IMG/VR virus record: IMGVR_UViG_3300020154_000003 | Location: 124,001-188,000 of that record | Reading direction: 5' to 3' (one strand) | Length of the DNA stretch: 64,000 nucleotides | Part shown: positions 1 through 64,000 of the stretch, piece after piece | Numbering within the stretch: position 1 is the first letter of the stretch | Layout of the letters: each line of letters opens with the position of its first letter | The notes under the pieces: generated by a model | The model's database searches: none | Told to the model about the DNA's origin: nothing | The model's input: only the letters and a program-made list of their open reading frames with translations | Made by a program: the position numbers and the translations under genes

Positions 1-17
1 CTAAGGTTAAATCCAAA

Positions 18-674
18 TTGGATTATACACACATAATCGCAGTACTGGACAAATCCAGTTCTATGCATTCAGTAGCGAATGCTGCCATGAAAGGTTTTAA
101 TGAATTCCTGACATCACAAAAAGCCTTAAAAGGGAAAGCCACTATGGACGTGTTATTGTTCAGTAGTGCTGATAAAATCGACTATATCTCGCAGGGTGTT
201 GACATCAGTGAGGTTGCTGAATTAACCTCTGAGACTTATCGTCCTCAGGGCACTACAGCATTATTCGATGCAATCGTGAAAGCCACTTCAACTTACAAAC
301 TGAAGTATGATGAATTGAAGCCTTCAAAGAGACCCGATAAGATTTTGGTAATTGCTATTACTGATGGAGAAGAAAATAGCAGCACAGAATTTCCTATAAG
401 TAAAGTTGGTGATGTCAAAGCATTGATCACAAAACGTAAGTCGGAAAACTGGCAGTTTATGTTCTTGTGCTCGACTGAAGATGCCGTGTTAACTGGCGAA
501 TCTCTTGGAGTTTCAAGAGGTAACACAATGCAGTTTACCAATAGCGATCTTGGTAATCAAGCCATGTACTCTGCTGTGGCATCTGCTGCGACCATGTACA
601 GATCGACTTCACTGAGAAGTAAGAGTTTTAGCAAGGTCAGCGATAATTTGCTGGCTGAGGATGATATTTCCTAA
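18..674 (+). CDS. von Willebrand factor A (vWA) domain protein
   Basis: MIDAS motif LDKSSSM, TALFDA, and ITDGEENSS. Confidence 0.85.
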   Translation: MDYTHIIAVLDKSSSMHSVANAAMKGFNEFLTSQKALKGKATMDVLLFSSADKIDYISQGVDISEVAELTSETYRPQGTTALFDAIVKATSTYKLKYDELKPSKRPDKILVIAITDGEENSSTEFPISKVGDVKALITKRKSENWQFMFLCSTEDAVLTGESLGVSRGNTMQFTNSDLGNQAMYSAVASAATMYRSTSLRSKSFSKVSDNLLAEDDIS

Positions 675-683
675 ATTTAATTA

Positions 684-977
684 ATGGGTGGTATGAATAA
701 TACCATCCATTTTTTTATGAAACGAAAGAAAGAACCAGTACCAATATTTCGAGATTACGTAGTGTTCTATGAGGTTAAGAATGATAAAAACTCTACCAAA
801 TGGGACATGTTATGGCGAGAAACAGGCGAAAAGGCAGGTGATGTAGAATTTTTTAAAGATAAATTCGACACTTATGTTTATAATGTTTTCCCACAATTTA
901 AGCGTTTAAGCGGGGTTTGGGTTGATCTCAGGAAACTTATAAAAGAAAAATCTGGTCACGACATTGCAAAATTCTAA
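684..977 (+). CDS. hypothetical protein (start may be ATG 717)
   Basis: ORF co-oriented with its neighbours; no recognised motif. Confidence 0.55.
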   Translation: MGGMNNTIHFFMKRKKEPVPIFRDYVVFYEVKNDKNSTKWDMLWRETGEKAGDVEFFKDKFDTYVYNVFPQFKRLSGVWVDLRKLIKEKSGHDIAKF

Positions 978-1002
978 AACATTTTTTAGATTTGCACGTA
1001 TA
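977..1002 (+). promoter_or_regulatory. ECF-type promoter (AAC-N16-CGTA) upstream of the Pth2-like/tRNA operon
   Basis: AAAC at 977-980 and CGTATA at 997-1002, with the same 16-nt spacing as the repeated promoters at 34-54 kb. Confidence 0.6.
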
Positions 1003-1022
1003 TATAGAAAACACCAAAAATC

Positions 1023-1403
1023 ATGAAAAAAGAACTGTAGATTTCCAATCCTAGCGATCTTAAACTGGTAACCATTACCAGACAAGACCTACCAATGGGC
1101 GCAATCATTGCCCAAACAGTACATTCAACAGCATCATTTGCCATCCAGTACCCTGACAAATTTCGTCATTGGGAACAAACATCAAACTACGTAGCGTGTC
1201 TAGCTGCAAAGGATGAGCAAGAACTACTCAAGTATTACGACCGATTAATAAAGGCAGGAGCCGATGTGGTATTATTCCGTGAACCCGACATGGATAACCA
1301 AGCAACATCCCTATGCTTTTACGGCACTCCTGAGTTTCGGAAAATTACAAGCAGTTTACCATTAATGTTCAAGCAGAAGAAGGAGGTGGCTATGGCAGCA
1401 TAA
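1023..1403 (+). CDS. peptidyl-tRNA hydrolase 2 (Pth2)-fold protein with in-frame TAG at codon 6 (1038-1040)
   Basis: From ATG 1023 reads MKKEL*ISNPSDLKLVTITRQDLPMGAIIAQTVH...FREPDMDNQATSLC. The Pth2 N-terminal strand (KLVxxxRxDL...AQxxH) lies upstream of the ORF-track start at 1095 and in frame with it. Confidence 0.75.
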
Positions 1404-1411
1404 TTTCACAT

Positions 1412-1486
1412 CCTTTGGTAGCTTAAGCTGGTTAAAGCCCATGACTGATCCTCATGGAGATGGTTGTTCGAATCGGCCCCAAAGGA
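1412..1486 (+). tRNA. tRNA-Ile(GAT), atypical C37/C38, no encoded CCA
   Basis: Cloverleaf: acceptor CCTTTGG/CCAAAGG, D stem GCTT/AAGC, anticodon stem CATGA/TCATG with loop CTGATCC, T arm GGTTG-TTCGAAT-CGGCC. Confidence 0.75.
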
Positions 1487-1493
1487 CTTAAAA

Positions 1494-1573
1494 CCTCGTG
1501 TAGCTTAGTGGTCTAAAGCAGCATACTTATAATATGCCTATCGTCTTAAACGGTTCGAATCCTACCACGAGGA
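1494..1573 (+). tRNA. tRNA-Ile(TAT)-like gene with a disrupted/inserted T stem
   Basis: Acceptor CCTCGTG/CACGAGG, anticodon stem GCATA/TATGC with loop CTTATAA, T loop GGTTCGAATCC. The 5' T strand is GT-CTTAAAC-GG instead of the GTAGG needed to pair with CCTAC. Confidence 0.65.
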
Positions 1574-1585
1574 CTTTAAAAAAAT

Positions 1586-1658
1586 GAGAGTATGGCTCAG
1601 TGGTTAGAGCAAGGACTTCTAAACTCCTAGGTCGTGGGTTCGAATCCCACTACTCTCT
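1586..1658 (+). tRNA. amber suppressor tRNA (anticodon CTA at 1619-1621)
   Basis: Acceptor GAGAGTA/TACTCTC, D stem GCTC/GAGC, anticodon stem AGGAC/CTCCT (C.C mismatch at 31-39) with loop TTCTAAA, variable loop AGGTC, T arm GTGGG-TTCGAAT-CCCAC. Confidence 0.8.
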
Positions 1659-1677
1659 CTCAATAAAATAAAAAGTT

Positions 1678-2205
1678 ATGAAAACAATTAGAGAAACAAG
1701 TCAACCAGTAATCGATGCTCTTTTGAAGCATGTCGATCTTTGTGATGATCATTAGATACTTGAACCTTCAGCAGGCTTCGGTAATCTTGCGGATGGAATC
1801 GTAAGAGCGTGTCCTGACATAAAAGTTGATTGTGTCGAATTGAATGAACGCAACGTACAAATTCTCAAGGAGAAAGGGCATAACGTAGTTGGTCGTGACT
1901 TCTTTCACTTCAAAACAGAAAAGAAGTACTGGTACATCATCGCAGCACCAAACTTCAAAGACAATATTGATGTCGAACACATCATGAAGATGTACACACA
2001 TCTTAGTAATGGTGGAACGATAGTATCACTCACATCCCCGTACTGGATGACAGGAAACTCTGAACGTCAGATTAAACTCAGGTACTGGTTAGCAGATAAA
2101 AATTATAAAATTGAAATGCTTCCAGACAACACTTTCATGGAAGATGGTCAGACTGTTCCAACGTGCATTATTGTAATACGTAAATCTTACTGTGATGGGA
2201 ATTGA
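1678..2205 (+). CDS. class I SAM-dependent methyltransferase with in-frame TAG at 1753-1755
   Basis: From ATG 1678 reads MKTIRE...CDDH*ILEPSAGFGNLAD...VDCVELNE...GRDFF...IIAAPNF...GGTIVSL. Motif I (LEPSAGxG) lies upstream of the ORF-track start at 1840 and in frame with it. Confidence 0.8.
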
Positions 2206-2641
2206 AAATAGCAAATATAAACCAGCGAAGAAAGTCTCTCCAATCCAAGTACGATGGAATGAGCCGTTAGGTAAAGCTGAATGTCCGTATGCTTTTAGAT
2301 GGGTGTTAAACCTTTGGGCATTCTCATTTAGAATACACCACTTCGTTAGGTCTGATGATAAGAGACATTTCCATGATCACGGTTGGTGGTTCCTTACGTT
2401 GGTATTGAAAGGTAGTTACGTGGATGTTAGCCCCGATAGGAGAGATCAATTAACCGCAGGTAGCATTAGATTCAGAAAGGCGACACATAAGCATTATGTT
2501 GAAGTACCTGATGGCGGTGTGTGGACATTCTTAATGACAGGCCCAAGTATAAGAAATTGGGGATTTTGGGTGAATGGAAAATTTAAACGACCATTGAAAT
2601 ATTTTCATCGATATGGTCATCCCCCGTGTGACGAACAATAA
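2192..2641 (+). CDS. cupin-like phage protein
   Basis: HHFVRSDDKRHFHDHGW...LKGSY...HKH...WTFLMTGP...WGFW pattern. Confidence 0.6.
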   Translation: MMGIENSKYKPAKKVSPIQVRWNEPLGKAECPYAFRWVLNLWAFSFRIHHFVRSDDKRHFHDHGWWFLTLVLKGSYVDVSPDRRDQLTAGSIRFRKATHKHYVEVPDGGVWTFLMTGPSIRNWGFWVNGKFKRPLKYFHRYGHPPCDEQ

Positions 2642-2664
2642 TTTAAAAACTAAATAATAACGCT

Positions 2665-2700
2665 ATGAAAAACTTATAGAGTATCTCGCGACCACCATAA
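2665..2700 (+). promoter_or_regulatory. putative leader peptide MKNL(TAG)SISRPP(TAA) followed by structured leader
   Basis: ATG AAA AAC TTA TAG AGT ATC TCG CGA CCA CCA TAA; hairpins at 2708-2722, 2723-2750 and 2778-2793. Confidence 0.55.
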
Positions 2701-2809
2701 TTGGGTTATACCGAATCGGTATTATAGTTCCGAAATCAGAAAAAACTATACCAACTTAGTATAATAAATTTAAAAACAGGCAGTATAATGCCTACAAAGA
2801 AAAACAATT

Positions 2810-3268
2810 ATGGAAAATACAATAGAAAAAAGACACATTAACGTGAAGGATGTAAATTATGAATTGATCATCACAACATTGAATCAAATCAAAACTTTCG
2901 TCAAGGAAAACAACTATCAATTCAAAGATGAGAAGGGGTTTGATGAGATCACAAAGGAGAACTTTGAAAAAGCTTGGAATGACTTGAGCAAGAAAAAAAG
3001 AAAGAAATTAGCGTCATACATTTGGGCAGTCACCAATCACCCAACTTTCGCTAAGGTGAATAAATTCTTGCACTTCTTGATGAAGCATTTCATGCATTCA
3101 GATACCAGAATTCGTGTAATCAAATCAGAAAAGGAAATCGCCATTCAAGAAAAACGAAAAATGTATAAGGAAGCTTTAGCGAAAGCGAAGGCAGCTTATG
3201 GAGCATATAAATTAGAGAAGGGCGACTTCTATAAAATAAGATTAGCTAAAAATCAGGGAGTTCAATAA
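2810..3268 (+). CDS. hypothetical basic helical protein downstream of the amber leader
   Basis: 152-aa ORF with an A-rich start context. Confidence 0.75.
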   Translation: MENTIEKRHINVKDVNYELIITTLNQIKTFVKENNYQFKDEKGFDEITKENFEKAWNDLSKKKRKKLASYIWAVTNHPTFAKVNKFLHFLMKHFMHSDTRIRVIKSEKEIAIQEKRKMYKEALAKAKAAYGAYKLEKGDFYKIRLAKNQGVQ

Positions 3269-3915
3269 TGAAAACAAAGGATTTTATAAAAATGCTACAG
3301 GAAGCAGACCCCACAGGTGAAGGCTATATACGCCTCCCTGATGGGGGTGCCCCGTGGTTCGCAGAACAGAAGCCCGGATATTGGGATGGGCCTTATCAGT
3401 ACTTGGAAAAAATTAACCCGGAACAACATGACCATGCAGGGAATTTCAAATTGATTACTTCAACCAAAGGTTATAAGGTGGACATCCATTGTATGGATTT
3501 TTCAAGTATTGTTTGGGATGAAGACGGTGACATGGAAGAGATCAAGAAGCGTATTGCGTTTGATTATGCTGGCTATGGCCCGGACATTAGATCAGAGAAA
3601 GAAGAGCGATGCTGGAAAACAATTGAAGACGAAGCTAAATATGCACGGAACTTACACGAAAAGTCGCTCATTGAATGGACTGATCGTGTCATACGTGATT
3701 ACGTTGACTGTGGATATGAGATACGCCAGCCGTTGGATAAACCTATTGGCTATTATCATTGCATGACTGCACATACTCTATTCACTAAAAAAGTGTTCTG
3801 TCAGGGTGAATGTATGGCCGTTATAATGAGTGGTAAATTTTATCCTGAAAAGGGAGAAAAACATTACGTCTGGAAATACGACCCGGAAAGGGGTAAAGAC
3901 TGGTCTATTCGTTGA
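3268..3915 (+). CDS. hypothetical protein
   Basis: 215-aa ORF coupled to the previous gene (TAATG). Confidence 0.75.
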   Translation: MKTKDFIKMLQEADPTGEGYIRLPDGGAPWFAEQKPGYWDGPYQYLEKINPEQHDHAGNFKLITSTKGYKVDIHCMDFSSIVWDEDGDMEEIKKRIAFDYAGYGPDIRSEKEERCWKTIEDEAKYARNLHEKSLIEWTDRVIRDYVDCGYEIRQPLDKPIGYYHCMTAHTLFTKKVFCQGECMAVIMSGKFYPEKGEKHYVWKYDPERGKDWSIR

Positions 3916-3940
3916 ATCCTTAATTAAGAAATTGAATTTA

Positions 3941-3966
3941 AGAGGCTTTTTTTAGCCTCTTTTTTT
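3941..3966 (+). terminator. intrinsic terminator closing the amber operon
   Basis: AGAGGCT...AGCCTCT followed by a T run. Confidence 0.7.
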
Positions 3967-4360
3967 TGTGTATTTGTTATTTATTACTAGATTTACACAA
4001 TATGCAAGATTTCATTTTACTCAAAAAAACCTATCCTGTCTCAATCTATGAGAGGGCTTGTGATGCCTATAAGTACTTCGCTGAGTGTACCACTGAAGAC
4101 CAGCGCAAAGAATGGGGTATCGATATATCAAAAATGAAAAAGACAATCCAACCTTACGAAAAATACATCTATCAAGCTGGTATTGAGGGAGGTAATTTTA
4201 AAACACTCAGCAGTTCTTTTGAAAACTATGCTCTTGTTCGAGAGCATGTTTTTGGTATAAAAGATAATGAGTGATTTTTATTTCGAAAAGTTTGCATTTC
4301 TTAAACTATTCACATAAGTTTACTTCTGACATAATATTATATTAAATTCCAGAACGGAAT

Positions 4361-4795
4361 ATGAGTGGAACCACTAAAAATTTGAATCAAACAAATGAGC
4401 CTAAAAGTACTTTTGAAAGAGAAATGGAGAATCCAGCATTTAAAGCTGAATTTGAGAAAGAGTACGCAAAAGATATTGAAGTAGCAGAATTAACAGAAGA
4501 TCAAATAAAATCTAAAATCGCCGAACTTCAAGAAGAAGAAAATGCAAAAAGACTCTTAAAGATTGAGGAAGTAAGAGCATTACATCCTTCTAAAGTGCTC
4601 AACCGCGCACAGCTTGAAGCACTTTTGTCTATCAAGGAAGAAGAACTGACTGATGCTGATAAAAGCAGAGTTCAACTTGCAACCCTTAGACTAAAACATC
4701 ATAAATATACTGGTACAGGCTACTCTAGCACCGAACGCAAAAAGGTTAGAGCAGCAAGAAGAGTATCCAGAAAATCTCGTAAGGTGAATAGATAA
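4361..4795 (+). CDS. hypothetical protein with very basic C-terminal tail
   Basis: Ends RKKVRAARRVSRKSRKVNR. Confidence 0.7.
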   Translation: MSGTTKNLNQTNEPKSTFEREMENPAFKAEFEKEYAKDIEVAELTEDQIKSKIAELQEEENAKRLLKIEEVRALHPSKVLNRAQLEALLSIKEEELTDADKSRVQLATLRLKHHKYTGTGYSSTERKKVRAARRVSRKSRKVNR

Positions 4796-4803
4796 AATCC
4801 GTC

Positions 4804-5163
4804 ATGGCAGAGCAAATTATTCAAAAAAAATGGGTAAGAAAAGTCGGCTATGTTTCGGAATTCGAAATTGATGCACGTTGGGTTCTCTATGAAGATGGTA
4901 ACCCAAGACCTCAAGGAAGCTTGCGTATAGTAAGCTTCCCTGATTTGCCTCCCGGACATTTAAAAAGTTTTTGCAGTATCGTCATCAAAAGAACACCAAA
5001 AACAGAACAGGAGATTATGGATACTGTAACTAAAAATGATATGACTGTCGAAGAATTAGAATTGTATTCAATTGATGAGCATATCGAAACTTGGGATGTA
5101 ACAGATACAGCACCACTATACAAACTAGAAAAAACATACGGAGTAAAAGTTTTTAACAACTAA
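4804..5163 (+). CDS. hypothetical protein
   Basis: ORF in operon context. Confidence 0.65.
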   Translation: MAEQIIQKKWVRKVGYVSEFEIDARWVLYEDGNPRPQGSLRIVSFPDLPPGHLKSFCSIVIKRTPKTEQEIMDTVTKNDMTVEELELYSIDEHIETWDVTDTAPLYKLEKTYGVKVFNN

Positions 5164-5171
5164 ACAATATA

Positions 5172-5870
5172 ATGATCATAGGACTCTCCGGGCATATCAA
5201 AAGTGGTAAATCCACAGCAGCCCAATTAATTCAAAGCGAAACCAATAATAAATTTGTTGAGAAATATTTTGCATACAAGTTAAAATTTATTGCCTCTTAC
5301 CTAACTGGTGACCCCATTCAATTGTTTGAAACTCAAGAAGGTAAGGAAGGATATTTGGAAGATTGGGGTATGACAAGGCGAGAAATTCTTCAAAAGCTTG
5401 GTACAGAATCACTCCGAGAAAATTTCGATAAAAACGTTTGGATAAAAGGAGTGTTTGCTGATTATAAACCACAATCAGTATCAGCACCTGCAGCCATATC
5501 TGGCAATCCTCAAATTGAAAAGTATCCTAATTGGATTATCTCCGATGTTCGTTTCCCCAACGAAGCTGACGCGATCAAAACAAAAGGTGGTCTATTACTT
5601 AGGGTTAACCGTCCAGTTGATTTGATATACCCCAATGAATGGAACTCTTATGCTAGTGAAAATAAGGATTCTGAGTTGAGTGAAAAAGGATTCCATGAAT
5701 GGTTATCATATGGCGATACTAAACAGTTTGATTTATTCAAAAAATTAACCCACCCATCAGAAATTGGATTGGATGACTATGAAGATTTTGACTTTATAGT
5801 TGACAATAATGACACCCTAGAATCTTTTCAAGGGAAAATTAAACATATTATTCACACACATTTAAACTAA
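5172..5870 (+). CDS. deoxynucleoside monophosphate kinase (T4 gp1-like)
   Basis: P-loop GHIKSGKST, FAYKLK, REILQKLGTE, IISDVRFPNE, HPSE. Confidence 0.9.
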   Translation: MIIGLSGHIKSGKSTAAQLIQSETNNKFVEKYFAYKLKFIASYLTGDPIQLFETQEGKEGYLEDWGMTRREILQKLGTESLRENFDKNVWIKGVFADYKPQSVSAPAAISGNPQIEKYPNWIISDVRFPNEADAIKTKGGLLLRVNRPVDLIYPNEWNSYASENKDSELSEKGFHEWLSYGDTKQFDLFKKLTHPSEIGLDDYEDFDFIVDNNDTLESFQGKIKHIIHTHLN

Positions 5871-6635
5871 ATGTCTTCACTAACATACGATGTTGCATTT
5901 GCAAAAACGCAACTAAATAAACTGATTCAAATATATGGTGCGCAACCTAATTATACTTGGTCAGTACTTTTATCAAAAATAGAACATCACTCCAATGCAA
6001 TTGCAAGGGGTGAAGACTATGATAGTAATGAGTTTCTTCATAGCGTATGGGTTCAATATTATTCATCTTTATTAAGTGAAAGTTACATTTTGAATCCTAA
6101 TGGGGATGATCGAAATCATTCATATTTGAACACTCCGAATATTGGTTTGGATATTGATGAAGTTTTAGCTGATTGGGTTACTGCTTGGACTAAGTTATAT
6201 AATTTAGAACGTCCAACAGCATGGTCTTTTGATCGTAAAATTTTAGAACGATTTAAGGAAATGGAGAAGGCAGGTACATTGGATGATTTCTATTTAAATT
6301 TAGAACCTAAATCAAAAGGTTGTGATCTTCCCTTTGAACCTGTTTGTTACATCACCTCAAGACCCGTAAAAAGCGAAGTGACTCAAGAATGGTTGCATAA
6401 ACACGGGTTCCCTTCAAAACCAGTTCATACTGTTCCAGTATACGAATCTAAAGTTAAAGTCGCGAAAGAAGCCAACGTAGAAATTTTTGTTGATGATGGA
6501 TGGCACAATTTCAGAGAGTTCAACAAGAACGGCATATGTTGTTATTTGTTTGACGCACTTCACAACCAAAAATATAAAGTAGGACATAAAAGAATTAAAT
6601 CACTAAACGAATTGCCATGTCTGTATTACAAATGA
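5871..6635 (+). CDS. HAD 5'(3')-deoxyribonucleotidase-like protein with N-terminal degenerate DUF5664 (dATP/dGTP diphosphohydrolase)-like segment
   Basis: GLDIDEVLAD, YITSR and FVDD HAD motifs; N-terminus HH..AIARGEDYD...P.GDDR. Confidence 0.7.
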   Translation: MSSLTYDVAFAKTQLNKLIQIYGAQPNYTWSVLLSKIEHHSNAIARGEDYDSNEFLHSVWVQYYSSLLSESYILNPNGDDRNHSYLNTPNIGLDIDEVLADWVTAWTKLYNLERPTAWSFDRKILERFKEMEKAGTLDDFYLNLEPKSKGCDLPFEPVCYITSRPVKSEVTQEWLHKHGFPSKPVHTVPVYESKVKVAKEANVEIFVDDGWHNFREFNKNGICCYLFDALHNQKYKVGHKRIKSLNELPCLYYK

Positions 6636-7024
6636 TTTATTTGGGTTGTGCTACTCTGCTGCTTGCAGACGCATTGTTTATGTTATTCAATTTTAAATAT
6701 AGTTATAATGTGTATTTAAAAGAACGAAAGATACATCACATAAACACCACCACGGAGGAAAGATCAGTACTTAATGATGAACATTTCAATGAGATGGGGC
6801 TGTACCGAAGTTTAGTAAAAATTTTCGTGTACTGGTTTTGGTTTATTGCAGGATTCTTCACCTTCTTGTGGCCTATACACTGTTCCGTATTCTTAATTAA
6901 TTTAATATCGGAACTGTCGGTTGGTGGGAAAATAAATATCTCAACTTTTTCATTTTTCTTTAAACTGTTTCTATATTTGTCCGTATATTTGACAACAATC
7001 ATAACTTTGTTAACAAGTTATTAA
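6617..7024 (+). CDS. membrane protein
   Basis: Several hydrophobic segments. Confidence 0.6.
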   Translation: MSVLQMIYLGCATLLLADALFMLFNFKYSYNVYLKERKIHHINTTTEERSVLNDEHFNEMGLYRSLVKIFVYWFWFIAGFFTFLWPIHCSVFLINLISELSVGGKINISTFSFFFKLFLYLSVYLTTIITLLTSY

Positions 7025-7252
7025 TCCCACCAACATGAGTATAGCAAAAGAAAAATCTTTAGAGTTGACCGACTACGAAATACTATTTAAAGATTCAAAT
7101 GAATATTTCTGTGTTGAGAAAGCCAAAATGATTCAGGAGGGCGTGTTTGTACGATTCATCTGCTTCGAATCTCAACAAGGTGTCTCCACTGTCAAGGAAA
7201 ATGTTTGGTTTCCTATAGCAAACATTCACCGCATTAAATCTTACGCAAAATA

Positions 7253-7738
7253 ATGATTGACAACAACTTGGACTACAATACCCTTGTTCAGAGGATGTAT
7301 TGTTTAACACTGTATAATATTAGCCCGATACAACAAGGTATACAATCGCTACATGCAGTTGTGGAGTACGCCAATCATTATGGCGACACACCTTCATACA
7401 AAAGATGGGCTAATGTTGATAAGACGGTAATTATTTTAAATGGTGGCTCATCCATCAGTTTAGAATCTCACATTCTCAACTTAAAAGCAATTGGTGTTGA
7501 TCTTGCAGTATTCAGAGAGCCAGATTTATTCAACGGTATTACTGCAGTTGGCCTCTTGGCAGATGAAAGAATTTGGGATCGAGAAAAATATCCAGATCGA
7601 TTACCACCATTAGAACCAATCAACGGTTTGACACCTGCGATTCATCGCGAATTTGATCTTGAGTTTTTCAAGAAAAGTATCGGAGGCGAAATGAATTTTC
7701 AATTAAAAGAATACTTATCTAAATTAAAATTAGCATAA
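7253..7738 (+). CDS. second Pth2-fold-like phage protein
   Basis: ISPIQQGIQSLHA...KTVIILNGG...FREPDL..ITAV. Confidence 0.6.
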   Translation: MIDNNLDYNTLVQRMYCLTLYNISPIQQGIQSLHAVVEYANHYGDTPSYKRWANVDKTVIILNGGSSISLESHILNLKAIGVDLAVFREPDLFNGITAVGLLADERIWDREKYPDRLPPLEPINGLTPAIHREFDLEFFKKSIGGEMNFQLKEYLSKLKLA

Positions 7739-8068
7739 ATGGGAAAAGCGAGTTCGAATGCAGGAAAAGATTATTATAGAAGACCAGATTATCAACATTT
7801 ATTCAAAGAGATCAAGGAAAAAGTTAAAGGAATACCATTTACCACCGAAACCCCGACATTTGTGGATACAGTAGTGAACACCGAGTACAAAGATAAGAAT
7901 GGGAAAGATTTGTTTTTCAGGGATGAAGTTCAGTTACAAGACGAAAAATTTATCATTGACTACGATGGAAAGCAATTCAAATGGGTAGTAAAAAATGAAA
8001 GTAAGGTAATTATGTTAAAAGAGGTCTCTAAAAAGATCGTTTTGACGAAAAAGCAAAAAAACCGTTAA
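7739..8068 (+). CDS. hypothetical protein with YopX-like C-terminal part
   Basis: TEYKDKNGKDLFFRDEV resembles the YopX TGxKDKNGxEIYEGDI motif. Confidence 0.45.
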   Translation: MGKASSNAGKDYYRRPDYQHLFKEIKEKVKGIPFTTETPTFVDTVVNTEYKDKNGKDLFFRDEVQLQDEKFIIDYDGKQFKWVVKNESKVIMLKEVSKKIVLTKKQKNR

Positions 8069-8138
8069 AACAGCTATTTTCAGCGTTTTTTAAACATTTC
8101 ACTTACTTTTTCGTATAATATTGTATTAAAGTATACAT

Positions 8139-8540
8139 ATGGACGAGGAAGAAATTTTGCTAGAAAAAACCGTTATGGCGATTAGAAACGATTTCCTTAA
8201 CAGTAATATTAAATCTCTAGGGGATTGGCTTAAAATCTATGGTGAAGAAACCTATGATGAAACGGCCAAGATCATTGAAGATTACGTTACAAAGGTCAGT
8301 GAAGGCAGATTTGACGAGATCGAGCATTGGCAAAAAGTAGTCATGCTTAATTCAATCGCACTGTACATGATTGAAATGGACTTCGATTTCATACCGCCAG
8401 TACCTGAACATAGGAATAAAATCGTTGCAACATTTATTGAAACCATCCGCACATACAAATACATTAAATTAGGGTATTTAAAACCTACAGGGGAGATATT
8501 GATCTCCAACCCTAAGACCCAAGAATTTGTACAGGCATAA
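8139..8540 (+). CDS. hypothetical protein
   Basis: ORF preceded by an AAC-N16-CGTATA motif (~8092-8118). Confidence 0.65.
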   Translation: MDEEEILLEKTVMAIRNDFLNSNIKSLGDWLKIYGEETYDETAKIIEDYVTKVSEGRFDEIEHWQKVVMLNSIALYMIEMDFDFIPPVPEHRNKIVATFIETIRTYKYIKLGYLKPTGEILISNPKTQEFVQA

Positions 8541-8563
8541 TCTTAATTAAGGATTTTATTAAA

Positions 8564-8851
8564 ATGACAGAAAAAGACAGATTGATCAGTAGATTGATCG
8601 AAAAGGGAGAAATTACGGAGCAAGAAGCTGCGTTGTTGAAAGAAAGTGAAATTGTAATTGTTAAGGAAGAAGATAATGTTTTCCCGAATGACGTGAATCC
8701 GTTCCCACCTGCACAGTTTCCGAAGAATAATTGGATTAACGATGAACTTCAAAGAAGGGCTGATATTGCCAAAAATTGTGGTTGTAATCCTGCCAATGGT
8801 GGTAGTGGTATTTGTGGATGCACCCTTACTGGCCCAATCATAACCTGTTAA
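8564..8851 (+). CDS. small protein with Cys-rich C-terminus
   Basis: NCGCNPANGGSGICGCTL. Confidence 0.65.
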   Translation: MTEKDRLISRLIEKGEITEQEAALLKESEIVIVKEEDNVFPNDVNPFPPAQFPKNNWINDELQRRADIAKNCGCNPANGGSGICGCTLTGPIITC

Positions 8852-8879
8852 TTTAGCTTTTTTCTTAGTATTTATTAGC

Positions 8880-9296
8880 ATGAAAGTTAAAGAAATTAAG
8901 AAAACGATAAATGAAAATGTGGGTAGAATGATGATTGACGAAGAATCCTTCTTTGAAGGTCATAACTTCATTACCTACGGCAAACAAATTGAATTGGTTA
9001 GCAGCGACAGTGAGCAAGGTCAAGTTGACAAGGATTCAGTAGTGGTCAAATGGATTGCCAAATTCGACATTGGAAATATTGGTGTGTTTGGTGTTAATAT
9101 TGATGTTAAATCGATCACTGCTGAAATTGGTGACGATGAGGACGAAGAGATCGAAAGAGCACCATTGAACTTAAATGGTTTCGAACACGTAATCACAAAA
9201 CGTAAAAATCCTGAAGTACAGGAATTACAAGTTTTTTTGTCGAGCGTTCATATAAACACTGCAGAACATAAAATCGAATACGAATTCACAATATAA
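8880..9296 (+). CDS. hypothetical protein (possible late gene)
   Basis: Preceded by GTATTTAT at 8868-8875. Confidence 0.65.
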   Translation: MKVKEIKKTINENVGRMMIDEESFFEGHNFITYGKQIELVSSDSEQGQVDKDSVVVKWIAKFDIGNIGVFGVNIDVKSITAEIGDDEDEEIERAPLNLNGFEHVITKRKNPEVQELQVFLSSVHINTAEHKIEYEFTI

Positions 9297-9322
9297 AAAA
9301 AGCCCTCCTTCGAGGGCTTTTT
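9295..9322. terminator. bidirectional intrinsic terminator
   Basis: AAAAAAAGCCCTC-CTTC-GAGGGCTTTTT between convergent genes. Confidence 0.8.
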
Positions 9323-9325
9323 CAT

Positions 9326-10204
9326 TTACCACATTACTGGTATTAAGTTTCTCAAAAAATCTTTATCCTGAGTGAAAATAGGTGGCTCAACGACTTGCCA
9401 AGTATTTCTCTTGATATAGTACTGGCCAACCCTTTCCAAATTCGGATGTTGATCATCATCTATCAACCATTTAACATTATCTGCAGTTTTAGGATTTTTC
9501 AAAGCAAGTTTGGCACGATCTTCGGGAAGTGCAACCCATGTCTCTTGTTTAAGAATTACCCTTCCTCTTTTTTGACCTACCGGATAATCATTCCAGTTCT
9601 GACCCTTTTTCCAAATCAGGTCTTGAAGTTGATCAGTGCTCTTCCCATTCAATTCCTTGTGTGAATATAGTGATTGAGCAACGGCCTGAATGGAGTTTCT
9701 GGTTGCATCTTGCTGCCTCCAAATGAAGTAATTAATGACTTCCTCTGATGGTGGAATGGTAAATAACCTGCTGTCAAACATTGCTGTTTTAAAATTTTCA
9801 ATATCCTCTGCAATCGGTATTAAGGCAGTTTCCTTAAACCAACGAGCAAGTCGTAATTGATTGAATTTAGCGGTAGCGAGACTCGATGAAATGGATGCCA
9901 TTTTCTGAACGTTACCATCAAACCATGCTGAGGTGGTTGTCTTTTCAAAATCACTCAATAGAATCGAAATTTCATCTGACTGGACATAACCAAATTTGGC
10001 TCCTTGAATGTTATCACAGAGATATTTTGTGGTTTCATCCATATCCTTAATTAAGTCCGCATCGAATGGTCGCTTAAGTCCACGAGTATAGGTGTGAAAT
10101 GCCTTCCCATCGATCCTTATCATTGTATAGGTTCTTCTAGGAAGATAGGTTCTACTTCTATCCTCATAATAGGTTTTCATTCTGTCGCCAAGTTCATCTT
10201 TCAT
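9326..10204 (-). CDS. thg1: tRNA(His) guanylyltransferase Thg1 / Thg1-like 3'-5' polymerase
   Basis: RIDGKAFHTYT, YVQSDEIS, FDSR, YFIWRQQDATRNS. Confidence 0.93.
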   Translation of the reverse strand: MKDELGDRMKTYYEDRSRTYLPRRTYTMIRIDGKAFHTYTRGLKRPFDADLIKDMDETTKYLCDNIQGAKFGYVQSDEISILLSDFEKTTTSAWFDGNVQKMASISSSLATAKFNQLRLARWFKETALIPIAEDIENFKTAMFDSRLFTIPPSEEVINYFIWRQQDATRNSIQAVAQSLYSHKELNGKSTDQLQDLIWKKGQNWNDYPVGQKRGRVILKQETWVALPEDRAKLALKNPKTADNVKWLIDDDQHPNLERVGQYYIKRNTWQVVEPPIFTQDKDFLRNLIPVMW

Positions 10205-10503
10205 GATTCAAAATATTTTTTGTAAAAATACGAATAATTTAAATAATATCATATATTTGCCATGTGAAGCACACAAATTTCATCAAAGATAATGAAGTAC
10301 TACTTAAAGTTGACTTTATTTTTGAGCCAATCAAGGAAATTTCGGCTGTAATTAGGATTAAAGACTGTTTATATCGAGTTGAAAAATTTTGTGATGATTT
10401 CCCCGGACATCCAAATGCACATATACGACACGTCTTTCTAATAGATTGTGAACAATTTTAAAACAAAAACAAGAACTTTACGTAAAATTCATAAATCCCC
10501 ACA

Positions 10504-11379
10504 ATGACACTAATATTAGACCTCACCAAAGGAGTCACCGAAACCACAGCATACAAAGCATGGAAATTTCCGGGTGGCGAAATTCACTTCAAGTTCTCAG
10601 ATGAATTTATACGTTGGCTAAATTCTCACAGATCGCTCGAAATTCAGACCAGAATAAACACCTCAGATGATTTTCTGTTTTTACTTCTAGTAATTGATAC
10701 GTTGAAGAAGGATTATCAGAATCACACCATCGATGTTTTCATCCCTTATATGCTTTACCAGCAAGCAGATAGAGATTTCAGTGTTGGCGAATGTTTTAGT
10801 CTCAGAACTGTAACCAAAATTCTGAATGCCATTGGTGTAAATTCATACACGATTTACGATCCCCACTCAGATGTTACTCCAGCTTTACTTCAGAACTGTA
10901 AGGTTATCGACAATAGCGATTACATCAAATGGGTGCTTGAGCAACTACCTTCATTAGGTAAATATTCCAATGGATTCAACGTTGTTATGCTTTCCCCCGA
11001 TGCTGGTGCATATAAGAAAATCTATAAACTCGCCAATAAAATTCAATTCAAGGGTGAGGTTGCGTCAGCCAATAAATCTCGTTCGATTTCAACTGGAAAT
11101 ATAGACTCATTGGAACTGTCGAAACATGATTTCGAAGGTAAGGATGTGTTGATTGTTGATGACATCTGTATCGGTGGTAGAACCTTTATTGAACTAGCAA
11201 AGAAGTTGAAGGAACGGAATGTTGGTGATTTATATCTCGCAATTTCTCACGGCATTTTTAGTAACGGATATGATGAACTAAGTCTCTACTACAAAAAGGT
11301 ATTCACTACTAACAGTAGAAAAAATGAATACAATCACGAATTAATTTCAACCTTTAACATTTTTGGCGATAATGACTGA
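10504..11379 (+). CDS. ribose-phosphate pyrophosphokinase-like protein (candidate NARP1 Adps)
   Basis: FPGGEIH, PYMLYQQADR, DPHSDV, SPDAGA, IVDDICIGGRTF, HGIFS. Confidence 0.88.
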   Translation: MTLILDLTKGVTETTAYKAWKFPGGEIHFKFSDEFIRWLNSHRSLEIQTRINTSDDFLFLLLVIDTLKKDYQNHTIDVFIPYMLYQQADRDFSVGECFSLRTVTKILNAIGVNSYTIYDPHSDVTPALLQNCKVIDNSDYIKWVLEQLPSLGKYSNGFNVVMLSPDAGAYKKIYKLANKIQFKGEVASANKSRSISTGNIDSLELSKHDFEGKDVLIVDDICIGGRTFIELAKKLKERNVGDLYLAISHGIFSNGYDELSLYYKKVFTTNSRKNEYNHELISTFNIFGDND

Positions 11380-11791
11380 TAGTTCGTTAGATACATTTTT
11401 CGATATTAAAACTTGTATTGATAGACTTTACTGCGAGTGGAAGAAACATCCCAAATTAATTATCGCTGTCGATTTCGATGACACGGTTTTTGATTTCCAT
11501 AATAGAAATCAAGTTCATGATAATGTGATTAATCTCCTTCATGAATGTAAAAAAGAAGGTTTCTACATTGTCGTATTCACAGCATCCAAGCCTGAACGCT
11601 ATGACTTCATAAAGGACTACATGGAAATGAAGGGTATCGAAATTGATGGCATTAATAAAAATGTTATCGAACTTCCTTACGGCAATAACGGAAAGATATA
11701 CTACAACATTTTATTGGATGACCGTGCTGGCTTATTTCAAGCTGTTACTATTCTCACTAGCGTTTTATTTAAAATACGAAACAAAGCATGA
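11372..11791 (+). CDS. HAD-superfamily phosphatase-like protein
   Basis: IIAVDFDDTV, FTAS, K..Y..LLDDRAG. Confidence 0.75.
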   Translation: MTDSSLDTFFDIKTCIDRLYCEWKKHPKLIIAVDFDDTVFDFHNRNQVHDNVINLLHECKKEGFYIVVFTASKPERYDFIKDYMEMKGIEIDGINKNVIELPYGNNGKIYYNILLDDRAGLFQAVTILTSVLFKIRNKA

Positions 11792-12213
11792 TAGTATTTG
11801 TGGCGACTCCATTTTGGAGTTTTGATAAAGAAGTGTCTGAACGAAGAACTGCGATAATAAGCAAGTATTGCGGGCAATTATTGCGTGAGGGTATTATGTG
11901 TACTTCGCCAGTTGTTTTTGGAGTAACTATACTGAAATATACTGACCTACCGGGAAATTTTGCCTTTTGGGATAAACTTAGTTTTACCACTTTGGCAGCT
12001 TCAGATGTGCTACACGTACTTATGCTCCCCGGATGGGATGAATCGAGAGGCGTTAGTGAGGAAATAAAATTCGCACTAGAAAGAAAAATACCAATAAAAT
12101 ATTTTGATGTTTCCGAAGATAGATATGGCAGTCCCACTTTCAAAGAAAATAGCAGATCAATAGCTATTGGCAACCTAATAAGAAAAATTAATCATAAAAA
12201 AAATAACCCATGA
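11788..12213 (+). CDS. DUF1937 / nucleoside 2-deoxyribosyltransferase-like protein
   Basis: VATPF...SPV...FW...LMLPGWDESRGVSEEIKFA. Confidence 0.7.
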   Translation: MIVFVATPFWSFDKEVSERRTAIISKYCGQLLREGIMCTSPVVFGVTILKYTDLPGNFAFWDKLSFTTLAASDVLHVLMLPGWDESRGVSEEIKFALERKIPIKYFDVSEDRYGSPTFKENSRSIAIGNLIRKINHKKNNP

Positions 12214-13781
12214 AAATGAATCCATTTTTAATGGCTGACTTTTACAAGATCGGTCACCCATTTCAATACCCCAAAGGTACAAATCTTGTTTATGCTAACT
12301 TAACACCACGTAATTCCAGAATCAAGGGAGTTGACAAGATGGTGTTCTTTGGCCTTCAATATTTTATCAAGCATTACTTGATTAAGTATTTCAACGAAAA
12401 CTTCTTCGATCTTCCGAAAGACGAAGTGATGAATTCATACAGAAGAAGAATTCTCACCTCATTAGGTTCCGATCTACCTTATTATGATCACATTGCAAAT
12501 CTTCACGATTTGGGTTATCTCCCAATCGAGATTAAAGCTTTGCCAGAAGGAAGCAAGGTGAAGATGCGTGTGCCAGTACTGACTGTCAAAAATACACACC
12601 CTGAATTTTATTGGTTGACCAATTTCATAGAAACAATCATGTCCGATATTGTGTGGCAACCATGTACCTCCGCTACTATTGCCCACGAATACCGTAAACT
12701 TCTCAACAAGTTTGGTGAAGAAACTGGTATGCACCCCGACTTTATTCAATGGCAAGGTCACGACTTCAGCTTTAGAGGTATGAGTTCCTTCGAGAGTGCA
12801 TATACTTCAGCTATGGGGCACTTATTATCTTTTACTGGCACTGACACCATTCCGGGGATTGATGCTCTTGAAACGTATTACAATGCTAATGCGGATTACG
12901 AATTAATTGGTGGTAGTGTCAATGCTACCGAACACAGTGTTATGTGTGCTGGTGAAAAGGATTCAGAGTACGAGACTTACAGACGTTTGATCTGTGATGT
13001 ATACCCTAAAGGCATCGTATCAATTGTTTCAGATACTTGGGATTTATGGTTCGTACTAACTCAGATCATACCTCAATTGAAAGAAGCGATTCTCAATAGG
13101 GAAGGTAAGGTTGTTATTCGTCCTGACAGTGGCGATCCTGTTAAAATTCTTACAGGTTACTTCAAGAACGAATTGACTGTGATCGATGGCAAATATTACC
13201 GTAACACTGATGTTGATGCTCATGATATTGACGCAACTAAGCTAACGCTTAAAGCAGGTGCCAAAGAAGTTGGTGAAGCTGAAAGAAAAGGTGTTATTGA
13301 GGTTCTTTGGGACGTGTTTGGTGGAACCATCACTGACAAAGGTTACAAACTACTGGACGAACATATTGGGGCAATTTACGGTGACAGTATCACACTTACT
13401 CGTGCAGAAGAAATTTGTCAGCGATTGAAAGATAAGGGATTTGCTTCACAAGTTGTACTTGGTATCGGTAGCTACACTTATCAGTACAACACCAGAGATA
13501 CCTTTGGTACTGCAATGAAGTCTACCTATGTTGAAGTTAACGGTGAAGGAAGAGAAATTTTCAAATCTCCTGCGACTGATGATGGAACTAAAAAATCTGC
13601 CAGAGGCTTGCTGAAAGTTGTGAAAGATGAGGACGGTGAATTCGTACTTGTAGATCAGGTGTCTTGGGAAGAAGAGGCTGAGGGAGAATTAACACCAGTC
13701 TTTAAGGATGGTAAGTTACTTGTTGACCAGTCATTGAGCGAAATAAGGGCAAGATTGAGTGAAGTAGTAGAGGTAGTATAA
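12210..13781 (+). CDS. nicotinamide phosphoribosyltransferase-like protein (candidate NARP1 Namat)
   Basis: ADFYKIGH..QYP, HDFSFRG, ATEHSVM, SIVSDTWD, IRPDSGDP, IYGDSIT, K.P.TD.G.KKSARG. Confidence 0.92.
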   Translation: MKMNPFLMADFYKIGHPFQYPKGTNLVYANLTPRNSRIKGVDKMVFFGLQYFIKHYLIKYFNENFFDLPKDEVMNSYRRRILTSLGSDLPYYDHIANLHDLGYLPIEIKALPEGSKVKMRVPVLTVKNTHPEFYWLTNFIETIMSDIVWQPCTSATIAHEYRKLLNKFGEETGMHPDFIQWQGHDFSFRGMSSFESAYTSAMGHLLSFTGTDTIPGIDALETYYNANADYELIGGSVNATEHSVMCAGEKDSEYETYRRLICDVYPKGIVSIVSDTWDLWFVLTQIIPQLKEAILNREGKVVIRPDSGDPVKILTGYFKNELTVIDGKYYRNTDVDAHDIDATKLTLKAGAKEVGEAERKGVIEVLWDVFGGTITDKGYKLLDEHIGAIYGDSITLTRAEEICQRLKDKGFASQVVLGIGSYTYQYNTRDTFGTAMKSTYVEVNGEGREIFKSPATDDGTKKSARGLLKVVKDEDGEFVLVDQVSWEEEAEGELTPVFKDGKLLVDQSLSEIRARLSEVVEVV

Positions 13782-13782
13782 T

Positions 13783-14208
13783 TTGAAAGGCGAAGATAGA
13801 TTAGATTTAAATCAGTTACTGAAAGGTTACCCAAAATGTGATCTTTTGGTGACTGATTTTTTTGGAGTTGAGGATAAGAACGAAATCCATTTCAGGGATT
13901 TATATGATTTTTTTGATAAGTACGATTACCATCCCACTGTTGAACACTATTATCGTAACGAAAACGCATATTGGGTTCACAATATAATGAACCCTTCGCA
14001 CCTACCAGTAAGTAAACAAAAAGAATTTAAGTATAGGAAAGATGCTGAACTGCAGATGTTTATACTCTCATTCCATAATATGGAGGAAATATTAACTCCA
14101 TTGGAACCACATTATAGAACTGACACAACATCAAACTTTGGATTTTATAATTATGGCGATAATGACGCTAACCAAAACACTACTGACTTTACGGAATTGC
14201 CTTTCTGA
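13783..14208 (+). CDS. hypothetical protein
   Basis: ORF directly after the NAMPT-like gene. Confidence 0.55.
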   Translation: MKGEDRLDLNQLLKGYPKCDLLVTDFFGVEDKNEIHFRDLYDFFDKYDYHPTVEHYYRNENAYWVHNIMNPSHLPVSKQKEFKYRKDAELQMFILSFHNMEEILTPLEPHYRTDTTSNFGFYNYGDNDANQNTTDFTELPF

Positions 14209-14545
14209 CGATCTTCTCAAACCAAAATATAGAAATCGGTATCGACCAATTAAAAGCACTGGTCATTGCTATGTCGCCTCTGAAGCAGTATATTATTTGG
14301 TTGGAAAGAAATTAGGATATAAACCACATTACGTTAAAATTAATGGTGATACCCATTGGTTTTTAATGACAGACAATGGAGTGGACATACTCGATCCCAC
14401 GTATGATCAATTTCCCTCATTACCAAATTATAGTTCAGGAAAGCGGTGTGGATTTTTAACAAAAAAGCCATCAAAAAGATGTAAAATTTTGTTGAAAAAG
14501 ATAAAAAGTTTAAATTTGAATAATGGACAAAGTAAACGAAATTGA
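14138..14545 (+). CDS. conserved phage hypothetical protein with C/H/D residues (true start probably downstream)
   Basis: GHCYVASEA...HWFL...ILDPT..QF...GFLTKKPSKR. Confidence 0.6.
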   Translation: MDFIIMAIMTLTKTLLTLRNCLSDDLLKPKYRNRYRPIKSTGHCYVASEAVYYLVGKKLGYKPHYVKINGDTHWFLMTDNGVDILDPTYDQFPSLPNYSSGKRCGFLTKKPSKRCKILLKKIKSLNLNNGQSKRN

Positions 14546-14933
14546 ACAACCTTCCTCATTGGAGAGTTGTTTTGAATATCTGGATAAGAAATTAGTCGAT
14601 AAAGACTTATTTAAAAACTCACCAGAAAATAAAGTGCTTGGAATGTGCCACTTTTCCTTGGGAATGTGGATGAGAAATAATTGGTATCTCTGGTGGAGTG
14701 AAGATTTGGCAAAGCAATTTGCTGAGAAGGGTTACCCACAAGAAAAACCTCTTCTAGTAAAATACTTCAATGAAGAGTTAGGGATATTTCATGCTGATGA
14801 TATGAGTAGCATTATCATAACTTCGTATCATAGAAAACTTAATGACCTCACCTTACGTCTTGACCTGCAGGCTAAGAAATATCAAGATTTCTGGCAAAAT
14901 AGTGTCGATAAAAAATTGATGGATGAAGAATAA
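14523..14933 (+). CDS. DUF6794-like protein
   Basis: HFSLGMWMRNNW.LW...GIFHADDMSSII...YHRKLN. Confidence 0.55.
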   Translation: MDKVNEIEQPSSLESCFEYLDKKLVDKDLFKNSPENKVLGMCHFSLGMWMRNNWYLWWSEDLAKQFAEKGYPQEKPLLVKYFNEELGIFHADDMSSIIITSYHRKLNDLTLRLDLQAKKYQDFWQNSVDKKLMDEE

Positions 14934-15552
14934 AATATCATACATATTAATACTCTTATTAGTAATATTAACTTCCTTTAATTCAAAACCAGCAACTGGT
15001 TGTCTCGAACTCGATTTAATTCTCATCGGGGATTACTCGTCCAGTTTAAGGGGTCAAGAACATTATTTTGTAGGTGCATGTAGAACATTCGTTAAGAAAT
15101 TTCAATTATCTGAACAAACAATCAAAATTGGTATAGTAACCTTTAATGATACTGCAAAACTAATCAGTCCTTTAAGTAGTGATACTTCCTTTATCACTAG
15201 CAGAATTAATGAGTTGGCTGAAGAAATAGGTGAAGATTGGACTAATATGGAGAAAGGATTATTCGTGGCTTTTAATGAGTTCACAAATAACGGCAGACCA
15301 AATGCACAGAAAATGATTATAATCCTTTCTGACGGTGCAGTCAACGATCCGGGCGATAAAACTTCAGCACCCATAACTACGATGGAAATTATTCAACAAC
15401 TTAGAATGACTGGTATGGGTGTGTGTAGCATCTTAATTAAGAGCGGTGAAGAGGAACCAGAATTCATGAAAGCGATTTCATCAGGATGTTACGCAGAATC
15501 TAGCTACGAAAATCTAGCAATCGAATTGGCTAAATTAGATGTTTGTCTCTAA
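14923..15552 (+). CDS. exported vWA domain protein
   Basis: N-terminal signal-like hydrophobic segment; DYSSS, TNM, LSDG. Confidence 0.8.
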   Translation: MKNKISYILILLLVILTSFNSKPATGCLELDLILIGDYSSSLRGQEHYFVGACRTFVKKFQLSEQTIKIGIVTFNDTAKLISPLSSDTSFITSRINELAEEIGEDWTNMEKGLFVAFNEFTNNGRPNAQKMIIILSDGAVNDPGDKTSAPITTMEIIQQLRMTGMGVCSILIKSGEEEPEFMKAISSGCYAESSYENLAIELAKLDVCL

Positions 15553-16153
15553 AAAAAATGTGTGGAAGCCAGCTTCTCTGGATGTGATGCGTCAAATTGC
15601 AAACGCTGAGAAAGATTGGGCATCCTTACTGAAATCGGAGAACACATATAAAAAATTTTTCAAGAAATTGCTTTTTTGGCGTAAACCAAAAACACAATTC
15701 GAAGGAGTTACGTTTCCGGTAGTAAGAAAAGTCTTTGCTAATTTGATGGCTAACGATATTGTTGGAGTACAACCAATGGCAGCACCATCCAATGGTCTTT
15801 ATGCGAATTACATCACAATAACATTCAAACTTGGGAAACCAATTAAGCATAAAATTGTTGGAAAGACACCCGGAGAATATTTAATAAATTTAATACATGC
15901 TTGGAATAGTTTGCCTGATCGATTTGTGAAAGAGGACATTGTTGGTTACTATCACTATAAACTCGCGGCACTGCTTAAGGTTTATCCTACCATCCTCGAT
16001 GAGTATGAAACTGACGATTACACAAAAGATTTGATGTTTGTATTGGAAGGACAGAAGCCCAAACATAAATTTGAAGGTTACAAACCGATACCCCAAATTT
16101 TAAATGGTAATGATGGACATATACCGTTATGGCCTATTCCAAATAAAATATAG
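15539..16153 (+). CDS. protein containing a T4 gp23 major-capsid (Gol-region)-like segment
   Basis: FPVVRKVFANLMANDIVGVQPMAAPSNG. Confidence 0.65.
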   Translation: MFVSKKNVWKPASLDVMRQIANAEKDWASLLKSENTYKKFFKKLLFWRKPKTQFEGVTFPVVRKVFANLMANDIVGVQPMAAPSNGLYANYITITFKLGKPIKHKIVGKTPGEYLINLIHAWNSLPDRFVKEDIVGYYHYKLAALLKVYPTILDEYETDDYTKDLMFVLEGQKPKHKFEGYKPIPQILNGNDGHIPLWPIPNKI

Positions 16154-16157
16154 CAAA

Positions 16158-16997
16158 ATGAAGACTAACAAAAAACAAAAACATATTGCAGTATTATTTT
16201 CCTCAGGATTGGATTCAACATATCTCATCTATAAAAATCTGAAGGAAGGACATATAGTCCAACCCTATTATGTTGACATTAAAAACAATGAGAATAAGCG
16301 GATAGTGGAATTGCAAAACGTGCAGAAGTTAACTGAATTATTCATTGAGGAATTTCCAAACATGCGATTCCATAAAACGTTGACTGAAGTTTCGGTTAAT
16401 ATTGAATGGGGTTGCGATCTTTTATTCACACAAATCCCTGTGTGGTTGTTTAGTTTATCTTTCATAAGCAATCCGAATGTTCAGGAAATTCATATCGGTT
16501 ATGTTTCAAACGATGATGCAATTTCTTATATAGATGAAATAAAGAAATTTTATAAAGCACAGCAGTGGTTACATAGAGATAAACTTCCTAAACTTTGTTT
16601 CCCGCTTTTGAAAGAAACGAAATCAAGTATGATGGAGGAACTACCAGTAAAGTACAGAACCTATATTACTTCTTGTGAAAATCCAACTTTAAAACCATAT
16701 TTTATTAAAAGTGGAAGTCGAAGAATCCAGTACTTCGAACCTTGTGGTACATGTGTCGCTTGTAATAGGGTTATAAGAGAAAAATTAGATTACAATTTTC
16801 AATATAGAAAACTCATAGTAGATCACTATAAAAAATTGGAGGAAGCACAATATTTTGCACGATTTAAAGAGCATCATCCCAAAGAATATGATGGGATTTT
16901 GAAACTCATTGAAGAAACGAATAGTAATGCTTTTGAGCAGGTGTGGATAGAATCAGGTGGGGATGTTAAAGGAGGTTATGAAGCTGTAGGATGTTGA
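16158..16997 (+). CDS. QueC-like PP-loop ATPase
   Basis: AVLFSSGLDSTY, TSC, PCGTCVAC. Confidence 0.7.
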   Translation: MKTNKKQKHIAVLFSSGLDSTYLIYKNLKEGHIVQPYYVDIKNNENKRIVELQNVQKLTELFIEEFPNMRFHKTLTEVSVNIEWGCDLLFTQIPVWLFSLSFISNPNVQEIHIGYVSNDDAISYIDEIKKFYKAQQWLHRDKLPKLCFPLLKETKSSMMEELPVKYRTYITSCENPTLKPYFIKSGSRRIQYFEPCGTCVACNRVIREKLDYNFQYRKLIVDHYKKLEEAQYFARFKEHHPKEYDGILKLIEETNSNAFEQVWIESGGDVKGGYEAVGC

Positions 16998-17518
16998 TTT
17001 TAAGCACTTTATGAATTTTTCTTAGGGGTTTTCGTACCAAAGTAAAAAATGCTGGTATTTATAGAATATTACGCAATAAACTAAAGCATGGTATGAATTA
17101 TATATTAACTGTCGATAGTTCCAAAGTAGATAAGGTTATCTCTCAGCTTTCTGCGCTGAACATTGAAATAACTGATGTCGTCCGATCAAGTGGGTACATT
17201 CATGTTAATACCAAGACCTCTCAAAAATTGAATCAATTAAATGAAGTGGTTGAAATCAAAAGAGACACATTTTTCTCCCAACTTCTTTTCTAAATTAAGC
17301 ATTTTTTTAAAAACATTTTCATTCCAGTTACGTATATTTACTACGGTGGATAAAAGCAAAATAGTAAGTATTAAGCTTGAAATATTAGAACAAAATTATT
17401 GGGAACACTTTAAATTTGCGAAGGATTTGGCACAATATTTTCCAATAAGCCACCCCAAACGGCAATTACTCGATAAAGAGATGAATTCAATGCTTAAACA
17501 GATAAACGCATTAAAACA

Positions 17519-17656
17519 ATGAAAAATCACGAAACAACCACAGCCCCTCAACCTACAATAAAGCCCGATGTTGCTCCATCACCTACGATCACTCCTAGGC
17601 CAACTCAAACCCCATTCACCCCTTCTATAGAGCCAGAAACGACTCCTAAAGGGTAA
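17519..17656 (+). CDS. 45-aa Pro/Thr-rich peptide (not in ORF track)
   Basis: MKNHETTTAPQPTIKPDVAPSPTITPRPTQTPFTPSIEPETTPKG, coupled to both neighbours. Confidence 0.6.
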   Translation: MKNHETTTAPQPTIKPDVAPSPTITPRPTQTPFTPSIEPETTPKG

Positions 17657-17657
17657 A

Positions 17658-18044
17658 ATGGAACCAGCTAAGAATCTCTTGATATTACTTTTGGCAATGG
17701 GCGTATTTACCGCCCTTTGCTGTTTATTGGGGGAAATTATTTTCCGTTACTTGAAACGGTTAGGTCAAAAGCATATGATGACATATGCCGAATACATCCC
17801 TGACTGTACTATCGGTGAAAGGGACGATAATAGATTTTTTGTCGTTTCTGGAGTGATTCGTAAGGATGGAATATTCCACTCTGGATGGTTTGTCTATGAT
17901 AGAGAACTTAAAAAATATGTTGACGTTGATTTTTCAACCACGGATCATCCTCTCGGTGTAGCAAAAGATCGTGCAGGTCTTCTCAATCATGCCAGCAGTA
18001 ATCAACCATACAATAAAGTCGTTTGGGATTTTATACAAAACTAG
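17658..18044 (+). CDS. membrane-anchored hypothetical protein
   Basis: N-terminal TM segment; ends in TAG. Confidence 0.6.
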   Translation: MEPAKNLLILLLAMGVFTALCCLLGEIIFRYLKRLGQKHMMTYAEYIPDCTIGERDDNRFFVVSGVIRKDGIFHSGWFVYDRELKKYVDVDFSTTDHPLGVAKDRAGLLNHASSNQPYNKVVWDFIQN

Positions 18045-18066
18045 GTATTTATGAGAAATCATAGAT

Positions 18067-18378
18067 ATGAAAAAGAACAGACTCTTTGAAGTATTCGAGT
18101 ACGTTACTGGTGTTAAAATCAATGAAGACTTAACCTACGCTCACGTAGATGATGCTTCGCCTGAGCAAGATCAATCTCAGATCGGTACTGAAGTCAGTGA
18201 AGGTAGAGGAATATATAACTTTGACAACAAGCCCGGACAGTCCAAGAACAATTTCCTTCAGAACGAATGGTCGAAGAAATACAGAAGACAATTCGGTTCT
18301 TATCGAGAATATCTAGCTGCAATGGAAAGTAAGGCAGTATTGAATCCTGAAACGCAGACCTATCAGTGGTCTATGTAA
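18067..18378 (+). CDS. hypothetical protein (possible late gene)
   Basis: GTATTTAT at 18045-18052 upstream. Confidence 0.6.
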   Translation: MKKNRLFEVFEYVTGVKINEDLTYAHVDDASPEQDQSQIGTEVSEGRGIYNFDNKPGQSKNNFLQNEWSKKYRRQFGSYREYLAAMESKAVLNPETQTYQWSM

Positions 18379-18454
18379 TAAAAACAAATCCCCGTAGGCC
18401 ACTCCAAACAGGATGTACAGCCATTTGTGATGCACACTTTACGGGGACATTTTT

Positions 18455-19471
18455 TTAATCTACGTACTTGTTCTTCTCGTAGTCTTTCAAATCGTAGTAG
18501 CAATTTCTTGCCAGTACCTCAAATTTTGAACGATTGGGATTACCATTCAGAATACCTTCGGTAAGTGATACTACATCGTCAGCAGGAAGTTTCGATAGTG
18601 CGACAATGAACATTTCGAAGAAAGATGGATGTTCGTAATACTTCTCAAAGTTGTCGAGCAAGTAAGTTCGGAGTGCATTGAGTAACATCTTACCACACCC
18701 AATATCTTCAATCTCGCTATAGATCGAATCAGTATATTCAGTGATCTCATAGTACTCATTCACGTCATCATAAGCATTGAGCGTGAGATAAGTGTATACT
18801 CCTTTGATAATCTCATGAACCAAGTTCACGTAATTCTTGGCCCTAGCTACAATATAAGGAACCCCATTTCTGAATTCAACTTTATTTGTGCCTCCCACAT
18901 CGTTGTGATCATTCGCCATCATAGCCATCCTTGCAAAGTGCTCGGTAGGAATGTTCAAATAAGCTGCTTCATTTGACTTCATGAGCACGTCATAATTCTC
19001 TATGAGGAACGGGCTGACATGGTTCATAGCCTCAGAGTTCATATGATGAATACTATTCATCGACACCCCTGCACCCTGAGTAATGGCATTGAGTATTTTT
19101 TGTTTGGCAATTTTTTTGTATAATTCGGGATTATCCTTCGGGGTTGGTTTAGGGAAATTTGGTGTTCCCCTTGGACTGAGATCAGTATGAGAAATCTCAT
19201 AAGAAATTTCAGCCTCGATTTGGATTTTGGCAATATCAATTACAGGGAACAATTCCTTGGCTGTTGTAACGGCCATCTGCTCCAACTGTGGTTTGTAACT
19301 AGCCTCCATGCCGATGATTTTGACCAGTGTGGGGATAATTTTACTGTAGTCAACCTGAAAGTTCAAGGCAGCAGCTTGCTGCTCTTTGAAAGCTTCGTAT
19401 TTTCGTTGGAAGGTTTGTCCAAAGAAATTAGGGTCGGCAAAACTGATGAAATTTTTATTCTTCATATACAA
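18455..19471 (-). CDS. hypothetical protein
   Basis: 338-aa ORF with its own AAC-N16-CGTATA promoter (~19474-19499); NAITQGA and LVHEIIKGVY motifs. Confidence 0.8.
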   Translation of the reverse strand: MYMKNKNFISFADPNFFGQTFQRKYEAFKEQQAAALNFQVDYSKIIPTLVKIIGMEASYKPQLEQMAVTTAKELFPVIDIAKIQIEAEISYEISHTDLSPRGTPNFPKPTPKDNPELYKKIAKQKILNAITQGAGVSMNSIHHMNSEAMNHVSPFLIENYDVLMKSNEAAYLNIPTEHFARMAMMANDHNDVGGTNKVEFRNGVPYIVARAKNYVNLVHEIIKGVYTYLTLNAYDDVNEYYEITEYTDSIYSEIEDIGCGKMLLNALRTYLLDNFEKYYEHPSFFEMFIVALSKLPADDVVSLTEGILNGNPNRSKFEVLARNCYYDLKDYEKNKYVD

Positions 19472-19582
19472 ATTATACGCAAAAATAGATAAAAGGTTTT
19501 GAATTGTTTAAACTATACTTTATTTTTGATAAATCTTTGCATGAATTTGCAACAAAATACTACGTTTTCCGTATAATTAACC

Positions 19583-21601
19583 ATGAAAGTAACGAAAGAA
19601 TATCTCAAGGCCAGAAACATCAGCGAAAACAACGGTGCTGTTCAAGCCATCCTGAAACTTACTGAAAAAAACCCAAATTATGAATTCTTTTTCATAAAAT
19701 CCCATTTTGGGACGGAGCACGTTGCCTTGAAAGATATTGAGGAAACCTTTAAAACCATGCGGGATAAAAACATTAAGGTTTCCCGGTCAGTTGATCAGTA
19801 CGTGAGATTTGTCGTTAAAGAAGCCTTCACCCATAAAGTCAACACTTATAATGATAAGGGTGAGATCACAGGCGAAAAGAAAACCGACTTTGAACAGGGT
19901 GAGGTCATTGATAAAAAACTCTATAAATCACTTCCTGACTTCGATAAAGAAAAGGTTGACGTTCGCACAGACTTCGAAGCTTTCTCTGATGAAATTCGGG
20001 ATGCGTTAACAAAAACGAACGCAAACAAAATTATCCAGCAATTCCCTGCAGCAGCTAAACATGTTGTTGAAAACTTAACTCCAGAAGAAAAGAAAGAATT
20101 TTACTTCAACTTGAATTCTTTGTTGGAAATGAACACCAAATATTTGGTGGTGAATCCCTTCGTAAAAAAATATAAAGTTGAACGTGGCGATAGAACCGAA
20201 GTCGCTGAAAAAACTTTCAACCGTGGAGCCAAACTCACTCTTGAAGTTTACAAAACTCTTACCGATGCACAAAGGGAGAATGTACTTGAAGAATATCAAA
20301 AACCCCTTCTGGCCTTCATTAAAAAATCTGCAAGGTATAAAAACAAAGAAGCATTGTTCTCTGATCTCAATGCTGCCATGTATTCTCTTTCAGGTGATGA
20401 GGAATACAAAAGCCTGATCGAGAGAATCGAAGATACGGAAGGTGCAATACTTGAAGGTCTGAATCCTGATAAGGGTATTGTGGTTGCCTCTGCTTTGAAT
20501 GCAGAAGCCTACAAGAAAATAGGTGGTAATAACACTAACCATTGTATTCGTGCTCAACACACCTTTTCTTCGTATGTTAAATTCGCATACAAGCAATATT
20601 TAATTACCAACACGAAATTGGAGCCTACTGATGACCTTCGCATTATCGGTATGACTATTGATGGGAGGGGCAACGTGACCCATGCTCACACTAAAAGTGA
20701 CGTTAACATCCGTGATAGAATATCTGGTATCCTATTAAAATGGAATATTGCTCAGTACGTTAAACCGATGAGTGAAGATGACATCATTGAGATGTTGTAC
20801 ATCGGTATCAATGATGGCACCATATTCACGGACAAGGAACGTTCTGATATGGTGGTTGCTTATCTCCCTAAACTGGATAAGACCAGATTTGAAAAGAAAA
20901 AGTTGTTGCAATTTATCCGTCATTGCCATGAGCCTAAAGAAATGATGGAGATTGTTAGAACTTCTCTGGACATGAGAAATTCTAAGGAATTCAGCGAGAA
21001 CTATGATTACTTGGCAAACAACATTTTGAAGTTGATTTCCGATGAAAATCAGTCTTACAATATCGTTCAGTCTTTTGTTGCGGAATACAACAACAAGGTT
21101 GGAATAACTCCTGAAGATGCAGTGACCATGCTGGTTAATAAATCCAAGTACATCCAACCTAATAAGTTGCTTGAAATTATTGGAAGAGATAAATTCCAGA
21201 CGTTCATAAAAGAATTTACTGAAGAGCAGTTCGAAAAAATATTGAACACTATCCCTCAATTCTTTATCAATTTTGTTAGGGATAGAAAGACTCTGAACAA
21301 CCGTGAGATCGTCAAAATCATTGCTGCGATGTATGAGTATGAAACAAGAAAAGACATCAGACAACTGGTTTTGATAAAAATCTACAAGAAAGGTTATTTT
21401 GATAACTTGGATTTGACTAGTCATCCTCAGTTGTTGAACTTAATTGTGGCTGACAATAATCCTTTGGACAATGCAATATTGGCCATTGCAGTTAAGTTAG
21501 GTCACAAGGACAATAAAATCAAGGTAGACGATAAGAAAATAGATTTCGCAAGTGCCATACAGTCAATAACCTCATCGTTAAAACCGTCTAGTCAACGGTA
21601 A
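19583..21601 (+). CDS. large hypothetical protein
   Basis: 672-aa ORF with internal repeats (FEQGEVI../FNRGAKL..) and no internal TAG. Confidence 0.85.
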   Translation: MKVTKEYLKARNISENNGAVQAILKLTEKNPNYEFFFIKSHFGTEHVALKDIEETFKTMRDKNIKVSRSVDQYVRFVVKEAFTHKVNTYNDKGEITGEKKTDFEQGEVIDKKLYKSLPDFDKEKVDVRTDFEAFSDEIRDALTKTNANKIIQQFPAAAKHVVENLTPEEKKEFYFNLNSLLEMNTKYLVVNPFVKKYKVERGDRTEVAEKTFNRGAKLTLEVYKTLTDAQRENVLEEYQKPLLAFIKKSARYKNKEALFSDLNAAMYSLSGDEEYKSLIERIEDTEGAILEGLNPDKGIVVASALNAEAYKKIGGNNTNHCIRAQHTFSSYVKFAYKQYLITNTKLEPTDDLRIIGMTIDGRGNVTHAHTKSDVNIRDRISGILLKWNIAQYVKPMSEDDIIEMLYIGINDGTIFTDKERSDMVVAYLPKLDKTRFEKKKLLQFIRHCHEPKEMMEIVRTSLDMRNSKEFSENYDYLANNILKLISDENQSYNIVQSFVAEYNNKVGITPEDAVTMLVNKSKYIQPNKLLEIIGRDKFQTFIKEFTEEQFEKILNTIPQFFINFVRDRKTLNNREIVKIIAAMYEYETRKDIRQLVLIKIYKKGYFDNLDLTSHPQLLNLIVADNNPLDNAILAIAVKLGHKDNKIKVDDKKIDFASAIQSITSSLKPSSQR

Positions 21602-21624
21602 TTTAAAATCCCCTATTTATAAGT

Positions 21625-22101
21625 ATGATGCCTCATAATTGGTGTCATACTTATTTTTGTATTATGAAACAACCTGACTCGCATAAATGGGAAATCCGCA
21701 CCGTCACACTAAGTTCTGACGAACTAAAAAAACAGCTAGGAGAAAAACGATTTGCTGCATTGATGGATGATATAAATAATAGATTGAATGTAACTATTAT
21801 TTACGAATTCTACGATGAGAATGATGACATGTTTCCTGATCAGGGAGCCTACGCACATGTCATAGGAGTAAAACCTTCAAATTTGAAAATTCAACTCAAC
21901 AACATGTCATCCTCAACTCTGAAAAAAATAATCTCGCAATCATTCGAGTCGATGGAAGAAAATCTAAAAAAGGTAATTGAAAGGCAGTCAAGGGGTGAGT
22001 ATACCTGTATTGGTTATAATGCTTACGCAGAAGATCGTAAAACATATACCATTCTGTACATTCAGTATAAACTTAAAAAGTTAGAAACAGAGGTTAATTA
22101 A
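21625..22101 (+). CDS. hypothetical protein, paralogous to 22104..22481
   Basis: Both share TxIYExYDExDxxF and YxExRK...I.Y.QYK. Confidence 0.6.
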   Translation: MMPHNWCHTYFCIMKQPDSHKWEIRTVTLSSDELKKQLGEKRFAALMDDINNRLNVTIIYEFYDENDDMFPDQGAYAHVIGVKPSNLKIQLNNMSSSTLKKIISQSFESMEENLKKVIERQSRGEYTCIGYNAYAEDRKTYTILYIQYKLKKLETEVN

Positions 22102-22103
22102 GA

Positions 22104-22481
22104 ATGGAACAATATGAGGATGAATTTGAAGACGATCAAGGGGATTTTTCTGATGATGATCCTGATCAAATAGATCAAATCGACAACAGGTTGTATCTCT
22201 ATTCTGATAATTACAATACCACCGTCATATATGAGTATTATGATGAAGAGGATAATTTATTTTTAGTTAAAGACAAAAAATATGTTGGACTTATAAGTAA
22301 GAGAAATATCCAAAGCATGGTTGACTTTTCTCGTACTGAAGAATACTTCAATGAAACGGAAAAACAAATTCAAAATAATGAAAATACTTTAATTTTACAT
22401 GCCATTCATAGCTATTGCGAATATCGAAAAGATAGTGCAATCGTGTATGTACAGTATAAAGTCAGTGCAAAAAATGAGTGA
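22104..22481 (+). CDS. hypothetical protein, paralogous to 21625..22101
   Basis: Shares the motifs above. Confidence 0.6.
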   Translation: MEQYEDEFEDDQGDFSDDDPDQIDQIDNRLYLYSDNYNTTVIYEYYDEEDNLFLVKDKKYVGLISKRNIQSMVDFSRTEEYFNETEKQIQNNENTLILHAIHSYCEYRKDSAIVYVQYKVSAKNE

Positions 22482-22734
22482 GAAAGAACTTAAGGATGAA
22501 TTAGAATACTGTTATAGCACCCTTGATACTGACAAGAATGGGGAAGATGAAGATTTATCGTACATTGACTATGATATGAGACAAGCTGATCTAGTCGATG
22601 CGTATGAAGAGTGGGAAGAACATAGTAGAAATATAATTTTCCAGAACACCCTCAATAAAATGCTTAAGAAGCAAATGAAAACTGAACGAAGAAAATATTT
22701 GAAATCGATCAATCAATTTTTAAAGTCCTAAAAA

Positions 22735-22971
22735 GTGTATTGTGCAAAACCATCCATAAATCTAAAACTAACCAGCATCGTAGTTCAAGCTGAGACAAGA
22801 AAATTACGTGCAGAATGGACACCTGAAGCAGTGATGGAAATAAATAATTTTATAGACATGGACATGGGTGTTAATGTAAATGAAGTTATGGTAGATATGT
22901 TGGTTGCAAATTTAAAAGAAAAGGAAATTATAAAATATAACGAACTCCTAAATGATTGGTTGAAACTATGA
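22735..22971 (+). CDS. small protein containing a second gp23 major-capsid-like segment
   Basis: LTSIVVQAETRKLRAEWTPE. Confidence 0.55.
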   Translation: MYCAKPSINLKLTSIVVQAETRKLRAEWTPEAVMEINNFIDMDMGVNVNEVMVDMLVANLKEKEIIKYNELLNDWLKL

Positions 22972-23496
22972 AAGGCGAAAAAGTAATTAATGAAACTATA
23001 AAATATCTCAACAATAATTCCAATAGGGTGGGGGAGAAATTAACCGAATATGATTGGCGCGAATGCTGTGACCTAATTATGTGCTTGGAGGAATTGTTGA
23101 AAACAGGAGTACTAAAAAATGTTGAACTACCTAAAAATAAATTATGAAATACGAATGGAGTTTAAGGAAGTACTGGAAGTCTTGGTTCATTCAAGATGTA
23201 AAAAAAATCTGGTATAAAACAGTGCATGGTATTGAATTAGGAAACTACAAAACCATCATCCCTAGTACTGGCAATGGTAGATTTTATTCCGTGAAAAGGA
23301 AAACAGCAATCTTCGAGATTACTGAAAAGAAAACAGGTAATTTGGTTAGGATTATTCCATACAAAGAAAACCACGGGTTCATGATTGAAAATTGGATGGA
23401 TGGAAAGTTGATCAGCAGGAAATGTTTGGGTTTCGAGGAATTATGGGTTGGTGCAGAAATTCATGAAAATGCTTAGTTAATTAAGTATTTATTGGT

Positions 23497-24309
23497 ATGG
23501 ATTTACGTAAACTAGTTCAGGAAGAGTTTGAAAATCAGATTGTACCGACACATTCTGGCCAATTCCTCTACCACGTAACCAATACCAAGAACTACAACGA
23601 CATAAAGTCCTATGGCCTGCTACCTCAATTTGGTGAGACCGTAAAACAAGCCTATGGCGATTCTTACGATCTGGATGGTGATGGAGATAACGAAGAACTG
23701 GTTAAATTGGATATTGATGGCCTGCTATTTTTCTCCGAGAAACCAATGCTTGGGTATTCTCAACCAATGCAGCAGAATTTTAAGTGGAATGAGGTACTGG
23801 TTGTGATTGTGGAAAAGAATGACACTATCTTTAGAAAGGTGGATTCTTACCCCAAATTCACTGATCATCAAGGTAATGAGGTGAGTTCTGTTAATTACAT
23901 ACACATCCATGATCTTCCTATAATCATTGAAACAGGAGATTGGTTTTCATTTGAAGAGCAGGAACCTGCCTACCTGCTTTATGGCGATCTCCTAATGAAA
24001 TTTCTGGAGAAAAACTTCCCCGATCTTATAGAAAAACACACTCCAACCTCCTTAAATGAGGGTTCCGACTTTGAGAAGTTAAAGAAAAATAAGGTAACTT
24101 TGACCGATGAGGAACGTGCTGAGGTCATGAAGCGCAAAGCTGTATGGCATATGGGGGCTGATGGGAAGGCTTCTCCTGCGGTTTGGAAGAGCGTAAACGA
24201 CAAAGGGGAGGTAACTTATGTTACCAATACTCACCGAGCCTATAACACAGCTAAAACGCTTAAAGGAGCCATTGGAAGGTATCATAAATTTATCAAAGGA
24301 ACTGCTTAA
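23497..24309 (+). CDS. ADP-ribosyltransferase/Tpt1-fold-like N-terminal domain fused to a C-terminal domain
   Basis: LYHVT...I.SYGLLP...FFS; preceded by GTATTTAT at 23485. Confidence 0.5.
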   Translation: MDLRKLVQEEFENQIVPTHSGQFLYHVTNTKNYNDIKSYGLLPQFGETVKQAYGDSYDLDGDGDNEELVKLDIDGLLFFSEKPMLGYSQPMQQNFKWNEVLVVIVEKNDTIFRKVDSYPKFTDHQGNEVSSVNYIHIHDLPIIIETGDWFSFEEQEPAYLLYGDLLMKFLEKNFPDLIEKHTPTSLNEGSDFEKLKKNKVTLTDEERAEVMKRKAVWHMGADGKASPAVWKSVNDKGEVTYVTNTHRAYNTAKTLKGAIGRYHKFIKGTA

Positions 24310-25102
24310 TTAAATGGATGAGGAATTATTATATCCATCAACTGGCTTGGTTTATGCTACAGATTATACTGCGACCTTCACCGAGCGATCCTTAGTAGAT
24401 AGAATTTATGTTGATGGTGAGATGTCAATGGCCCTAATGCTTCAAAAGATAAAAAATGATGAATATAACGCTTATAACGAATCAGTAATAAAATTTGCTT
24501 ATGGAGAATGAGATAGTTATTACCGAAATGCAAATGCCTGTTGATTATGTTGAAAACAGCACTGCGGAAAATGATTATCTGACAGCGTATATGGACACAT
24601 TACTTGAGATATGTCTAATAGAACAAGAGCAATCCCATCAAATAAAAAAAAGGCGAATGTTGCTCAAGAAAATTAAAGTTGAAGAACACAAAGCATACAA
24701 TAAACAAGTCAACCTTTTTATTGCTTCATGAAAAAAATGAAATTCTCTGATCGAGATATTTTTACTAAAATAAGATACACCGAAGGGAAAAAATATCGCG
24801 AAAACAATCCATTTTATTTCGAAACCCTTGAAGCATTTCTAGGGAAAAAAATATGTCTCTATAAACGAGACGGAGAATTTAGGTAAATGTTTATTTAAAC
24901 AATCGATTTCTGAAAGTAAACAACAAACCAGAAATACATCCCAACAAAATTAATCCATAACCTGCAATCGCTCTGAATGTTTGATTGCACAGATAACTAT
25001 CATTGCATTGCCAATCCAAAGTGTATATCAAACCAAGTCCGGGTAGTATTAGAAGTATTCCATACAACAAATCTCCTAGTCCTAAATTTTTAAAGATTTT
25101 TT

Positions 25103-25720
25103 TCATGTTACTTTTGGGGTTTCCCTGTCGAAAATATGACCTACTACCCTGACGGTTCCTTTATCAATATCAAAATAATAGTCTGACGTTTTCCACCAAA
25201 GTTTAAAACCACCATCTCGAAACTTAACAACTAAGTTGATCGTAACATCTTTGATGTAATTGTTAGTGTATGATACAATGTCGCCTTCGTAAATTTCAAC
25301 TCCAGTTATGTCCTTGATGCCAGTATATTCCTGCCACACATAATTTGCATCGGATTTAAATAAAGATTTATCCGTGATGTAAATCTCCTTACTTATGTTG
25401 TTGAATTGTACTGCATCGTAAATGATTTTCTTAGCATCCAAATCCCACGCTCTAAATTTAATGATTCTTTGAGATGGTAATACGGCATGATTCTTATTCA
25501 TTTCCTCAACTTCAAATGTTGTATAGGTTGTTTCACATAGCGGACAAATGTAACCCGCAGTGCGAATACCTCCAACTTTATTCTGTGGTTTTAATTCCCC
25601 ACATTCACATATCTGACAGATAGCACGACTTATCTCCTGAGGATTGAGAGAAACGAGGTTTGATCTTACTTCTGCTGTTTGACGTAACACTTTGAAAATT
25701 AGGGTTGAATGAGTTTCCAT
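25103..25720 (-). CDS. YopX-family protein with N-terminal Zn-ribbon
   Basis: CxxCxC..CPLC; IKFRAWD...QEYTGIKD..G.EIYEGDIV...VVGHIFD. Confidence 0.8.
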   Translation of the reverse strand: METHSTLIFKVLRQTAEVRSNLVSLNPQEISRAICQICECGELKPQNKVGGIRTAGYICPLCETTYTTFEVEEMNKNHAVLPSQRIIKFRAWDLDAKKIIYDAVQFNNISKEIYITDKSLFKSDANYVWQEYTGIKDITGVEIYEGDIVSYTNNYIKDVTINLVVKFRDGGFKLWWKTSDYYFDIDKGTVRVVGHIFDRETPKVT

Positions 25721-26807
25721 TTAAACTTAAACTTGTCTGTATTATAGGGTTTAGGTTCACCTGTACTGGCAATTTCCCGAAAAGGCAATGTCGCGAATTC
25801 TGTTGTTGTAAGTGATTTACCGCAATTAAGACATTGATACCATGCGGATAATGATCCTTGATGGTACGTTAATTGACCACCACAACTACACGCTCTTTCA
25901 GGCTCGTTCATGATGTAAGTTCTGCTTTTCCAAACATTAGTGCAAGAGCCAATCTCATATCACCAGATGCAAGCGCACCGTTGATACAAATATCTCTTTC
26001 TTTTTCATTATCCAAAATAAATTGGGCAACTTTTGTTCGCTCTTCGATACTTAAATTTTCTCTACCTCTAGCTAACAATTCCTCAAATTCTTTTTTATTC
26101 ATAATCTCAAAGTTTAAAGACAACAAAACAACCCCATATCCCATAAGCACCAATAGCAATAAAAACTAGATAGGCAAGCCAAGGGCATTCATCAAACATG
26201 CAAGTCGGATTGGGCCTTGGGCTAAGGTGCAAGTAAATGGCTTTAAATATTTTTTTCATCTTCCTTCTTGATAACAATGTTTGATGCGGGGATGTATGGG
26301 TTCATCACCTAATGCCCTAAGATATTTTGGATAAATAAACGTCTTACAAAACATCATGACTCTCTGATCACCCTCTGCGATGGCTGCAAGGAGAATACTT
26401 TCGAGTTCATACAATTTGGTTGTTGGCAATGTGACACTCATAATTTCACGAATTTTCTCTGGCCTTTAGTTGAGCGTAATCTACAAAAACGAAAGTGAAA
26501 CATTCACTATCATCTGACTGAGTTTTTTTCATTGTGGGTATTCTAAAAACAAATTTATCAGTCAGAACGATATATTCTTCAACTCCTTCACTAATTTGTC
26601 TGGTGTCAAGAGGAAGTATGATTTTACGATCATCTTTCCTGTAAAAATTCTTTTTGAACGTACAATCGAATCCACTGTAATTCTTAATTACCCTTTCGAT
26701 TCTATTGATGATAAGCTGAGGTAATTCACTCACTCCTTTATGAATTGTATTAAACTCATCAACATTATTGGTAATGATATTGGGGAAGTATGGTTTTTCG
26801 GTGGTAT

Positions 26808-27437
26808 TCATTGCCTGTATGGTTTGGTGTATTTTTTAAAATGTCCTTTACTGATTCTACCATCATCAAACTGCACATCGATGAGTGTTTCCTCACCTGA
26901 CTCATATTCGGAAAGAATTCTGGCAGGTAGATAGAATTGTGAGTTATCACCAACATCACCAATTTTTTGCCATGAGTCAGAATCGAATACGGTGACCTTA
27001 TCTTGTTTCATCATCTCGTTGTATGCTTTAACAAAATTAACGACACCCTTAAAGATCGCTTCCTTCTTGCTTAATGACTCTGCCTTCTCAATAGTTTCTA
27101 AATCCATCAACGTTTCTGCAATGACGTTGTAATCCAAACTCACAACAAACTGATGAAATTTCCCACCTGCAGAATCACGGTACTCGATAGCTGTGTGGTA
27201 ACCCATCGACTCAATTTTCTCCACAACTTCCATCAACCATTCCCAATCAGTCCTGTAGTAAAGACCTTTTTCGTCACAAATAACATATTCTTTATCCTTG
27301 ATAATTCTGCGATTAAACGGCCATGTTGATTTGAAGTGATACATGAACCTGTCACCAAACCCAAGATTATATACGTGCTGTTCAGCACCCATAAATATTG
27401 CTACAATCTCTTCATCAGTTAATGGTGTCTTTTTCAT
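26808..27437 (-). CDS. paralog array member 6
   Basis: IVAIFMG...WEWLMEVVEKIE...VVNFVKAYN. Confidence 0.75.
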   Translation of the reverse strand: MKKTPLTDEEIVAIFMGAEQHVYNLGFGDRFMYHFKSTWPFNRRIIKDKEYVICDEKGLYYRTDWEWLMEVVEKIESMGYHTAIEYRDSAGGKFHQFVVSLDYNVIAETLMDLETIEKAESLSKKEAIFKGVVNFVKAYNEMMKQDKVTVFDSDSWQKIGDVGDNSQFYLPARILSEYESGEETLIDVQFDDGRISKGHFKKYTKPYRQ

Positions 27438-27808
27438 GCCCTATCTTGTTTGTTGTTATAATACCAATCCATAAAATTCGCAACTGCCTTGTATAAGTGA
27501 TCGATTGATAAAAAAGAATCTCTGAAATAAATCCGAACAATACGCAACCTGCCAGCCCTTGTATTTGAAATGATGATTGCGTTCTCTCCAATACTCTGCT
27601 CCCAACAAACACCATATTTCTGCCTACCCCAACTCATGATCTTAATCCATACAGGCATGAGCGTATGCCATTTACGGTAATCTGGCAAAGGTACTGGCAT
27701 AGGGTCTTCCGCTCCTTTAAACCACCACTTATTACCAGTACAAATACCACCCATGAATTTGGCGATCATTGTGTCGAACTCAACTTTCCTTGTTGCTTCA
27801 ATCTCCAT
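27434..27808 (-). CDS. paralog array member 5
   Basis: MIAKFMG...WHTLMPVWIKI...YKAVANFMDWYY. Confidence 0.7.
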   Translation of the reverse strand: MEIEATRKVEFDTMIAKFMGGICTGNKWWFKGAEDPMPVPLPDYRKWHTLMPVWIKIMSWGRQKYGVCWEQSIGENAIIISNTRAGRLRIVRIYFRDSFLSIDHLYKAVANFMDWYYNNKQDRA

Positions 27809-28325
27809 ACATCGCTTCAAATTTCTTCTTCCATTCATTGAAATCAATCCCATTAATCCCTGCAGCGTAAGCAGCACGAAGTTTATCGTCAGTATGCTTC
27901 TTCTTTCGAAATCTTACTGATTTCGGTCTAACAGGGTTGTTGAACCATTCTATGAATTCAACAACTGCTTTGTATGTGGCTTGTTGCTTTGTTACATGTA
28001 ATGGTACTGGAATATTGGAAATAATTAAGTTTTCTGCTTTACGTCTATATGATGGTATACTGTCCCATACCTGACATTGATGACCATCCTCATCTTTGAA
28101 AATAGTCGTATCAAAACCAAGACTTTCAATTTTATCCACTGCAAGCATTATCCACTCCCATGAAAGGTGGAAAGCAAGATGATCAGGGTCAAATGATTTG
28201 TCATTCCCGGTAATTGGGTTGTAGAGAAAATCATCAAATTGTTTGTAATATCCGTAGACCCCGATACTATTCAGTTTCCAACCTAAAAAATCAGCGATCA
28301 GCTTATTATTTACTTGCGTGTTCAT
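27798..28325 (-). CDS. paralog array member 4
   Basis: LIADFLG...SWEWIMLAVDKIE...YKAVVEFIEWFN. Confidence 0.75.
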   Translation of the reverse strand: MNTQVNNKLIADFLGWKLNSIGVYGYYKQFDDFLYNPITGNDKSFDPDHLAFHLSWEWIMLAVDKIESLGFDTTIFKDEDGHQCQVWDSIPSYRRKAENLIISNIPVPLHVTKQQATYKAVVEFIEWFNNPVRPKSVRFRKKKHTDDKLRAAYAAGINGIDFNEWKKKFEAMYGD

Positions 28326-28638
28326 TGTGCCATTTAATATAATCAACAACTCCCATATATACGGCTTGTTTCTTTGTGCGTCTCAGTGTGCCAATTTCAA
28401 TCCACCCACTAGCGTCATCGGTGTTCTCAATTAAGATTCCTGATCGTTCAATTGTCACCCGATGCTTTTCTTCGATTTTGCTAACAACTTCCATTAGCCA
28501 TTCCCAAGAAGTGTCAAACTTGAATGTGTTAATCGTTTCAACACGTCCACCAAACCTGTACACATGATTTTTATCTGGAAATGAGTTATCAATAACCCAC
28601 CCCATGAAAATGGCAATCAACTCGTTATCGTTTCTCAT
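28306..28638 (-). CDS. paralog array member 3
   Basis: LIAIFMG...SWEWLMEVVSKIE...YMGVVDYIKWHN. Confidence 0.75.
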   Translation of the reverse strand: MRNDNELIAIFMGWVIDNSFPDKNHVYRFGGRVETINTFKFDTSWEWLMEVVSKIEEKHRVTIERSGILIENTDDASGWIEIGTLRRTKKQAVYMGVVDYIKWHNEHASK

Positions 28639-28978
28639 TCTCGTTAAGCCATTTAATGAAGTCAACAACAGCTTCGTAAAGCACTTCGAACTTCACGAAT
28701 ATTTTCATGTTTCCAATCCTGTCGGTTTGCTCAGGATATGCAAGACGATAAGTAAGCACCTGATTAACTACTGGCATAAGCCACTCATACGACTCATCAT
28801 ATTTCAATTCCTCAACTTCGACCAATTGTCCATGAAGCTTCCAGTTTGGCTTACGAAACAAAATGAATGTTCCATCTTCATTTTCAGCTTCAACCTCACC
28901 ACCCATGAAGGCAGCGATCAGTGGGTTGTAAACAGTTTTGTTGATCTTAAAAAGATCACCCATTAGTTCTTTCTCCAT
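28625..28978 (-). CDS. paralog array member 2
   Basis: LIAAFMG...SYEWLMPVV...YEAVVDFIKWLN. Confidence 0.75.
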   Translation of the reverse strand: MEKELMGDLFKINKTVYNPLIAAFMGGEVEAENEDGTFILFRKPNWKLHGQLVEVEELKYDESYEWLMPVVNQVLTYRLAYPEQTDRIGNMKIFVKFEVLYEAVVDFIKWLNENEKR

Positions 28979-29375
28979 GACTGTTATAATATTTTATGAA
29001 TTCAACAATTGCGAGATAGGTTTTATCCAAATAAGGAATCTGGTACTTGATATTACTGAAAATACCCAACGGCCCTGAAGGAGGATGTGGCCTGTCACCA
29101 GTAGATGGTAGATTGCAAATCTTTTGGTATACTACCATGAGCCATTCCCATGAGGAGTGAAACTGCATAGACCTTGTTTCCATCATCTTTTGAGATTTAC
29201 CGTTTATTATTATCCCTTCGCGGGGATGTTCAAAGATGTTGAAGTCTTTATCAGTTGGAGTTGTGTTAATGTACCCCATGAACTTCGCAATCATTCTGTT
29301 GGTAGCATAATGAGATGGCTCGAACTGTTTTCGCATAGATTCAATATCCCAATGACAATGATCTTTAGGTGTCAT
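28956..29375 (-). CDS. paralog array member 1
   Basis: MIAKFMG...SWEWLMVVYQKI...YLAIVEFIKYYN. Confidence 0.75.
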   Translation of the reverse strand: MTPKDHCHWDIESMRKQFEPSHYATNRMIAKFMGYINTTPTDKDFNIFEHPREGIIINGKSQKMMETRSMQFHSSWEWLMVVYQKICNLPSTGDRPHPPSGPLGIFSNIKYQIPYLDKTYLAIVEFIKYYNSHGERTNG

Positions 29376-30121
29376 ACTTCTTCTTTGGCTTGATGATATT
29401 CTTCTTCTGCCTTATCAGCAGTGATCGACCAGTACATGATTTCCTTCTGATTGATCTCACTCTCGTAAGGTGAAATCCAACAATAAACAGGATTACCACG
29501 TTGAACCCTTCTGTTAAGTCCGTGAGGATCGTCAATTCGATCAAGCTTCAATGCTTCAATCAAATCTTCAGCATCCCTGTATTTGGCTTGCTTAAAGGTT
29601 GAACCGTTGTAAACGTAGATCATCGATTCAGACAGTTATCTTATCAAAAAGAAATTTAAACGTTTCGATTTTGGATTGAACTGAAGCGAAAATGGTTTGA
29701 TGAACCTCAACAGGTAATTCACCATCCATGCGAAGTAATTCAATTCTCTTTCCCTTGGCTGGTTTGAAGTAGATAGGTCTGTCACCCATCCACCTATCAG
29801 GCATAATTAATTTTCCCATAGTTTTATTCTTTGAAATTGAATGGTAATTGATCTCCACGCTTCAACCTCTGAAGCACGTCCTCCCAACAGTAAGCCATAT
29901 TAGCCATAGCTGCCAGCTTCTTGGCAATCTCTGTTAACTTCTCTTCTCTGGTAGGAGGTTCAAACTCCTTAAGAACAACCCCTTGCTGTTCAGCAATCTT
30001 CAACATTTCATCGATACCCGTTTGACAAGCATACATCCAGATGTCGTAATGTAAAAAATTATCGGATGTAACACTCATGTAAAGGTGTCTCGCAAGTTTC
30101 TTTGAATCTATTTTTTCCATA

Positions 30122-30523
30122 TTATTTAAATCTTGCTTTAATCAACTCACTGGCAAGCTTACCATCGTAACGACCACCGTACTCTGCCTTCAGCACGGCC
30201 ATGATCTTGCCCATATCCTTAATGGAATTACAACCCTCATCGTCACCGATCTGAGCAATCAACATCTTAAGCTGATCCTCAGTAAGCATCGCAGGCAAGT
30301 ACGAATAAATGATCTCTGCTTCAACAGGATTCGCACTTGCAGGGTTCGTGGCATTCTCCAACATCTTTTTCAAAATGGCAGAAGCCTTCGCATCGTCAAC
30401 CTCCTTACCAACACGGTTAAACTCTCCGATGATAACCCGAAGCAACGACTTCTTAGTCTCATCCTTTGCAAGCATCGCCTGCTTTAAATCCTGTGTGATC
30501 TTCTCCTGTATAGTCATAATCAT
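30122..30523 (-). CDS. GatB/YqeY domain protein
   Basis: I.QDLKQAM.AKDE....LR...YLP.ML.EDQL...KDMGKIM..LK....G..DGK. Confidence 0.85.
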   Translation of the reverse strand: MIMTIQEKITQDLKQAMLAKDETKKSLLRVIIGEFNRVGKEVDDAKASAILKKMLENATNPASANPVEAEIIYSYLPAMLTEDQLKMLIAQIGDDEGCNSIKDMGKIMAVLKAEYGGRYDGKLASELIKARFK

Positions 30524-32487
30524 TTCATTTCAGTGTACTTAAAAGAAATCAATGCAAGTAAAGCACCACGCTTAAACCAAAACTTACTGTGCTTTGTAGG
30601 TGCATAGGTACGCTTTACTTTAGCATTCATTTCCATAGTCGATAGTACTGGCCGCAAAGCAAACAAGTGTCAAGCGGCTTCGTTTATATTTTTTTATAAA
30701 TTTTTTCAAAAACCCGCTTCTCAATACTCATAAAGAATATCTCCCTGCGTACAACCAGTACCAGATTAGATAATATTCGTTTAACCGTTTTCATTTTCTG
30801 TGGTGTTTATTTGCCTTACAAAATCCATAGCCTTCTTCGTTTCCTCCACAATGTACTTCTCACTCACTGGCCCTATGGTTATACTCATGCCCGGACGCAA
30901 TAAAGGTGCCTCGATCTTAATTATATATGGGGTATTCTTAACTGTCTTTGCCATGTTTTTATTTATTCAATTCAATCTCCTGTTTTTCAAGCAAACCCAA
31001 ACCCCTCATAAAATCCTGCTTCGCTTCATCAAAATATCTGGTGGCAGATTCACCATACTCATACCCAAGCAATGTACAAAGGTATCTGGCTGCATCCACA
31101 CTGTTACCCTCAAGTTCAATGTCCCCACCCGAACTATCCTTAAACACCAAGCTGAAATATACCAACTTGTCGTTCGCCTTGTCATCATCCTCATTCACAG
31201 GATGACCAACCTGAATGGCACATTCCCTCCTAAAGAAATTCAACACATCCCTCTTATAATACTCCGCTTTCAAATATTTCATATCCAGTACCTTTGTTTA
31301 TTTTCTAAACTTCCAACTATCATTTATGCCAGACCAATTACTGGCCCGCGATAACTCCATCTGATTTCCAATCTCACGCGACTCGTAATAAAACTGAACG
31401 TCCCTGCGATCCTGAGCACTCAAACTCGCCAGTACCTTCTTCGCTCTGGCAATACGCTCTTCATTCTCACGCTTCATGCGTTCACGCCATTGCTCAACCG
31501 TCTCTTCCATATCCAGTACTGGTTTATTTTATCGTTTTCTTCTGTCAGACCAACCTTCAAATGTCCAAACAGGTAAGGACGTATCCTTCTCAGGTAAAGC
31601 CAGTACCCGTTCCAAATCACTCTGACCGTCCGACCTTTTCTCTAACTGGCTTTCAGCCAAATATCCCCAAATGTGACCTGTCTTTTCTTCCATCACAAAA
31701 GGTACATACCAGCCCCTGTGGTCACCGTCCAGACATGCGTTGCACATTACTCGCTCCTGTCTGAAGAACTCGCCATACGGCCTGTATAAGCGAACCTGCG
31801 TGTCCTTGCAACCGTGACAGATATATTTTGCCATATCAAGTACTGGTTTAAGCTTTGTATCTGCAAACTTCCTGCGAAGTAAGAACCTTATTCAAAAGCT
31901 TCTCCTTCAATTCCATAAGATTCATACGCTCCTTGCGCAATGCATCTTCATCTGCCTGCAACTCTTCCAGCTTTTTCCAAACGTGCTTGTTTGTTGCTAT
32001 GGTGAAAACACCAGCACCTCCAAAGACCACAAGAAACCCTGCAACAACAAGCGCAGGCAAAATAAAGCCCCAATTCAAGGATACAAAGTCGATTGGCTTC
32101 TGTGACCAAATACTGATCGCCACAACAGCTATAAACATGGTGGCGATAATAGACATCGTGGCACAAATTTTATAAAGCGTTCTCATTTTTATTATTTATT
32201 TAACAGTAATTGAAACCTTTCTCCAATCTGTCTCAGTGACAGAACATGACCAGTTGGCATCTTCTATGATATTGCTCCCGATCATGTCGCAAAGAAATAG
32301 GTACACAATGGGCCTATCAGAATAATCTGCCAGATAATTCTCCAACCCTCCAGTTTCCCTGTCAAAAGCTTCCTTGAGACCATTCTCTCTGGCCAATTCA
32401 ACAATGGTAGTGTAAACCTTGGGCTTTAATGTGACCTTTTTCATTTTGTTGCGTTTATTCTATTATACGCAGAAAAATGTATATTGT

Positions 32488-33579
32488 TTAGGATTTTGTA
32501 ACCGTAAGGGTAACCTTATGGGATTGCATCACATTGAACTCACGCTCAATTACTTTGTACCTTTTTTCACCAACGTTGATCACATCACCCTTGTTTGGTA
32601 CAACATCAGCAATATATTCAACGATGGGAGAATCACTACTGCTATCCAAATAACCCCTTACCGTGATGTTGAACATCCCCGGTCTACGAGCCTTGAAATC
32701 CATATCCTCCTTGGTGATGAAATTAACTTTCTCACGATTCAAATGGCTGGATGGCATCTCATGATTGATCACAGGTTGATCAGTACCAATACGCCCAATC
32801 TTGCTCCTGTATTCAGGAGAAGTATACGCTTTGACAGCTTGGTCAGCATCCAGACAATTCACGCCCGGAATAGGTTTCATATCGTAAGACACCTTCCTTG
32901 AAACCTGTAAATCAACCCCCGAATCAGGATGGAATTCACCATACAGGGAATTCTTCTCAGATTTTAATCCAGTACCATCCGCTTTTTGAGGAATTTCCAC
33001 GATCTCGATCTTGGGTGTGGAACGCAAGAAGTTAGCAACCTCCTTGGAGAATTCCGGGGTACGCTCAGGTTCCTTGTAAACAAGTTCCTGAAACTTAAGA
33101 CTCTGCAGCGAACTGTGCAAAATGTGGGTCAGTACCTGAAGACCAGTACCTGCCTTCCCAACAATGGCAACTTGGAATTTGTCATCGACCTTTTTCATGG
33201 TTGAAATTATTTCGGGTAAAAGATGATTATTATAATAGTTTTCAGCACCCTCTAACGCATCATGAATGGTTGCGTACTTGTGCTGGACTGTGGTAGCCCC
33301 GTTAAGGTGAGATTCGCTTTTGGGATGCGTGATCTGATAGCCCCACATCGGATTGCCAGTACTAGTAGAAAAATCCTCATAGATCACAGAAACCAGATGG
33401 TCATCCAAAAACCCGACTTTAGCATAATCAGGTACTGGCCTGAATACAGCCTTGGCATTGCGATAATTCCTTTCAGCTTCCTGCCTTGCTTCGGTTATGC
33501 TGGTTCCATATTGGATTCTGACCTTATTATTCATCTTGTTTTGTTTGTAATCGTGATAATGTTTCTGCGTGTAAGGCAT
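32488..33579 (-). CDS. hypothetical protein
   Basis: 363-aa ORF downstream of an AAC-N16-CGTATA motif (~33605-33630). Confidence 0.7.
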   Translation of the reverse strand: MPYTQKHYHDYKQNKMNNKVRIQYGTSITEARQEAERNYRNAKAVFRPVPDYAKVGFLDDHLVSVIYEDFSTSTGNPMWGYQITHPKSESHLNGATTVQHKYATIHDALEGAENYYNNHLLPEIISTMKKVDDKFQVAIVGKAGTGLQVLTHILHSSLQSLKFQELVYKEPERTPEFSKEVANFLRSTPKIEIVEIPQKADGTGLKSEKNSLYGEFHPDSGVDLQVSRKVSYDMKPIPGVNCLDADQAVKAYTSPEYRSKIGRIGTDQPVINHEMPSSHLNREKVNFITKEDMDFKARRPGMFNITVRGYLDSSSDSPIVEYIADVVPNKGDVINVGEKRYKVIEREFNVMQSHKVTLTVTKS

Positions 33580-34136
33580 ATGATTGATCTGGTACTGGTT
33601 AAATTATACGTAAATATCGTTAAATTGTTTCCAGTACCTATTTAATTTCGATTTTATTGAATAGATCAAGATACTGTAGTCTATTGATTCCGTAGAGTTT
33701 CACTTTTGTCCACATCCATTGAATATTCATAAATTCCTTTTCATTCCAATGGGTGTTCCAAGTAGGCACTTCGCTAAACTCAAATCCCTCAATCAGATAG
33801 ATTTTACCCCTTTGCAGGTCTTTAGGGGTCTTATATTGCTTATCCTCATCGGTATCATCATCAACACATATGATTCGATCTCCCACAGCCAGACCGAATT
33901 TCTCCAATAACTGCTTTTCTTCTTTTCTCGTCAATTTAGTCATCTTCTCCATTGTTTAGGTTGGTTAAGTAGAACATTCATTTTTACCAAATTCAAAAAA
34001 TTTCCCGGAAAAATTTTAGGGCTTTTTTCTAAACCTAAAAAAATTTCCCCAAAAAAAATTATAAAATTTTATAAAAGGAAGAGGTCGATTTTCTAGGGAG
34101 GAAAATATTTATTCATGTAGGGCCGACAGCCCTATA

Positions 34137-34221
34137 GAGGGGGCGGGGGAGGGAGGGGAGACCAAGGGGGGGATACGGGGGCCACAGTGGGAGGGTAGTC
34201 CCAAGGTGGGAAGGGTGTCCC
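34137..34221 (+). other. G-tract cluster with G-quadruplex potential
   Basis: Ten runs of 3-7 G within about 80 nt of an AT-rich genome, preceded by A/T tracts. Confidence 0.6.
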
Positions 34222-34277
34222 ATAATGAGAAAGCCCCACCGTATTGGTGAGGCTTAATTCAGATGGGCTTTCTTAAT

Positions 34278-34562
34278 TTACTTTACCATTGCTTTGAGTT
34301 CAGCCTTAACTCTTTTTGCAACCTCCCCGCGCCAAGTGCTGGCATTGCTAAGGAAGTAGAGCACGATACTTTTTGCGTCATCCGCACCATACATATCGTT
34401 CACTGAGTTGAGCGTTCCCATTGCTTGCAGATAAGGAACAGCACCAAAGTTAACGTTTTTCCAGTCACTGCGGATTTCGCGGGCGATTTCAGATAGACTT
34501 CTTTTGCGAGTCAAATCTTTGTTCAGAAGAGTTCCGTTTGTTGTCATGATGATAAGTGCCAT
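34278..34562 (-). CDS. conserved phage hypothetical protein
   Basis: RSLSEIAREIRSDW...PYL.AM...YFLSNASTWRG. Confidence 0.7.
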   Translation of the reverse strand: MALIIMTTNGTLLNKDLTRKRSLSEIAREIRSDWKNVNFGAVPYLQAMGTLNSVNDMYGADDAKSIVLYFLSNASTWRGEVAKRVKAELKAMVK

Positions 34563-34970
34563 TTTGTTTCGTTGTTTATACTAAGTTAAACGGGAATTCT
34601 TAATTAAGGTTACAGTATATCCGCTTTTTCTTTGTAGCATTTTTCAGCATACTGAATTGCCTCAAAGTCATCGTTGGCCACAACCAGCCCATGAGTTTCC
34701 CCGAAACTTGTTAGCCAAAAGTATAAGGTTGCCTTTACCTTTCCAACCAGACAAGGGTAAATTCCTGCTTCAGTTGGCACAGGTTCAGCGATACTGAAAA
34801 TATCGTATCCGTTTTCACTCTCCAATTTGCCGTGCAGGTAAGTGAAAGGAATGCGTTTGGAAGGGAAGTCGAAACGTTGCTTTCCTAAAACTGATTCGGG
34901 GTTGATCCTAAGTGTTTCCATATCTCATTAAACGTCAAATAGTTAATTAAGGTTACACAAAAGTAATAAA

Positions 34971-34993
34971 AAAAAGGGACTTTTTTAAGTCCC
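34971..34993 (-). terminator. intrinsic terminator; GGGAC/GTCCC family also near 38363, 38825, 39171 and 40581
   Basis: Hairpin adjacent to an A run on the + strand (U tail on the - strand). Confidence 0.7.
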
Positions 34994-34999
34994 GTATTT

Positions 35000-35884
35000 T
35001 TATGCTGCTTCAACCGTTTCGGTTTCTTTGGTCAACTTTTTGTCGAACAGTTGCAGGATGTTCGCATAGATTTTATTGTCGGCTTCCATGCGTAACTTTT
35101 GCGAAAGGTCTGCTTCACAATTTTCCAAGATAAAGTTCATGGAATTGTAAAGTATCCAAAGGTTCAAGTCACATTCAAACACGTCCATTTCATACTCAAT
35201 CCGTTGAATCGTTTCGTCAATCGACTTGAGCGGGAAGTGAGTTCCTTTGACAAGGTTGCGAATTAATTTTTCAATTTTCGCAGACGTTGGCTTTTCAATG
35301 GTCACGGCTTTCATAAGGTTGATCTGATTTTCAACCGTCTCAAAATTCGTGATATAGTTATCAATGTGGGTTGAAACCTCTTCCATTGAATAAATCGCTG
35401 AGTTGCTATGTTTGAATTCATACACGAAAGAAAGACCTTTCAGGTACGTTGAGAACGTTACAGATACACGTCCCTTTTCGTCAACCATATAGCGAACCAG
35501 CCCACCGATTGCTTGTGCTTTGATTTTTCCATCGTAAGAATTCACGAAAGAAACGGCAGGCAGAATGATTTCAGATTTCGGGCTGACAGTCGGGATAGTC
35601 GGAGTAACGTTCACGAAAAATTGTGCATCTTTCGTTGACTTTACGCGAGTCTCAAAACCTTTGAATTTCTTTTCCAGTACTGGCATAAGAGGTTCGAGCA
35701 CGGCACTGTTTTCAACCAGCTTGTAAACGTCTGAACAAAAGTTCAGGGCTTTTTTACGTTTACCGATACGACCAACAATGGCGTAAGCGTTTTCGCTATT
35801 CACTTCCATTGTCGCATCTTTGAAGAGTTCCACAGTCGCCTCTTTTGTGACAGGGAAACAGATAGCTTTAATTTCGGGATGCAT
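35000..35884 (-). CDS. DUF932-like protein
   Basis: CSDVYKLVEN...NSYDG...F.H...NLW.LYN. Confidence 0.6.
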   Translation of the reverse strand: MHPEIKAICFPVTKEATVELFKDATMEVNSENAYAIVGRIGKRKKALNFCSDVYKLVENSAVLEPLMPVLEKKFKGFETRVKSTKDAQFFVNVTPTIPTVSPKSEIILPAVSFVNSYDGKIKAQAIGGLVRYMVDEKGRVSVTFSTYLKGLSFVYEFKHSNSAIYSMEEVSTHIDNYITNFETVENQINLMKAVTIEKPTSAKIEKLIRNLVKGTHFPLKSIDETIQRIEYEMDVFECDLNLWILYNSMNFILENCEADLSQKLRMEADNKIYANILQLFDKKLTKETETVEAA

Positions 35885-36471
35885 ATTTTTGGTTGTTTGT
35901 TATATCCTATTATACGTACTTAATTCAGAAAGGTTGCCTTAATTTAGAATATTTTTCTTAATTCCCTGCTAGGTACTGGCACGTATCCGGTGAATTCATA
36001 AACCTCCACTATCCTGCCAGCCGTATTGTATTTGACAAATAGCGACCTGTTTTGAGTGTATTCCCTTTTAATGAGTTCAAACACTTTTACGACTGCTAAT
36101 TGAGCACGGACTAAAGTATAGTCGGGATTGCCTAAAATATCGTTGACAGTTTTCATATTAGAATACATAACAGTTCAGTTCATACTTTACTTTCATGCCA
36201 TAGACTTGAACGGCAAGGGCTTTCTTTGACTCTTTGCCATCTTTCAGAAGGGCAATTATATAGCGATTAGTTATTCCCTCAGAAGGTCTTTTTGGCCCTA
36301 CTGTGACCTTATTAAACCAGTCCGTTTCGTCAATGGTGAAACCTTTGGAGGTTGCAACGCGAACGGCCTCTGCCATTGCTGAGGTAAAAGAGTCGTGATA
36401 TAGTTGAAAGTTCATGTGAGTATTAACGTAGTTAATTAAGAAAGGTTGCACTAAATTAAGAAAAAAGCCCG

Positions 36472-36798
36472 TTAATTTACGGGCTGTTCATTTGCAATGC
36501 GAGTCAATTGCTTTGCGTATTTCATGATTTTCTTTTTGGCCATTGCCAGTTGCTTTGCAGTCATGAAACCCTTTTCAATATACCACTTTGCAAATTTAGT
36601 CATGATAAACGCATCCGTACCGTTGAAACCTACTCCATTGTTGTGAGCAGTCGAATCGGAATTCTTTTCGTCTTCCGTTTGACGTTCATAGATTTTCACT
36701 ACCGAACGCATAACAAATTTGTCATCGTTTTCGAGCAGCAATTTGATTTGTTCAACTTGCCAGACTCTTTTTTTGGTTGCTATGATCGTTGTTTCCAT
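36472..36798 (-). CDS. conserved phage hypothetical protein
   Basis: IYERQTEDEK...HNNGVGF..D...KYAKQL. Confidence 0.7.
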   Translation of the reverse strand: METTIIATKKRVWQVEQIKLLLENDDKFVMRSVVKIYERQTEDEKNSDSTAHNNGVGFNGTDAFIMTKFAKWYIEKGFMTAKQLAMAKKKIMKYAKQLTRIANEQPVN

Positions 36799-37311
36799 AC
36801 TGAGTTAAACGGACTTAATTAAGAAAGGTTGCGTTAATTAAGAAATATTTTTCCAGTACTGGTAAAAAAAATAAAAAGTAGGTTGGAGTACACTCTCTCG
36901 AAAACATTGACGTTTTCCACCCATCTTAACATATTGCAGGTTCGATAAGTATATTAACGGCAATACTTAATTAAGGTTGCGTAAAAGCTAAATTATTTTC
37001 GAATTATTTTGGAGGTCTGACAGACCAGTTCAGTTCCCCGTTGTGGATGTAGTAACCAAACTGTTTAAATTTATCCGGGCTGTTCAGTGTAACCCTGATA
37101 ATAAAATCATGTTTCTCCTTTTCGCTCCATTGTTGTGGCATTGTTTGGCTTTCCCTATGTTCCGGGAAGTCGCACCAAAGATTTACAAGGGTATGCATAA
37201 AATGGTCAGTGCTTACCACAAAGTTTGCAAAAGTTAAAATGTGTGCTTTCATATACTGAGTTAAACGGGTAAACTTAATTAAGGTTACATAAAAAGAAAA
37301 AAATCCCTGAT

Positions 37312-38181
37312 TTATTCAGGGACTGACATATAAACGTCTTCCATTATACTATGAGTGTAACCACGTCTAAGGGTATAATTTGGTACTTCATTCTTACCGA
37401 TTAGCACGGCTTTCCAAGTGATATTCCCCTCTGAATCTTTGTAAAGTTTCACGTCCATACCGTCAAAATAATTTGCAAGTTCTTGAGCGGGATTGTTAGT
37501 ACAAAACTCTTCAAAGAATGCGTAAAAGTCACAAAGGGTATTTCTGTTTTCCAAAGTATCGGGAATCATTTTTGCAGCCATACGGTAACCGTATCTATGG
37601 AGGTCAGCAATTTTGCGGAAACTCACAGACTTTTTATAATCTTCCCCGTATTGTCTTTCATCTTCATAGTTAGTATCGGGTGAAAATTGTTTCACCTTAT
37701 TCCAGTACTCAGATATTTGATCTTCCAAGTCATAGTCATTTGTCGGACGTTGTTTCGGTACGTTGCTTTCCAGCGTTGAACCAAACTGAGTATTCCCGCA
37801 TTCAATAGATTCTTGAATCATGTCTTGAGTCGTTAACCTCATTAGTTCAGCATTTGAATAGCGATAGTTACGACCTTGCAGCCTATTCCATACTCCGAGC
37901 GTATTGATATAATACCACATTGCGCCCATTGCAGCCATTTCGCCCCCTACATTCATTGCATAGTCCCCGCGAAAGTATTTGTTTGAATATTCATGACTAT
38001 GTTCAAACACGTCATGAAAAATTCCAGTACCACCCCAAAATGCATTGAATGACGAACCTGAATGGTTATTGTCATAGGTATCTTTGTGCGCTAAACCATA
38101 TTCACCAGTTGCATCGTCACAAAAGAACGTCAATTCGACTTTTTTAACTAACCGTTTCATATTCTTTGTTGTTGTGTTCAT
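37312..38181 (-). CDS. hypothetical protein, possible HD/HExxH-like metal site
   Basis: FHDVFEH...GGEMAAMGA. Confidence 0.7.
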   Translation of the reverse strand: MNTTTKNMKRLVKKVELTFFCDDATGEYGLAHKDTYDNNHSGSSFNAFWGGTGIFHDVFEHSHEYSNKYFRGDYAMNVGGEMAAMGAMWYYINTLGVWNRLQGRNYRYSNAELMRLTTQDMIQESIECGNTQFGSTLESNVPKQRPTNDYDLEDQISEYWNKVKQFSPDTNYEDERQYGEDYKKSVSFRKIADLHRYGYRMAAKMIPDTLENRNTLCDFYAFFEEFCTNNPAQELANYFDGMDVKLYKDSEGNITWKAVLIGKNEVPNYTLRRGYTHSIMEDVYMSVPE

Positions 38182-39188
38182 GAGTATATTAACGGACTTA
38201 ATTAAGAAAGGTTGCCTTAATTAAGATTTTTTTTGAATTATTTCACCAGTACTGGTAAAAAAAAGAGGGCGTGTTGGAGTATACTCGGTGCCGTTTTTAA
38301 GAAACGTTACAAGTATATTAACGGGCAAACCTTAATTAAGGTTACACAAAAGATGAAAAAAAGAGGGACTTTTTTTGTCCCTCCCTTTCGTGTTAACTGA
38401 TTGCACTTTCCGGGCATCCCTCTGCTTTCATTGCCATTTCCTTGGCAGCTTTCAGGGATTGAGCGGTGACCTTTAAAACCTTTGTCCCGTTGTCATGTTT
38501 CAATCTGAGTGCAAAGGTTGTCATTCTTAAGTGTCGAGGCAATTTCATGCGTTTTGTGGGTTACGTAAAAGATTCATTTCGATAACTTTTTCACGGCATT
38601 GTCTACAGCTAGGCAAACTTAATGCCTGCCCCATAAATGTGGGAACCAGATTCAAACTACCTTTACCACCGTTCCATAGTCCTTTCCCGCAAAGGGTAGA
38701 GCCGTGCTGGAATTGTGTCAATCCTTCCCGACTTGCGGGCATGTGAGTAAGATCGTTTAAGTTCGTTGTCATATGTATACTAACGGGCATCCTTAATTAA
38801 GGTTACACAAAAAGGATAAAAAAAAGGGACTTTTTTTCAAGTCCCCTAATTTTCAGGCTGTTAGCAGATGTGCCACTTTGAACTTTGTCACCGTGTCGTT
38901 GAAGTCGTCAGCGAGGTTGTTTTCCTCATAGGTACGTTTCAGTTCTGCCAGTACCTTGAGATTCGATGCACCTTTGGGCAGTCCCACCAGTCTCTTAAAT
39001 TGAGCCTTTACAGGGGCAGCATTTCTGGCGATAGGCATTCCGAATTTAATTTCGGTAATGATCGACATAAGGAGGACTTTTAGAGTGAATGAATTCATAT
39101 TGTTTTTTGTTTTGTTATATGAGTTATAACGGCATTCCTTAATTAAGGTTACACAAAACGAGAAAAAAAAGGGACTTTTTTCAGTCCC

Positions 39189-39551
39189 TTAAATTTTGAT
39201 CGCTTTGTTGGTTACATGTGGCTTATTCCATTTCCCTATGTGGATGTTATAGTAATAATTCGGGATATTACCATAGTCGCCATCGGTTGAAACCGTTCTG
39301 CTTTTTGCGCTGATTATTTCAGCGATTGACAAAAGGAATTCAAGATAAGGCTTTCCCGCATGATGTTCTTTTATGTACATCGGGATAGGATTGAGTTGCA
39401 TGTAATTTTCGGGAAACTCAAAAGGGCTTTCCATTACCGCGACCTCAATGGTCGAAAGGTGTTGGCGTGTTATGCTAAATTTCACATTCGGATATTTAGC
39501 TTTGATCTTTGCCCTCATTTCCTGAACGGTCTCGGTTGTGATATAACTCAT
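39189..39551 (-). CDS. LPD29-like protein
   Basis: R.KIK.KYP.VKFSI...H...YY.NIHIGKWNKP. Confidence 0.55.
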   Translation of the reverse strand: MSYITTETVQEMRAKIKAKYPNVKFSITRQHLSTIEVAVMESPFEFPENYMQLNPIPMYIKEHHAGKPYLEFLLSIAEIISAKSRTVSTDGDYGNIPNYYYNIHIGKWNKPHVTNKAIKI

Positions 39552-39729
39552 AACTTTAACGGTTATAAAGTGAAAGTAAGTAAAAACTGGTTAACACCAA
39601 AAAAACGAAGATGTTTATTATTATGCGTTTCATGAGTATATTAACGGGCAAACGTTAATTAAGGTTACAAAAAAAAATATTTTATTTTTTCGTGAATAAT
39701 GTAACCTTTGTGAATAGTTCACGTTAATA

Positions 39730-39813
39730 TACATACGAACGCTGACAAGCTAGTAGGAGAGCCGAAAAGAAGGAAAAGGAGAGAACGGTTTCTGCAGCCA
39801 TCCGTTCTTTTTT
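39730..39813 (+). ncRNA. candidate small RNA copy 1
   Basis: Promoter at 39701-39727, no ORF, terminal hairpin GAACGG/CCGTTC plus T run. Confidence 0.55.
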
Positions 39814-41091
39814 AAAAAAAAGAGAAACAAAAAAAGGGGATTATTCTCCCCTTGCTTCTTTGTCAAGTTGTTCTTTCAGGTCTTGTTCGTGCTGTTTTTC
39901 AGCCTCGATGTCCAAAAGTTCCTCAACTTGCTGCTCGATAATAAAATCCGGGATTTCGTCTTCCATTGCTTTTTATTTAAGTTGTGGGTATCTCCATAGA
40001 GTATCTTTCACCGTGCGGTTGTTAACTATGACTTTCGTTTCATCCATGATGCAGGAAAGTTCACAGTTCCCGAAGTAGGATGTTTGAGCGTTTTTCTTTG
40101 CTTGTTTCAAAGAATTGCCCCAACCTTCCCGGACTGAATAACCTGATTGTTTCAGGCCATTTTTTTCGCAAAGTACCCTTTCCATTGCATCAGCTAAAAA
40201 GAATTCGACCAATAGAAAGTAGCAGGCGTTTCGTGTTGTTGTGTGTCTCATGAGTATATTAACGGGGATTGTTAATTAAGGTTGCGTGAAAAGAAAAAAT
40301 ATTTTTTGTAACCTTTGTTGCATTGTTCCCGTTAACAATGCCAAACAACGAAAAACTATGAAATTTTATGGCTATGTTCCCACAAAAGAGGGGAAAGAAC
40401 CTTTAGGGACTGAAGGGCGCACAATGTTTGAACTTGAAACAGTTCCGGGCGCAATTCGAAAGATGAGACGGTATGCCAGTACTGTGAATTCTCCTAAACT
40501 TTCCGCTCCATCATTTAAGCTATTCAGCTATTCTAATTTTTACGATCAATCAACTTTTACTGAAATTATTTAAAAGGAAAGGGACTATTTTTTAGTCCTT
40601 TTTAGTCCCTTTTTTTGCCTTTACCCTTGCGTAATTTCCGCTACTCTTATAGTATGTTCCCACATACGTTAGGCCATTCACTGCCTTTATTGTGACTGCC
40701 TGTCGCTTGTCACCAAAGTTTGATCGCCATTCCCTGCCAAGTACCACTACTCCTAATTTGTCGCCTGTCCAAGTTGTGGCGTATGTCATCGGAGTTCCTT
40801 CAGTGATATACAGGAAATAATTCTCAGGCTTATCGTGCATGAATTCGTAGCACTCAACCAGACTGCGAAGATCGTTTGTAACAATGTCCGCATGAGGGAA
40901 TGTCGCACAGATTTCAGCAGGGATGCCATTGGTCTTGTGCAATGTACGGTACTCTAAAGATGCTGCATCGTATTCAGCGATTTTCATCTTGTAGATTGCG
41001 TAATGTTCAGCGTTCATATCGTGTTTGTTTTGTTGTTAAGTATATTAACGGACAATGTACGTAAAGGTTACATAAAATGTTATATTATTTT

Positions 41092-41196
41092 AGGACAATG
41101 TTCACCGTGCCAGTACTGGTATAGGACAATGTACGTGCTGGTTAATTAAGGATAGGACAATGTACGCTGGCAGGGCATGAGGGAAGGACAATGTAC
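41092..41196 (+). repeat. four AGGACAATGT(A/T)C repeats at an exact 31-bp period
   Basis: GG starts at 41093, 41124, 41155 and 41186; a fifth copy at 41050. Confidence 0.85.
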
Positions 41197-41259
41197 ATAA
41201 AATAAAAAAAGGGGGTTAACAACTCCCCCTTTTGAACACAAAACAACAAAACAACAATG

Positions 41260-41898
41260 CTAATTATTATGACCCCATTCACCGTCCCAATTCGGATTGA
41301 TGTGGGAGTTCTTTTTATCTGCGATCATTCGGTCGATGAAAAGTTTCTGTCCGGGATTCAATCCCTTGATGTCAACGCGACCGTTTTTAAATGCTTTCAC
41401 TGAAATCTTTTGAACTAGTTCACCTTTCTCATCCAGAATGTGAATATCCTTCAGGTCGTTACCTGCTGCCCGGAATTCTTTTGCAATGTCAGCAGCGATG
41501 GTAAAATCCGGGTCTTGTTTCTTCAGGATCACAAAGCGAAGGAAACCAAACAGGTTTGTATCCGCATAGTGAATGTCTGAGATGGTATAATGGTCGCCAG
41601 ACTTTCTGAAGTAATAGTGCCAAAACAGGCTGTTATTGTTCGCATACGCGAGAAACAGATTTTTGTTTCCATCGTAATTTTTCTTCAGCCACTGGTCGAA
41701 CCTGTCAGCATTCCACTGAAAAGATTTCGTAAAATCGAACAGGGAGCGACCAAAGAACCTGCTTTCCCTCGGATAATATCCGATATACGTGCTCACTTTG
41801 TTTTCTGTGATTGCTTTCACAGTATCCATCAGGGCATCCTCATCCAATAGATCAAGATTATCGGAGATGTACTTGAGTCTTTTCTGAATTGTATCCAT
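41260..41898 (-). CDS. hypothetical protein
   Basis: 212-aa ORF with its own promoter; VKAFKNGRVDIK. Confidence 0.7.
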   Translation of the reverse strand: MDTIQKRLKYISDNLDLLDEDALMDTVKAITENKVSTYIGYYPRESRFFGRSLFDFTKSFQWNADRFDQWLKKNYDGNKNLFLAYANNNSLFWHYYFRKSGDHYTISDIHYADTNLFGFLRFVILKKQDPDFTIAADIAKEFRAAGNDLKDIHILDEKGELVQKISVKAFKNGRVDIKGLNPGQKLFIDRMIADKKNSHINPNWDGEWGHNN

Positions 41899-42632
41899 TT
41901 TCTTTAGTTGTTTGTTGTTACTACGTTTAACGGAAACAGTTTGAAAAGGTTACATTATTCTTCAGTTATTTGCCCCAAAAGTTCAACCAAGTCAGCAGCC
42001 GTGAATAAATTTCTTCCAGTACCTTCCAGATCATAGCTGGAATTGTATGCAAAATCATCTTCTTCAGCATCTTCAAAATCCATGTTCCCTTCATTTTCAG
42101 TTGCCAGTACCTCCACAATTCCCTTATCGCTTACCCATGCACCAACGATTGACACGTTCTCATCTTTCTCAGCAGCGAAGGGATTATCAATCAGGATTTT
42201 CCCTAATTGTTTTACCTGCTTTATAATAGCTTCGCGGGCCTGATCTTCAATCCCCTGAAGTTGTTCGAGTAATACTATTGATAGCTTATCCATCGGATTA
42301 AAGATTTTTGTCTGAAACAATTTTTTGTGCTTCTTTGAGACTCATTTTCGGTTGCTCATCTTCCCCTGAGAGGTTGAATGCTTCTTCTTCAGTCACAATT
42401 GCTTTTTGTACTGCCGTATCCTGAATGTGGTCAATGAGATTGATGATTCCTTCCAGCGTATCCCATTCAGGTTTGGTGATTGTCTTCTTTGCCTGAAGGT
42501 TAACCAGTACTGATTTTTGTGCTTTCAGTAGGGTGAAGTCCAGTTTCATTAGAACTTCGAATGCGGGTGCTGTTGCCATTTTCTTTTGTTGTTTGTTTTG
42601 TATGTATACTAACGGCTGCTATCCGCAAAAGG

Positions 42633-43331
42633 TTACGCATTCACAAAAGATTTTACGGATTTGTTGTATTGTTTGAATTCTAAATTAAACTTGTCGAATT
42701 CTTTAACGTTCAAACCTCCGAGACCATTTGTGAATAAGTCCACATCTTTCACATAGAAAGATTTGTGTTTGAAATACCACACAACAAAATCGTATGCTTC
42801 TTTCAAAGTAGGGAAACTCATTCCAGCGTACCCACCGATTCCCATTCTGCCAGCTTCGAAACTGAATTGTATGGTTCTGTTCGGGTTCTGCCAGACTTCA
42901 TAAAAGGTTTTTTCCTTTGGAAGTCTTTCCCTACTCCATACGGGTTCGAAAGTTCCCGTTATGGTGAGGTTGTATTTTTTAATTAAGATGCTCTTTCTGA
43001 ATTCAGGGTATTTCATCCCTACTTCACAACGTTGGTTGCCTTTCATGTATTGTTCTGCGAACTCAATTGCAATGCCCAACATAATCGTATCGTGCATACG
43101 CGACCAATTCCAGCTACTAGCCAATTCATTTTCGCATTGAGGCGTTTCAGGAATGCCGTGAACGGCAGCGTGAGCGTATTTGTGAGGGATGCCTGCGAAT
43201 TCCAAAATTTCAATTGCAGCTTCATTCGCTCCGGGAATTTCAATGTATCTTTCCCGGTTTTTGATGGTGGAGAAAGTGATGCCCAACTTTTTGCATACTT
43301 CGAGCACCTTGTTTGTTAATTCCGTTTTCAT
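42633..43331 (-). CDS. hypothetical protein
   Basis: 232-aa ORF with its own promoter. Confidence 0.7.
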   Translation of the reverse strand: MKTELTNKVLEVCKKLGITFSTIKNRERYIEIPGANEAAIEILEFAGIPHKYAHAAVHGIPETPQCENELASSWNWSRMHDTIMLGIAIEFAEQYMKGNQRCEVGMKYPEFRKSILIKKYNLTITGTFEPVWSRERLPKEKTFYEVWQNPNRTIQFSFEAGRMGIGGYAGMSFPTLKEAYDFVVWYFKHKSFYVKDVDLFTNGLGGLNVKEFDKFNLEFKQYNKSVKSFVNA

Positions 43332-46300
43332 CGCTTTGTTGTTTTGTTGTTGCTATGTTTAACGGCTGCTATCCGCAAAGGTTACATTATTTCCGACTAA
43401 ATTTGAAAAAGGATAAAAATAATCGAATTGAACCTCAACAAAATCGGAAGTGAATGCCATAAAGGCCATCAGTTTATTTTTGTAATACACTGAAATTACC
43501 CAACCATTTGTCGAGCGAATTTCAGAACTTACCCTAGGATCAATGTTTTTCACATTCTGAATATCCAGCGTGTAAACACTATGTTTCACCTTTCCTTCGG
43601 TGAGTTTTACGTTACCTCTTTTGAGAGACTGGAAAATCTTTTCGACACGTTTGGGAGTAGTCATTTTGTGTGTTTGTTGTGTTGTACGTATATTAACGAA
43701 AAAACCCTGCAAAGGTTGCAAGGTTTTCGTTTTTTTCTTTTCACCTTTTAGCTTATCGCATGGTGAGTCACATTGCCATCGGGAGTCATAAGGGCATAGT
43801 CAATTTTGATTTGATTCCTACCCTTTGCCGTTTGTGGCCAAATTTCAGCACTTACTACCGAGTTCCCTTTTTCTTTCTGGTACTGGTTCTCTGCTGCGAT
43901 AATTCCTTTCACTTCTTTGAAAGTCATTGCACCGTAACAGGTCTGAGTGCTCAACACTTTTCCACCGTTGGAGAGGTTGATGTTTACTGCGAAGTTACAA
44001 GTTACTGAGCGTCCCATATCGTTTTGTTTTGTTGTTAATTAGTTAAACGTGAACAAAACGAAAAGGTTACGATAATCCGTGAATAAAATTGAATAATTCT
44101 TCCACCTGCAATTCCAAAATTATTTGTAAGGATAGTTCTGAGTCCTCATTCACGAAATCGCCTTGCCTATCTGTAATTGCATAGAAAGGATTATTTATAT
44201 CCTTAATTACACTTCCAAGTAGTACGTGCTTTTCGTATGGAATGTATTTTGTGCTGGCATAGAACTTTGTGACCAGTACTGGCAGATGTGCTGCTACCCG
44301 CTTTTTCCAGTCCTTAAACTTTTCGCGGGCATATCGCTTATATCTTGCGGTTGCCATTACCAGAAAAGTGATTTTGGCAGCTTTGCTTTTTCTCTAATCC
44401 AGTCCATTACTTGTTCAGAATAGTAATGCGTAGTCAACTCATTCAGAAATTGCGTGAGTGTTCTTTGCAGTTGTGGGTCACCGATAGCCACAGTTTCGCG
44501 TGTGAATTCTTTTGCGTTTGACTGGTTGGAAGACTTTCCATAGCCTGTTGAAGTATCCCAATCTTTACCGATAACGGTGATGGTCTTCTTTGTAATTTCA
44601 ACGGTGATAACACCACCTTTGCAGTACTCACCGATTTTGAATGTTTTCGTTGCCATTTAGTTTGTTGTTTGTGTTATACTATCTTTTAACGGCTGCTATG
44701 TGAAAAGGTTACATTCTTTTCAATTTATTTAGCAAACGCATATGTTCATCGATGTATCCTTTCTTTTTCCATTTGATAGGATCGTAACAGAATTGAGGAT
44801 CGAATACCCTTCCCGATTCCCGCTCGAATTCGTTAATTAAGGATAGCAGGCGTTTGACCGTTGGATTGCTTTTTGGAATTTCTTCACCCGTTTTGAGACT
44901 GACAAATTCAACTCCATAGCAGTTAACTACCCATTGGTACTTATCACATACTCGAACTATTTCACCAAGTATTGTATCTTCGATGTGAGTAGCAAGTTTG
45001 TGAAGTTTGTCGTATTCTTTTCGTAGCGTTCTCATAATGTTAATTAACGAACCAGTACTGGAAAGGTTACACTATATAACAAAAAAAAGGGAGAAACTTT
45101 CCCCCTTTAAACTAACCTGTATTTGTAGACAAGTTCTTTCGTGCTTTCCTTTTGCAGGGCTTCTGCGATAGCTTTGCAATAGTCCCGGAAAAACATTTGT
45201 CCACTGCTGAGTCTTTTCTTTTTACTCTTTCGGGCAATTTCATTTACCAAGGCATTGATTTGATGCGTTGGAAGATTCTGAATGTTTTCGACCAAATTTT
45301 CCATAGCTTTATGATTTGTTTTCGTTTCTTTTATTTTTTACGAATTCAGCCCAATACTTGTCTCTGGCCACATGTTCTTTGATGTCCTTACCAGTCATCC
45401 GGTGTGCCAAGGGTGCATCCCATGCGTCACCTATCGGAAGGTGAATAAGTTTCACAGGTTTGGTACTGAAAACTACGTAGGCTGCTTTTCCATCAGCGTG
45501 AGGGATGTAGATCGTTTCCCCTGCGAGTTCATCTTTGCTGTTTTTCTTTGCCCATTCGCGAATGCTATTCACGTAAGCCTCTTCTGCTTCTCTTGATGCT
45601 TTCAAGTTGCGAAAGTCGAATTTCGGTAGTTCGAATTCTTTTGGAGCGTTATAAACTTTTCCCATTGTTTTGTTAGTTTGTTTTGTGTTACTACATTTAA
45701 CGGGAAAGATTTGGTAAGGTTACGTAAAATGTAAATTATTTTCTTTTTTGTATTTCTCCCATTCCGCTATGACTCTATGTTCAGACTCAAACGGATAGCG
45801 GGCGCAAAGTGTGCTCATGAGGTCGCTGGCAAAATAGGCAGCGTTATAGTTTTGCTGAACAGTATACTTTTGGCGTTCATTGTGAATTAACCATTTGGCG
45901 AATTCCAGTAGTTCATTTTTCTTTTCCATCTACGTTAAATGTTTTTCTTGCAACGTTAATTAACTGTTCATCCGTCAATCGTTCTAACCTATGGAATTCA
46001 TTCGAGGTTGCTAAACTTGCATGGATACCACAGGAACATCTTACAAAAAATGCAAGTCCTTTAAGATCATTTCTTACCTGTTCAGGCTTTCTTGTACCAT
46101 AGGCAAGCGATTCCAATTGTATCATGAAGAACCTTTTGATATGACCCTCAATTAACTCCGAAGGAATTTTTTGGTCGTCAGCAATTGGCCTGCCCGGACA
46201 AGATGTATCGTATATTGGATACATTATTCTTTATCTTTGATTGATACCTCAGTTCTTTTATTCCATGTTCTGGAATATCTGAAACCTTTTGCAGATTCCA

Positions 46301-47178
46301 CAACCAGATCAACTTTCCCGGAAGGAGTGCTGATACCTGCTGAGGGAGCGACAACCACTTTCACATTTGTGGGAGTAAGGATGTCACCTACACTTAAATC
46401 TTTTACCAGTTTTTTCACGGCTCAATTGTTTTCTGATTTCTGAAAATAAACAAACTCTTTTATTTCATCCTCGAAGTCACGTTTCACGTCATGAAAGTTA
46501 GGATATTTGCAAGCATAGTATGCTTGAACTTCCTTTTGCTTTTCCTCGGATGAGGCACGATACCATTCCTTTGCATCACTCCAAGATATTGTTTCTGTTT
46601 CCATACCCATATAAACGAAAAAAAGTACTGTAGGGTTACAGTACTTTTCACATTTTTCAAACTTTTTTTAATCTTCGACTGTTACGTCATCCAGTTTCAG
46701 GAAGTCATAGGCATCGGAACCACGTTGGTGTGCTGCTTTTTCTGACCTTTCCTCTAAGCCTTGTATTTGAGCAATTATCCTTGGATACCCGAAACGAGGT
46801 ACGGTAATGTGACCGAACGCTCTACCTTCATCCACAAAGGCATCCGCATAGATGATTCCCTTTTCAGAACCGATCATATAATACTTGATATTCGGGCTGC
46901 TGAAATGGAGTTTCAGTTTTACCGTTTTGCCATTGACAATGCCTGACACTGAAAGATCATCATGGTCAATCAGTACCCGTATATCAATGCCAGTTGCAAT
47001 TGTTGCCAGTACTGACAGAATGAGGGCGATGTCATGCTTTTGATGTGATTGAACAATTTCCATAGTTTTTTGTTGTTTGGTGATATGAGTATAAACGGCA
47101 CTATTCACAAAAGGTTGCCAGAAATTTAAAATATATTTTCTTGAATATTGTAACCTTTTCAAACGGCATCCGTTAATA

Positions 47179-47260
47179 TACATACGAACGCTAACAAAGC
47201 AAGTAGGAGAGGGGAAACCAACCAAATTAGAGGACGGTTATTGCAGGGGTCTGTCTGTTT
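47179..47260 (+). ncRNA. candidate small RNA copy 2
   Basis: Promoter at 47150-47176; ATACGAA..AGTAGGAGAG..ACGGTTATTGCAGGGGTCTGTC. Confidence 0.55.
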
Positions 47261-47284
47261 ACTATTGATGGCAAATATAGGAGG

Positions 47285-47845
47285 TTACAATTCGAACTCC
47301 AAAGTTTCTCCGTTCATTCTGATTTCAACCAACTTGTCAACGCAAAACTGTCTGAACGTATTGGTTTTCAAATTTTTGCGAATGATGTTTTTCGCGATTG
47401 TCAAAGGTGCGCTATTCACTTCCCGGTATCTTACAGGAACCAGCACTTCTTTTGAGATACGATTTCCGTAAACGTAAACTCTGCCAGTTTCATTGTGAAC
47501 GCGAACATTCGGGAAAACTTGGGTATACGTACCCTGCTGCGCCCGCGACTGATTTGATTCATTCTCAATGGCATACAAAAGGGCTATCCGGGCTTGCTCC
47601 GCATATTGAGCCACAGAACCAAATTCGAGACCAGCAATATTGCTAGGGTCGCTAAGGAATTTTCTGTCAGCTTCTTTTGCGTTTGCATAGGAGGCACCAA
47701 CGTTTACCACGTAGTTTGAAATTTCACCCTGATTGTTGCAGTAGTTTTTTACCGATACAAAGGTAGGGGTTTTTTGACCTGCCAAATTCGCATACAATTT
47801 GAGTTGAGCGATAACTTCGGAAGGTGATAAGAGGACAAGTATCAT
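47285..47845 (-). CDS. conserved phage hypothetical protein
   Basis: FVSVKNY.N..GE.SNYVVNVG.SY...Y..VNS.PLTIAK. Confidence 0.7.
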   Translation of the reverse strand: MILVLLSPSEVIAQLKLYANLAGQKTPTFVSVKNYCNNQGEISNYVVNVGASYANAKEADRKFLSDPSNIAGLEFGSVAQYAEQARIALLYAIENESNQSRAQQGTYTQVFPNVRVHNETGRVYVYGNRISKEVLVPVRYREVNSAPLTIAKNIIRKNLKTNTFRQFCVDKLVEIRMNGETLEFEL

Positions 47846-48282
47846 GGTTCGTTTTGTGTTTGGTTATATGTATTATACGGCTGCTTCAATAAAAGGTTGC
47901 GATAATATAGGGTTATTTTTCAATTAATCCATATATCCATGCTCAATTGAAAAGTCACTTTCCTTTGCACCCTCATTCTCAATTAAGTGTGCCTTAACGC
48001 GATCAAAGTAGGCGTAGTTAGTCATATTACCCTGAACAATTCCCTCAGTAATTGTCCTTCCATTTTGTCTTAAGCGCATACCGATGCAGCAAGTTCCTTG
48101 GTCACCCATTTCAGATATGACCTCCTTTGCGATTTGTTTCAGTGTTATTGCGTCCATGTTTTTTTGTGTTTGTTAATATAGAGTTAAACGGCCATGCCCG
48201 CAAAAGGTTGCGTAATTAAGGATAAAAAAAGTTAAATTATTTTCACAAATAATGTAACCTTTGTGAATAGTTCCCGTTAATA

Positions 48283-48356
48283 TACATACGAATCAAGTAG
48301 GAGAGCCGAAAAAAAGGAAATTAGAAAACGGTTATTGCAGGGGTCTGTCTTGTTTA
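48283..48356 (+). ncRNA. candidate small RNA copy 3
   Basis: Promoter at 48254-48280; same conserved blocks as copies 1 and 2. Confidence 0.55.
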
Positions 48357-48474
48357 ACTTATGCCAGTACTGGAAAAAATATTTAAACTATTTTCGTGAA
48401 AAACGTAACCTTTGTACAAAAGTCAACGTATAAAGAGCATACGCAAACAACAAACAAAACAAACTTTACTAGCT

Positions 48475-49278
48475 ATGCGACACGACTTTAATTTTTCCTA
48501 CATTGGCGGTGTTAACCTGACTGCGAAAATTGCACACGGTAAAGAGTACGGTATTGATACTTATACTCTATATTTTGCTCCTTATAAATTGAGCGGGCAA
48601 AACGTGTGCGCAAAGGCAACAAAGGAATGTATAATGGGTTGCCTTAACACGTCCGGGCGGGTTAAAATGGACAAAAAGAACATTATTGTCAATGCCCGCA
48701 CACAAAGGACTATTGCCTTTTACGAACAAAGGGAAAAATTTATGACTTTAATGATTCATGAAATTTCCCTTGCAAAAAAGCGTTCGGAAAAAAAGGGGAC
48801 TATCTTTGCAGTCCGTTTAAACGGTACTTCCGACCTGTCCCCGGAAATTTTCAAAGCGTTCGGGCAAAATATTCTCGAATTGTTCCCGGATGTTCAGTTT
48901 TACGATTACACAAAGGTACTGAACCGCAAAAAGTTGGTTGAAAAATACCCAAATTACGACCTGACTTTTTCTTATACGGGCTACAATTGGTCTGAATGCC
49001 AGCAAGCGTTATCGGACAATGTTCGGGTCGCTGTAGTGTTTGACGTGAAAAGAGGTAAAGCCCTGCCTAAAACTTTCAACGGGTACAAAGTTATTGACGG
49101 TGATTTGAATGATTACCGTCCAATGGATGAAAAGAATGTGATTGTAGGCTTACGGTGGAAAGATATTGCAAACCGTGAAAATAATACCGCGATCAAAAAT
49201 AGTCCCTTCGTGGTAAAGGTAACGACTGAAAATGTCGTTACCACTTCGGACAATGTACATGAAACACAAACAGTTTAA
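48475..49278 (+). CDS. GP88-family phage protein
   Basis: NVC..AT..C...CL..SGR, VRLNGTSD, QFYDYTK, NYDLTFS, IDGD..D.R. Confidence 0.7.
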   Translation: MRHDFNFSYIGGVNLTAKIAHGKEYGIDTYTLYFAPYKLSGQNVCAKATKECIMGCLNTSGRVKMDKKNIIVNARTQRTIAFYEQREKFMTLMIHEISLAKKRSEKKGTIFAVRLNGTSDLSPEIFKAFGQNILELFPDVQFYDYTKVLNRKKLVEKYPNYDLTFSYTGYNWSECQQALSDNVRVAVVFDVKRGKALPKTFNGYKVIDGDLNDYRPMDEKNVIVGLRWKDIANRENNTAIKNSPFVVKVTTENVVTTSDNVHETQTV

Positions 49279-50601
49279 ATAGTACTGGCATGAAAACTAC
49301 AAACCTACTCAGAAAATACAATAGGCTTGAGGACAATAACGATCACAATGAAGCTGCTGCCTTGCTGGTTAATAACTTTGGTACGGATGACGAAAAGCAA
49401 ACCATGAAGGAAATTATTGCCCGTGCTGAAAAACAAAACGGCATGACCAGTGAGGATATAAAATTGAGGTATGAAATATCTCAAAAGTACTATCCGATAA
49501 TCACAGGCAAAGCCTATCCAATACAAAAGAAGTAACCCGGACAATGTTCACCCTTAATTAATAAAGCTATGGACACTCAAAAAATTGATAACCTTATCCA
49601 TCAATTGGATAGTATTGCACGAAGTTACGATGGCTATGAGTATGGCCTGCCTACTCATCATGACCATACGATGATTGAAATGGAGAATGCTATTAAACAT
49701 GCTTTCCCGGACAATGTACAGACCAGTACTGACAAGTCAGAAAAGATGCGGGCGGTATTGGAAAAATTGGTAGCTTCGTTCCCGGAAATGGATACCGATG
49801 AACCAATAGCTGGCAGCGATGCCGTTGACATCCTTTGCGGGATGTGGGATGAAATTAAAGACGCTATAAAATAACCTCCTATGAAAAATCCGATTATCAT
49901 AATTAAGGTTGGTAAAACTGTAATTGGAGATACTAGGGATTCACGTACAACTAATGATGCTAAGAGAAAATTTCTCAAGCAATACTCAGGGTACAATCCT
50001 AAATCAGTTACTGCGACTATTAAATATAACTAATATGGCAAAGAAAAATAAAATTGTCATCACTGACAATAAGGAAATGATAGCAGAGTTCATGAACTTA
50101 ATTAACAAACCCATCTACGAAAAGAAGTCCCCGATGTTCTTTAAGGATGAGGGAGGTTATTACGTAACCAAACTGACTGCCAGTAATGAGCCTGCTGACC
50201 CTAACAAAATGTATGAATTCGGTACGCTCACAGAGGTGCCAGTACCAAATAAAAGGACTGCCATCCAATACGCAAAACAATTCGGTCGCACTGCAATATT
50301 TGGTTAGAATAATGTAACCTTTACGTACAATGTACGTTAGATAACATATGAACAAACGCATCTTAGAATTCGCAAAGCTTCCCTTGGAGGAAAGAATCAA
50401 AGTGATCATGCTCTTCGGAGTATCCCTGATGACTATCCCTCATTGTGGCCTGATTGGTTCACTCTTTACCCTTGGCACTGAGTACGTTGAAATGATGGCT
50501 GATACCCGTACTGGTGAGATAGTTCACCTTGGCATCGCGGATTACAGCGACCTGAATAAGTACGCTGCTCACATCGACCTCGATATTTAATAAACTGTAC
50601 A

Positions 50602-51267
50602 ATGTACGTCAAGTATAACGATTTCAAAGATCATTGTGGATTACTGCCTGACTGGTACTCTGAAGAGATACATGATCAAATAAACAAATACCTGCCTGAA
50701 AGTAAGCTGCAGGCCGTTAAGTATCTGAAGGACACCTCCAAAGAATTCGAGACTGAAACCACGCATGGCTTAGGGCTGAAGGAATGTAAAGACATCGTTG
50801 ACTCGATGGCCACAGTACTGGCAAAGCTTGAGTCTATTCGAGAGGCATATGATCATGAACTTTCTTCATTTATTGAGCATTCATTAATTAAGAATACCAA
50901 TACCGCCCTGTCTCTAAAAGAATTCAAACAAAAAGCAAAAATCATTCTCCCAAACTGGTATACTGAATCTTTCCATCAAAAGGTCGTTAACCTGATGGTC
51001 AATGAACAGAAACTCAATGCCTGCAAATTGATCTGCGATACCTCATCCAGCTATGGAACCCGCCACATCTATGATCTGAAGTGGGCAAAGATTGAAATCG
51101 TTGACGTACTCAACGATATGATGAGCAAAATCAATAAAGATGAACTGTCTGGCAAAATTATATCCTTAATTGAGGATGGAGCCTTCCGCACCAGTATTTT
51201 AAAAGAAGTACTGGAATTCGTCCCAAAAGCGGAAATGCTTAAAATAGTTGAAAAATATTCACCATAA
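50602..51267 (+). CDS. protein with two ribosomal L7/L12 C-terminal-like repeats
   Basis: KLQAVKYLKD...GLGLKECKDIVD and KLNACKLICD...DLKWAK; each unit preceded by LPxWYxExxH. Confidence 0.55.
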   Translation: MYVKYNDFKDHCGLLPDWYSEEIHDQINKYLPESKLQAVKYLKDTSKEFETETTHGLGLKECKDIVDSMATVLAKLESIREAYDHELSSFIEHSLIKNTNTALSLKEFKQKAKIILPNWYTESFHQKVVNLMVNEQKLNACKLICDTSSSYGTRHIYDLKWAKIEIVDVLNDMMSKINKDELSGKIISLIEDGAFRTSILKEVLEFVPKAEMLKIVEKYSP

Positions 51268-51355
51268 TTCGAAACAATTTTCTTAACTTTCGCAACCTTT
51301 ACGTACAATGTACGTTAGTATACATAAAAGAAAATAACTTTAACTAACCACTCTT

Positions 51356-51919
51356 ATGAAATCCAGCAAAGTTGTCATCCTTGAGATCAATGCAATTTAC
51401 AAAGCTTTCAAGCCTGCGATCACGAAGTACGTGAATCTCAAGATCAGGGATAAGATGATTGCTGAAGAACTCATCAATGACGTGTTCGTTAAAGTTCACA
51501 CATCTCTCCGCACCTACGATTCGAAGAAAGCACAATTTAATACTTGGATATTCAACATCGCCAAGAATGTGCTGATCGACCACTTCAGAAAGAAGTCGCT
51601 CGAAACCACCTCTCTGGAAGTTTCCAAACAGGATGACTCTGAAGACACAATGTCTGAGACTCTGCCCGTGGCTACCCCGGATCGGAACCCCCTTGAATCC
51701 ATGATCAGCGATGAAACAATGTACAATGTACAAACCGCTATGGGCCACCTCAATGAGACTCAACGTGAAATGCTCACAATGTACGCTCTGGATAACCTGA
51801 CCTACGAAGAGATCGCAGCCATGCTCAACATGCCTATGGGTACTGTCAAAGGCACGATCTTTAACGCTCGTACCAGACTGAAAGAAATCCTTGGCAACCG
51901 TATACCAGTACTGGCATGA
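51356..51919 (+). CDS. ECF-type RNA polymerase sigma factor
   Basis: Region 2 AEELINDVFVKV...FNTWIFNIAKNVLIDHFRK; region 4 LTYEEIAAMLNMPMGTVKGTIFNARTRLK. Confidence 0.93.
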   Translation: MKSSKVVILEINAIYKAFKPAITKYVNLKIRDKMIAEELINDVFVKVHTSLRTYDSKKAQFNTWIFNIAKNVLIDHFRKKSLETTSLEVSKQDDSEDTMSETLPVATPDRNPLESMISDETMYNVQTAMGHLNETQREMLTMYALDNLTYEEIAAMLNMPMGTVKGTIFNARTRLKEILGNRIPVLA

Positions 51920-54694
51920 ATAATATAGCACAACCTGAAGACATGTTGAAGTGTAGCGATTGTAAGACAATCTACGATCCTCTGCTCAACAAAAGATGTC
52001 CCTGCTGTGGGAATAACCAGCGATTTCTTAATAGCGTTATTGAAGGGCTGGATGATGAGTCCAACTTCATTGGCGAGGATGATGACCATTAATTAAGGAA
52101 ACCATGTTACAAGCATTCTTAGCACAAACCGCACAAGATTACGATCTGCCAGTACATATCGTGCAACAGATTTGGGAGAAGTATGAAGGTACTGGATTGT
52201 TTTACGATAAATTGGAAGAATATCTCAAAAGTCGTAACCTTTGTAACTAGTTCTCGTTAACATACTCATATGGACTCACCCAAAGAAATTGTAGTAAGCG
52301 TCAAGACGAAACACACCTACAAGGTAGGGGAAGACCGTCTGGAACTCGACACACCTCTGACTGTCGATATGAAGAAATATAAAAAGACAGGGGAAAATAA
52401 CCACTTCATCTTCTATACCAGAAAGTCTTCCAAATGAATAAGCATCTCATCAACACGGGAACCCCGAAGTCAGCCCAACAAGCTTATAACAAACTTGCAA
52501 GCTTTCTTCATAAGAATTCTCAAGGGATCAATGATCCTGACACAGCCTTCCTGAAGCACCAGAAAGTATTATCAGTACTGGTTGGGAGGTACACGCCCGC
52601 TATCGATATGATGATCAGGGTCTGGTATAACGTGGAAGACTTCGTGGCTGATGGCGAACCTATGGATCAGGTATGGGCTGACATCGAAGACATGTGCAAT
52701 TAAACCAGTACTGGATATGAATAAGAAAGATATAAAAGTAGCTTGCTGGCTCAAGAATGGTACTGAATGGTATTATCCGGTAAAGACTATCGACTTGAGC
52801 GAATACGATCACGTTCAACTCCTAATCAAGGATGACCATTCAGGTGACATTTACATTGCTTGGAATGGTGATTCTGATGCTCAGAAACATGCCACAGGTA
52901 GACTCTTCAAATCAAAATAAACCAGTACTGGTATGACATCATTATCCGAACAACAACTCAATGACGTTTTGGAACATCTCAAAGAAAAACTTGAGGTAAA
53001 AGTCAAGACCAAAAGAGACGAAGGTTATCTCGCAGTAAGGGTTGAACTCTATTTGGATGGCGAAGTCATCGCTGCTGATGAGGACTCAGCCAGAGTGGAT
53101 TACTAAATTAAGGATCGGACAATGTACAAGACACCCACAATAGTCGAACAATTGGATCGAATAGGAGAGGATATATTGCGAGTACTGGCCGAAGAGAAGA
53201 CCCCTATGACTGTCTTTCAACTACACGTCTTGAGAGATAAGGAAAAATGCGATCTCTCATCCTATGGCTGGTCATTCGCCCTCGATAGACTCGAAAGAAA
53301 ACATCTGGTAGAATTCGTATCACCATGCCACTGGCAACTCAAAGATCAATCCCGCACAATGTACATAAGAGAACTCGAAGATTTATTGGATAAAAGAATA
53401 ACCCCCGACTAATGAAATATTTCAGGATCACCAGCAAAAAAACCAGTACTGGTGAAGTTCACTATTACATCGAAGCAAAAAGGAAATGGTATCACTTCTG
53501 GAAACTGCAGGGTGTATATGCAACCCATAAGATCGCTGCAGGAGTACTGGAGAAGCTGCTGGCTCAACCCCTTAATTAAGTAAACTGTACAATGTACGAT
53601 GAATAAGAACGTCAAAATCTATAAGCGAGACGAAATCCAAAAGGTCTATCATCAACACGCTTACCATTGTGGTTCCGTGCTCTATTCCAATGATGGCTAT
53701 ACGTGGCAGTCAGTACCGATGGATTCCGGGAAATGGGATATTCACAAATGGTCATTCGCCTTCATTGAACGGCCAAAAACCAGTACCGTGACATCGCTGC
53801 AGAGATTCCAGAATTATGTCTATAAGAATATCTGTGGGGCATATACCCCGGAGAAGCGACTGAAATCAATCGAAACATTGTACAGTAAAATTAATGGAAA
53901 TTGATCCTGAATTCATGAACAAGTTAATACTTTTGACGTATAATTGATCACATATGAACTCTCCAATCATTTCAGTTAAACCAGTACGAGGCAGCAAAGG
54001 AAAGCTTGAAGTCTTCCCCCAACACCTCTTCGTAAAGAATTGGGTCTTCAATGAAGACGAAAAGGATGAGGCAGCACTCGCCCATTACATCGCTGCAGTA
54101 GCTGAAAAGAATGGTATGTCAGCAAATGAAGTATACCAAATATTCCCTGCCATGCTCCGTATGCTCAGAAGCAATATCGATTGGGCTAACCCCAATAAGA
54201 TCACTCAAGCTGATCTCGATAAGGCAAATGAAAAAGGAATGATGTCCAAATAAACCAGTACTGGATAATGACAACAACCATCGAGAAACTCAGAGACCTG
54301 ACCGTGGAGCAACTACTCATCCTGTCAAACGAACTTTGTCAAACGACAGTACCTGAAGACGCTCTTATCCGGGAAGTGATCAAAGATACCCAACTAGACA
54401 CACTAACTCCGGGTCTGGCTTTCATTGGCTTGGCAGGCCATCTACATGTGGAAATGGCTGAACGTCTTAAACTCTTGACCAGTACTGGACAAATATCTTC
54501 CCCGGATGATACCTTAGAAAGATTGAACCCGAAAGGAAAAATGATCCTCTAATCAGTAATTATGAATATGGAATTCCGATTCGTCCTCATGGTGCCTTGC
54601 CCTAATTGCCATATCCAAATAAGCTGCATGGCCAGTACTTGCACCCATTGCAAAACCAAAGTGAGCAATCACAATTAAAAACCAGTACTGGACA

Positions 54695-54928
54695 ATGTAC
54701 AAGACTCTTGCGCTCATCAGCATATTCCTTTTATCCTTCTCCTGTTCCCCTAAATTAAGTAAGATAGAAAGACAACAAGCCAACGCTGACTCGCTATTAA
54801 CAAAATCCCAACCAGAACAACAGCGAATTCTTAAAGAAAAGAAATATCACATTACCACAGCCAAGATTAGCTTAATTGTCTTTGCAGTATGGTTTGTGGC
54901 CTTCCAAAATGCTGAAGATAAGGATTGA
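54695..54928 (+). CDS. small lipoprotein-like membrane protein
   Basis: LLSFSC lipobox-like signal and a C-terminal hydrophobic segment. Confidence 0.5.
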   Translation: MYKTLALISIFLLSFSCSPKLSKIERQQANADSLLTKSQPEQQRILKEKKYHITTAKISLIVFAVWFVAFQNAEDKD

Positions 54929-55199
54929 CTTACTCGTCATTGATCTTGGCCAGCATCTTCTTAATTACATCAACCCTCTTCGAAGCTACCTTCAGTTCCT
55001 TTTCCAATACACTCCTGAGAATAGGCTCTTCATTCCCATCCACATGAAAGGTGATCTCATACCCATCAACCTTTACCTTCGTGTTGACATTGTTCGACTC
55101 CTGCTCTCCATCGTTCTCTGGAAACTTAGTGCGCTTCATGCTCGTCTTACCAGTACCTTTCTTGTTACGATTATAAATTCCTCTTGGCATATTAAAAAT

Positions 55200-55970
55200 T
55201 GTTTAAGTGAAAAATCTAGTCCCAATTGGTTTAATGGCCCCAAGTTAAGAAATTTTATATACCCTCCAAATCACTGACGGTACAATGTACGTTCCCGCTC
55301 GGTAATATTTACCCCTCTCCAGTACTGGCCTATACCAAATGTTCCCGCACGGTAATATATAAATCCCACAACACCATATCCTAATACCAGTACTGGCCCC
55401 TGTCAATATCAACCCCGTTTTGACAGATCGTACAATGTACTGTCAATCTTAATTAAGACTACCCCACAATGTACGGTGATAAACCAGTACCTGTATAATA
55501 AACCTCCCTAGTTTATTATCCGAGATCAGGTTTATTATATGCAATCACATATAATGTACGCCTCTCCAGTACTGGTTATATGCATTCACATATAATTCCC
55601 GTTCATGGCCCATGAACATGTAAACTTCGTGAACAGAAATTTACCAGTACTGGTTCCTGAATTAAGTATCCAGTACCTAATTAAGTATTCGAGTATTAAT
55701 TAAGGTACAGTAAAAAACAGGTACTGGCAGCAGGATACCGCGAAGAAAACGCCCATTCTGGTACTGGTTTCCACTTTTGGTACTTATAAATTTTTATAAA
55801 ACAGGATTCCCAAAATGGTACTGGTCTTAAATCGAGACATGTGGGGCATACATAAACGCTAAAATTTACGTATATGGGTTAAAAATCGCAATATCCAGTA
55901 CTTGAGTAAGATACAAAAGTACGTATACCCCCCCTATTAAGGTACAATTAAAATGGGGTTAAAAACCAGT
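55200..55970. repeat. repeat-dense non-coding region (origin/terminus-like)
   Basis: Four CCAGTACTGG, three ACAATGTAC, several TTAATTAA-like sites; direct repeats GTTCCCGCWCGGTAATAT (55291, 55341) and TTATATGCAWTCACATATAAT. Confidence 0.65.
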
Positions 55971-56611
55971 ACTACTTAACTTGTAAATGTTCGATATAGG
56001 ATTTCATCATTGCGTGAACAATGGAATTAAACATTTCTATTATTGTCTTATTATCAAATTCTTTAATCCTCAACTTAGGATTTTTACGGTTTAATTTCAT
56101 TCTGACGTATAGATCGAATCTATCCCAATCATTCTGTATAGTCTCAGGTAAATGCTTTTTAAAAACATTCAATCTCGACTTTATATATTGATGAACAGAC
56201 TTTACTTTATCGTAATGGCTCTCTGATGAAGCAGCCACTCCCATAAGACCATGAAAAAATACTTCAAATAAAATATAGGTATCGGTTACGTGAGTAGGAT
56301 ATTCTTCTTCCATAACTTATATTTAGGTGGTTTAATTATCTGATCCTAATCTTTTAATGCCAAGGAATTCGATCCATTCATTATAATAGGTCTGACCGAA
56401 TGTTGGAATATATCCTAATCTATGGCAAGTCTGTATTAATAATTCCTTATTTTCAATACGTACTGGAAAGCCATTATTCATAATGACCTGATCACCACGT
56501 TCCAGTTTTTCAAGGAGTCTACCATATTCGACACCATAGGTGAAGGATTGCGATGCATCGGGGAAGGAGATGAATAATTCCATTGGTTATAGGATAAAGT
56601 AAAGTGGGTGA

Positions 56612-57208
56612 TCACTTTTTATAATCCCATCCAGTAAGGATGGCGTGTTTATGTTTTGCTTCCACCCAAGTTTTAGGGGATATAAACTTATCTAACCAAA
56701 AATCATCATAGGCCATACGCATTTGTTTTGCTGCTTGTCCGAAGGGCATTGCACCGACACCAGTACAGAATCCGCTCATTGTTATGGAATTAATATTACG
56801 GTCAGGAGCATATTCTTTTAGGGTTAGGAATACAGCACGGGCAGCGAGATAGGCATTCAATGTATCTGGAACGAACAATGGAATTCGCATTGTTGGGGCT
56901 ACGATACACCAAGGAATATCTGTATGAGTGGTATCCACCAGAATTGCTTGGCCAACCAAGAGTTCTCCACTATAATAGTTTCTTATTATGTTTTGAACTT
57001 TAGTTTGTAGTTGCCAACCGAATCTTTTTGAAATAACCAGATCAAGGCCACCATCCATATATCCGAACGAATTAGCGGGAGAAACGATACAATCTACTTT
57101 TTGGGAGAAGAAATCACCATGTATGACATTTACGTCATTTTCACCGTGGAATTCTTTTCTCCACATTTCGACCATTTCTTCGTTTCTATCTATTAGGTAG
57201 AACTTCAT
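56612..57208 (-). CDS. macrodomain (ADP-ribose processing) protein
   Basis: IVSPANSFGYMDGGLD, APTMR, GFCTGVG. Confidence 0.9.
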   Translation of the reverse strand: MKFYLIDRNEEMVEMWRKEFHGENDVNVIHGDFFSQKVDCIVSPANSFGYMDGGLDLVISKRFGWQLQTKVQNIIRNYYSGELLVGQAILVDTTHTDIPWCIVAPTMRIPLFVPDTLNAYLAARAVFLTLKEYAPDRNINSITMSGFCTGVGAMPFGQAAKQMRMAYDDFWLDKFISPKTWVEAKHKHAILTGWDYKK

Positions 57209-57819
57209 TCCAGTACTATTTAGGAATATAACTGATGGTTGAGATAAAGGAATTCGGATAGGGTTGCATCGTATGCTTTATAGTCTTTATTCATTCTATT
57301 ACACTGGTCATATACGTGAGTGGCAAAATCGTTGGAATTGATAAGTTCTTGGTACACTACTTTTCTTGATAATATATCGATAATCTTCACCAATCTTGAT
57401 GGTATGATTAATTTGGGGATGGTATGTTCAGTATGTGGTTCCACCTTTATTTTCCCATAAAATAAGGCTTCTTCAACTAAGTATTTTCCCATATCAGTAC
57501 CTTGATTTTTTTATTGGGAGTTGACATATTCGAGTACTATTTTTTGGTAAGCTTCGTATTCATCATTAAGCATGATACATCTATCAAGAATATAGGATGC
57601 GGGTTCACAACTTTGGGTTATGTTTACCGTATGCACAGGGGTTTTAGGGTTGAATCTATCCATAATTCTCATTATACGACAGGGTATTGGATCGAGATCA
57701 TATATTCTTCCTTGGGATGCTATTTTAGGAGGATCGGAGAATGCTAAGAGTTCATCAATATAGTATCGATCATTTTTATCGCTGCGTAATGCAGGTATGT
57801 TATTCATACCAGTACTGGT

Positions 57820-58245
57820 TTAAAACAATTCCAGTTTACTAGTGATTTCATCTACTTCATCTGACCATGCAGGCCCGATTGCGCAGCAGGTGATGGTTGG
57901 TACGCCATTAAACTCGGTCAGTCCTGCATCTTTAATTAAGGAACATGGTAATCCTTTCTGTCTTGCAGCCCCATAGAGTGCCATAATTTCTTCTTCGGTT
58001 TCGACCACACAGCAGATTTTGGTGAAGATACCTGTAATCCAGTTATGTATTGCACTTTCTTTATCCAAGGTCAATACCAAATTATCCCAATCATTAGCAC
58101 CTTTTACAAATTCACCAGAGTCAAGAATTGCCTTCAGGGATGCATGGGCACCTTGGCCGATATACTTTCCTTTTCTTGGGGTGACTTTCTTTCCATCGAC
58201 AACGAAGGATTTACGCATCACTATGACTTGTTTGCTTACTTTCAT
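57820..58245 (-). CDS. pth2: peptidyl-tRNA hydrolase Pth2
   Basis: KQVIVMRK...KGK..GQGAHAS...TKI...DAGLTEF...T.TCCAIGP...VDEITSKLEL. Confidence 0.9.
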   Translation of the reverse strand: MKVSKQVIVMRKSFVVDGKKVTPRKGKYIGQGAHASLKAILDSGEFVKGANDWDNLVLTLDKESAIHNWITGIFTKICCVVETEEEIMALYGAARQKGLPCSLIKDAGLTEFNGVPTITCCAIGPAWSDEVDEITSKLELF

Positions 58246-60581
58246 ATGAATGTCTTTAGTTCTCTCATGTAATTCAATTTATTCACCTTCTTTGCCTTCT
58301 CATCTATAAACTCATCAACTGGCAACACGTAAACAATATATTCATCCCCCTTTTTAATGAATTTCAAAATATTGTATTTAGACTTACGGATAAGTATGAT
58401 GTTTCGTTTTTCAATAAACTCTTTAAAACTGGTGATAAGGTATCTTGCCCACGAATTATCTTTTTTTGGATGTTTATCTTTCCAATATAGATGACCTGTT
58501 TTAAAATCATAATAGGATAATGTTATTTTATCCATCATGTGCTTCAAATACTATATATCCTTTGGGGAGGTCGGAGTTGAATTCTTTCCAATCCCACCAC
58601 CCTTCGGTTTTTGTTTTCTTATAGGTGCCACTGGCTGAATGATAAGAAATCCAATTAGAATTAATCTCACAAACATCATTCAAGGGATCATAATTAACAC
58701 CTTTGATCAGGCTATGTGCTGGTATTGGGGTTTGGTGTTCGATGCCGTGTTGGACATAAAAATCGTCACCCTCGCGATAGTCTTTATAAAGGTTTTCGAA
58801 ATAAGTTCGCATAGCTTGAAAAGCTTCTTCCATTGAATCAGCCACGACAATCCACATCACTACTTCGTAGCTACCGAATACCTTTTGGAATATGAAGGTT
58901 TTATTCATTTACAAATTAAGGTTTATTCACTTTATTATGCAATTCCACGATCTGCAGTTTCAGCAATTCGACTTCCAGTTCTTCTTTTGTGAGGTTTACC
59001 ACAGCTACGGTAAATCCGGTATGATGTGAGGTATTATCCATACTCAGGCTCCATACGCCATACTTCATCCCATGACGTTCTTCTTCATGGTACTGGTAAT
59101 TAAAGTAAGAACTATTGTCATAAAATTTTTCCTTTGTGGAATAAGATCGTTCTTGTGCATCTGCGGTTCTTGGTTTAATCTCACAGTTAGCCAGTACTGT
59201 GAAAATGGCTATGAGTATAATTATCTTTTTCATTCTTCAGGTATGGATTTTAATTCAATAGTAAATTTCAGGGTTTTGATGTCGTAGCCACGTTCTTCCA
59301 GTTCTTTAAGGAAGTTTTCCATCTTATATGGTGGACGGTGGTTATATTTGTTTTCACTCCATTTGGTGTAGTCGAAGATCATCCTGTCACTGAGTAGCAT
59401 ATAATGGACGAGTGCGCCATCACATCTTCGTGGGTAGTGTATCATCAGATCATTCTCCCGTTTGCTCCATTTGACTGCCAGTACTGTGTCTTTCATCTTA
59501 ATTTAGGGCAGTAACTCGCCTCAAGTATGTGTTATATTCCTCATTCAGGACTTTACAGCGTTTGTCCATTTCAGTTTCAATCTTAATTACAAATTCAATT
59601 ATGGATGAACCTGTGACTTCGCCATCTTGAATTTCTTCGACTATTTGATTATTCTTATGTCTGTCAACCACACAATAATATTTTCCATCACGGGGATCAA
59701 CATCTACAGCATATCGTTCCATCAGGTATTAATTTGATCAATGAGCAGTTTCACGTAATGGAGAGCATTCTTTTTATTGGGTTTCAAGCTGGAATGCCAA
59801 GTCATTTGATCTCCATCGTAGACCACTGTGATTATGTAGTTGTACTTTTTGTAATTGAGGTTATTGTCTTTCCATATGTGAGGACGTGTTGTCCACAGTA
59901 CGTAGCCATTATCGAGATTGAATTGAACTGATTTTATTTTCATCTTAGCCCTTATGTTTTCTCATGATGGCCAGTACTGCTTCACCGAACGCAATTAATT
60001 CACGTTCCTTTACGACTATAGCTTCAACACCACGTTCTTCCCAAATGGCCAGTCGTTCTCTCCTGCGGGCTTGTACTCGTTCATACTGTTCGATAGTATA
60101 ACCCTCTTCAATAATGTCTTTGGCTGCTTCTTCTGGATTTCTCATTTATCTGTGTTTATACCTCACCTTCGAATCGTATCGCCTGCTTAGGTCTGCATAA
60201 TCCACATCATTGAAGTTCTCAGATGCCTCACCATCAGTGAAGGCAATGATCAGGTTATCATCATTAAAACCTTGGGCAGATGTAAAGAATACGTCTTTGA
60301 TGTCTTTCTTGATACCTTTGTGGATAGCAAATTTAGCATCACGTTTTATCCACCATGTAAATTCGGTATGGCCGCTCATGATTTTTCAGGGATTAGTTCA
60401 TCCAGATAAGTGAGGGAAGTGCAGTTATCACAGCAGATTACCACAGCCTGTTTCTCTTGTTGCGTATCGTCCTCAACGTATTTGCTTATTTTATAATTGA
60501 AGAACTTATTACTTCCACATATTCCGCAGATGATATGTATTCGTGGATTAGCAATTGCCATCGCCAGTACTGGTTAATATT

Positions 60582-61019
60582 TTAGTCTTCCTGATATATT
60601 TTTTCATCCTCAGGAAGTCCTTCGTTGCTATCCAGCATGGTAAGCTGTTCAGCGAAATCTCCTTCATACTTACCATTCTTGTCAGGGATAAGCAATCTCA
60701 ACACTTTTCTTCCGCATTCCATTGCTTCGATGAATCTGACCATATATCCACCTCCTACAATATTTGCGTACTCTTTATTGGGTTCAAATCTTTCCCCTGC
60801 CTTGATCTTATCAATGATGTCACCTACGATATGGTGAGCAGTTTCCATACGCAATGGTAGTACGATCTGGATGTTGGGATGGTTGTAGGATGCTTCCATA
60901 CCGTGTGTGTGGTAGTTGTAACCTCCACACGGCGTATTGTCACCTGCTGGAACGCAATGGGCGAACCATCCAAATTTCTCGAAACCTTGTTCGTCTGAAT
61001 GTGAGAGTGTGTGTGGCAT
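60582..61019 (-). CDS. DUF4262-like protein
   Basis: GW..H.V...YHTHG...HP.I.I...L.L..PD.NG.Y. Confidence 0.5.
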   Translation of the reverse strand: MPHTLSHSDEQGFEKFGWFAHCVPAGDNTPCGGYNYHTHGMEASYNHPNIQIVLPLRMETAHHIVGDIIDKIKAGERFEPNKEYANIVGGGYMVRFIEAMECGRKVLRLLIPDKNGKYEGDFAEQLTMLDSNEGLPEDEKIYQED

Positions 61020-63218
61020 ATTTTTACATTCTTGCTGTCAAATAGGTGAACGCTTTCTCTATTGCTCCATCAAAGGCATCATATTTCGTAGCGAACTCTT
61101 TATCACGGGAAATTTCAGCACCATGTTTACCAACATCAAATTTCCATTGCCACTGGCCATTATATCTGAAAGCATAGATGTAAATATCATATCGCTCAAA
61201 CCAGTCAATGACTTGCCAGTACATGGGAGCGGAAACTATATCGTCAACGGGGGATGAACGCCATGTTTTGTTGAACTCGAAGTTATTGTAGTTTAACGGC
61301 TTTCCTATTCCGATTGGCCCATTCTCTGGATAGTCCTCGTTATAGATTGAGAAGCATGGGTCAACAAATCCAAGTTCTTTTAACTTCTTTGCGGTTGGGT
61401 ATTTGACGAATACGTTTTTGAAGTCTTTCATGGTTTCTCTTTTCGCAATGCTACGAGTTTATTGATAAGTTCCTCATGAAGTAGTCTACCTTCTTGTGAC
61501 AGGTAGGGCTTATATCCACCGCTTCCCCATTGGGAGAAAGGTATATAGACACGACCAGCTTCCAAGTCTTCAGCAGCCCTTAACATTTCGTATGCATCGG
61601 GAGAGGTGTATTTCTCTTCGATGGGGTCTGAGGTTGGGTCATAGTCTGGTCTGACACCAGCATACTGGTCAATAAATTTCCTTATTTCTTCTGAGAGTGT
61701 CATCATTATTTAACGTATTCCATTTCACCCAATTCTCTTATGGTTTGGTCAAGCATCGATTTATAGAAGTATTCCTTACCCATTTTCTCGATAATCTCCA
61801 CAATAAATTTAGTTGCCTCAAGGTATTGTTGGTCAAGAGAGTTTGGATTTTTAACTTCTTGTATCCATCGTTCGTAACGAGCGAAGACATCATCTTTAAA
61901 CCTGATCGTGATGTATAGATCAAGTTCCTTAAAATATCGCCTTGCTTCTTGGTCTGGTACAATGGATTGGGAAAGGTATTTCACCCTGAAATCTTCGATC
62001 TCAGTCTTGCTCATCGAGTCCAGTACCTGCTTACCTTTTGGTTTTATTGTTGCCATTTATTTCTTATACGTAAACATGAGGAAATTGTTCAAATCCTTAA
62101 TTAAGGATGTCTGCCATTACTTTCTCATATTCCTCATGTTCGCGGTTCAACTCTTCACACAATCTATTTAACTGATCACGGTGTGGAGAATTGCCAGCAG
62201 AGAACCTTGATTTTCTAACGGTTACTTCCTCCACAACCTTCAATCCGTTCATCGTATCTAAAATACCAAAGGTTCGATAATTATGTATGGTCACCGACCT
62301 AAGGATATATCTTTTATTCACCATTATAATGAGGCCAACAACCTAATTCCATCAACTCTTTATTATACCACCTATATTCCCTATTCATCTGCTTACACAT
62401 AAATTTAATATTTCTATGCCCATCATCTTCATAATTGAATATATTAAAAAATTCTTCCTTATGAATTATTTGATATTGATTATAAGTATCTCTGAGGATG
62501 TAACGATGTTTTGAATCAACCATTTCCACATCCACAACATATCTTTCTTCAACTCCCATTCAACAACTACAGATTGACAATAGCACAATTATAAAAAACA
62601 TGAGTAGACCTGACAGGCCAGCAAGACCGAGTATCCAAGGATTGGTTTCCTTTTCCAGTTTTTTGCCTTCCATGTTTATCTATCTTGAAGGGATGCAGTC
62701 ACAATAAATTTAGAGGCAATCATCTTGCAGCGTTTCAGCTTAACAAAATTGAATGTGGTTATTGTTGTGGTTTCTCCATCGCGATCACTCACTATCCAAG
62801 AATCCTTAGTTTTAGTTCTTGTCTTCCAATTATTCTGATGGAGTTTTGTATATCCGTTACCTCTACGATGTTCCTTTTCCTTTTTATCAACATACTTCCT
62901 AGCAGCCTTTCCATTTTCAAATAGAAGGTCACCCATTACGTATGAAGCAGAATGCTCGTAATCAGTTTTATAGTTTGAGTGTTGGATGTGTTTGAGAATA
63001 ACAACCATTACTTAAAATTTAGGATCAAATCTTTCGTCAACATAGGTTCGTCTTGCCCTTGCAGCCATGTTACAGCGATCCTGTATCATTTGGTGCAGCT
63101 TCCAAGCATCTTCTTCTGCAAGGTAGATCACTAATGCTGTTTGACCATCCTCTTGGGTAAAGGTCATCTTGATCTTTCCTTGGTTGTAATCGACTGCTTC
63201 TGGATTTAACATGAGCGT

Positions 63219-63944
63219 TTACTTTATATGTTTTTGAAACCATTCATCGGAAGACATGTGTGTAATTTGGAACTTCTCAGGTGCAGTTCTATTTCCTTCC
63301 ATTGCCTTGATGAAGTTGTGATACTTATAGCAGAAGGTAATCACTTCGTCTCGCGTGTATTTTTCTTCTTCCTCAACACGATGGAGAGTAGTTTTATAGT
63401 TGGAATTTAGTTTGACTTCATATCGCCACTTATATCTATGCTCAACCCTATCCTCTGGATTAGGGTGATACACCTTTTCACATTCTACCAATACCTTATC
63501 ACCATTCTTCATCTTACCATCTACAATTGCTTGCATATGTTCAGGTGAGAATTGTTCAGGTAGGACAAGTACCTTCTTTCCCATTCCATTTGGTTCAAAA
63601 GCACCATAGTCTTTATCTTCTTTAGTATGAATTATATCGCCAGTGAAAGGCATCCACCATTTATCACCTGACTCTATATTCTCTGTTTCAGAAATGATAA
63701 TTGGTTTGTAGCATTTACCTTTAGAATCACCATCTGAGTTTATACCTAGGAATGGCTCACAGAGAAATAATCTACCGTCCGATTTCTTAAAAATTAGATA
63801 TTTATTTTCCTCCCAATGTGTTTCAATAAGAAGAAGTTTACCTTCAACAACAGGCACATCCATCGTTACCATTTGAGGTAGTCCATCATTATTATCAGGA
63901 TATGTGATGGTGTGATTTTTAATGTTTCTAACCTTAATTCCCAT
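63219..63944 (-). CDS. hypothetical protein
   Basis: 241-aa ORF in the - strand small-gene block (56-64 kb). Confidence 0.7.
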   Translation of the reverse strand: MGIKVRNIKNHTITYPDNNDGLPQMVTMDVPVVEGKLLLIETHWEENKYLIFKKSDGRLFLCEPFLGINSDGDSKGKCYKPIIISETENIESGDKWWMPFTGDIIHTKEDKDYGAFEPNGMGKKVLVLPEQFSPEHMQAIVDGKMKNGDKVLVECEKVYHPNPEDRVEHRYKWRYEVKLNSNYKTTLHRVEEEEKYTRDEVITFCYKYHNFIKAMEGNRTAPEKFQITHMSSDEWFQKHIK

Positions 63945-64000
63945 GTCTTCCTTTTATGAAGTTTTTCTTTTTAAATTCTTCCCATGCAGTTTCATCACTA

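What the first reader, a model, noticed from the sequence alone, without database searches (positions are those of the whole stretch)
15707..15796. Gol-peptide-like capsid fragment embedded in a non-capsid protein
Seen: VTFPVVRKVFANLMANDIVGVQPMAAPSNG inside a 204-aa ORF. From memory, the T4 gp23 Gol region is AVMGMVRRAIPNLIAFDICGVQPMNSPTG, which shares VR..NL.A.DI.GVQPM..P; I see no capsid similarity in the rest of the ORF. Established: Gol binds EF-Tu and triggers the Lit protease, and capsid proteins are common defence triggers. Inference: a decoy for capsid-sensing immunity, an EF-Tu binder, or a capsid-assembly modulator.
Basis: partly seen in the sequence, partly recalled or inferred. Interest (0 to 1): 0.7.

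Follow-up and report, generated by a model that had tools for sequence, protein, structure and literature searches.

The report
Domesticated capsid-arm fragment gene
A 366-kb soil phage has a conserved 204-residue gene whose middle ~55 residues were copied long ago from the front end of its own T4-type major capsid protein (including the 'Gol' stretch) and joined to an unrelated small helical domain; the gene is real and under selection, it is one of several capsid-piece mini-genes in this phage, and its function is untested.

Summary
Residues 57-86 of the ORF at 15539-16153 (+) match the Gol/N-arm block of T4-type capsid proteins: Pfam Gp23 scores 29.1 bits against a 24.4 cut-off, and hhalign against the phage's own capsid protein (MCP) gives 96% probability. 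Similarity covers only ORF residues ~35-90.

This is not a decayed capsid gene:
- A 76%-identical ortholog gives dN/dS 0.17.
- Full-length homologs at 33-39% identity sit in conserved synteny.
- The most complete homolog (P0006) matches MCP residues 12-111 (E 1.7e-19).

The family therefore arose from a partial duplication of the capsid gene's 5' end, fused to an orphan four-helix domain.

Other findings:
- The same genome and its relative carry further mini-genes built on other conserved MCP blocks.
- Two unrelated phage contigs carry similar pairs of capsid-piece mini-genes.
- About two dozen metagenomic small-protein clusters carry a stand-alone Gol module.
- The ORF lies in a non-late operon with NAD-salvage and QueC-like genes.

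The function is unproven. My best guess (~0.35) is a trans-acting stand-in for the nascent capsid N-terminus, aimed at a host factor. The Gol block drifts faster here than in real capsid proteins, which argues against strict Gol mimicry. The EF-Tu co-folding run gave no answer.

The parts
15539..16153 (+). The gene: 204-aa ORF, ATG start overlapping the end of the upstream VWA gene by 14 nt, TAG stop at 16151-16153. Member of a small family (alignment A3).
15638..15808 (+). Capsid-derived segment (aa ~34-90). It corresponds to the end of the MCP prodomain, here turned into a basic/aromatic amphipathic stretch, followed by the N-arm/Gol block and the first beta-strand.
   Evidence: tblastn; hhalign; linker composition
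15707..15796 (+). They align to T4 gp23 residues ~94-123, the Gol region.
15848..16135 (+). Conserved non-capsid C-terminal domain (aa 104-199). It contains the family's most conserved motif (KIxGxT...INLIxxWN). It is predicted as a small four-helix bundle with no sequence or fold relatives.
10504..16997 (+). Plus-strand gene run that contains the ORF: PRPP-synthetase-like, DUF1937, NAMPT, two unknown genes, DUF6794, VWA, the ORF, and a QueC-like PP-loop protein starting at 16158. None of the late-type GTATTTAT motifs lies ahead of it.
22735..22971 (+). Second capsid-piece mini-gene (78 aa). Almost the whole protein corresponds to MCP aa 311-372. By position this is the E-loop return strand plus the spine helix, which is my inference.
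   Evidence: Pfam Gp23 26.3 bits against cut-off 24.4; tblastn E 1.4e-5; MCP HMM E 3e-7; ortholog L006:17373-17600, dN/dS 0.19
22474..22731 (+). Paralogous mini-gene with the same C-terminal tail motif but an acidic head instead of a capsid piece. In the relative L006 an extra gene lies between the orthologs of this gene and the next (22735-22971), carrying MCP aa 402-445.
18067..18378 (+). Possible further capsid-piece mini-gene (103 aa). Residues ~17-43 resemble MCP aa 439-463, a lineage-specific region. The similarity is weak. A late-type motif lies at 18045-18052, directly upstream.
   Evidence: tblastn E 0.039; the motif is kept in L006 and L013 orthologs; not found by the MCP HMM; motif

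Best explanation
What it is (confidence about 0.9). It is a genuine gene under purifying selection, belonging to a small family found in a lineage of large uncultured T4-type phages (the window's own from soil). The family arose when the 5' end of the lineage's own major capsid gene was duplicated and fused to an unrelated helical domain of about 100 aa. The duplicated part encoded the prodomain, the N-arm with the Gol block, and the first strand. In the window's copy the prodomain has shrunk to a basic amphipathic stretch, and about 55 residues remain recognisable.

How it most likely works (inferred, confidence about 0.35). The ex-capsid arm is an unfolded docking peptide. In T4 the same part of gp23 is disordered in the prohead, binds EF-Tu, and steers fusion proteins to GroEL. 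Here the peptide is made from a non-late operon next to NAD-salvage, tRNA-repair-like and QueC-like genes. I propose that it acts in trans as a stand-in for the nascent capsid N-terminus. It would occupy a host factor that grips or recognises that N-terminus, either the EF-Tu/chaperonin route or a capsid-sensing immune protein, before the real capsid protein floods the cell. The helical domain would then supply the effect, such as blocking or sequestration.
For: Shown:
- Homology to the MCP N-terminus.
- Homolog P0006 matches own-lineage MCP aa 12-111 at 41% identity, E 1.7e-19, including lineage-specific prodomain sequence.
- Ortholog at 76% identity on six contigs from six runs; dN/dS 0.17 with dS 0.8.
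- Full-length homologs at 33-39% identity with conserved synteny: Thg1, PRPP synthetase, NAMPT, DUF6794, the ORF, a 66-aa gene, a 337-aa gene, a 672-aa gene.
- AlphaFold leaves the capsid-derived part unfolded (pLDDT about 30) and gives a helical C-domain.
- The acidic MCP linker that carries the protease site is replaced by a basic/aromatic one: 5-10 K/R in the 25 aa before the module in five of the six family members (P0006: 3), against 0-3 in MCPs.
- The motif GTATTTAT precedes the portal, large terminase, an endolysin-domain gene and the MCP operon, but not the 10.5-17.0 kb operon that holds the ORF.
- The MCP is the only non-repeat gene of this genome with dispersed partial copies.
- Similar Gol-module and other capsid-block mini-genes occur in unrelated phage contigs among small-gene arrays, one of them two genes from an Acb5 anti-CBASS gene.

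From the literature:
- The Gol peptide, or better the first ~100 aa of gp23, binds EF-Tu, and Gol is the most conserved part of gp23 (PMC3014915).
- The gp23 N-terminus targets fusion proteins to GroEL (PMC3012670).
- The region before L106 is disordered in the unexpanded head (PMC9546572).
- MCPs are sensed by Lit, CapRel and Avs7/8/10 (PMC13581612).
Against: - Within the family the Gol block is not specially conserved (33% against 39% for the C-domain). In MCPs it is much better conserved than the rest (0.79 against 0.48, 0.64 against 0.35). A mimic of a fixed target should keep the block.
- Three of the five homologs no longer score as Gp23: no hit for L013 and E 0.25 for L014 with my MCP HMM, and no precomputed Pfam hit for P0005.
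- Co-folding with E. coli EF-Tu gave no answer.
- For abortive-infection sensors, a trigger look-alike would be expected to trigger rather than block.
- No Lit-like or GroES-like gene is in the phage, and the host is unknown.
- Expression timing is inferred only from a promoter-like motif.
- The neighbouring genes are only loosely 'counter-defence'.
Confidence: 0.35

Rival explanations
1. Exapted relic. The capsid-derived stretch is only inherited raw material, now a linker or packing element, and the protein's function lies in the conserved C-terminal helical domain. The function would have nothing to do with capsids, EF-Tu or capsid sensing. The Gol-like look is simply the slowest-decaying trace of ancestry.
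For: The module drifts as fast as the rest of the protein and has decayed below detection in several homologs. The strongest invariant motifs are in the C-domain. The piece-B mini-gene also seems to have lost its capsid similarity in the distant relative L013. The detectable pieces coincide with the conservation peaks of the MCP. Old copies would stay detectable only there, so this coincidence may be a detection bias.
Against: The MCP is the only gene whose fragments are dispersed in this genome. Sets of pieces from the same MCP conservation peaks (Gol arm with spine helix, or Gol arm with C-terminal strands) recur in two unrelated phage contigs. About two dozen stand-alone Gol-module mini-protein clusters keep a near-canonical module. 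The relative L006 holds a capsid piece in a mini-gene that the window lacks: 38% identity to the MCP over 78 aa by tblastn, about 61% over the first 33 aa by my own count from that alignment. This suggests continuing gain or loss rather than one ancient accident.
Confidence: 0.3
2. Capsid- or prohead-associated accessory protein. The borrowed N-arm and strand still dock onto the capsid protein lattice, scaffold or portal, as they do in cis in the MCP. This would carry the helical domain into or onto the head as a minor head protein, internal protein or assembly or size modulator. Alternatively it could act as a dominant-negative against rival T4-type phages.
For: The only documented structural partners of this segment are neighbouring capsomers, the scaffolding core and the portal whiskers (PMC9546572). 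P0006 keeps the whole prodomain, whose known role is in assembly. The other mini-genes carry core HK97-fold elements whose only known partners are other parts of the MCP. One of them, at 18067, has the late-type motif. In L024 the pieces flank baseplate genes.
Against: The ORF lies 73 kb from the head genes, on the other strand, in an operon without the late-type motif and among metabolic genes. The (L/I)xE prohead-protease site present in the own MCP linker is absent at the homologous position (read from the sequences). There are no virion data.
Confidence: 0.2
3. Functional Gol equivalent in the strict sense: it binds EF-Tu domains II/III as T4 Gol does, and activates, traps or blocks a Lit-type protease.
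For: 13 of 29 residues are identical to T4 Gol, including the DI.GVQPM core. The ORF keeps QPM where this lineage's own MCP has QAL or QAM. Gol alone is enough in T4.
Against: See the drift argument above. The EF-Tu co-fold gave no answer. The residues critical for Gol activity could not be checked because the primary papers are not held. No Lit homolog is known for the unknown host.
Confidence: 0.1
4. Remnant of a decayed or shattered second capsid gene (for example a lost gp24-like vertex paralogue) with no function of its own, or a chance match.
For: No gp24-like second full copy is found. Several pieces lie within 25 kb on one strand.
Against: Intact ORFs are kept across lineages at 33-76% identity, with dN/dS 0.06-0.19. 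The pieces are out of order (D, A, E, C, B), each in its own gene with non-capsid sequence. Profile E-values of 1e-9 to 1e-19 exclude chance.
Confidence: 0.03

Closest known systems
Gol region of T4 gp23 (residues ~94-122), the EF-Tu-binding activator of the e14 Lit protease
   Same: The segments are homologous: the ORF aligns to gp23 90-126, with 13 of 29 Gol residues identical and the same DI.GVQPM..P core.
   Different: Here the segment sits in a 204-aa non-capsid protein expressed from a non-late operon. It is preceded by a basic rather than an acidic linker and evolves faster than in capsid proteins. EF-Tu binding and Lit activation are untested.
T4 gp24 vertex protein (full-length paralogue of gp23, same Pfam family PF07068)
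   Same: Both are products of capsid-gene duplication.
   Different: gp24 keeps the whole HK97 fold and lies next to gene 23. This ORF keeps only about 55 (ancestrally about 100) N-terminal residues, has a new C-domain and lies 73 kb away.
T4 internal head proteins and Alt, which carry a short N-terminal capsid-targeting sequence cut by the gp21 protease
   Same: The general idea is shared: a short N-terminal peptide addresses an unrelated cargo domain to a head-assembly partner.
   Different: No (L/I)xE cleavage motif lies at the position homologous to the MCP maturation site, there is no sequence relation to the known targeting sequences, and virion presence is unknown.
PHROG 12830, a 128-position family annotated 'major head protein'
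   Same: It is a short profile that ends with the same Gol block. The ORF and the metagenomic mini-proteins hit its positions ~90-126.
   Different: The matches are weak (E 0.004 for the ORF) and cover only the shared block. The members could not be inspected. A tblastn search with one mini-protein hit 2,144 cultured phage records, one place each; all 40 listed rows lie at an MCP-length place, 39 of them annotated as MCP.
Phage-encoded molecular mimics used against defence systems (for example the DNA mimic Ocr, or antitoxin mimics)
   Same: Only the proposed logic is shared: a look-alike occupies a host protein.
   Different: I found no capsid-peptide mimic described in the literature. This is an analogy, not a membership claim.

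Membership tests
T4-type major capsid protein (Pfam PF07068 Gp23, HK97 fold) | Match to the N-terminal Gol/N-arm block of the profile | tested here: met
   29.1 bits against cut-off 24.4, profile positions 3-39; hhalign 96.3%
T4-type major capsid protein (Pfam PF07068 Gp23, HK97 fold) | Full-length match covering the P-domain, A-domain, spine helix and C-terminal strands | tested here: not met
   Only 37 of 376 profile positions match. hhalign finds nothing outside ORF 35-89. The C-domain is modelled as a small helical bundle, not an HK97 fold. The Pfam cut-off is passed on the fragment alone, so automatic annotation as 'Gp23' would be misleading.
T4-type major capsid protein (Pfam PF07068 Gp23, HK97 fold) | Prodomain followed by an (L/I)xE prohead-protease site ahead of the N-arm | tested here: not met
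   The own MCP has ...INE/S... 13 aa before the block. The ORF has a basic stretch (FWRKPK) at that position, and no family member keeps the site (sequences). P0006 keeps the prodomain but not the site.
T4-type major capsid protein (Pfam PF07068 Gp23, HK97 fold) | Late expression within the head-gene module | tested here: not met
   The real MCP lies at G000 65.7-67.3 kb (-) in an operon led by GTATTTAT. The ORF lies at 139.5 kb (+) in an operon without that motif. Timing itself is inferred, not measured.
Gol peptide (Lit activator) | Sequence homology to gp23 residues 94-122 | tested here: met
   (13 of 29 identical)
Gol peptide (Lit activator) | Binds EF-Tu (domains II/III, GDP form) | tested here: inconclusive
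   Co-folding with EFTU1_ECOLI scored 0.00, and the tool's verdict was 'no answer, not evidence for or against'. The host EF-Tu is unknown.
Gol peptide (Lit activator) | Enables Lit cleavage of EF-Tu at Gly59-Ile60, with conservation of the 13 residues found critical by scanning mutagenesis | not testable with these tools
   The primary papers are not held. The PF10463 (Lit) search of the phage was negative, but the E. coli control did not register a hit either, so that search is weak.
Head internal proteins with a capsid-targeting sequence | N-terminal targeting peptide removed at an (L/I)xE site, and presence in virions | tested here: not met
   No conserved site at the homologous position. 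Virion presence cannot be tested here.
Split or trans-assembled second capsid protein (inteins or pieces that reassemble) | Intein block motifs (N-terminal Cys/Ser, C-terminal HN plus Cys/Ser/Thr) flanking the capsid piece, pieces collinear and complete | tested here: not met
   The ORF contains no Cys at all and no HN+C/S/T junction. The pieces are out of order, and piece C is absent from the window's genome.

The most novel reading that the evidence does not exclude
Large T4-type phages make a class of small trans-acting 'capsid-epitope' proteins. Each presents one conserved block of the major capsid protein: the Gol arm, the spine helix with its strand, an A-domain helix-strand, or the C-terminal strands. 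They would use these to blunt capsid-sensing immunity (Lit/EF-Tu, CapRel, Avs7/8/10-type sensors) or to poison capsid assembly of rival T4-type phages. The window's ORF would be the Gol-arm member, fused to an effector domain.
Probability: 0.2. Interest if true: 0.85.

Novelty: new variant of a known kind. Interest (0 to 1): 0.6.

Why it matters
Capsid proteins are now known to be among the most commonly sensed phage molecules. The Gol block is the classic example, and it is also the most conserved part of T4-type capsid proteins for reasons that are still debated (EF-Tu binding, chaperonin delivery, or lattice contacts).

A selected gene that carries this block outside any capsid context, together with sister mini-genes carrying other conserved capsid blocks, gives a natural separation-of-function experiment. 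Whatever these small proteins bind is a candidate for what constrains those blocks. If they prove to be antagonists of capsid sensing or of rival assembly, that would be a new class of counter-defence or interference proteins.

Practically, the ORF passes Pfam's Gp23 threshold on a 37-residue match, so annotation pipelines will mislabel such genes as major capsid proteins.

Tried and rejected
1. Chance match. Rejected by profile statistics.
2. Decaying pseudogene. Rejected by dN/dS and by conservation of the full-length ORF.
3. Read-through or alternative genetic code joining pieces.
   - The TAA between 22399-22731 and 22735-22971 is a gene boundary: the relative has separate overlapping genes.
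   - Making TAG, TGA or TAA a sense codon raises the summed length of long ORFs by only 9% for TAG; the larger gains for TGA and TAA were not checked against known genes. Code 11 already yields 258 ORFs of at least 150 aa covering 71% of the genome.
   - Reading through the ORF's TAG stop adds only 4 codons.
4. Split inteins or trans-assembly. No intein motifs, and the pieces are out of order.
5. Homing-endonuclease or intron flanks carrying exon pieces. No HNH, GIY-YIG or LAGLIDADG hits among the neighbours scanned.
6. C-domain derived from the MCP. hhalign finds nothing.
7. Function of the C-domain from structure or features.
   - AF2 of the whole protein gave pLDDT 44.8.
   - The domain alone gave pLDDT 60.8 with a four-helix core at 71-82.
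   - Foldseek against PDB and AFDB clusters gave no match better than E 2.7.
   - The ESM Atlas returned only weak leads.
   - PADLOC and NCBIfam gave nothing.
8. EF-Tu co-folding. No answer.
9. More family members. None in IMG/VR, JGI metagenome contigs or GTDB genomes beyond the phage's own contig.
10. Prevalence of mini-proteins in IMG/VR. The 80 best module matches were all real MCPs (76 full-length, 4 cut by contig ends), so the stand-alone forms are a small minority.
11. RNA evidence for timing. Only soil DNA-type runs hold the sequence, so I did not lay reads.
12. T4 late promoter TATAAATA. Not enriched; a different motif was found instead.
13. Piece-B family search. The word-index search found only self.

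Full report
**Setting.** The window is bases 124,001-188,000 of a 366,038-bp IMG/VR virus record (36% GC, CheckV 100% complete) assembled from a soil metagenome. It is a T4-type phage. It has one full-length Gp23-family capsid gene at G000 65,673-67,340 (-), 556 aa. Portal and large terminase genes lie nearby. The closest capsid proteins in cultured or deposited phages are only 32-40% identical: an uncultured 484-kb phage and Flavobacterium phage immuto. The standard genetic code fits the genome.

**The observation.** The 30 residues are present as described, inside a 204-aa ORF at 15539-16153.
- Pfam Gp23 matches ORF aa 53-89 to the first 37 positions of its 376-position profile, above the curated cut-off.
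- PHROG 138 'major head protein' agrees.
- The phage's own capsid protein matches at 41% identity over MCP 44-104.
- A profile of the ORF's family aligns to MCP 44-106 with 96% probability and to nothing else.
- Against solved T4 gp23 chains, the ORF aligns to residues 90-126, which contain Gol, and 13 of the 29 Gol residues are identical.

The homologous stretch is about 55 residues, and the C-terminal 110 residues have no capsid similarity.

**It is a gene, not debris.**
- A 209-aa ortholog (P0002, 76% identity) occurs on six contigs from six sequencing runs with the same gene order.
- Nei-Gojobori dN/dS against it is 0.17 at dS 0.8. This is within the range of the neighbouring genes, 0.03-0.17.
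- An exhaustive HMMER search of 1.84 billion representatives found four more full-length homologs of 199-291 aa at 33-39% identity.
- Three of them could be placed on contigs. All three show the same neighbourhood: Thg1, PRPP-synthetase-like, NAMPT, DUF6794, the ORF, a 66-67-aa gene, a ~337-aa gene on the other strand and a ~672-aa gene.

The family is rare. Scans of IMG/VR, JGI metagenome contigs and GTDB genomes added nothing beyond the phage's own contig.

**Origin.** The longest homolog, P0006, matches the window phage's capsid protein over residues 12-111 at 41% identity (E 1.7e-19). The match includes prodomain sequence that is specific to this capsid lineage. The family therefore began as a copy of the first ~110 codons of the lineage's own capsid gene, encoding the prodomain, the N-arm/Gol block and the first strand. 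This copy was joined to a different C-terminal domain.

In the window's ORF and most relatives, the acidic prodomain end that carries the protease site has become a basic, aromatic amphipathic stretch.

The C-domain holds the family's strongest invariant motifs. It models as a small four-helix bundle with core pLDDT 71-82. It has no detectable relatives by sequence, language-model features or fold.

**More capsid pieces.** tblastn with the own capsid protein, an HMM of six diverse T4-type capsid proteins, and Pfam all find further short genes carrying other capsid blocks.
- Piece B (MCP 311-372) is at window 22735-22971. It passes the Pfam cut-off, and its ortholog gives dN/dS 0.19.
- Piece C (MCP 402-445) is present only in the relative L006, at 17137-17376.
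- Piece D (MCP 490-543) is at G000 121,859-122,149, just upstream of the window inside a tRNA cluster.
- A weak piece E (MCP 439-463) is at 18067-18378.

All lie on the plus strand and are out of capsid order. Each sits in its own small ORF together with non-capsid sequence.

Pieces A-D coincide with the four conservation peaks of T4-type capsid proteins. Part of that coincidence may be detection bias. An all-against-genome tblastn with every ORF of at least 200 aa showed that, apart from tail-fibre repeats and ordinary paralogue families, the capsid gene is the only one with dispersed partial copies.

Pieces B and C belong to a tandem family of mini-genes that share a C-terminal tail motif and differ in their heads. 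The relative has a capsid-piece gene that the window lacks, so gain or loss is recent.

**Beyond this lineage.** About two dozen of the 51 significant hits in the exhaustive search are short proteins of 68-211 aa. They have unrelated N-termini, often a basic or aromatic linker, a near-canonical Gol module, and a stop soon after. PHROG profiles match only the module.

Five of these were checked. All are internal genes of contigs up to 293 kb, lying among arrays of small genes.

Two unrelated contigs carry pairs of pieces:
- L023 has a Gol-module gene plus a circularly permuted spine-helix/strand gene.
- L024 has a Gol-module gene plus a C-terminal-strand gene.

Such genes are nevertheless a small minority. 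The 80 best module matches in IMG/VR were all true capsid genes. A tblastn search with one mini-protein hit 2,144 cultured phage records, one place each. All 40 listed rows lie at an MCP-length place, 39 of them annotated as MCP.

**Expression class (inferred).** The motif GTATTTAT, usually followed by an A-run, occurs 87 times against about 43 expected.
- It lies within 67 nt upstream of an ATG-led ORF in 56 cases.
- It precedes the portal, the large terminase, an endolysin-domain gene and the operon that contains the capsid gene.
- In the first 26 kb of the window it occurs on the plus strand only at 8868, 17055, 18045 and 23485.
- None precedes the 10.5-17.0 kb gene run that holds the ORF.
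- That run starts after a divergent intergenic region and is separated from the upstream motif at 8868 by a strong hairpin terminator.

I therefore infer that the ORF is not in the late class with the capsid protein. Its operon partners are a PRPP-synthetase-like protein, DUF1937, NAMPT, DUF6794, a VWA protein and a QueC-like PP-loop protein.

**What the segment is known to do in T4 (literature).**
- The 29-residue Gol peptide, and more stably the first ~100 residues of gp23, binds EF-Tu and lets the Lit protease cut it. Gol is the most conserved part of gp23 (PMC3014915).
- The gp23 N-terminus targets fusion proteins to GroEL (PMC3012670).
- Residues before L106 are disordered in the unexpanded head and are thought to contact the scaffolding core. 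They later form the N-arm, which makes inter-capsomer and portal contacts (PMC9546572).
- Capsid proteins are direct triggers of CapRel and of Avs7, Avs8 and Avs10. Avs7 even recruits EF-Tu (PMC13581612).
- I found no report of capsid-fragment proteins or capsid-peptide decoys.

**Weighing the mechanisms.** That the ORF is a neo-functionalised partial duplicate of the capsid gene is well supported. What it does is not.

Points in favour of a trans-acting mimic of the nascent capsid N-terminus directed at a host factor:
- the non-late operon;
- the loss of the protease site and its replacement by a basic linker;
- the unfolded nature of the arm;
- the recurrence of capsid-block mini-genes in early-type small-gene arrays;
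- the known EF-Tu and GroEL affinity of this very region.

Points against strict mimicry:
- In the family the Gol block is no better conserved than the rest (33% against 39%).
- In real capsid proteins it is clearly the best-conserved N-terminal part (for example 79% against 48%).
- Several homologs no longer score as Gp23.

This pattern fits either a partner that co-evolves or a segment that has become mere scaffold. The EF-Tu co-fold was uninformative. I therefore give the host-side mimic 0.35, an exapted relic with unrelated function 0.30, a capsid or prohead accessory or interference protein 0.20, strict Gol/Lit function 0.10, and debris or chance about 0.03.

One detail may matter for the Gol question. 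The ORF keeps the ancestral ...GVQPM... core. This lineage's own capsid proteins read ...SVQAL... or ...SVQAM....

**Verdict.** The functional readings remain hypotheses. The finding is a previously undescribed use of capsid-gene fragments, and it can be tested with ordinary binding, Lit and plating assays.

Noticed in passing
window 22474-22731 and 22735-22971; L006:16892-17600; L013:7568-8711; L012:14963-15232: A tandem family of 56-85-aa mini-genes (2 to 6 copies per phage, one seen in the held part of L012). They share a C-terminal tail, roughly Y-[ND]-x-x-[VLI]-x-x-[FW]-[LI]-K at the very end, which looks like a PIP-box or clamp-binding motif. Their heads differ: acidic, capsid piece C, capsid piece B, or other. 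The function of the tail is unknown.
   Followed up: partly
window 8868-8875, 17055-17062, 18045-18052, 23485-23492 (+); genome-wide in G000: The promoter-like motif GTATTTAT followed by an A-run occurs 87 times against ~43 expected, typically 11-25 nt before the ATG. It precedes the portal, large terminase, an endolysin-domain gene and the MCP operon, so it is a probable late promoter. It reads as the reverse complement of the T4 late box (TATAAATA) on the coding strand. TATAAATA itself is not enriched.
   Followed up: partly
L029:874-3614 (G000 120,873-123,613, just upstream of the window): A cluster of 7 tRNA genes. It includes one with anticodon CTA, an amber-suppressor type that ARAGORN calls 'Pyl'. 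TAG is the rarest stop (20 of 258 long ORFs), and making TAG a sense codon raises the summed length of long ORFs by only 9% (258 to 295 ORFs of at least 150 aa). The 204-aa ORF ends in TAG, with a TAA five codons later. The capsid piece D mini-gene (L029:1859-2149) lies inside this tRNA cluster.
   Followed up: partly
window 9326-13781: A Thg1-like tRNA-His guanylyltransferase gene (minus strand, 96 bits), a PRPP-synthetase-like gene, DUF1937 and NAMPT are conserved together in all relatives. From memory, this resembles phage NAD+ reconstitution and tRNA-repair modules. No NMN adenylyltransferase was looked for.
   Followed up: no
window 14923-15552: A 209-aa VWA-domain protein with an N-terminal hydrophobic, lipoprotein-like signal (...ATGC). 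It overlaps the start of the ORF by 14 nt. It is present only in the window phage and its close relative, and is not found in the more distant members seen (absent at that position in L012 and L014; not visible in L013, whose contig ends there), so it is not a conserved partner.
   Followed up: partly
window 16104-16997: The QueC-like PP-loop gene most likely starts at the ATG at 16158 (MKTNKKQK...), 5 nt after the ORF's stop, rather than at 16104. The matches to QueC are weak (E about 1e-5).
   Followed up: partly
proteins P0008, P0021, P0038; P0028, P0010, P0015, P0030: In several stand-alone Gol-module mini-proteins the module is bracketed on both sides by a short repeated peptide. In one group this is FKFGR or KFKYGR. 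In another it is ENVY.R.V..EKYKKY. This suggests a clamp or hairpin that presents the module as a loop.
   Followed up: no
L023:7035-8756: On an unrelated T4-type contig, a mini-gene with a circularly permuted capsid piece B (spine helix first, then the strand) lies ~700 nt upstream of a Gol-module mini-gene (P0043). A PF18894 'PhageMetallopep' gene follows directly. Lit is also a zinc metalloprotease, so this pairing may be worth examining. G000 has no such gene.
   Followed up: partly
L016:6034-7061: A Gol-module mini-gene (P0013) on a 237-kb contig lies two genes upstream of a gene with the Pfam Acb5 (anti-CBASS) domain.
   Followed up: no
G000 65,673-67,340 (own MCP) and proteins P0053-P0055: The capsid proteins of this lineage read SVQAL or SVQAM where almost all T4-type capsid proteins, and the 204-aa ORF, have VQPM in the Gol core.
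   Followed up: no
window 17093-17293: A 66-aa gene led by the late-type motif. It is 91% identical in the relative. A 66-67-aa gene sits at the same position in every homologous locus (directly after the ORF or after the QueC-like gene), but homology of those was not tested. No family match.
   Followed up: no

What the first reader, a model, noticed from the sequence alone, without database searches (positions are those of the whole stretch)
22735..22971. Second isolated major-capsid segment in a 78-aa protein
Seen: NLKLTSIVVQAETRKLRAEWTPEAVMEI resembles the conserved gp23-family segment (V.A..RxLxAxW/YT.E.AQD), followed by a C-terminal helix shared with neighbouring small proteins. With 15707-15796, two different capsid epitopes are reused as small modules, suggesting a capsid-mimic strategy (inference).
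Basis: partly seen in the sequence, partly recalled or inferred. Interest (0 to 1): 0.6.

Follow-up and report, generated by a model that had tools for sequence, protein, structure and literature searches.

The report
Small phage protein mimicking capsid segment
A 78-residue gene of a 366-kb soil jumbo phage is made from a 60-residue piece of the major capsid protein plus a tail helix shared with neighbouring small genes. It belongs to a widespread, undescribed family of such "capsid-shard" proteins that selection keeps intact and that may work by imitating the capsid protein.

Summary
ORF 22735-22971 (+, 78 aa) matches Pfam Gp23 above the curated cut-off. In all 16 related jumbo-phage genomes searched, its best hit is the major capsid protein (MCP). 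It aligns to the phage's own MCP residues 315-373, equivalent to T4 gp23 about 250-308. That stretch holds a P-domain strand, the short acidic P-domain helix and most of the spine helix.

It is a real gene, not a relic:
- Orthologues sit in the same gene order in three relatives.
- The reading frame is intact, with dN/dS about 0.2.
- The start is a translationally coupled ATG in those relatives.

It belongs to an undescribed family:
- 85 clusters of 57-160 aa proteins, on contigs up to 392 kb.
- The genome holds four different MCP shards in four small genes within 25 kb.
- Other phages carry arrays of small genes with up to three MCP segments; six segment types were seen in all.
- Many of these genes end in the same C-terminal motif, YNxx[VIL]xx[FW][LI].

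Function is untested. My best guess is molecular mimicry of the MCP's inter-capsomer contact element, as a decoy for a capsid-sensing host factor or as a binder of capsomers. A complex prediction gave no verdict, and expression is not shown.

The parts
22735..22971 (+). 78-aa gene (shard D). GTG start 3 nt after the upstream stop; the TGA stop overlaps the ATG of the next gene.
   Evidence: Codon-frame score is typical of small genes of this genome. Orthologues in L133 and L145-L147 start with an ATG that overlaps the upstream stop. dN/dS is 0.20 against L145. In the ~87%-identical relative the only indel is -1 at 22735, which would turn AAAGTG into AAATG.
22756..22935 (+). MCP-like segment, residues 8-67. 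It equals own MCP 315-373 and T4 gp23 about 250-308: extended strand, short P-domain helix and spine helix.
   Evidence: The mapping to T4 goes through, with structural terms from PMC9546572. AlphaFold2 with the family alignment gives pLDDT 82: residues 1-29 extended, helices at 30-40 and 44-75.
22918..22968 (+). C-terminal helix tail (EKEIIKYNELLNDWLKL) carrying the shared motif YNxx[VIL]xx[FW][LI].
   Evidence: It is conserved in orthologue P0030/P0003 and in P0006, P0007 and P0013.
22474..22731 (+). Upstream 85-aa gene with the same kind of C-terminal tail (..RRKYLKSINQFLKS). It is in the same frame as the 78-aa ORF, separated by TAA plus one codon.
   Evidence: It is not one read-through gene: the -1 indel in the X3 relative puts the two ORFs in different frames, and the L145 relative has a whole extra gene between them.
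22968..23147 (+). Downstream 59-aa gene, coupled by an ATGA overlap. The orthologue in L145 has 60 aa.
24314..24511 (+). 65-aa gene. The N-terminal part is one copy of a ~26-aa repeat found in three large proteins of the phage; the C-terminal tail has the shared motif.
24495..24731 (+). 78-aa neighbour with the shared C-terminal tail (..AYNKQVNLFIAS).
15539..16153 (+). Shard B gene (204 aa). Residues 52-88 (nt 15692-15802) equal MCP 68-104, the N-arm, which corresponds to the T4 Gol region.
   Evidence: The L145 orthologue has 209 aa, with dN/dS 0.17.
18067..18378 (+). Shard C gene (103 aa). Nt 18118-18192 equal MCP 440-464; this is the weakest of the four matches.
   Evidence: E 0.039; E 0.012. 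The L145 orthologue is 86% identical, with dN/dS 0.06.

Best explanation
SHOWN.
- 22735-22971 is a genuine, selected, fast-evolving accessory gene of a 366-kb jumbo phage.
- Its product is modular. Residues 8-67 derive from a gp23-type major capsid protein: a basic P-domain strand (TRKLRAxW), the short acidic P-domain helix (PExxxE/D) and the spine helix. The last ~17 residues are a helix tail that many neighbouring small proteins share.
- It belongs to an undescribed family of 'capsid-shard' mini-proteins found in many large uncultured phages.
- In this family the near-invariant residues (S14, V17, R22, W28, E31, D35) include the residues conserved across MCPs in this segment (R22, W28, E31, D35).

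INFERRED.
- The protein works by molecular mimicry. It presents, free of the rest of the capsid protein, the element that in T4 holds neighbouring capsomers together at the quasi-threefold axes.
- It therefore competes with real MCP for whatever binds that element.
- The partner I think most likely is a host factor that senses or acts on newly made capsid protein. The shard, made from an accessory-gene island, would then be a non-activating decoy.
- The shared C-terminal helix would serve a common purpose, such as oligomerisation or docking to one common partner.
For: Homology to the MCP.

Real gene under purifying selection:
- Synteny and intact frames in L133 and L145-L147.
- dN 0.39, dS 1.9, dN/dS 0.20. 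This is the highest dN of 15 neighbouring genes.
- No indel inside the ORF in a relative ~13% diverged at the DNA level. The two substitutions shown there are both synonymous.
- Coding-type codon usage.

Family:
- 75-, 78-, 95-, 86-, 66- and 62-aa relatives.
- 85 clusters found with the family profile.
- These are complete genes inside arrays of small genes.
- All 30 reported ESM Atlas hits are automatically named Gp23 domain-containing proteins; the top three have representatives of 70-86 aa and 56-80 members each.

Conserved residues.

Structure: the AlphaFold2 model gives an extended stretch, a short helix and a long helix, like the MCP element.

Structural meaning in T4, from PMC9546572: the short acidic P-domain helix and a basic region of the P-domain strands make the inter-capsomer contacts. 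Head-length mutations A268, A275, D285 and D287 and gp31-bypass sites 292, 306 and 307 fall in the matching gp23 stretch.

Accessory character:
- Absent from 16 relatives whose MCP is 72-79% identical.
- Gene content varies, with an extra shard gene in L145.
- The wider region holds a Prs/Adps-family plus Nampt/Namat-family pair (as in phage NAD+ reconstitution), a QueC-like gene and tRNAs.

Specificity: the MCP is the only large protein with clear pieces (E < 1e-5) in tiny genes. A weaker repeat-motif match links the 65-aa gene to three large proteins.

Precedent: capsid proteins are known triggers of abortive-infection systems, namely Gol/Lit (PMC3014915) and CapRel (PMC9712102, listed).
Against: - No partner is known. 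The ESMFold2 complex of MCP and the 78-aa protein scored 0.00, which is no verdict.
- Expression is not shown. The 'metatranscriptomic' runs that hold a relative are probably DNA, and only contigs were available.
- The shard is no closer to its own phage's MCP (28% identity) than to MCPs of unrelated phages (29-41% identity). A mimic of the phage's own capsid protein might be expected to track it.
- A decoy that resembled an activating peptide could harm the phage.
- Shards A-C lack the shared tail, so one common mechanism for all shards is not assured.
- The host is unknown, because the source is a soil metagenome.
Confidence: 0.4

Rival explanations
1. Capsid-assembly modulator or poison. 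The shard docks on the edge of MCP capsomers where a neighbouring capsomer would bind. It either delays or steers assembly of the phage's own very large head, or blocks capsid assembly of competing gp23-type phages in the same cell.
For: The segment is the element that makes inter-capsomer contacts in T4 and where head-length mutations cluster. The other shards map to the two other head-length clusters, the N-arm and the P loop. The N-terminal part (INLxLxS) looks more like MCPs of other clades than like the phage's own MCP.
Against: Head assembly is a core function, yet the gene is absent from 16 relatives with 72-79% identical MCPs. It lies about 80 kb from the head gene, among accessory genes. 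The complex prediction gave no verdict.
Confidence: 0.2
2. Recycled coding material. The MCP piece is merely the raw sequence from which a new small gene was made. The function lies in the shared C-terminal helix, for instance a short docking motif for one common partner; its pattern recalls clamp-binding PIP-type motifs (my own recollection, not tested). It would have nothing to do with the capsid.
For: The same tail ends small proteins whose N-terminal parts are unrelated. The tail is enriched about 10-fold at C-termini of small proteins of this genome.
Against: The same MCP segment, starting at the same MCP position, recurs in 85 clusters from several phage lineages, with the MCP-conserved residues near-invariant. 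The 66-aa subfamily keeps the MCP segment but has a different tail. Several different MCP segments recur in independent arrays.
Confidence: 0.2
3. Head-internal or ejected protein. The shard or the tail serves as a docking tag that brings the mini-protein into the prohead, in the way T4 internal proteins use a capsid targeting sequence. The protein would be delivered with the DNA.
For: T4 targets proteins into proheads with a short terminal peptide (PMC10229621). Jumbo phages package many proteins (abstracts listed).
Against: There is no virion proteome for this phage or for any family member. The family is absent from cultured phages in the collection; the one full-length hit is an uncultured 635-kb phage. 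No protease-site analysis was possible.
Confidence: 0.1
4. Decaying pseudogene fragment of a second capsid gene, or the tail of a single 190-aa gene broken by an in-frame TAA.
For: The upstream ORF is in the same frame, with only TAA and one codon between. The Pfam match found by the genome search was drawn across the stop.
Against: The extension across the stop adds no score: 25.3 against 26.3 bits. In the X3 relative a -1 indel separates the two frames. In L145 a whole gene lies between them. dN/dS is 0.2 with dS near 2. There is no TAA-reading tRNA among the 54 tRNAs. The four shards are not colinear with the MCP.
Confidence: 0.03

Closest known systems
T4 gp23 / gp24 (Pfam PF07068, HK97-fold major capsid and vertex proteins)
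   Same: Residues 8-67 are homologous to the strand, short P-domain helix and spine helix of gp23-type MCPs. The conserved R, W/Y, E and D residues are kept.
   Different: It covers only about 60 of about 550 residues, with no A domain and no P-domain sheet partners, so it cannot form a capsid shell. The real MCP lies elsewhere, at G000 65673-67340. It also has an extra C-terminal tail that MCPs lack.
Gol peptide of T4 gp23 (activator of the Lit protease of prophage e14)
   Same: A short stretch of the MCP that acts on its own on a host system. The sibling shard B (15692-15802) corresponds to this region of gp23 (residues 93-122 from my own knowledge; biology from PMC3014915).
   Different: Gol is a part of gp23 defined by experiments, not a separate phage gene. 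The 78-aa protein carries a different gp23 region, about 250-308.
Capsid-sensing immunity such as CapRel(SJ46) (PMC9712102)
   Same: It shows that hosts detect major capsid proteins directly, which is the premise of the decoy idea.
   Different: No phage-encoded capsid decoy is described there. No such sensor is known for this phage's unknown host.
T4 internal proteins with a capsid targeting sequence
   Same: Small phage proteins with a short shared terminal peptide that determines where they go (PMC10229621).
   Different: The T4 signal is N-terminal and is cleaved off. Here the shared element is C-terminal, and no cleavage site or virion association is known.
Automatically named 'Gp23 domain-containing' small proteins in ESM Atlas and Pfam-annotated metagenome proteins; phrog_12830 (128-position 'major head protein')
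   Same: These are the same kind of object. The 78-aa protein falls among them.
   Different: They carry machine-given names only. In six full-text searches I found no paper that describes or tests them.

Membership tests
Pfam PF07068 Gp23 (major capsid protein) | Score at or above the curated gathering cut-off | tested here: met
   26.3 bits against 24.4
Pfam PF07068 Gp23 (major capsid protein) | Full-length HK97-type fold: most of the 376 profile positions, with A and P domains | tested here: not met
   Only profile positions 133-190 are matched and the protein has 78 aa. The model is an extended stretch plus two helices.
Pfam PF07068 Gp23 (major capsid protein) | Is the shell-forming gene of the head module | tested here: not met
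   The 556-aa MCP, next to a scaffold-like gene, lies at G000 65673-67340, about 80 kb away.
Capsid-shard mini-proteins (family defined here) | Complete small ORF (about 60-100 aa) that starts a few residues before the MCP segment INLxLxS..TRKLRAxWTPE | tested here: met
   Alignments A1 and A3.
Capsid-shard mini-proteins (family defined here) | Near-invariant S14, V17, R22, W28, E31, D35 | tested here: met
   The window protein has E at position 35.
Capsid-shard mini-proteins (family defined here) | C-terminal helix ending in a hydrophobic pair (YNxx[VIL]xx[FW][LI] or ..NIF.N) | tested here: met
Gol-type peptide (T4 gp23 residues about 93-122) | Corresponds to the Gol region of gp23 | tested here: not met
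   This ORF maps to gp23 about 250-308. Shard B at 15692-15802 is the one that maps to gp23 94-125.
Pseudogene or gene relic | Frame disruptions, neutral substitution pattern, no conserved ORF in relatives | tested here: not met
   Intact frames in three relatives and dN/dS 0.20
Anti-defence decoy | Binds and blocks a host sensor; rescues the phage on hosts that carry it | not testable with these tools
   The host and any sensor are unknown, and there is no cultured member.
Homing-endonuclease or intron footprint (captured exon flank) | An adjacent endonuclease gene or intron RNA | tested here: not met
   No endonuclease domain in the neighbours. No intron family in the window by Rfam.

The most novel reading that the evidence does not exclude
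Large phages carry cassettes of decoy mini-proteins. Each displays one conserved piece of the phage's own virion proteins, often on a common C-terminal helix. At least six different MCP segments are used, and possibly a repeat from large fibre-like proteins. The decoys would blunt host immune sensors, or rival phages, that recognise capsid proteins. This would be a counter-defence principle based on self-mimicry of the capsid.
Probability: 0.25. Interest if true: 0.9.

Novelty: categorically new. Interest (0 to 1): 0.75.

Why it matters
Major capsid proteins are among the best-documented triggers of bacterial abortive-infection systems. No phage-encoded answer that works at the level of the capsid 'epitope' is known.

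This work finds a selected, widespread, modular family of mini-proteins built from pieces of the capsid protein. The pieces include the elements that in T4 form the inter-capsomer contacts and carry the head-length mutations. That opens two experimentally tractable questions:
- Do phages decoy or shield capsid-sensing immunity with shards of their own capsid?
- Can free copies of inter-capsomer contact elements steer or poison assembly of HK97-fold shells?

Either answer would be new biology. It would also give short, portable peptides that bind capsomers or capsid sensors.

If the capsid piece turns out to be only recycled sequence, the family is still a clear case of new genes born from fragments of an essential gene.

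Tried and rejected
- AlphaFold2 on the single sequence gave pLDDT 47 and was uninformative. It improved to 82 only with the family alignment.
- Complex prediction of MCP with the 78-aa protein scored ipSAE 0.00 in both runs. That is no verdict, neither for nor against binding.
- Foldseek of the model against the PDB found no match at E <= 0.001.
- phmmer of the 78-aa protein against PDB sequences found nothing.
- Close-relative scans of viral contigs and metagenome contigs with the 78-aa protein, and the word search with the single sequence, found only the source contig. Megablast of 21500-25000 against phage records found nothing.
- Read-through of the in-frame TAA as one 190-aa gene is rejected.
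- Stop-codon recoding is not supported, despite two tRNAs with anticodon CTA.
- My first clade profile was contaminated by 19 wrongly extracted neighbour ORFs. It produced a false 'MCP paralogue' next to the MCP, which is really the scaffold-like gene. I rebuilt the profile.
- The giant proteins P0004 and P0005 in the representative search are spurious repeat-driven hits.
- A homing-endonuclease or intron footprint has no support.
- The sigma-70 and terminator scan and a T4-type late-promoter word count did not exceed chance or gave no timing information.
- PHROGs and Pfam did not identify the three large repeat proteins as fibres.
- The segment tree (36 residues) places the small proteins apart from the MCPs, but no branch supports were computed and the segment is too short to rely on.
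- Read laying was given 3,301 letters.

Full report
WHERE IT LIES. The window is bases 124001-188000 of a 366,038-bp virus record from a soil metagenome, rated 100% complete. The phage has 54 tRNA genes. Its gp23-type major capsid protein (MCP, 556 aa) lies at genome 65673-67340 on the minus strand, next to a scaffold-like gene. No cultured phage is close. The best MCP matches among 50,697 phage records are about 30% identical. IMG/VR holds a large clade of 250-365-kb contigs whose MCPs are 72-79% identical.

ORF 22735-22971 (+) encodes 78 residues.
- It passes Pfam's curated threshold for Gp23: 26.3 against 24.4 bits, E 6e-6, profile positions 133-190 of 376.
- It hits the PHROG for major head proteins.
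- Its significant matches among phage records are MCP genes.
- In each of 16 related jumbo genomes its best match is the MCP gene, at E about 1e-7 per genome.
- A profile of 62 clade MCPs was searched against every stop-to-stop ORF of the genome. It returns the MCP, then four small ORFs, then noise from E 0.2.

The four small ORFs are:
- Shard B: window 15539-16153, MCP 68-104, E 5e-9.
- Shard A: genome 121855-122145, just outside the window and among tRNA genes, MCP 491-543, E 2e-8.
- Shard D: this finding, MCP 315-373, E 9e-7.
- Shard C: window 18067-18378, MCP 440-464, E 0.012.

The four pieces do not overlap and all lie on the + strand within 25 kb. They are not in MCP order.

In an all-against-all comparison, no other large protein shows a comparable match in a tiny gene. 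The exception is a weak one. The 65-aa gene at 24314-24511 contains one copy of a ~26-residue repeat found in three large proteins of unknown function.

WHAT PART OF THE CAPSID PROTEIN. The phage's own MCP aligns without gaps to T4 gp23 across this stretch, with own residue 306 matching gp23 residue 242. Shard D therefore corresponds to gp23 about 250-308. According to the T4 head structure paper PMC9546572:
- This stretch holds the short, negatively charged P-domain helix and the start of the spine helix.
- The head-length mutations A268V, A275T, D285V and D287V/N and the gp31-bypass sites 292, 306 and 307 lie in it.
- Neighbouring capsomers are held together near the quasi-threefold axes by charge contacts between that acidic helix and a basic region of P-domain strands.

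That the basic strand meant there is the TRKLRAxW strand is my inference.

By the same mapping, shards B and A cover the other two head-length clusters: A94 and G97 in the N-arm, and T457, R460 and G461 in the P loop. These are also the best-conserved blocks of the family, so detection bias may explain part of this coincidence.

With the family alignment, AlphaFold2 predicts residues 1-29 extended, a short helix at 30-40 and a long helix at 44-75, at mean pLDDT 82. This is the order of elements in the MCP.

IT IS A REAL GENE.
- The operon is tightly packed with overlapping stops and starts, and the ORF fills its slot exactly.
- Codon usage in frame is like that of other small genes. No wrong-frame window of the long genes reaches its score.
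- Three relatives at different distances keep it.
  - Soil runs X3 and X4 hold a relative about 87% identical in DNA. One contig spans 21868-23070, and all of its indels are accounted for. None lies inside the ORF. The single-base loss at 22735 would turn the GTG start into ATG (an inference from the placement of the gap) and puts the upstream ORF in another frame. The two substitutions listed inside the ORF are both synonymous third positions.
  - Contigs L133 and L145-L147 have the same gene order. Their flanks are 81-82% identical, but identity over this gene is only 72%. They encode a 75-aa orthologue, 51% identical, whose ATG overlaps the upstream stop.
- Against L145 the gene has dN 0.39, dS about 1.9 and dN/dS 0.20. 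This is the fastest-changing protein among 15 neighbours, yet it is clearly constrained. The shard B and C genes give 0.17 and 0.06.
- The idea of one 190-aa gene broken by TAA is excluded by these relatives and by the lack of any TAA-reading tRNA.

IT BELONGS TO A FAMILY.
- The exhaustive search of 1.84 billion representatives found small relatives of 62-95 aa. They start a few residues before the same MCP segment.
- Two giant proteins in that list are spurious repeat hits.
- A profile of seven members recovered 85 clusters of 57-160 aa, mostly 66 aa. All are unnamed or called hypothetical, and they lie on contigs up to 392 kb.
- A few of the 85 are probably truncated MCP genes.
- All 30 reported ESM Atlas hits are automatically named Gp23 domain-containing proteins; the top three have representatives of 70-86 aa and 56-80 members each.
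- The members examined are complete genes inside runs of small genes, not MCP genes cut by contig ends.
- Near-invariant positions are S14, V17, R22, W28, E31 and D35; R22, W28, E31 and D35 match residues conserved across MCPs.
- None of the 16 clade genomes examined has the gene.
- Among deposited phage genomes, only an uncultured 635-kb phage shows a full-length match to the 66-aa type.

SHARDS COME IN ARRAYS AND SHARE A TAIL.
- L145 has an extra 79-aa gene directly upstream of the orthologue. It carries MCP 401-442 (E 3e-11).
- L134, a different phage, has three consecutive small genes with MCP 316-353, 407-438 and 9-37.
- L136/L137 have MCP 314-385, MCP 400-443 and a weak MCP 84-111.

So at least six distinct MCP segments recur as small genes.

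Many of these genes, and other small genes beside them whose N-terminal parts are unrelated, end in the same helix..E..YNxx[VIL]xx[FW][LI]... In this genome a pattern for that tail occurs in the last 16 residues of 13 of 388 small proteins. Shuffles give about 1 on average and never more than 5 in 300 trials. The pattern was derived from three of the 13.

Shards A-C lack this tail.

The 66-aa subfamily has a different basic tail. It sits in a conserved trio between a protein of about 444 aa and an unknown protein of about 407 aa. ESM features liken the 444-aa protein to RNA ligases, which is a lead only.

ORIGIN. Shard D is as far from its own MCP (28% identity, 42-43 bits) as from MCPs of unrelated phages (29-41% identity, 42-46 bits). 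Its first residues (INLxLxS) resemble other clades more than its own. Shards A and B are closer to the phage's own clade. A tree of the 36-residue segment puts the small proteins apart from the MCPs, but no branch supports were computed and the segment is too short to rely on. I read this as an old derivation followed by independent evolution, not a recent copy. There is no sign of an endonuclease or intron that could have carried exon flanks.

HOW IT MOST LIKELY WORKS.

Shown:
- A selected, modular mini-protein that keeps the MCP-conserved residues of the strand and short-helix element.
- A patchy, accessory distribution.
- Fast evolution.
- A location in a region that also holds a Prs/Adps-family plus Nampt/Namat-family gene pair, a QueC-like gene and tRNAs. 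That gene pair is of the kind used in phage NAD+ reconstitution (10.1101/2024.02.11.579819).

Inferred: it acts by imitating that MCP element.

I rank the readings as follows:
- Decoy for a host factor that recognises new capsid protein: 0.4, taking the mimicry idea as a whole. Precedents for such sensing are Gol/Lit (PMC3014915) and CapRel (PMC9712102).
- Capsomer-edge binder that modulates or poisons assembly: 0.2.
- Function residing only in the shared tail: 0.2.
- Packaged internal protein: 0.1.
- Relic: 0.03.

Nothing here tests binding. The one complex prediction gave no verdict. Expression is not shown.

NOVELTY. Six full-text literature searches found no description of such proteins. 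Databases carry them only under automatic names. The family and its architecture are, as far as I can tell, undescribed. The functional reading remains a hypothesis.

Noticed in passing
window 1586-1659, and genome 123540-123613 (outside the window): Two tRNAs with anticodon CTA (amber-suppressor type) among the 54 tRNAs. TAG is the rarest stop (54 of 611 crude genes). Reading TAG as sense barely lengthens ORFs, so recoding is not indicated.
   Followed up: partly
window 10504-11379 and 12210-13781: A Prs/Adps-family gene and a Nampt/Namat-family gene lie 0.8 kb apart. This is the kind of pair used by phages to rebuild NAD+ against NAD-depleting defences. Which pathway it belongs to was not determined.
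   Followed up: partly
window 24314-24511: A 65-aa gene whose N-terminal part is one copy of a ~26-residue repeat (..YAxDYSxxFTxxSLVDxxYV..). The repeat occurs at least five times in the 1372-aa protein at genome 350863-354981, and also in the proteins at 48071-51010 and 342695-346447. The C-terminal part has the shared tail. The large proteins could not be named.
   Followed up: partly
whole genome; in the window at 17658-18044, 22735-22971, 24314-24511 and 24495-24731: The C-terminal motif [YF][NKDLQ]xx[VILM]xx[FWY][LIVAT] occurs in the last 16 residues of 13 of 388 small proteins, against about 1 expected. The same tail ends small genes of the unrelated contigs L134, L135 and L137. Its partner is unknown.
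   Followed up: partly
L145 9765-10004 (also L146 and L147): The syntenic relative has an extra 79-aa gene carrying MCP 401-442 plus the shared tail. It sits between the orthologues of 22474-22731 and 22735-22971 and has no counterpart in the window.
   Followed up: yes
L140-L144 and L138 (66-aa and 62-aa subfamily): The mini-gp23 gene sits in a conserved trio of about 444 aa, 66 aa and about 407 aa, followed by a gene of about 180 aa. ESM features liken the 444-aa protein to RNA ligases, but Pfam and PHROGs do not confirm this.
   Followed up: partly
window 21625-22101 and 22104-22481: Two adjacent paralogous small proteins ending ..Y[VI]QYK.. (E 4e-4). Homologues sit next to shard genes in L134 and L137.
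   Followed up: no
window 23497-24309; L135 563-892: The C-terminal ~100 residues of the well-conserved 270-aa protein (91% identical in L145) occur as a separate 109-aa gene beside shard genes in another phage contig.
   Followed up: no
window 23070-23139: In the ~87%-identical relative of runs X3 and X4 this stretch, the end of the 59-aa gene, is replaced by about 70 unrelated letters.
   Followed up: no
genome 121858-122148 (outside the window, 1.9 kb upstream of its start): Shard A: a ~96-aa ORF among tRNA genes whose last 47 residues match MCP 490-543, covering the P loop and the C-terminus (39% identity, E 1.5e-7).
   Followed up: partly

What the first reader, a model, noticed from the sequence alone, without database searches (positions are those of the whole stretch)
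31513..60573. Palindrome CCAGTACTGG is highly over-represented and often sits between a stop and the next start codon
Seen: 21 perfect copies by eye (31513, 35674, 36853, 38246, 41110, 44273, 45052, 48364, 51905, 52705, 52922, 53443, 54255, 54479, 54682, 55319, 55387, 55566, 55644, 57809, 60564), many near-matches, and none noticed in the first 31 kb; less than one is expected by chance. Several form TAA-A-CCAGTACTGG-(1-3 nt)-ATG junctions (52701-52719, 52918-52935, 54251-54270, and on the minus strand at 57809); others lie just before a start codon (31513, 60564) or inside CDSs. Inference: a binding site for a dimeric phage protein (parS/nucleoid-like or repressor), or a recombination junction by which gene cassettes are added.
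Basis: partly seen in the sequence, partly recalled or inferred. Interest (0 to 1): 0.75.

Follow-up and report, generated by a model that had tools for sequence, protein, structure and literature searches.

The report
Palindromic site family in jumbo-phage promoters
An exact 10-base palindrome repeated about 20 times in one 29-kb stretch of a soil jumbo phage is real, is conserved in its close relatives, and most likely is the docking site of an unidentified two-part DNA-binding regulator of the phage's own sigma-factor promoters, while also marking the seams where small genes are swapped.

Summary
There are 21 exact CCAGTACTGG in the window (0.05 expected) and 26 in the 366-kb genome, and 21 of them lie in 29 kb. 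The genome is an uncultured soil T4-superfamily jumbo myovirus without Shine-Dalgarno signals and purged of short palindromes. The word is private to one sub-lineage: G001 has 44 copies, five further contigs have 2-16 copies each, and 16 other clade genomes have 0-2. The host region is a hyperplastic block of small ORFs with about 35 terminator/promoter cassettes that match ECF-sigma promoters (AAC, 16-17 nt, CGT). The phage encodes an ECF-type sigma factor inside the cluster. Of 113 copies in seven genomes, 22 fill the spacer of such promoters, 16 sit 0-3 nt before an ATG (in G000 P=6e-9), and non-coding hubs hold 4-12 copies. Sigma's own gene or promoter carries the word. Homology between relatives breaks at these sites, but also at other motifs. 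Best reading, at confidence 0.45: an operator for an unidentified dimeric DNA-binding regulator of the phage sigma regulon, which also acts as a PeSL-like recombination seam. No reader protein was found, and there is no ParB. Rivals are a dedicated recombination site, RNA pairing between copies, and a spacer selectivity element.

The parts
31513..60573 (.). Cluster of 21 exact CCAGTACTGG copies, at 31513, 35674, 36853, 38246, 41110, 44273, 45052, 48364, 51905, 52705, 52922, 53443, 54255, 54479, 54682, 55319, 55387, 55566, 55644, 57809 and 60564.
   Evidence: 21 of the genome's 26 copies lie here. The syntenic cluster in G001 has about 30 of its 44 copies.
34611..52265 (.). Zone of about 35 PeSL-like cassettes on both strands. 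Each has an optional hairpin plus T-run, an A/T-rich tract, gtAACCTT(T/A), about 14 nt, C(C)GTTAATATAC, a C/A-rich leader and ATG. This is read as ECF-sigma-type promoters (-35 AAC, 16-17 nt, -10 CGT).
   Evidence: The consensus is compared with PMC5758882. Nine cassettes have an upstream hairpin plus T5 run.
45039..45068 (-). The one G000 cassette with the palindrome in its spacer: AACCTTT-CCAGTACTGG-TTCGTTAATTAAC. It is preceded by a terminator hairpin and followed by the ATG at 45035.
   Evidence: The same architecture recurs in G001 (9-10 times), L432 (2), L433 (4) and L434 (6).
51356..51919 (+). ECF-type sigma factor gene (187 aa). Its last codons CCA GTA CTG GCA TGA contain the palindrome at 51905. 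Its own promoter cassette (51294-51323) carries ACAATGTAC in the spacer.
   Evidence: (Sigma70_r2 7.6e-13, r4_2 2.8e-14, Sigma70_ECF). Orthologues are present in G001 and L431-L433 and L435.
52705..52931 (+). Two junction copies (52705, 52922) that flank one small cistron (52717-52920). Each fills the whole gap between a TAA stop and the next ATG.
   Evidence: As RNA the two copies are predicted to pair with each other with P about 0.99.
54255..54691 (+). A junction copy at 54255 (TAA-A-pal-ATA-ATG), an in-ORF copy at 54479, and a copy at 54682 fused to an ACAATGTAC word whose ATG is the start codon.
55277..55972 (.). Non-coding hub between convergent gene blocks. It holds 4 exact copies, about 8 degenerate or half copies (CCAGTACCTG, CAGGTACTGG, CTGGTACTGG, ATGGTACTGG, CCAGTACTTG, CCAGTACTAC) and 4 ACAATGTAC words.
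   Evidence: It has no Rfam match. It is partly conserved in L435, and G001 has an analogous hub at 252.5-253.7 kb with 7 copies.
41052..41196 (+). Iteron-like array of 5 GGACAATGT(A/T)C words at 31-bp spacing, enclosing the palindrome at 41110. This is a second GTAC-based site family confined to the same region.
57809..57818 (-). Junction copy between the PTH2 peptidyl-tRNA hydrolase gene (57820-58245) and the next gene (57511-57807): TAA-A-pal-T-ATG.
31513..31522 (-). Junction copy 2 nt before the ATG of ORF 31298-31510.
60564..60573 (-). Junction copy 2 nt before the ATG of ORF 60376-60561.
49290..49535 (+). 81-aa helical protein. It is the only cluster protein whose presence tracks palindrome-rich genomes. 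It is a weak candidate reader or sigma modulator of unknown function.
   Evidence: There is no DNA-binding signature.

Best explanation
CCAGTACTGG is the recognition site (operator) of an unidentified homodimeric, sequence-specific double-stranded-DNA-binding regulator. The regulator may be encoded by the phage or by the host. It acts on the hyperplastic early/middle region of this jumbo phage. That region is transcribed from about 35 cassettes that have the architecture of ECF-sigma promoters, and the phage encodes the matching small sigma factor inside the cluster. Where the site lies in the 16-17-nt spacer between the -35 AAC and the -10 CGT, a bound dimer would compete with sigma-RNA polymerase, or reshape the spacer as MerR-type activators do. 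This would define a sub-regulon that includes the sigma gene or operon itself. Copies squeezed into stop-start gaps, copies inside ORFs and the multi-copy non-coding hubs would be further binding sites (roadblocks, cooperative looping anchors or a titration sink). They are placed where a gene-dense genome without Shine-Dalgarno sequences can tolerate 10 extra bases. Because identical words sit at module edges, they also serve as points of exchange between relatives, as PeSL cassettes do in other T4-type phages. What is shown: the statistics, the lineage conservation, the positions, the sigma gene and the promoter architecture. What is inferred: that the sigma factor uses these cassettes, that a protein binds the palindrome, and the sign of the regulation.
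For: 1) The enrichment is regional: 21 copies against 0.05 expected, and 21 of 26 genomic copies in 29 kb. 2) The word is conserved across diverged relatives while the surrounding genes are not. G001 (capsid 86% identical) has 44 copies, about 30 of them in the syntenic 22 kb, yet only about 20 small ORFs are shared. Contigs L431-L435, with GC from 28.7% to 39.9%, have 5, 2, 16, 16 and 4 copies. Sixteen other clade genomes have 0-2. 3) 22 of 113 copies lie in the spacer of AACCTT...CGT cassettes in five genomes. The AAC-to-CGT distance stays at 16-17 nt while the site's offset shifts by 0-4 nt. 4) The sigma factor is confirmed, and the cassette matches the ECF consensus of an AAC -35, a CGTA-type -10 and a 14-17 bp spacer (PMC5758882). 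5) The sigma link: G001's sigma gene is driven by a palindrome-bearing cassette. In G000, L433 and L435 the sigma gene ends CCA GTA CTG GCn. The wobble base outside the word varies (A/G/T), and the three wobble bases inside it are fixed. 6) Near-copies vary almost only at the outer two positions. 7) A second word (ACAATGTAC) occupies the same spacer position in other cassettes, as expected for alternative operators. 8) No local RNA hairpin forms, and spacer copies lie upstream of the inferred start site, so a DNA-level reader covers all contexts. 9) The genome otherwise lacks many 5-6-bp palindromes, so this one is retained by selection.
Against: No reader was found. G000 has no HTH_3, HTH_17, RHH_1, MerR_1 or ParB_N in six frames. 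About 45 cluster or lineage-restricted proteins gave no DNA-binding domain. The only protein that tracks the word (81 aa) looks like a plain helical protein. Perfect copies outnumber one-mismatch copies (21 to 15 in the cluster), which is unusual for operators. G000 has only one promoter-spacer copy but eight copies at a fixed 1-3 nt from ATG, a register that matters for RNA and not obviously for DNA binding. Transcription start sites and timing are unknown. The assignment of the cassettes to the phage sigma factor is by consensus only.
Confidence: 0.45

Rival explanations
1. Recombination seam or gene-cassette junction. The identical 10-mers are primarily sites at which small ORF modules are inserted, deleted or exchanged. 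This could happen by microhomology or homologous recombination, as for PeSLs, or by a site-specific nuclease or recombinase that cuts in the palindrome and regenerates it on rejoining.
For: Related soil strains lose homology with G000 right at palindrome junctions: behind 52719, before 54268, and where 52098-52235 is replaced by 35 nt containing a new copy. In G000 against L435, homology stops at the shared copy at the sigma 3' end, and the G000-only segment 53430-55280 is bounded by copies at 53443 and 55319. The region is hyperplastic. Exactness of the copies would follow from cut-and-rejoin. There is a PeSL precedent in T4-type phages (PMC2839356, PMC4122927).
Against: Another G000-only segment (49520-50321) is bounded by ACAATGTAC elements and not by palindromes. 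Breakpoints at gene ends are expected anyway. 10 bp is short for homologous exchange. No recombinase or nuclease was identified. The model does not explain the placement inside promoter spacers, the hubs with many degenerate copies, or the conserved copy inside the sigma and DUF932 genes. It may be a secondary consequence rather than the function.
Confidence: 0.2
2. RNA-level element. On polycistronic mRNAs, any two copies of the self-complementary 10-mer pair with each other. This loops out the cistrons between them and buries the start codons that lie 1-3 nt downstream. Translation would be gated in a phage that has no Shine-Dalgarno sequences, or the duplex would mark a processing site.
For: There is a fixed 1-3 nt distance to ATG in 8 G000 copies (P=6e-9), and similar junction copies occur in G001, L431 and L433. 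The duplex energy is -16.6 kcal/mol, and the pairing probability is 0.99 for 52705 x 52922 and 0.91 for 51905 x 54682 in the operon transcript. The model needs exact palindromes and several copies per transcription unit, and both are observed. There are no SD signals.
Against: 22 copies lie in promoter spacers, upstream of the inferred start site. The hubs lie between convergent blocks. Minus-strand copies are 1-4 kb apart and separated by terminators and promoters. There is no local structure. One-mismatch variants show no bias towards G-U-compatible changes. 10 bp is short for RNase III. Pairing of any self-complementary word is a thermodynamic truism.
Confidence: 0.12
3. Protein-independent spacer element. 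The palindrome in the spacer tunes promoter strength or selectivity between the phage's two small sigma factors through DNA shape, and the other copies are by-products of cassette turnover.
For: Spacer sequence modulates ECF-sigma selectivity in B. subtilis (PMC5758882). G000 has a second small sigma gene at 300.8 kb. Distinct spacer words define promoter subclasses.
Against: The offset within the spacer varies by 0-4 nt. Most G000 copies are not in promoters. The hubs and junction copies remain unexplained. Perfect dyad symmetry is not needed for a shape effect.
Confidence: 0.08
4. Centromere-like or domain-organising sites (of the parS/KorB or matS type) that compact, position or silence the hyperplastic region.
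For: Dozens of exact palindromes are confined to one 22-29 kb domain with multi-copy hubs. The sites occur in promoters, in genes and between convergent genes, as I recall for the KorB operators of plasmid RK2 (from memory, not checked).
Against: There is no ParB_N domain and no partition ATPase was noticed. A lytic T4-like phage has no known need for partition. The promoter-spacer register points to transcription.
Confidence: 0.07
5. Chance, codon bias or recent duplication of one segment.
For: The half-site CCAGTAC is moderately over-represented genome-wide. The 5 copies outside the cluster are all in frame CCA GTA CTG G. The G001 spacer copies share a 35-bp cassette.
Against: Shuffles give 0.05 copies. 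Flanks of the G000 copies are unrelated. The word is conserved in genomes with 29-40% GC while the genes turn over.
Confidence: 0.01

Closest known systems
PeSL cassettes (promoter-early stem-loop) of T4-type phages (Arbiol et al. 2010, PMC2839356; Comeau et al. 2014, PMC4122927)
   Same: Both are short composite terminator plus promoter repeats, concentrated in hyperplastic regions of small ORFans of T4-superfamily phages. They flank variable genes and coincide with exchange points between relatives.
   Different: PeSL promoters are sigma-70 consensus early promoters. Here the cassettes look like ECF-sigma promoters, and the phage brings its own sigma factor. The 10-bp palindrome is an extra, separable module that also occurs outside cassettes, at stop-start gaps and in hubs. 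Mini-circles were not tested.
ECF-sigma promoters and autoregulated ECF sigma operons (e.g. B. subtilis SigW: tGAAAC ... CGTA; PMC5758882)
   Same: A -35 AAC, a T-rich tract after it, a 16-17-nt spacer and a -10 CGT(A/T). The sigma gene is preceded by its own cassette.
   Different: The sigma factor is phage-encoded and no anti-sigma was recognised. A dyad-symmetric word or a second word occupies the spacer of promoter subsets, which is not a described feature of ECF promoters.
Operators lying between or over the -35 and -10 elements (classical repressors; MerR-type activators that bind a dyad in the spacer). Established knowledge, not tested here.
   Same: A perfect dyad sits in the promoter spacer and would overlap the polymerase footprint.
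   Different: 10 bp without a central spacer is short. No MerR, HTH_3 or RHH protein is encoded. Many copies are not in promoters.
Multi-operator global regulators of mobile elements (KorB operators of RK2; dispersed C1 operators of phage P1). Recalled from memory.
   Same: One exact word occurs at many places in a replicon: in promoters, far from promoters and inside genes.
   Different: There is no ParB-family protein here. The sites are confined to one 8% segment of the genome.
Interspersed 5 x 22-bp arrays with core GACCAGTACTGGTC in Porphyromonas pasteri and related Porphyromonadaceae (found here)
   Same: The same 10-12-bp palindrome, repeated in intergenic DNA.
   Different: They are chromosomal and lie in an oral bacterium with 50-59% GC. 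They have a rigid 22-bp phasing and form one long hairpin. They were found in essentially one species. The shared word is probably a coincidence.

Membership tests
ECF-sigma-dependent promoter (the cassettes that host the palindrome) | -35 element with conserved AAC and a group-specific -10 (often CGT-), separated by a 14-17 bp spacer | tested here: met
   gtAACCTT, then 13-14 nt, then CGT(A/T)T in about 35 G000 and about 28 G001 cassettes. The AAC-to-CGT distance is 16-17 nt. Consensus from PMC5758882.
ECF-sigma-dependent promoter (the cassettes that host the palindrome) | A cognate group-4 sigma factor (regions 2 and 4 only) is present, usually preceded by its own promoter | tested here: met
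   Window 51356-51919 matches Sigma70_r2, r4_2 and Sigma70_ECF. There is a cassette 33 nt upstream of its ATG. Orthologues are present in all relatives examined.
ECF-sigma-dependent promoter (the cassettes that host the palindrome) | Transcription starts a few nt downstream of the -10 element and depends on that sigma factor | not testable with these tools
   The only RNA-labelled runs are assembled contigs without read ends.
PeSL-type mobile regulatory cassette | Composite of a stem-loop terminator and a promoter, repeated in hyperplastic regions next to ORFans | tested here: met
   Only 9 of the G000 cassettes have a strong hairpin plus T-run.
PeSL-type mobile regulatory cassette | Promoter of host sigma-70 early type | tested here: not met
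   Sigma-70-type matches are not enriched: 47 against 54.8 in shuffles. The cassette boxes are AAC/CGT.
PeSL-type mobile regulatory cassette | Indel or replacement breakpoints between close relatives fall in the repeats; mini-circles form | tested here: inconclusive
   Several breakpoints fall at palindromes or at ACAATGTAC elements. The sample is small and mini-circles cannot be tested.
Operator of a dimeric DNA-binding regulator | Dyad-symmetric site conserved across relatives, overlapping promoter elements | tested here: met
Operator of a dimeric DNA-binding regulator | An identifiable cognate DNA-binding protein | tested here: not met
   No HTH_3, HTH_17, RHH_1, MerR_1 or ParB_N in six frames. 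Domain scans of about 45 proteins were negative. A host protein or a novel fold is not excluded.
parS / ParB centromere | A ParB-family (ParB_N) protein encoded with the sites | tested here: not met
   The control genomes scored positive.
Integron-like attC / site-specific cassette system | A tyrosine or serine recombinase, and imperfect-palindrome sites at the 3' end of every cassette | tested here: inconclusive
   No recombinase was seen among the scanned proteins. Only about half of the junctions in the + operon carry the site. No whole-genome recombinase scan was done.

The most novel reading that the evidence does not exclude
The 10-mer is a dual-use code. As DNA it is bound by a regulator with a new fold, encoded among the ORFans. 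As RNA, copies on the same polycistronic transcript pair with one another to gate translation of small cistrons in a phage that lacks Shine-Dalgarno sequences. Alternatively, it is the joining site of a dedicated phage gene-cassette system (integron-like, with cut and rejoin at the palindrome) that builds the hyperplastic region.
Probability: 0.15. Interest if true: 0.8.

Novelty: new variant of a known kind. Interest (0 to 1): 0.5.

Why it matters
Hyperplastic regions of jumbo and T4-like phages hold most of their unknown genes, and how these regions are regulated and reshuffled is poorly understood. This case gives a concrete, testable regulatory grammar for a large uncultured soil clade (at least 168 contigs). 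The grammar has a phage ECF-type sigma factor, about 35 cognate promoter cassettes, and at least two short GTAC-based words that subdivide them. One of the words is an exact palindrome that selection keeps in a genome otherwise purged of palindromes. The co-location of the sites with mosaic seams links regulation to gene exchange and extends the PeSL concept beyond sigma-70 promoters.

Tried and rejected
- Megablast and tblastn against named phages found no close relative. The capsid is only 30-40% identical to known phages.
- A 14-mer junction scan of IMG/VR gave mostly single chance hits. It was useful only because it revealed G001.
- G003, a distant jumbo phage with 13 copies, has heterogeneous contexts (CDS, one sigma-70 promoter spacer, one terminator stem). 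I did not build on it.
- The scan for two palindromes close together retrieved unrelated tandem coding or satellite repeats and a Porphyromonas pasteri repeat family. I judged these coincidental.
- There is no Rfam family in the cluster or in those arrays, and no local RNA hairpin.
It covered ParB_N, HTH_3, HTH_17, RHH_1, MerR_1 and ProQ_C in six frames, Pfam and PHROG scans, and Atlas look-ups of three lineage-restricted proteins.
- The complex-prediction job (81-aa dimer plus DNA) was not folded by the tool and gives no evidence.
- The DUF932 in-gene copy is conserved in G000, G001 and L434, but the homologues in other relatives are too divergent to separate protein constraint from DNA constraint.
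- The anchor-gene search in IMG/VR found only G001.
- An SD-replacement role is rejected because this phage has no SD signal at all.

Full report
OBSERVATION. CCAGTACTGG occurs 21 times in the window, exactly at the listed coordinates. Dinucleotide shuffles give a mean of 0.05 copies. The window is bases 124,001-188,000 of a single 366,038-bp contig with 36.3% GC. Genome-wide there are 26 copies, and 21 of them lie in genome 155.5-184.6 kb. The five copies outside the cluster all sit in long ORFs in the frame CCA GTA CTG G. Flanks of the copies are unrelated, so the unit is the 10-mer. One-mismatch copies are about four-fold enriched in the cluster, and 14 of 15 differ only at the two outer positions, so the core AGTACT is fixed. 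Eight copies lie 1-3 nt upstream of an ATG that opens an ORF of at least 55 codons, and most of these follow a TAA by 0-8 nt. Only 2.1% of positions in the region have that property (P=6e-9).

WHAT THE GENOME IS. It encodes a gp23-like major head protein, a tail sheath, a portal and a baseplate wedge. It also encodes NAMPT, PRPP synthetase, Thg1 and many tRNAs. It is an uncultured T4-superfamily jumbo myovirus from soil, and its capsid is only 30-40% identical to that of any named phage. Gene starts show no Shine-Dalgarno signal: GGAG-type words are at background frequency and the upstream region is A-rich. This suggests a Bacteroidota-like host, which is an inference. The genome and its relatives completely lack many short palindromes. 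GGTACC is 0 against 40 expected and CCWGG is 0 against 252 expected. GGATCC, CAGCTG, CCATGG, GAGCTC, CTCGAG, CGTACG and GATATC are also all 0. An enriched 10-bp palindrome is therefore retained against the genome's general trend.

RELATIVES. IMG/VR contig G001 (371.5 kb, capsid 86% identical) is syntenic with G000 at 64-84% nucleotide identity in conserved genes. It has 44 copies, about 30 of them in 252.5-274.2 kb, the segment syntenic to the G000 cluster. That segment hardly aligns. Only about 20 small ORFs are shared, at 33-77% identity and in partly shuffled order. The wider clade has at least 168 capsid relatives, but 16 of its mostly complete genomes carry 0-2 copies. Three of them, read in full, have no equivalent clustered GC-rich palindrome. 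I anchored on the GP88-like gene (window 48475-49278) to find closer relatives. Five further contigs were obtained. Their anchor identities are 75-89% and their GC ranges from 28.7% to 39.9%. They carry 5, 2, 16, 16 and 4 copies. The word is thus conserved in one sub-lineage across large compositional and gene-content change.

THE CONTEXT THAT EXPLAINS MOST. Both phages carry a dense family of cassettes. Each has an optional hairpin plus T-run, an A/T-rich tract, gtAACCTT(T/A), about 14 nt, C(C)GT(A/T)TAATA(T)AC, a C/A-rich leader and ATG. There are about 35 in G000 158.6-176.3 kb and about 28 in G001 254-271 kb. In every relative the operon downstream of the anchor gene encodes a small sigma factor. 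G000's copy is window 51356-51919, with matches to Sigma70_r2, r4_2 and Sigma70_ECF. The cassette matches ECF-sigma promoters, which have a -35 AAC, a group-specific -10 such as the CGTA of SigW, and 14-17 bp spacers. ECF sigma factors usually drive their own synthesis (PMC5758882). Host sigma-70-type matches are not enriched. I therefore read the cassettes as promoters of the phage sigma factor. The architecture and the gene are shown; the assignment is inferred.

WHERE THE PALINDROME SITS. I classified the 113 copies in seven genomes. 22 are in the spacer of such cassettes (G001 9-10, L434 6, L433 4, L432 2, G000 1). 16 are 0-3 nt before an ATG. 6 abut a second word, ACAATGT(A/T)C. 41 are in other intergenic or short-ORF DNA, 27 are in long ORFs, and 1 is at a contig edge. 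In the spacer class the AAC-to-CGT distance stays at 16-17 nt while the palindrome's offset varies by 0-4 nt. That fits a site overlapping the polymerase footprint rather than a sigma contact. Other cassettes carry CCGGACAATGTACG at the same place. That word is confined to the same region, is always in the sense orientation, and forms a 5-copy array with a 31-bp period around the palindrome at 41110. Non-coding hubs concentrate the sites. Window 55277-55972, between convergent blocks, has 4 exact and about 8 degenerate copies. G001 has 7 copies in 1.1 kb. The sigma gene is tied to the word. In G001 its promoter carries the word. In G000, L433 and L435 the gene ends CCA GTA CTG GCn. The wobble base just outside the word varies and the three inside it do not. 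L435 has another copy at sigma codons 3-6.

MOSAIC SEAMS. Contigs of related soil strains lose homology with G000 just after ...CCAGTACTGGATATG (52719) and just before 54268. At the latter place a different gene end is followed again by the palindrome. The stretch 52098-52235 is replaced by 35 nt holding a new copy. In G000 against L435, homology ends at the shared copy at the sigma 3' end, and a G000-only segment (about 53430-55280) is bounded by copies at 53443 and 55319. Another G000-only segment (about 49520-50321) is bounded by ACAATGTAC elements instead. So the palindromes mark seams, as do the other regulatory words. This is the PeSL situation described for T4-type phages (PMC2839356, PMC4122927).

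MECHANISM. The reading that covers all contexts with one agent is a dimeric double-stranded-DNA-binding regulator whose operator is the palindrome. Such a regulator would gate a subset of sigma-dependent promoters, including the sigma operon. Extra sites would be packed into the only free DNA of a gene-dense region (the stop-start gaps) and into hubs. The weakness is that no reader was found. There is no ParB_N, HTH_3, HTH_17, RHH_1 or MerR_1 in six frames. No DNA-binding domain appeared in about 45 scanned proteins. The only protein whose distribution tracks the word (81 aa, window 49290-49535) has no DNA-binding signature. A host factor or a novel fold remains possible.

RIVALS. (a) A dedicated recombination site is supported by the seams and by the exactness of the copies. 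It does not explain the spacer placement or the hubs, and it lacks an enzyme. (b) RNA pairing between copies is thermodynamically strong: the duplex energy is -16.6 kcal/mol and the pairing probability is about 0.99 for neighbouring junction copies. It would explain the fixed distance to ATG in an SD-less phage. It cannot explain the copies upstream of start sites, and no local hairpin exists. (c) A spacer selectivity element between the two small phage sigma factors is possible, but it does not explain the non-promoter copies. (d) A parS-like role lacks a ParB. (e) Chance is excluded.

SIDE PATHS. The same word in 5 x 22-bp arrays belongs to an interspersed repeat of Porphyromonas pasteri and is probably coincidental. 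A distant jumbo phage, G003, has 13 copies in mixed contexts. No paper in the library mentions the word in a phage context.

VERDICT. The feature is real and selected. Its two interpretations are each partly right.

Noticed in passing
whole genome G000 (and G001, G010, G013, G006): Extreme avoidance of short palindromes (restriction sites). GGTACC, CCAGG, CCTGG, GGATCC, CAGCTG, CCATGG, GAGCTC, CTCGAG, CGTACG and GATATC all have 0 copies against 40-130 expected. Some avoidances are lineage-specific: CTAG is 0 in G010 and G013; GGCC and CGCG are 0 in G013 and G006; TCCGGA, ACCGGT, GCATGC and GTGCAC are 0 in G000 but normal in G001.
   Followed up: partly
window 41052-41196, 49541-55475; G001 252.9-262.2 kb: A second GTAC-based, nearly palindromic word, (C)GGACAATGT(A/T)C(G). 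It is confined to the same region and always in the sense orientation. It occurs in promoter spacers, at gene starts (its ATG is the start codon at 53122 and 54695) and as a 5-copy array with a 31-bp period.
   Followed up: partly
window 1586-1659: A tRNA with anticodon CTA, called tRNA-Pyl by ARAGORN, i.e. an amber-suppressor-like tRNA. It sits next to two tRNA-Ile genes. Whether TAG is recoded in part of the genome was not examined.
   Followed up: no
whole genome G000: There is no Shine-Dalgarno signal upstream of 232 long ORFs. The upstream region is A-rich and cassette leaders are C/A-rich (ACAACAACA). This suggests a host with SD-independent initiation, such as Bacteroidota.
   Followed up: partly
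G000 genome 300778-300951(-) and 31553-31747(+): Two further sigma-like genes besides the cluster one. One is a second small sigma factor (Sigma70_r2, 1.9e-11). The other is a weak 262-aa match.
   Followed up: no
window 34611-40343 (genome 158.6-164.3 kb): In many G000 cassettes the -35 box is part of a 16-bp palindrome, AACCTTAATTAAGGTT, and some are arranged back to back (162328/162343). CTTAATTAAG occurs 41 times in the genome. G013 has TTTTAATTAAAA 49 times.
   Followed up: partly
window 57820-58245 (-): A phage-encoded PTH2-type peptidyl-tRNA hydrolase (5.6e-24), shared with G001 but not detected in three other clade genomes.
   Followed up: no
window 51916-52092 (+): A 58-aa Cys-rich (CxxC...CxCC, zinc-ribbon-like) peptide whose ATG overlaps the sigma stop codon (ATGA). 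It is not conserved in the relatives, which have unrelated small genes there.
   Followed up: partly
window 18455-21601: A divergent pair of large genes (336 aa and 672 aa) shared only with G001. They have no Pfam or PHROG match.
   Followed up: no
G001 whole genome: Another highly repeated word, TCACATGCTGAAGG (41-49 copies), is private to G001. G010 has GAAAGGTAGTCACAAC 16 times. Each clade member has its own repertoire of repeated words.
   Followed up: no
loci L284-L402, L436-L492: An interspersed intergenic repeat in Porphyromonas pasteri (about 45 loci) and related MAGs. It consists of five 22-bp units with core GACCAGTACTGGTC and folds as one long hairpin (z = -8.5). It is not in Rfam.
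   Followed up: partly
L431 13433-13798, L432 12719-13045: Relatives encode a Phage_ProQ_C_like (RNA-chaperone-like) protein in the sigma operon. G000 has none.
   Followed up: partly
G003 (IMG/VR contig of 348,532 bp): A distantly related T4-like jumbo phage has 13 copies of the same palindrome. One lies in the spacer of a TTGACA-N17-CATAAT promoter and one forms a terminator stem.
   Followed up: partly

What the first reader, a model, noticed from the sequence alone, without database searches (positions are those of the whole stretch)
34278..52434. Phage ECF sigma with its probable regulon: cassette-like genes, each with its own promoter
Seen: nearly every ORF is preceded by G(T/C)AACCTT-N13-CGT, often with TTAATTAA in the spacer, and the sigma gene has the same motif (51292-51318). 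The -35 GTAACC often supplies the upstream gene's TAA stop (34610, 42633, 44067, 44709, 45720). Four divergent promoter pairs occur (about 39.7, 40.3, 47.1 and 48.2 kb). Established: AAC/CGT is the classic ECF promoter signature, and ECF genes are commonly autoregulated. Inference: an early/host-takeover region whose repeated promoters could also act as recombination joints for gene shuffling.
Basis: partly seen in the sequence, partly recalled or inferred. Interest (0 to 1): 0.65.

Follow-up and report, generated by a model that had tools for sequence, protein, structure and literature searches.

The report
Phage ECF-sigma promoter cassette block
An 18-kb stretch of a 366-kb soil phage holds about 45 small genes, most behind their own copy of one ECF-type promoter that also precedes a phage sigma-factor gene in the same stretch, and these promoter copies mark where related phages have gained, lost or swapped genes.

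Summary
GYAACCTT-N13-CGT occurs 27 times in the window (0.05 expected), all between 34.6 and 52.3 kb. Six N14 variants bring the block to 33 sites, every one pointing at a downstream gene or non-coding element.

The window lies in a complete 366-kb T4-related (gp20/gp23) soil jumbo phage. No RNA polymerase gene was detected, and the host is probably Bacteroidota.

- **Promoter type.** The motif is ECF-type (AAC-N16-CGT). The 187-aa protein at 51356-51919 is a true ECF-type sigma.
- **Conservation.** Its gene carries the motif in the window and in five relatives with 88-38% identical sigma. In the most distant contig only the -35 half is kept. In two complete relatives the motif cluster sits around the sigma gene at different genome positions.
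- **Cassettes.** Seven promoters follow an intrinsic terminator, as in T4 PeSL cassettes.
- **Recombination.** One 232-aa gene is missing in a relative through a crossover inside two promoter copies.

Not shown: which factor reads the promoters. The phage has a second, more conserved ECF sigma and a second AAC-N16-CGT promoter class. No host-type promoter feeds the sigma gene, no RNA data exist, and the "early" timing is unsupported.

Verdict: a new variant of two known kinds, PeSL cassettes and phage sigma regulons.

The parts
34278..52437 (.). Hyperplastic accessory-gene block: about 45 small, mostly ORFan genes on two arms diverging at about 48.2 kb, carrying 33 class-1 promoters
   Evidence: Pfam/PHROG hits only for sigma, GP88, DUF932 and LPD29
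51356..51919 (+). sigma1: 187-aa ECF-type sigma factor (regions 2 and 4 only)
   Evidence: Pfam r2 48.5 bits, r4_2 52.9 bits; TIGR02937 94.6 bits against cut-off 42.9; phrog_1740
51292..51315 (+). Class-1 promoter of the sigma1 gene (ATG 40 nt after CGT); the spacer holds a 7+1+7 palindrome overlapping the -10
   Evidence: -35 conserved upstream of sigma1 orthologues with 88, 59 and 51% identity
48475..49278 (+). GP88-family gene (PF17338), first gene of the '+' arm; lies upstream of sigma1 on every relative contig examined for gene order
   Evidence: ATG 48475 lies behind promoter 48405, whereas the deposited call starts at TTG 48412 inside the promoter
48405..48429 (+). N14 class-1 promoter of GP88 with a class-2-like -10 (CGTATAAA); possible entry point of a cascade
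   Evidence: same hybrid form in L004 and L007
34590..34613 (-). Class-1 promoter -> 34278-34562 (94 aa); its TAA closes 34610-34921
34932..34956 (-). N14 class-1 promoter -> 34610-34921 (103 aa), ATG 10 nt after CGT; terminator just upstream
35914..35937 (-). Class-1 promoter (CGTATAAT -10) -> 35000-35884 (294 aa, DUF932)
36426..36449 (-). Class-1 promoter -> 36158-36415 (85 aa), ATG +10; terminator upstream
36809..36832 (-). Class-1 promoter -> 36472-36798 (108 aa), ATG +10
36957..36980 (-). Class-1 promoter -> 32-codon ORF 36834-36932
37265..37288 (-). Class-1 promoter -> 37004-37252 (82 aa), ATG +12; terminator upstream
38192..38215 (-). Class-1 promoter -> 37312-38181 (289 aa), ATG +10
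38321..38345 (-). N14 class-1 promoter with no ORF of 30 aa or more before the next promoter; terminator upstream
38783..38806 (-). Class-1 promoter -> 38545-38772 (75 aa), ATG +10; terminator upstream
39129..39152 (-). Class-1 promoter -> 38853-39098 (81 aa); terminator upstream
39644..39668 (-). N14 class-1 promoter -> towards 39189-39551 (120 aa, LPD29)
39701..39724 (+). Class-1 promoter -> non-coding element copy 1
40262..40285 (-). Class-1 promoter -> 39973-40251 (92 aa), ATG +10
40308..40332 (+). N14 class-1 promoter -> 40358-40573 (71 aa)
41048..41071 (-). Class-1 promoter -> 40592-41017 (141 aa); last of five phased GTACATTGTCC sites lies in its spacer
41930..41953 (-). Class-1 promoter -> 41260-41898 (212 aa)
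42612..42636 (-). N14 class-1 promoter -> 42298-42579 (93 aa); lower copy of the direct repeat flanking the 232-aa cassette
42633..43331 (-). 232-aa gene cassette present here and absent in relative L004; bounded by two promoter copies
43362..43385 (-). Class-1 promoter -> 42633-43331; upper copy of the flanking direct repeat
43696..43719 (-). Class-1 promoter -> 43359-43664 (101 aa)
44047..44070 (-). Class-1 promoter -> 43748-44017 (89 aa); its TAA closes 44067-44357
44689..44712 (-). Class-1 promoter -> 44357-44656 (99 aa); its TAA closes 44709-45035
45047..45070 (-). Class-1 promoter -> 44709-45035 (108 aa), ATG +11; terminator upstream
45700..45723 (-). Class-1 promoter -> 45309-45665 (118 aa); its TAA closes 45720-45929
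47095..47118 (-). Class-1 promoter -> 46668-47063 (131 aa)
47150..47173 (+). Class-1 promoter -> non-coding element copy 2
47877..47900 (-). Class-1 promoter (CGTATAAT -10) -> 47285-47845 (186 aa)
48188..48211 (-). Class-1 promoter -> 47924-48157 (77 aa); this cassette is replaced in L004 and skipped in a contig of run X4
48254..48277 (+). Class-1 promoter -> non-coding element copy 3
50314..50337 (+). Class-1 promoter -> 50348-50590 (80 aa), ATG +10; palindromic spacer; the same 46-nt module precedes a different gene in L004
52234..52257 (+). Class-1 promoter -> 52270-52437 (55 aa); the segment 52097-52236 in front of it (holding the 48-aa gene 52104-52250) is replaced by 35 nt in runs X3-X5
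34976..34993 (-). Intrinsic terminator (hairpin plus T-run) about 10 nt upstream of promoter 34956
36466..36485 (-). Intrinsic terminator upstream of promoter 36449
37302..37324 (-). Intrinsic terminator upstream of promoter 37288
38357..38389 (-). Intrinsic terminator upstream of promoter 38345
38824..38847 (-). Intrinsic terminator upstream of promoter 38806
39169..39190 (-). Intrinsic terminator upstream of promoter 39152
45086..45108 (-). Intrinsic terminator upstream of promoter 45070
39729..39812 (+). Conserved non-coding element, copy 1 (candidate small RNA behind a class-1 promoter)
47178..47262 (+). Conserved non-coding element, copy 2
48282..48360 (+). Conserved non-coding element, copy 3
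41050..41196 (-). Five copies of G(T/A)ACATTGTCC, the upstream four spaced 31 nt apart, running into promoter 41071: candidate operator array

Best explanation
Window 34.3-52.4 kb is the hyperplastic accessory-gene region of a T4-related, 366-kb soil jumbo phage. The phage has no detectable RNA polymerase of its own and most likely infects a Bacteroidota host.

About 45 small, mostly ORFan genes and three copies of a short non-coding element are organised as near-monocistronic cassettes. Each cassette starts with an ECF-type promoter: an AT-rich tract, G(T/C)AACCTT, 13-14 nt, then CGTT(A/T)A, which gives AAC-N16-CGT. Seven promoters also have an intrinsic terminator about 10 nt upstream.

Inferred mechanism: the phage ECF sigma encoded inside the block (sigma1, 51356-51919) binds host core RNA polymerase and reads these promoters, including its own, as positive feedback. 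Transcription would start at the conserved A 11 nt after CGT. In seven cassettes that A is the A of the ATG, which would give leaderless mRNAs.

Because the roughly 30-60-nt promoter modules are repeated, they act as short homology patches. Homologous recombination between them deletes, inserts or swaps gene cassettes, as PeSL cassettes do in T4-type phages.

Shown: the motif, its statistics, its orientation and spacing relative to genes, the terminators, the sigma family, conservation and linkage in relatives, and a crossover inside promoter copies.

Inferred: The first molecules of sigma1 need another trigger, which is not identified.
For: **Motif statistics and placement**
- 27 exact sites against 0.05 expected, all within 18 kb of a 366-kb genome.
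- With the N14 variants there are 33 sites. All are co-oriented with the downstream gene or element, with the ATG 10-12 nt or 24-45 nt after CGT in 28 of them.

**Promoter architecture**
- AAC at -35 and CGT at -10 is the ECF signature, and ECF specificity is routinely inferred from the sigma gene's own promoter (PMC5758882).
- sigma1 has regions 2 and 4 only and passes TIGR02937.
- No phage RNA polymerase was detected, which fits gp23-type 'group 2' jumbo phages that rely on their own sigma factors (PMC7824862).
- Sigma-70-type sites are not enriched in the block (46 against 47.5 expected). Terminators are enriched (35 against 14.7, sd 3.4), and seven sit directly upstream of a promoter.

**Conservation and linkage**
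- On contigs with sigma1 88, 59 and 51% identical, the motif array is present and the -35 upstream of the sigma gene is conserved, even at 27.6% GC.
- Two complete relatives (371 and 362 kb, sigma1 38-39% identical) have 21 and 36 sites (reversed-pattern control 2 and 0). Of these, 20 and 26 are clustered around the sigma1 orthologue, with one site immediately upstream of it.
- The block sits at a different genome position in each phage, more than 100 kb from sigma2.
- A 60-kb fragment that carries only sigma2 has none.
- An unrelated contig with a 30%-identical sigma repeats the architecture: seven TGTAAC-N16-CGT sites.

**Recombination**
- L004's single promoter module joins the upstream flank of the window's 43.3-kb copy to the downstream flank of the 42.6-kb copy. 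The crossover lies in the shared 27-nt core, and the 232-aa gene is the segment between them.
- Cassettes at 44.7-45.0, 47.9-48.15 and 49.9-50.3 kb are replaced, each with a conserved promoter at one or both ends.
- A 46-nt module that includes the ATG is 97.8% identical in front of different genes.
- Contigs from other soil samples skip 47873-48153 and replace 52097-52236.
Against: - No transcript data exist. All runs that hold the sequence are kept as contigs and are probably DNA.
- The phage has a second ECF sigma (sigma2) next to the primase gene. It is far more conserved in the clade, with 50 or more homologues at 46-75% identity, against fewer than 10 found for sigma1.
- The class-1 -35 is invariant although sigma1 has diverged to 38% identity. 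That would also fit a more conserved reader.
- A second AAC-N16-CGT class with a CGTATAA -10 is dispersed over all three complete genomes. In one relative it shares the AACCTTT -35. The two classes may therefore overlap in recognition.
- No host-type promoter was found that could make sigma1 first, so pure autoregulation cannot start the block.
- No conserved anti-sigma gene follows sigma1.
- Synteny breakpoints fall at gene junctions in general. About two thirds of junctions carry a promoter, so breakpoint enrichment at promoters cannot be separated statistically from enrichment at gene boundaries (my count).
Confidence: 0.6

Rival explanations
1. Cascade or other reader. The class-1 promoters are real ECF-type promoters but are read by a different factor, either the phage's conserved second ECF sigma (sigma2, genome 300487-301059) or a host ECF sigma. 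On this view sigma1 is a product of the block. It then reads another class, for example the dispersed AAC-N16-CGTATAA promoters, or shares targets with sigma2 as paralogous ECF sigmas do in Bacillus subtilis.
For: - There are two ECF sigmas and two AAC-N16-CGT promoter classes.
- sigma2 is a core gene of the clade, and the class-1 -35 is invariant while sigma1 diverges to 38% identity.
- No host-type promoter precedes sigma1, so something else must fire first.
- The GP88 promoter upstream of sigma1 has a class-2-like -10 here and in L004 and L007.
- On contig L032 the sigma gene has a CGTT -10 while its downstream array has CGTA.
- Overlapping recognition among ECF paralogues, discriminated at the base after CGT, is documented (PMC5758882).
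Against: - The class-1 cluster travels with sigma1 and not with sigma2. It lies more than 100 kb from sigma2 in three genomes and at different positions.
- A sigma2-only fragment has no class-1 site.
- sigma2's own transcription unit shows no class-1 or class-2 site upstream.
- To my knowledge no phage is known to depend on a host ECF sigma, which is normally held inactive, for a whole gene block.
Confidence: 0.27
2. Host housekeeping sigma. The motif is the early promoter read by the host's primary sigma, exactly as PeSL promoters are in T4-type coliphages, and the phage sigmas act elsewhere.
For: - The block looks like a T4 hyperplastic early region: small ORFans, individual promoters and terminators (PMC2839356).
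- Early phage genes normally use the host primary sigma.
Against: - The conserved bases (AAC, CGT, N16) match neither sigma-70 (TTGACA/TATAAT; no enrichment) nor the Bacteroidota primary-sigma consensus (TTTG / TAnnTTTG, quoted from my own knowledge). The Bacteroidota-type pattern does occur elsewhere in this genome but not in the block in the right orientation.
- The motif is conserved across phages of 27.6-40.5% GC.
Confidence: 0.06
3. Not promoters. The repeats are mainly binding or recombination sites, for example for a recombinase, a homing system or a DNA-binding regulator, and their position in front of genes is secondary.
For: - Indels and replacements are bounded by the repeats.
- Several spacers hold palindromes (TTAATTAA, CCAGTACTGG, ACGTACA-A-TGTACGT) that look like protein-binding sites.
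Against: - All 33 sites are strictly co-oriented with the downstream gene.
- The distance to the ATG is fixed (10-12 or 24-45 nt).
- The layout is bipartite with a variable spacer, several sites lie just after a terminator, and the AAC/CGT spacing is that of ECF promoters.
- No recombinase or homing gene was detected in the block.
Confidence: 0.03

Closest known systems
PeSL (promoter-early stem-loop) cassettes of T4-type phage hyperplastic regions (PMC2839356; PMC4122927)
   Same: - The phage is T4-related (gp20 portal, gp23 capsid).
- The region is rich in small ORFans.
- Short composite terminator-plus-promoter modules are repeated in front of individual genes.
- Indels and replacements between close relatives end in the modules, consistent with homologous recombination between copies.
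   Different: - The promoter here is ECF-type (AAC-N16-CGT), not a strong sigma-70-like early promoter. It is probably read by a phage-encoded sigma whose gene lies in the same block.
- Only 7 of 33 modules carry the stem-loop.
- In the other half of the block the -35 overlaps the upstream stop codon.
- Mini-circles were not tested.
Phage-encoded sigma factors with their own promoter class: phiEco32 gp36 and Salmonella phage 7-11 gp47 (PMC8948821; PMC12276001)
   Same: - A phage sigma redirects host core RNA polymerase.
- 7-11 gp47 reads a bipartite GTAAtg-N16-aCTA promoter with starts 6-9 bp from the promoter element, a layout much like GYAACC..N..CGT.
   Different: - There the sigma gene is not itself read by the phage sigma: early promoters use host sigma-70, and gp36 of phiEco32 is a middle-gene product. 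The 6-8 sigma-dependent promoters serve middle or late genes.
- Here 33 or more promoters serve accessory ORFans, the sigma gene carries the same promoter, and no host-type promoter was found.
Autoregulated bacterial ECF sigma regulons, e.g. Bacillus subtilis sigmaW/X/M/V (PMC5758882)
   Same: - -35 AAC and -10 CGT with about 16-nt spacing.
- The sigma gene is preceded by its own promoter type.
- Paralogous sigmas have overlapping promoter classes, discriminated near the -10 and by spacer sequence.
   Different: - No anti-sigma partner was found.
- The regulon is a contiguous phage gene block, not dispersed stress genes.
- The promoters double as recombination patches.
gp23-type 'group 2' jumbo phages and T4 late transcription (PMC7824862)
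   Same: - Family B DNA polymerase, gp23-type capsid, no detectable RNA polymerase, phage-encoded sigma factors.
- A single-element AT-rich motif, (A)GTATTTAT(A), lies 13-18 nt before many structural genes, much like T4 late promoters.
   Different: - That review describes a minimal sigma and RpoD-like sigmas, with no promoter sets.
- Here two ECF-type sigmas come with two bipartite promoter classes.

Membership tests
ECF (group 4) sigma-70-family sigma factor (sigma1, 51356-51919) | Only regions 2 and 4 present; no region 1.1 or region 3; about 190 aa | tested here: met
   Pfam Sigma70_r2 at residues 15-81 and Sigma70_r4_2 at 125-175; no other sigma region hit; 187 aa
ECF (group 4) sigma-70-family sigma factor (sigma1, 51356-51919) | Scores above the curated cut-off of the ECF superfamily model | tested here: met
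   TIGR02937 94.6 bits against cut-off 42.9. No equivalog or subfamily model reaches its cut-off, so there is no assignment to a named ECF group
ECF (group 4) sigma-70-family sigma factor (sigma1, 51356-51919) | Co-transcribed cognate anti-sigma factor (typical, not universal) | tested here: not met
   The ORF overlapping the sigma stop (51916-52092) is not conserved in three relatives and hits no anti-sigma family
ECF (group 4) sigma-70-family sigma factor (sigma1, 51356-51919) | Binds core RNA polymerase and directs initiation | not testable with these tools
   Needs in vitro transcription
ECF-type promoter | -35 AAC and -10 CGT separated by about 16-17 nt | tested here: met
   AAC-N16-CGT in 27 sites and N17 in 6; both trinucleotides were fixed by the search pattern, and the flanks are conserved beyond it
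ECF-type promoter | Upstream of and co-oriented with genes, at a short regular distance | tested here: met
   33 of 33 co-oriented; ATG 10-12 nt or 24-45 nt after CGT in 28
ECF-type promoter | Present upstream of the sigma gene itself (autoregulation signature) | tested here: met
   51292-51315 in the window. L004 and L007 keep the full motif. In L006 the -35 is kept but the -10 reads AGT. G001 and G002 each have a site just upstream of the orthologue
ECF-type promoter | Transcription start a few nt downstream of the -10 | not testable with these tools
   No RNA run holds the sequence; only contigs could be laid
PeSL cassettes of T4-type phages | Host genome is a T4-type phage | tested here: met
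   Portal_T4 (gp20) E 3.6e-63 and Gp23 capsid E 1.4e-73
PeSL cassettes of T4-type phages | Composite of a stem-loop terminator and a promoter | tested here: inconclusive
   Met for 7 of 33 modules, with hairpin plus T-run about 10 nt before the -35. The other modules have no stem-loop
PeSL cassettes of T4-type phages | Promoter is a strong sigma-70-like early promoter | tested here: not met
   The motif is ECF-type; sigma-70-type sites are not enriched, 46 against 47.5 expected
PeSL cassettes of T4-type phages | Concentrated in a hyperplastic region of small non-conserved genes | tested here: met
   27 of the 31 exact genome copies lie in 18 kb, plus six N14 variants there. Most of the block proteins scanned have no family hit; the only hits are the sigma, GP88, DUF932 and LPD29
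PeSL cassettes of T4-type phages | Indels and replacements between close relatives are bounded by the modules | tested here: met
   Crossover inside two promoter copies around 42633-43331; three replaced cassettes with a conserved promoter at one or both ends; variants in other samples
PeSL cassettes of T4-type phages | Mini-circles formed by recombination between neighbouring modules | not tested
   Would need raw reads or PCR across predicted circle junctions
Phage sigma regulon of the phiEco32 / 7-11 type | The sigma gene is not read by the phage sigma itself (phiEco32 gp36 is a middle-gene product; early promoters use host sigma-70) | tested here: not met
   No sigma-70-type or Bacteroidota-type promoter upstream of sigma1 in the right orientation; the only promoter-like sites on that arm are class 1
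Phage sigma regulon of the phiEco32 / 7-11 type | Sigma-dependent promoters serve middle/late (replication, structural) genes | tested here: not met
   Class-1 targets are ORFans. Structural genes carry a different motif, GTATTTAT

The most novel reading that the evidence does not exclude
A self-contained, mobile 'sigma plus regulon' module. In a clade of roughly 360-kb soil jumbo phages the accessory-gene block carries its own ECF sigma, so any gene dropped behind a copy of the 30-60-nt promoter module is expressed at once, in some cases as a leaderless mRNA. The same module is also the homology patch that moves genes in and out. The switch would be gated by a DNA-binding factor that recognises the GTACA(A/T)TGTAC palindrome overlapping the -10 of the sigma gene's promoter. 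It would be fired first through the hybrid GP88 promoter by the clade's core ECF sigma.
Probability: 0.3. Interest if true: 0.72.

Novelty: new variant of a known kind. Interest (0 to 1): 0.58.

Why it matters
- It would extend the PeSL idea, in which regulatory cassettes both express and shuffle accessory genes, beyond coliphage-type sigma-70 promoters. The new case is a phage-owned ECF sigma/promoter pair in an uncultured soil jumbo-phage clade that probably infects Bacteroidota.
- It gives a concrete, testable promoter set for phage sigma factors. These factors are known to be common in gp23-type jumbo phages, but their targets are mostly unknown.
- It would offer a compact orthogonal sigma/promoter pair for hosts that lack standard expression tools: 33 natural variants here and more than 50 in relatives.
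- It points to a multi-sigma programme, with two ECF-type classes plus a T4-late-like class, that could be mapped by simple in vitro transcription.

Tried and rejected
- **DNA similarity to deposited phages:** none.
- **IMG/VR scans:** a promoter pattern gave only three single chance hits, and sigma1 peptide patterns gave no close relatives. Relatives came from the protein word search and from sigma2.
- **Rfam on 33-55 kb:** only one sub-threshold hit.
- **Fold of the non-coding element:** no better than shuffles, z between -1.0 and +0.8.
- **RNA evidence:** no run on record as RNA holds the stretch. The 'metatranscriptomic' runs are kept as contigs and are probably DNA, so no starts, ends or strand could be read. 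Several loose ends are only cross-matches of paralogous promoters within the same genome and were not counted as recombination evidence.
- **Stop-codon recoding**, suggested by a tRNA with a CTA anticodon: rejected, because reading TAG through does not lengthen the long ORFs.
- **Anti-sigma partner:** none found.
- **Sigma-70-type promoters in the block:** not enriched. Bacteroidota-type -7 motifs in the block are not in useful positions.
- **Distant bacterial homologues of sigma1:** only 6 of 78 have AAC-N16-CGT within 200 nt upstream, against 0 on the opposite strand. This is too weak to generalise.
- **Host naming:** attempted through the closest bacterial sigma homologues. The best hits are mixed Bacteroidota and Firmicutes MAGs at 36% identity or less, so no host is named.
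- **Breakpoint statistics:** breakpoints are at gene junctions, and about two thirds of junctions carry a promoter, so enrichment at promoters beyond gene boundaries cannot be claimed. The claim rests on the crossover anatomy.
- **Separating sigma1 from sigma2 by presence or absence:** failed, because both complete relatives carry both.

Full report
**1. What the window is**

The window is bases 124,001-188,000 of a single 366,038-bp contig with 36.3% GC. The contig is held as a virus record rated 100% complete and comes from a soil metagenome.

It encodes a T4-type portal (gp20) and a gp23-type major capsid protein. It also encodes a family B DNA polymerase and a large polyvalent protein, and tRNAs. 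No multisubunit or T7-like RNA polymerase domain was detected (the T7-type search had no positive control). This matches the 'group 2' gp23-type jumbo phages, which lack an RNA polymerase and carry their own sigma factors (PMC7824862).

Start codons are not preceded by a Shine-Dalgarno signal. TTTG-N17-21-TAnnTTTG sites, which I recognise from my own knowledge as the Bacteroidota primary-sigma promoter form, occur in 10 upstream regions against 1.6 expected. The closest bacterial homologues of the sigma are partly Bacteroidota. A Bacteroidota host is therefore likely but not shown.

**2. The observation**

GYAACCTT-N13-CGT occurs 27 times in the window against 0.05 expected, all between 34,590 and 52,257. 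Genome-wide there are 31 exact copies. The other four lie at 203.1-207.7 kb in front of further ORFans. Six sites with a 14-nt spacer raise the block to 33.

- A position count shows an AT-rich tract upstream, then G(T/C)AACCTT(T), a variable spacer and (C)CGTT(A/T)A. An A stands 11 nt after CGT in 28 of 31 sites. The real spacing is AAC-N16-CGT.
- All 33 sites point at the downstream gene. The ATG follows CGT by exactly 10 nt in seven cases and by 11-12 nt in three. It follows by 24-45 nt, through an A/C-rich leader, in eighteen.
- The five claimed cases in which TAA inside GTAACC ends the upstream gene are real, and so are the four divergent pairs.
- About 28 of roughly 45 genes have their own promoter, so 'nearly every ORF' is somewhat generous.

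**3.

- **Terminators.** Seven promoters (34956, 36449, 37288, 38345, 38806, 39152, 45070) lie about 10 nt behind a G+C hairpin with a T-run. Terminator-like sites are enriched in the block (35 against 14.7, sd 3.4), while sigma-70-type sites are not (46 against 47.5).
- **Two halves.** The 34.3-40.3-kb half has the TTAATTAA spacers and most of the terminators and +10 ATGs. The 41-48-kb half has few terminators, stop codons inside the -35 and 30-nt leaders.
- **Non-coding element.** Three '+' promoters (39701, 47150, 48254) are followed by a conserved non-coding element of about 80 nt, not by an ORF. It occurs only in this block, and twice at the matching places in relative L004. There it is 94-97% identical, against about 86% for the flanking coding DNA. 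Two base pairs covary, but the fold is not better than shuffles and Rfam has no match.
- **Spacer families.** Spacers fall into families: TTAATTAA, TGTGAATAGTTC, GCGGATAGCAGC and TACGTACAATGTAC.
- **Palindrome.** GTACA(A/T)TGT occurs 33 times in the genome, 27 of them in window 41-55.5 kb. Five copies run into promoter 41071, the upstream four spaced 31 nt apart. A perfect 7+1+7 palindrome overlaps the -10 of the sigma gene's promoter and of promoter 50314. The same motif, and CCAGTACTGG, fill promoter spacers in two distant relatives.

**4. The sigma factor**

The protein at 51356-51919 has sigma regions 2 and 4 only and passes the ECF superfamily model, TIGR02937 (94.6 bits against 42.9). 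It reaches no named subgroup. The small ORF overlapping its stop is not conserved, so no anti-sigma partner is evident.

The genome holds two more sigma-like genes:
- **sigma2** (genome 300487-301059) lies next to a primase gene and also passes TIGR02937. It is 27% identical to sigma1.
- **A 257-aa protein** (genome 31400-32173) has only weak region-2 similarity.

**5. Other promoter-like classes**

- **Class 2.** About 30 dispersed sites read AAC(A/T)nTT-N12-(A)CGTATAA(T), 2-42 nt before starts. They precede polynucleotide kinase, PRPP synthetase, HD, GHKL-ATPase and GmrSD-like genes.
- **Class 3.** The single element (A)GTATTTAT(A) lies mostly 13-18 nt before 49 genes, including the portal gene. 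None lies between 147.5 and 198.5 kb. It resembles T4 late promoters in layout (my own knowledge).

Both classes are enriched upstream of genes in two related complete genomes as well. In one of these, class 2 shares the AACCTTT -35 with class 1.

**6. Relatives**

sigma1 has few homologues. Contigs with 88% (L004, L005), 59% (L007) and 51% (L006, 27.6% GC) identical sigma keep the GP88-to-sigma gene order. All carry the same motif array. The -35 upstream of the sigma gene is conserved while the surrounding non-coding DNA has diverged.

sigma2 has 50 or more homologues at 46-75% identity on many large contigs, so it is a core gene of the clade. Through it I reached two complete relatives, G001 (371.5 kb) and G002 (362.6 kb).

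| Genome | sigma1 orthologue identity | Class-1 sites | Reversed-pattern control | Sites in the cluster | Cluster position |
|---|---|---|---|---|---|
| G001 | 38% | 21 | 2 | 20 | 254.5-268.1 kb |
| G002 | 39% | 36 | 0 | 26 | 10.1-27.6 kb |

In both genomes the cluster surrounds the sigma1 orthologue and one site lies immediately upstream of it. sigma2 lies more than 100 kb away, and the block sits at a different genome position in each phage. A 60-kb fragment with only sigma2 has no class-1 site. An unrelated 4.3-kb contig with a 30%-identical sigma shows seven TGTAAC-N16-CGT sites, including one before the sigma gene.

**7. Recombination**

Against L004 the block is collinear except for whole-cassette differences. 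The clearest case:
- The window has two promoter copies at 42.6 and 43.3 kb sharing a 27-nt core.
- L004 has one copy. Its upstream flank matches the 43.3-kb copy and its downstream flank matches the 42.6-kb copy.
- The 232-aa gene 42633-43331 is exactly the segment between them.

Further cases:
- Cassettes at 44.7-45.0, 47.9-48.15 and 49.9-50.3 kb are replaced by unrelated sequence, each with a conserved promoter at one or both ends.
- A 46-nt module that includes the ATG is 97.8% identical in front of different genes in the two phages.
- Contigs from other soil samples skip 47873-48153 and replace 52097-52236.

One caveat applies. Breakpoints lie at gene junctions generally, and about two thirds of junctions carry a promoter. 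The argument therefore rests on crossover anatomy and not on enrichment statistics.

**8. Mechanism and its limits**

The best-supported reading is a PeSL-like hyperplastic region (PMC2839356, PMC4122927) whose modules use an ECF-type promoter. AAC/CGT, autoregulation and discrimination near the -10 and in the spacer are established for bacterial ECF sigmas (PMC5758882). A phage sigma that reads a bipartite GTAAtg-N16-aCTA promoter is known in phage 7-11 (PMC8948821).

Several points count against it or remain open:
- sigma2 is better conserved than sigma1, yet the class-1 -35 never changes.
- The two classes are similar and may overlap in recognition.
- No host-type promoter can make sigma1 first.
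- The GP88 promoter upstream of sigma1 has a class-2-like -10 in three lineages. It could be the entry point of a cascade; this is an inference.

The label 'early' is therefore not supported. 'Accessory or host-takeover genes of unknown timing' is as far as the content goes: ORFans, DUF932 and LPD29.

**9. Verdict**

The feature is real, conserved across a clade, and a new variant of two known kinds. The missing decisive evidence is biochemical or transcriptomic.

Noticed in passing
window 39729-39812, 47178-47262, 48282-48360 (+): A conserved non-coding element of about 80 nt sits directly behind a class-1 promoter. All three genome copies are in this block. Two copies lie at matching places in relative L004 at 94-97% identity, higher than the flanking genes. 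Two base pairs covary (CC..GG against GG..CC). There is no Rfam match, and the fold is not better than shuffles. It is a candidate small RNA family.
   Followed up: partly
window 41050-41196 (-); also 50323-50337 and 51301-51315 (+): Five copies of G(T/A)ACATTGTCC, the upstream four spaced 31 nt apart, run into promoter 41071. A perfect palindrome ACGTACA-A-TGTACGT overlaps the -10 of the promoters of sigma1 and of 50348-50590. 27 of the genome's 33 GTACA(A/T)TGT sites lie in window 41-55.5 kb, and the motif also fills promoter spacers in relatives G001 and G002. This looks like an operator for an unidentified regulator.
   Followed up: partly
genome 300487-301059 (-), outside the window (L022:487-1059): A second ECF-type sigma (190 aa, TIGR02937 79 bits) lies next to a primase gene. 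It has 50 or more homologues at 46-75% identity on many contigs of 100-370 kb, so it is a core gene of this phage clade, unlike sigma1.
   Followed up: partly
window 33604-33629 (-), 62064-62089 (-), 8093-8118 (+), and about 25 more sites genome-wide: A second ECF-like promoter class, AAC(A/T)nTT-N12-(A)CGTATAA(T), lies 2-42 nt before starts of dispersed genes (polynucleotide kinase, PRPP synthetase, HD, GHKL ATPase, GmrSD-like). It is excluded from the class-1 block. Its -10 is conserved in two related genomes.
   Followed up: partly
genome-wide; in the window around 8875, 18052 and 23492 (+): The single-element motif (A)GTATTTAT(A) lies mostly 13-18 nt before 49 genes, including the portal gene. 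It has no -35 partner, is absent from 147.5-198.5 kb, and is equally enriched in two relatives. It is probably the late promoter class. A 257-aa protein with weak region-2 similarity (genome 31400-32173) may be its factor.
   Followed up: partly
window 1412-1659 (+): A tRNA cluster holds Ile(GAT), Ile(TAT) and a tRNA with anticodon CTA, called Pyl by ARAGORN, which would be an amber suppressor. Reading TAG through does not lengthen the long ORFs, so there is no sign of recoding.
   Followed up: yes
window 33954-34038 (-): tRNA-Arg(CCG) sits exactly at the left edge of the class-1 block, between the last class-1 cassette and the first class-2 promoter.
   Followed up: no
window 36853-36862, 38246-38255, 41110-41119, 45050-45059, 48367-48376, 51904-51913: The palindrome CCAGTACTGG recurs in intergenic spots, once inside a promoter spacer (45070). 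In relative G001 it is the commonest promoter spacer. Its function is unknown.
   Followed up: no
window 48412 against 48475 (+): The deposited gene call for the GP88-family gene starts at TTG 48412, inside promoter 48405-48429. ATG 48475, 45 nt after CGT, is the more likely start. Similarly 46668-47183 probably starts at ATG 47063, behind promoter 47118.
   Followed up: partly
genome 323214-327431 (-), outside the window (L023:3214-7431): A 1405-aa polyvalent protein combines an ADP-ribosyltransferase (ART-PolyVal), a 2'-5' RNA ligase-like domain and a CCA-adding/poly(A) polymerase head domain.
   Followed up: no
whole genome: No Shine-Dalgarno signal precedes start codons; the leaders are A-rich. 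TTTG-N17-21-TAnnTTTG sites occur in 10 upstream regions against 1.6 expected. Both point to a Bacteroidota host.
   Followed up: partly
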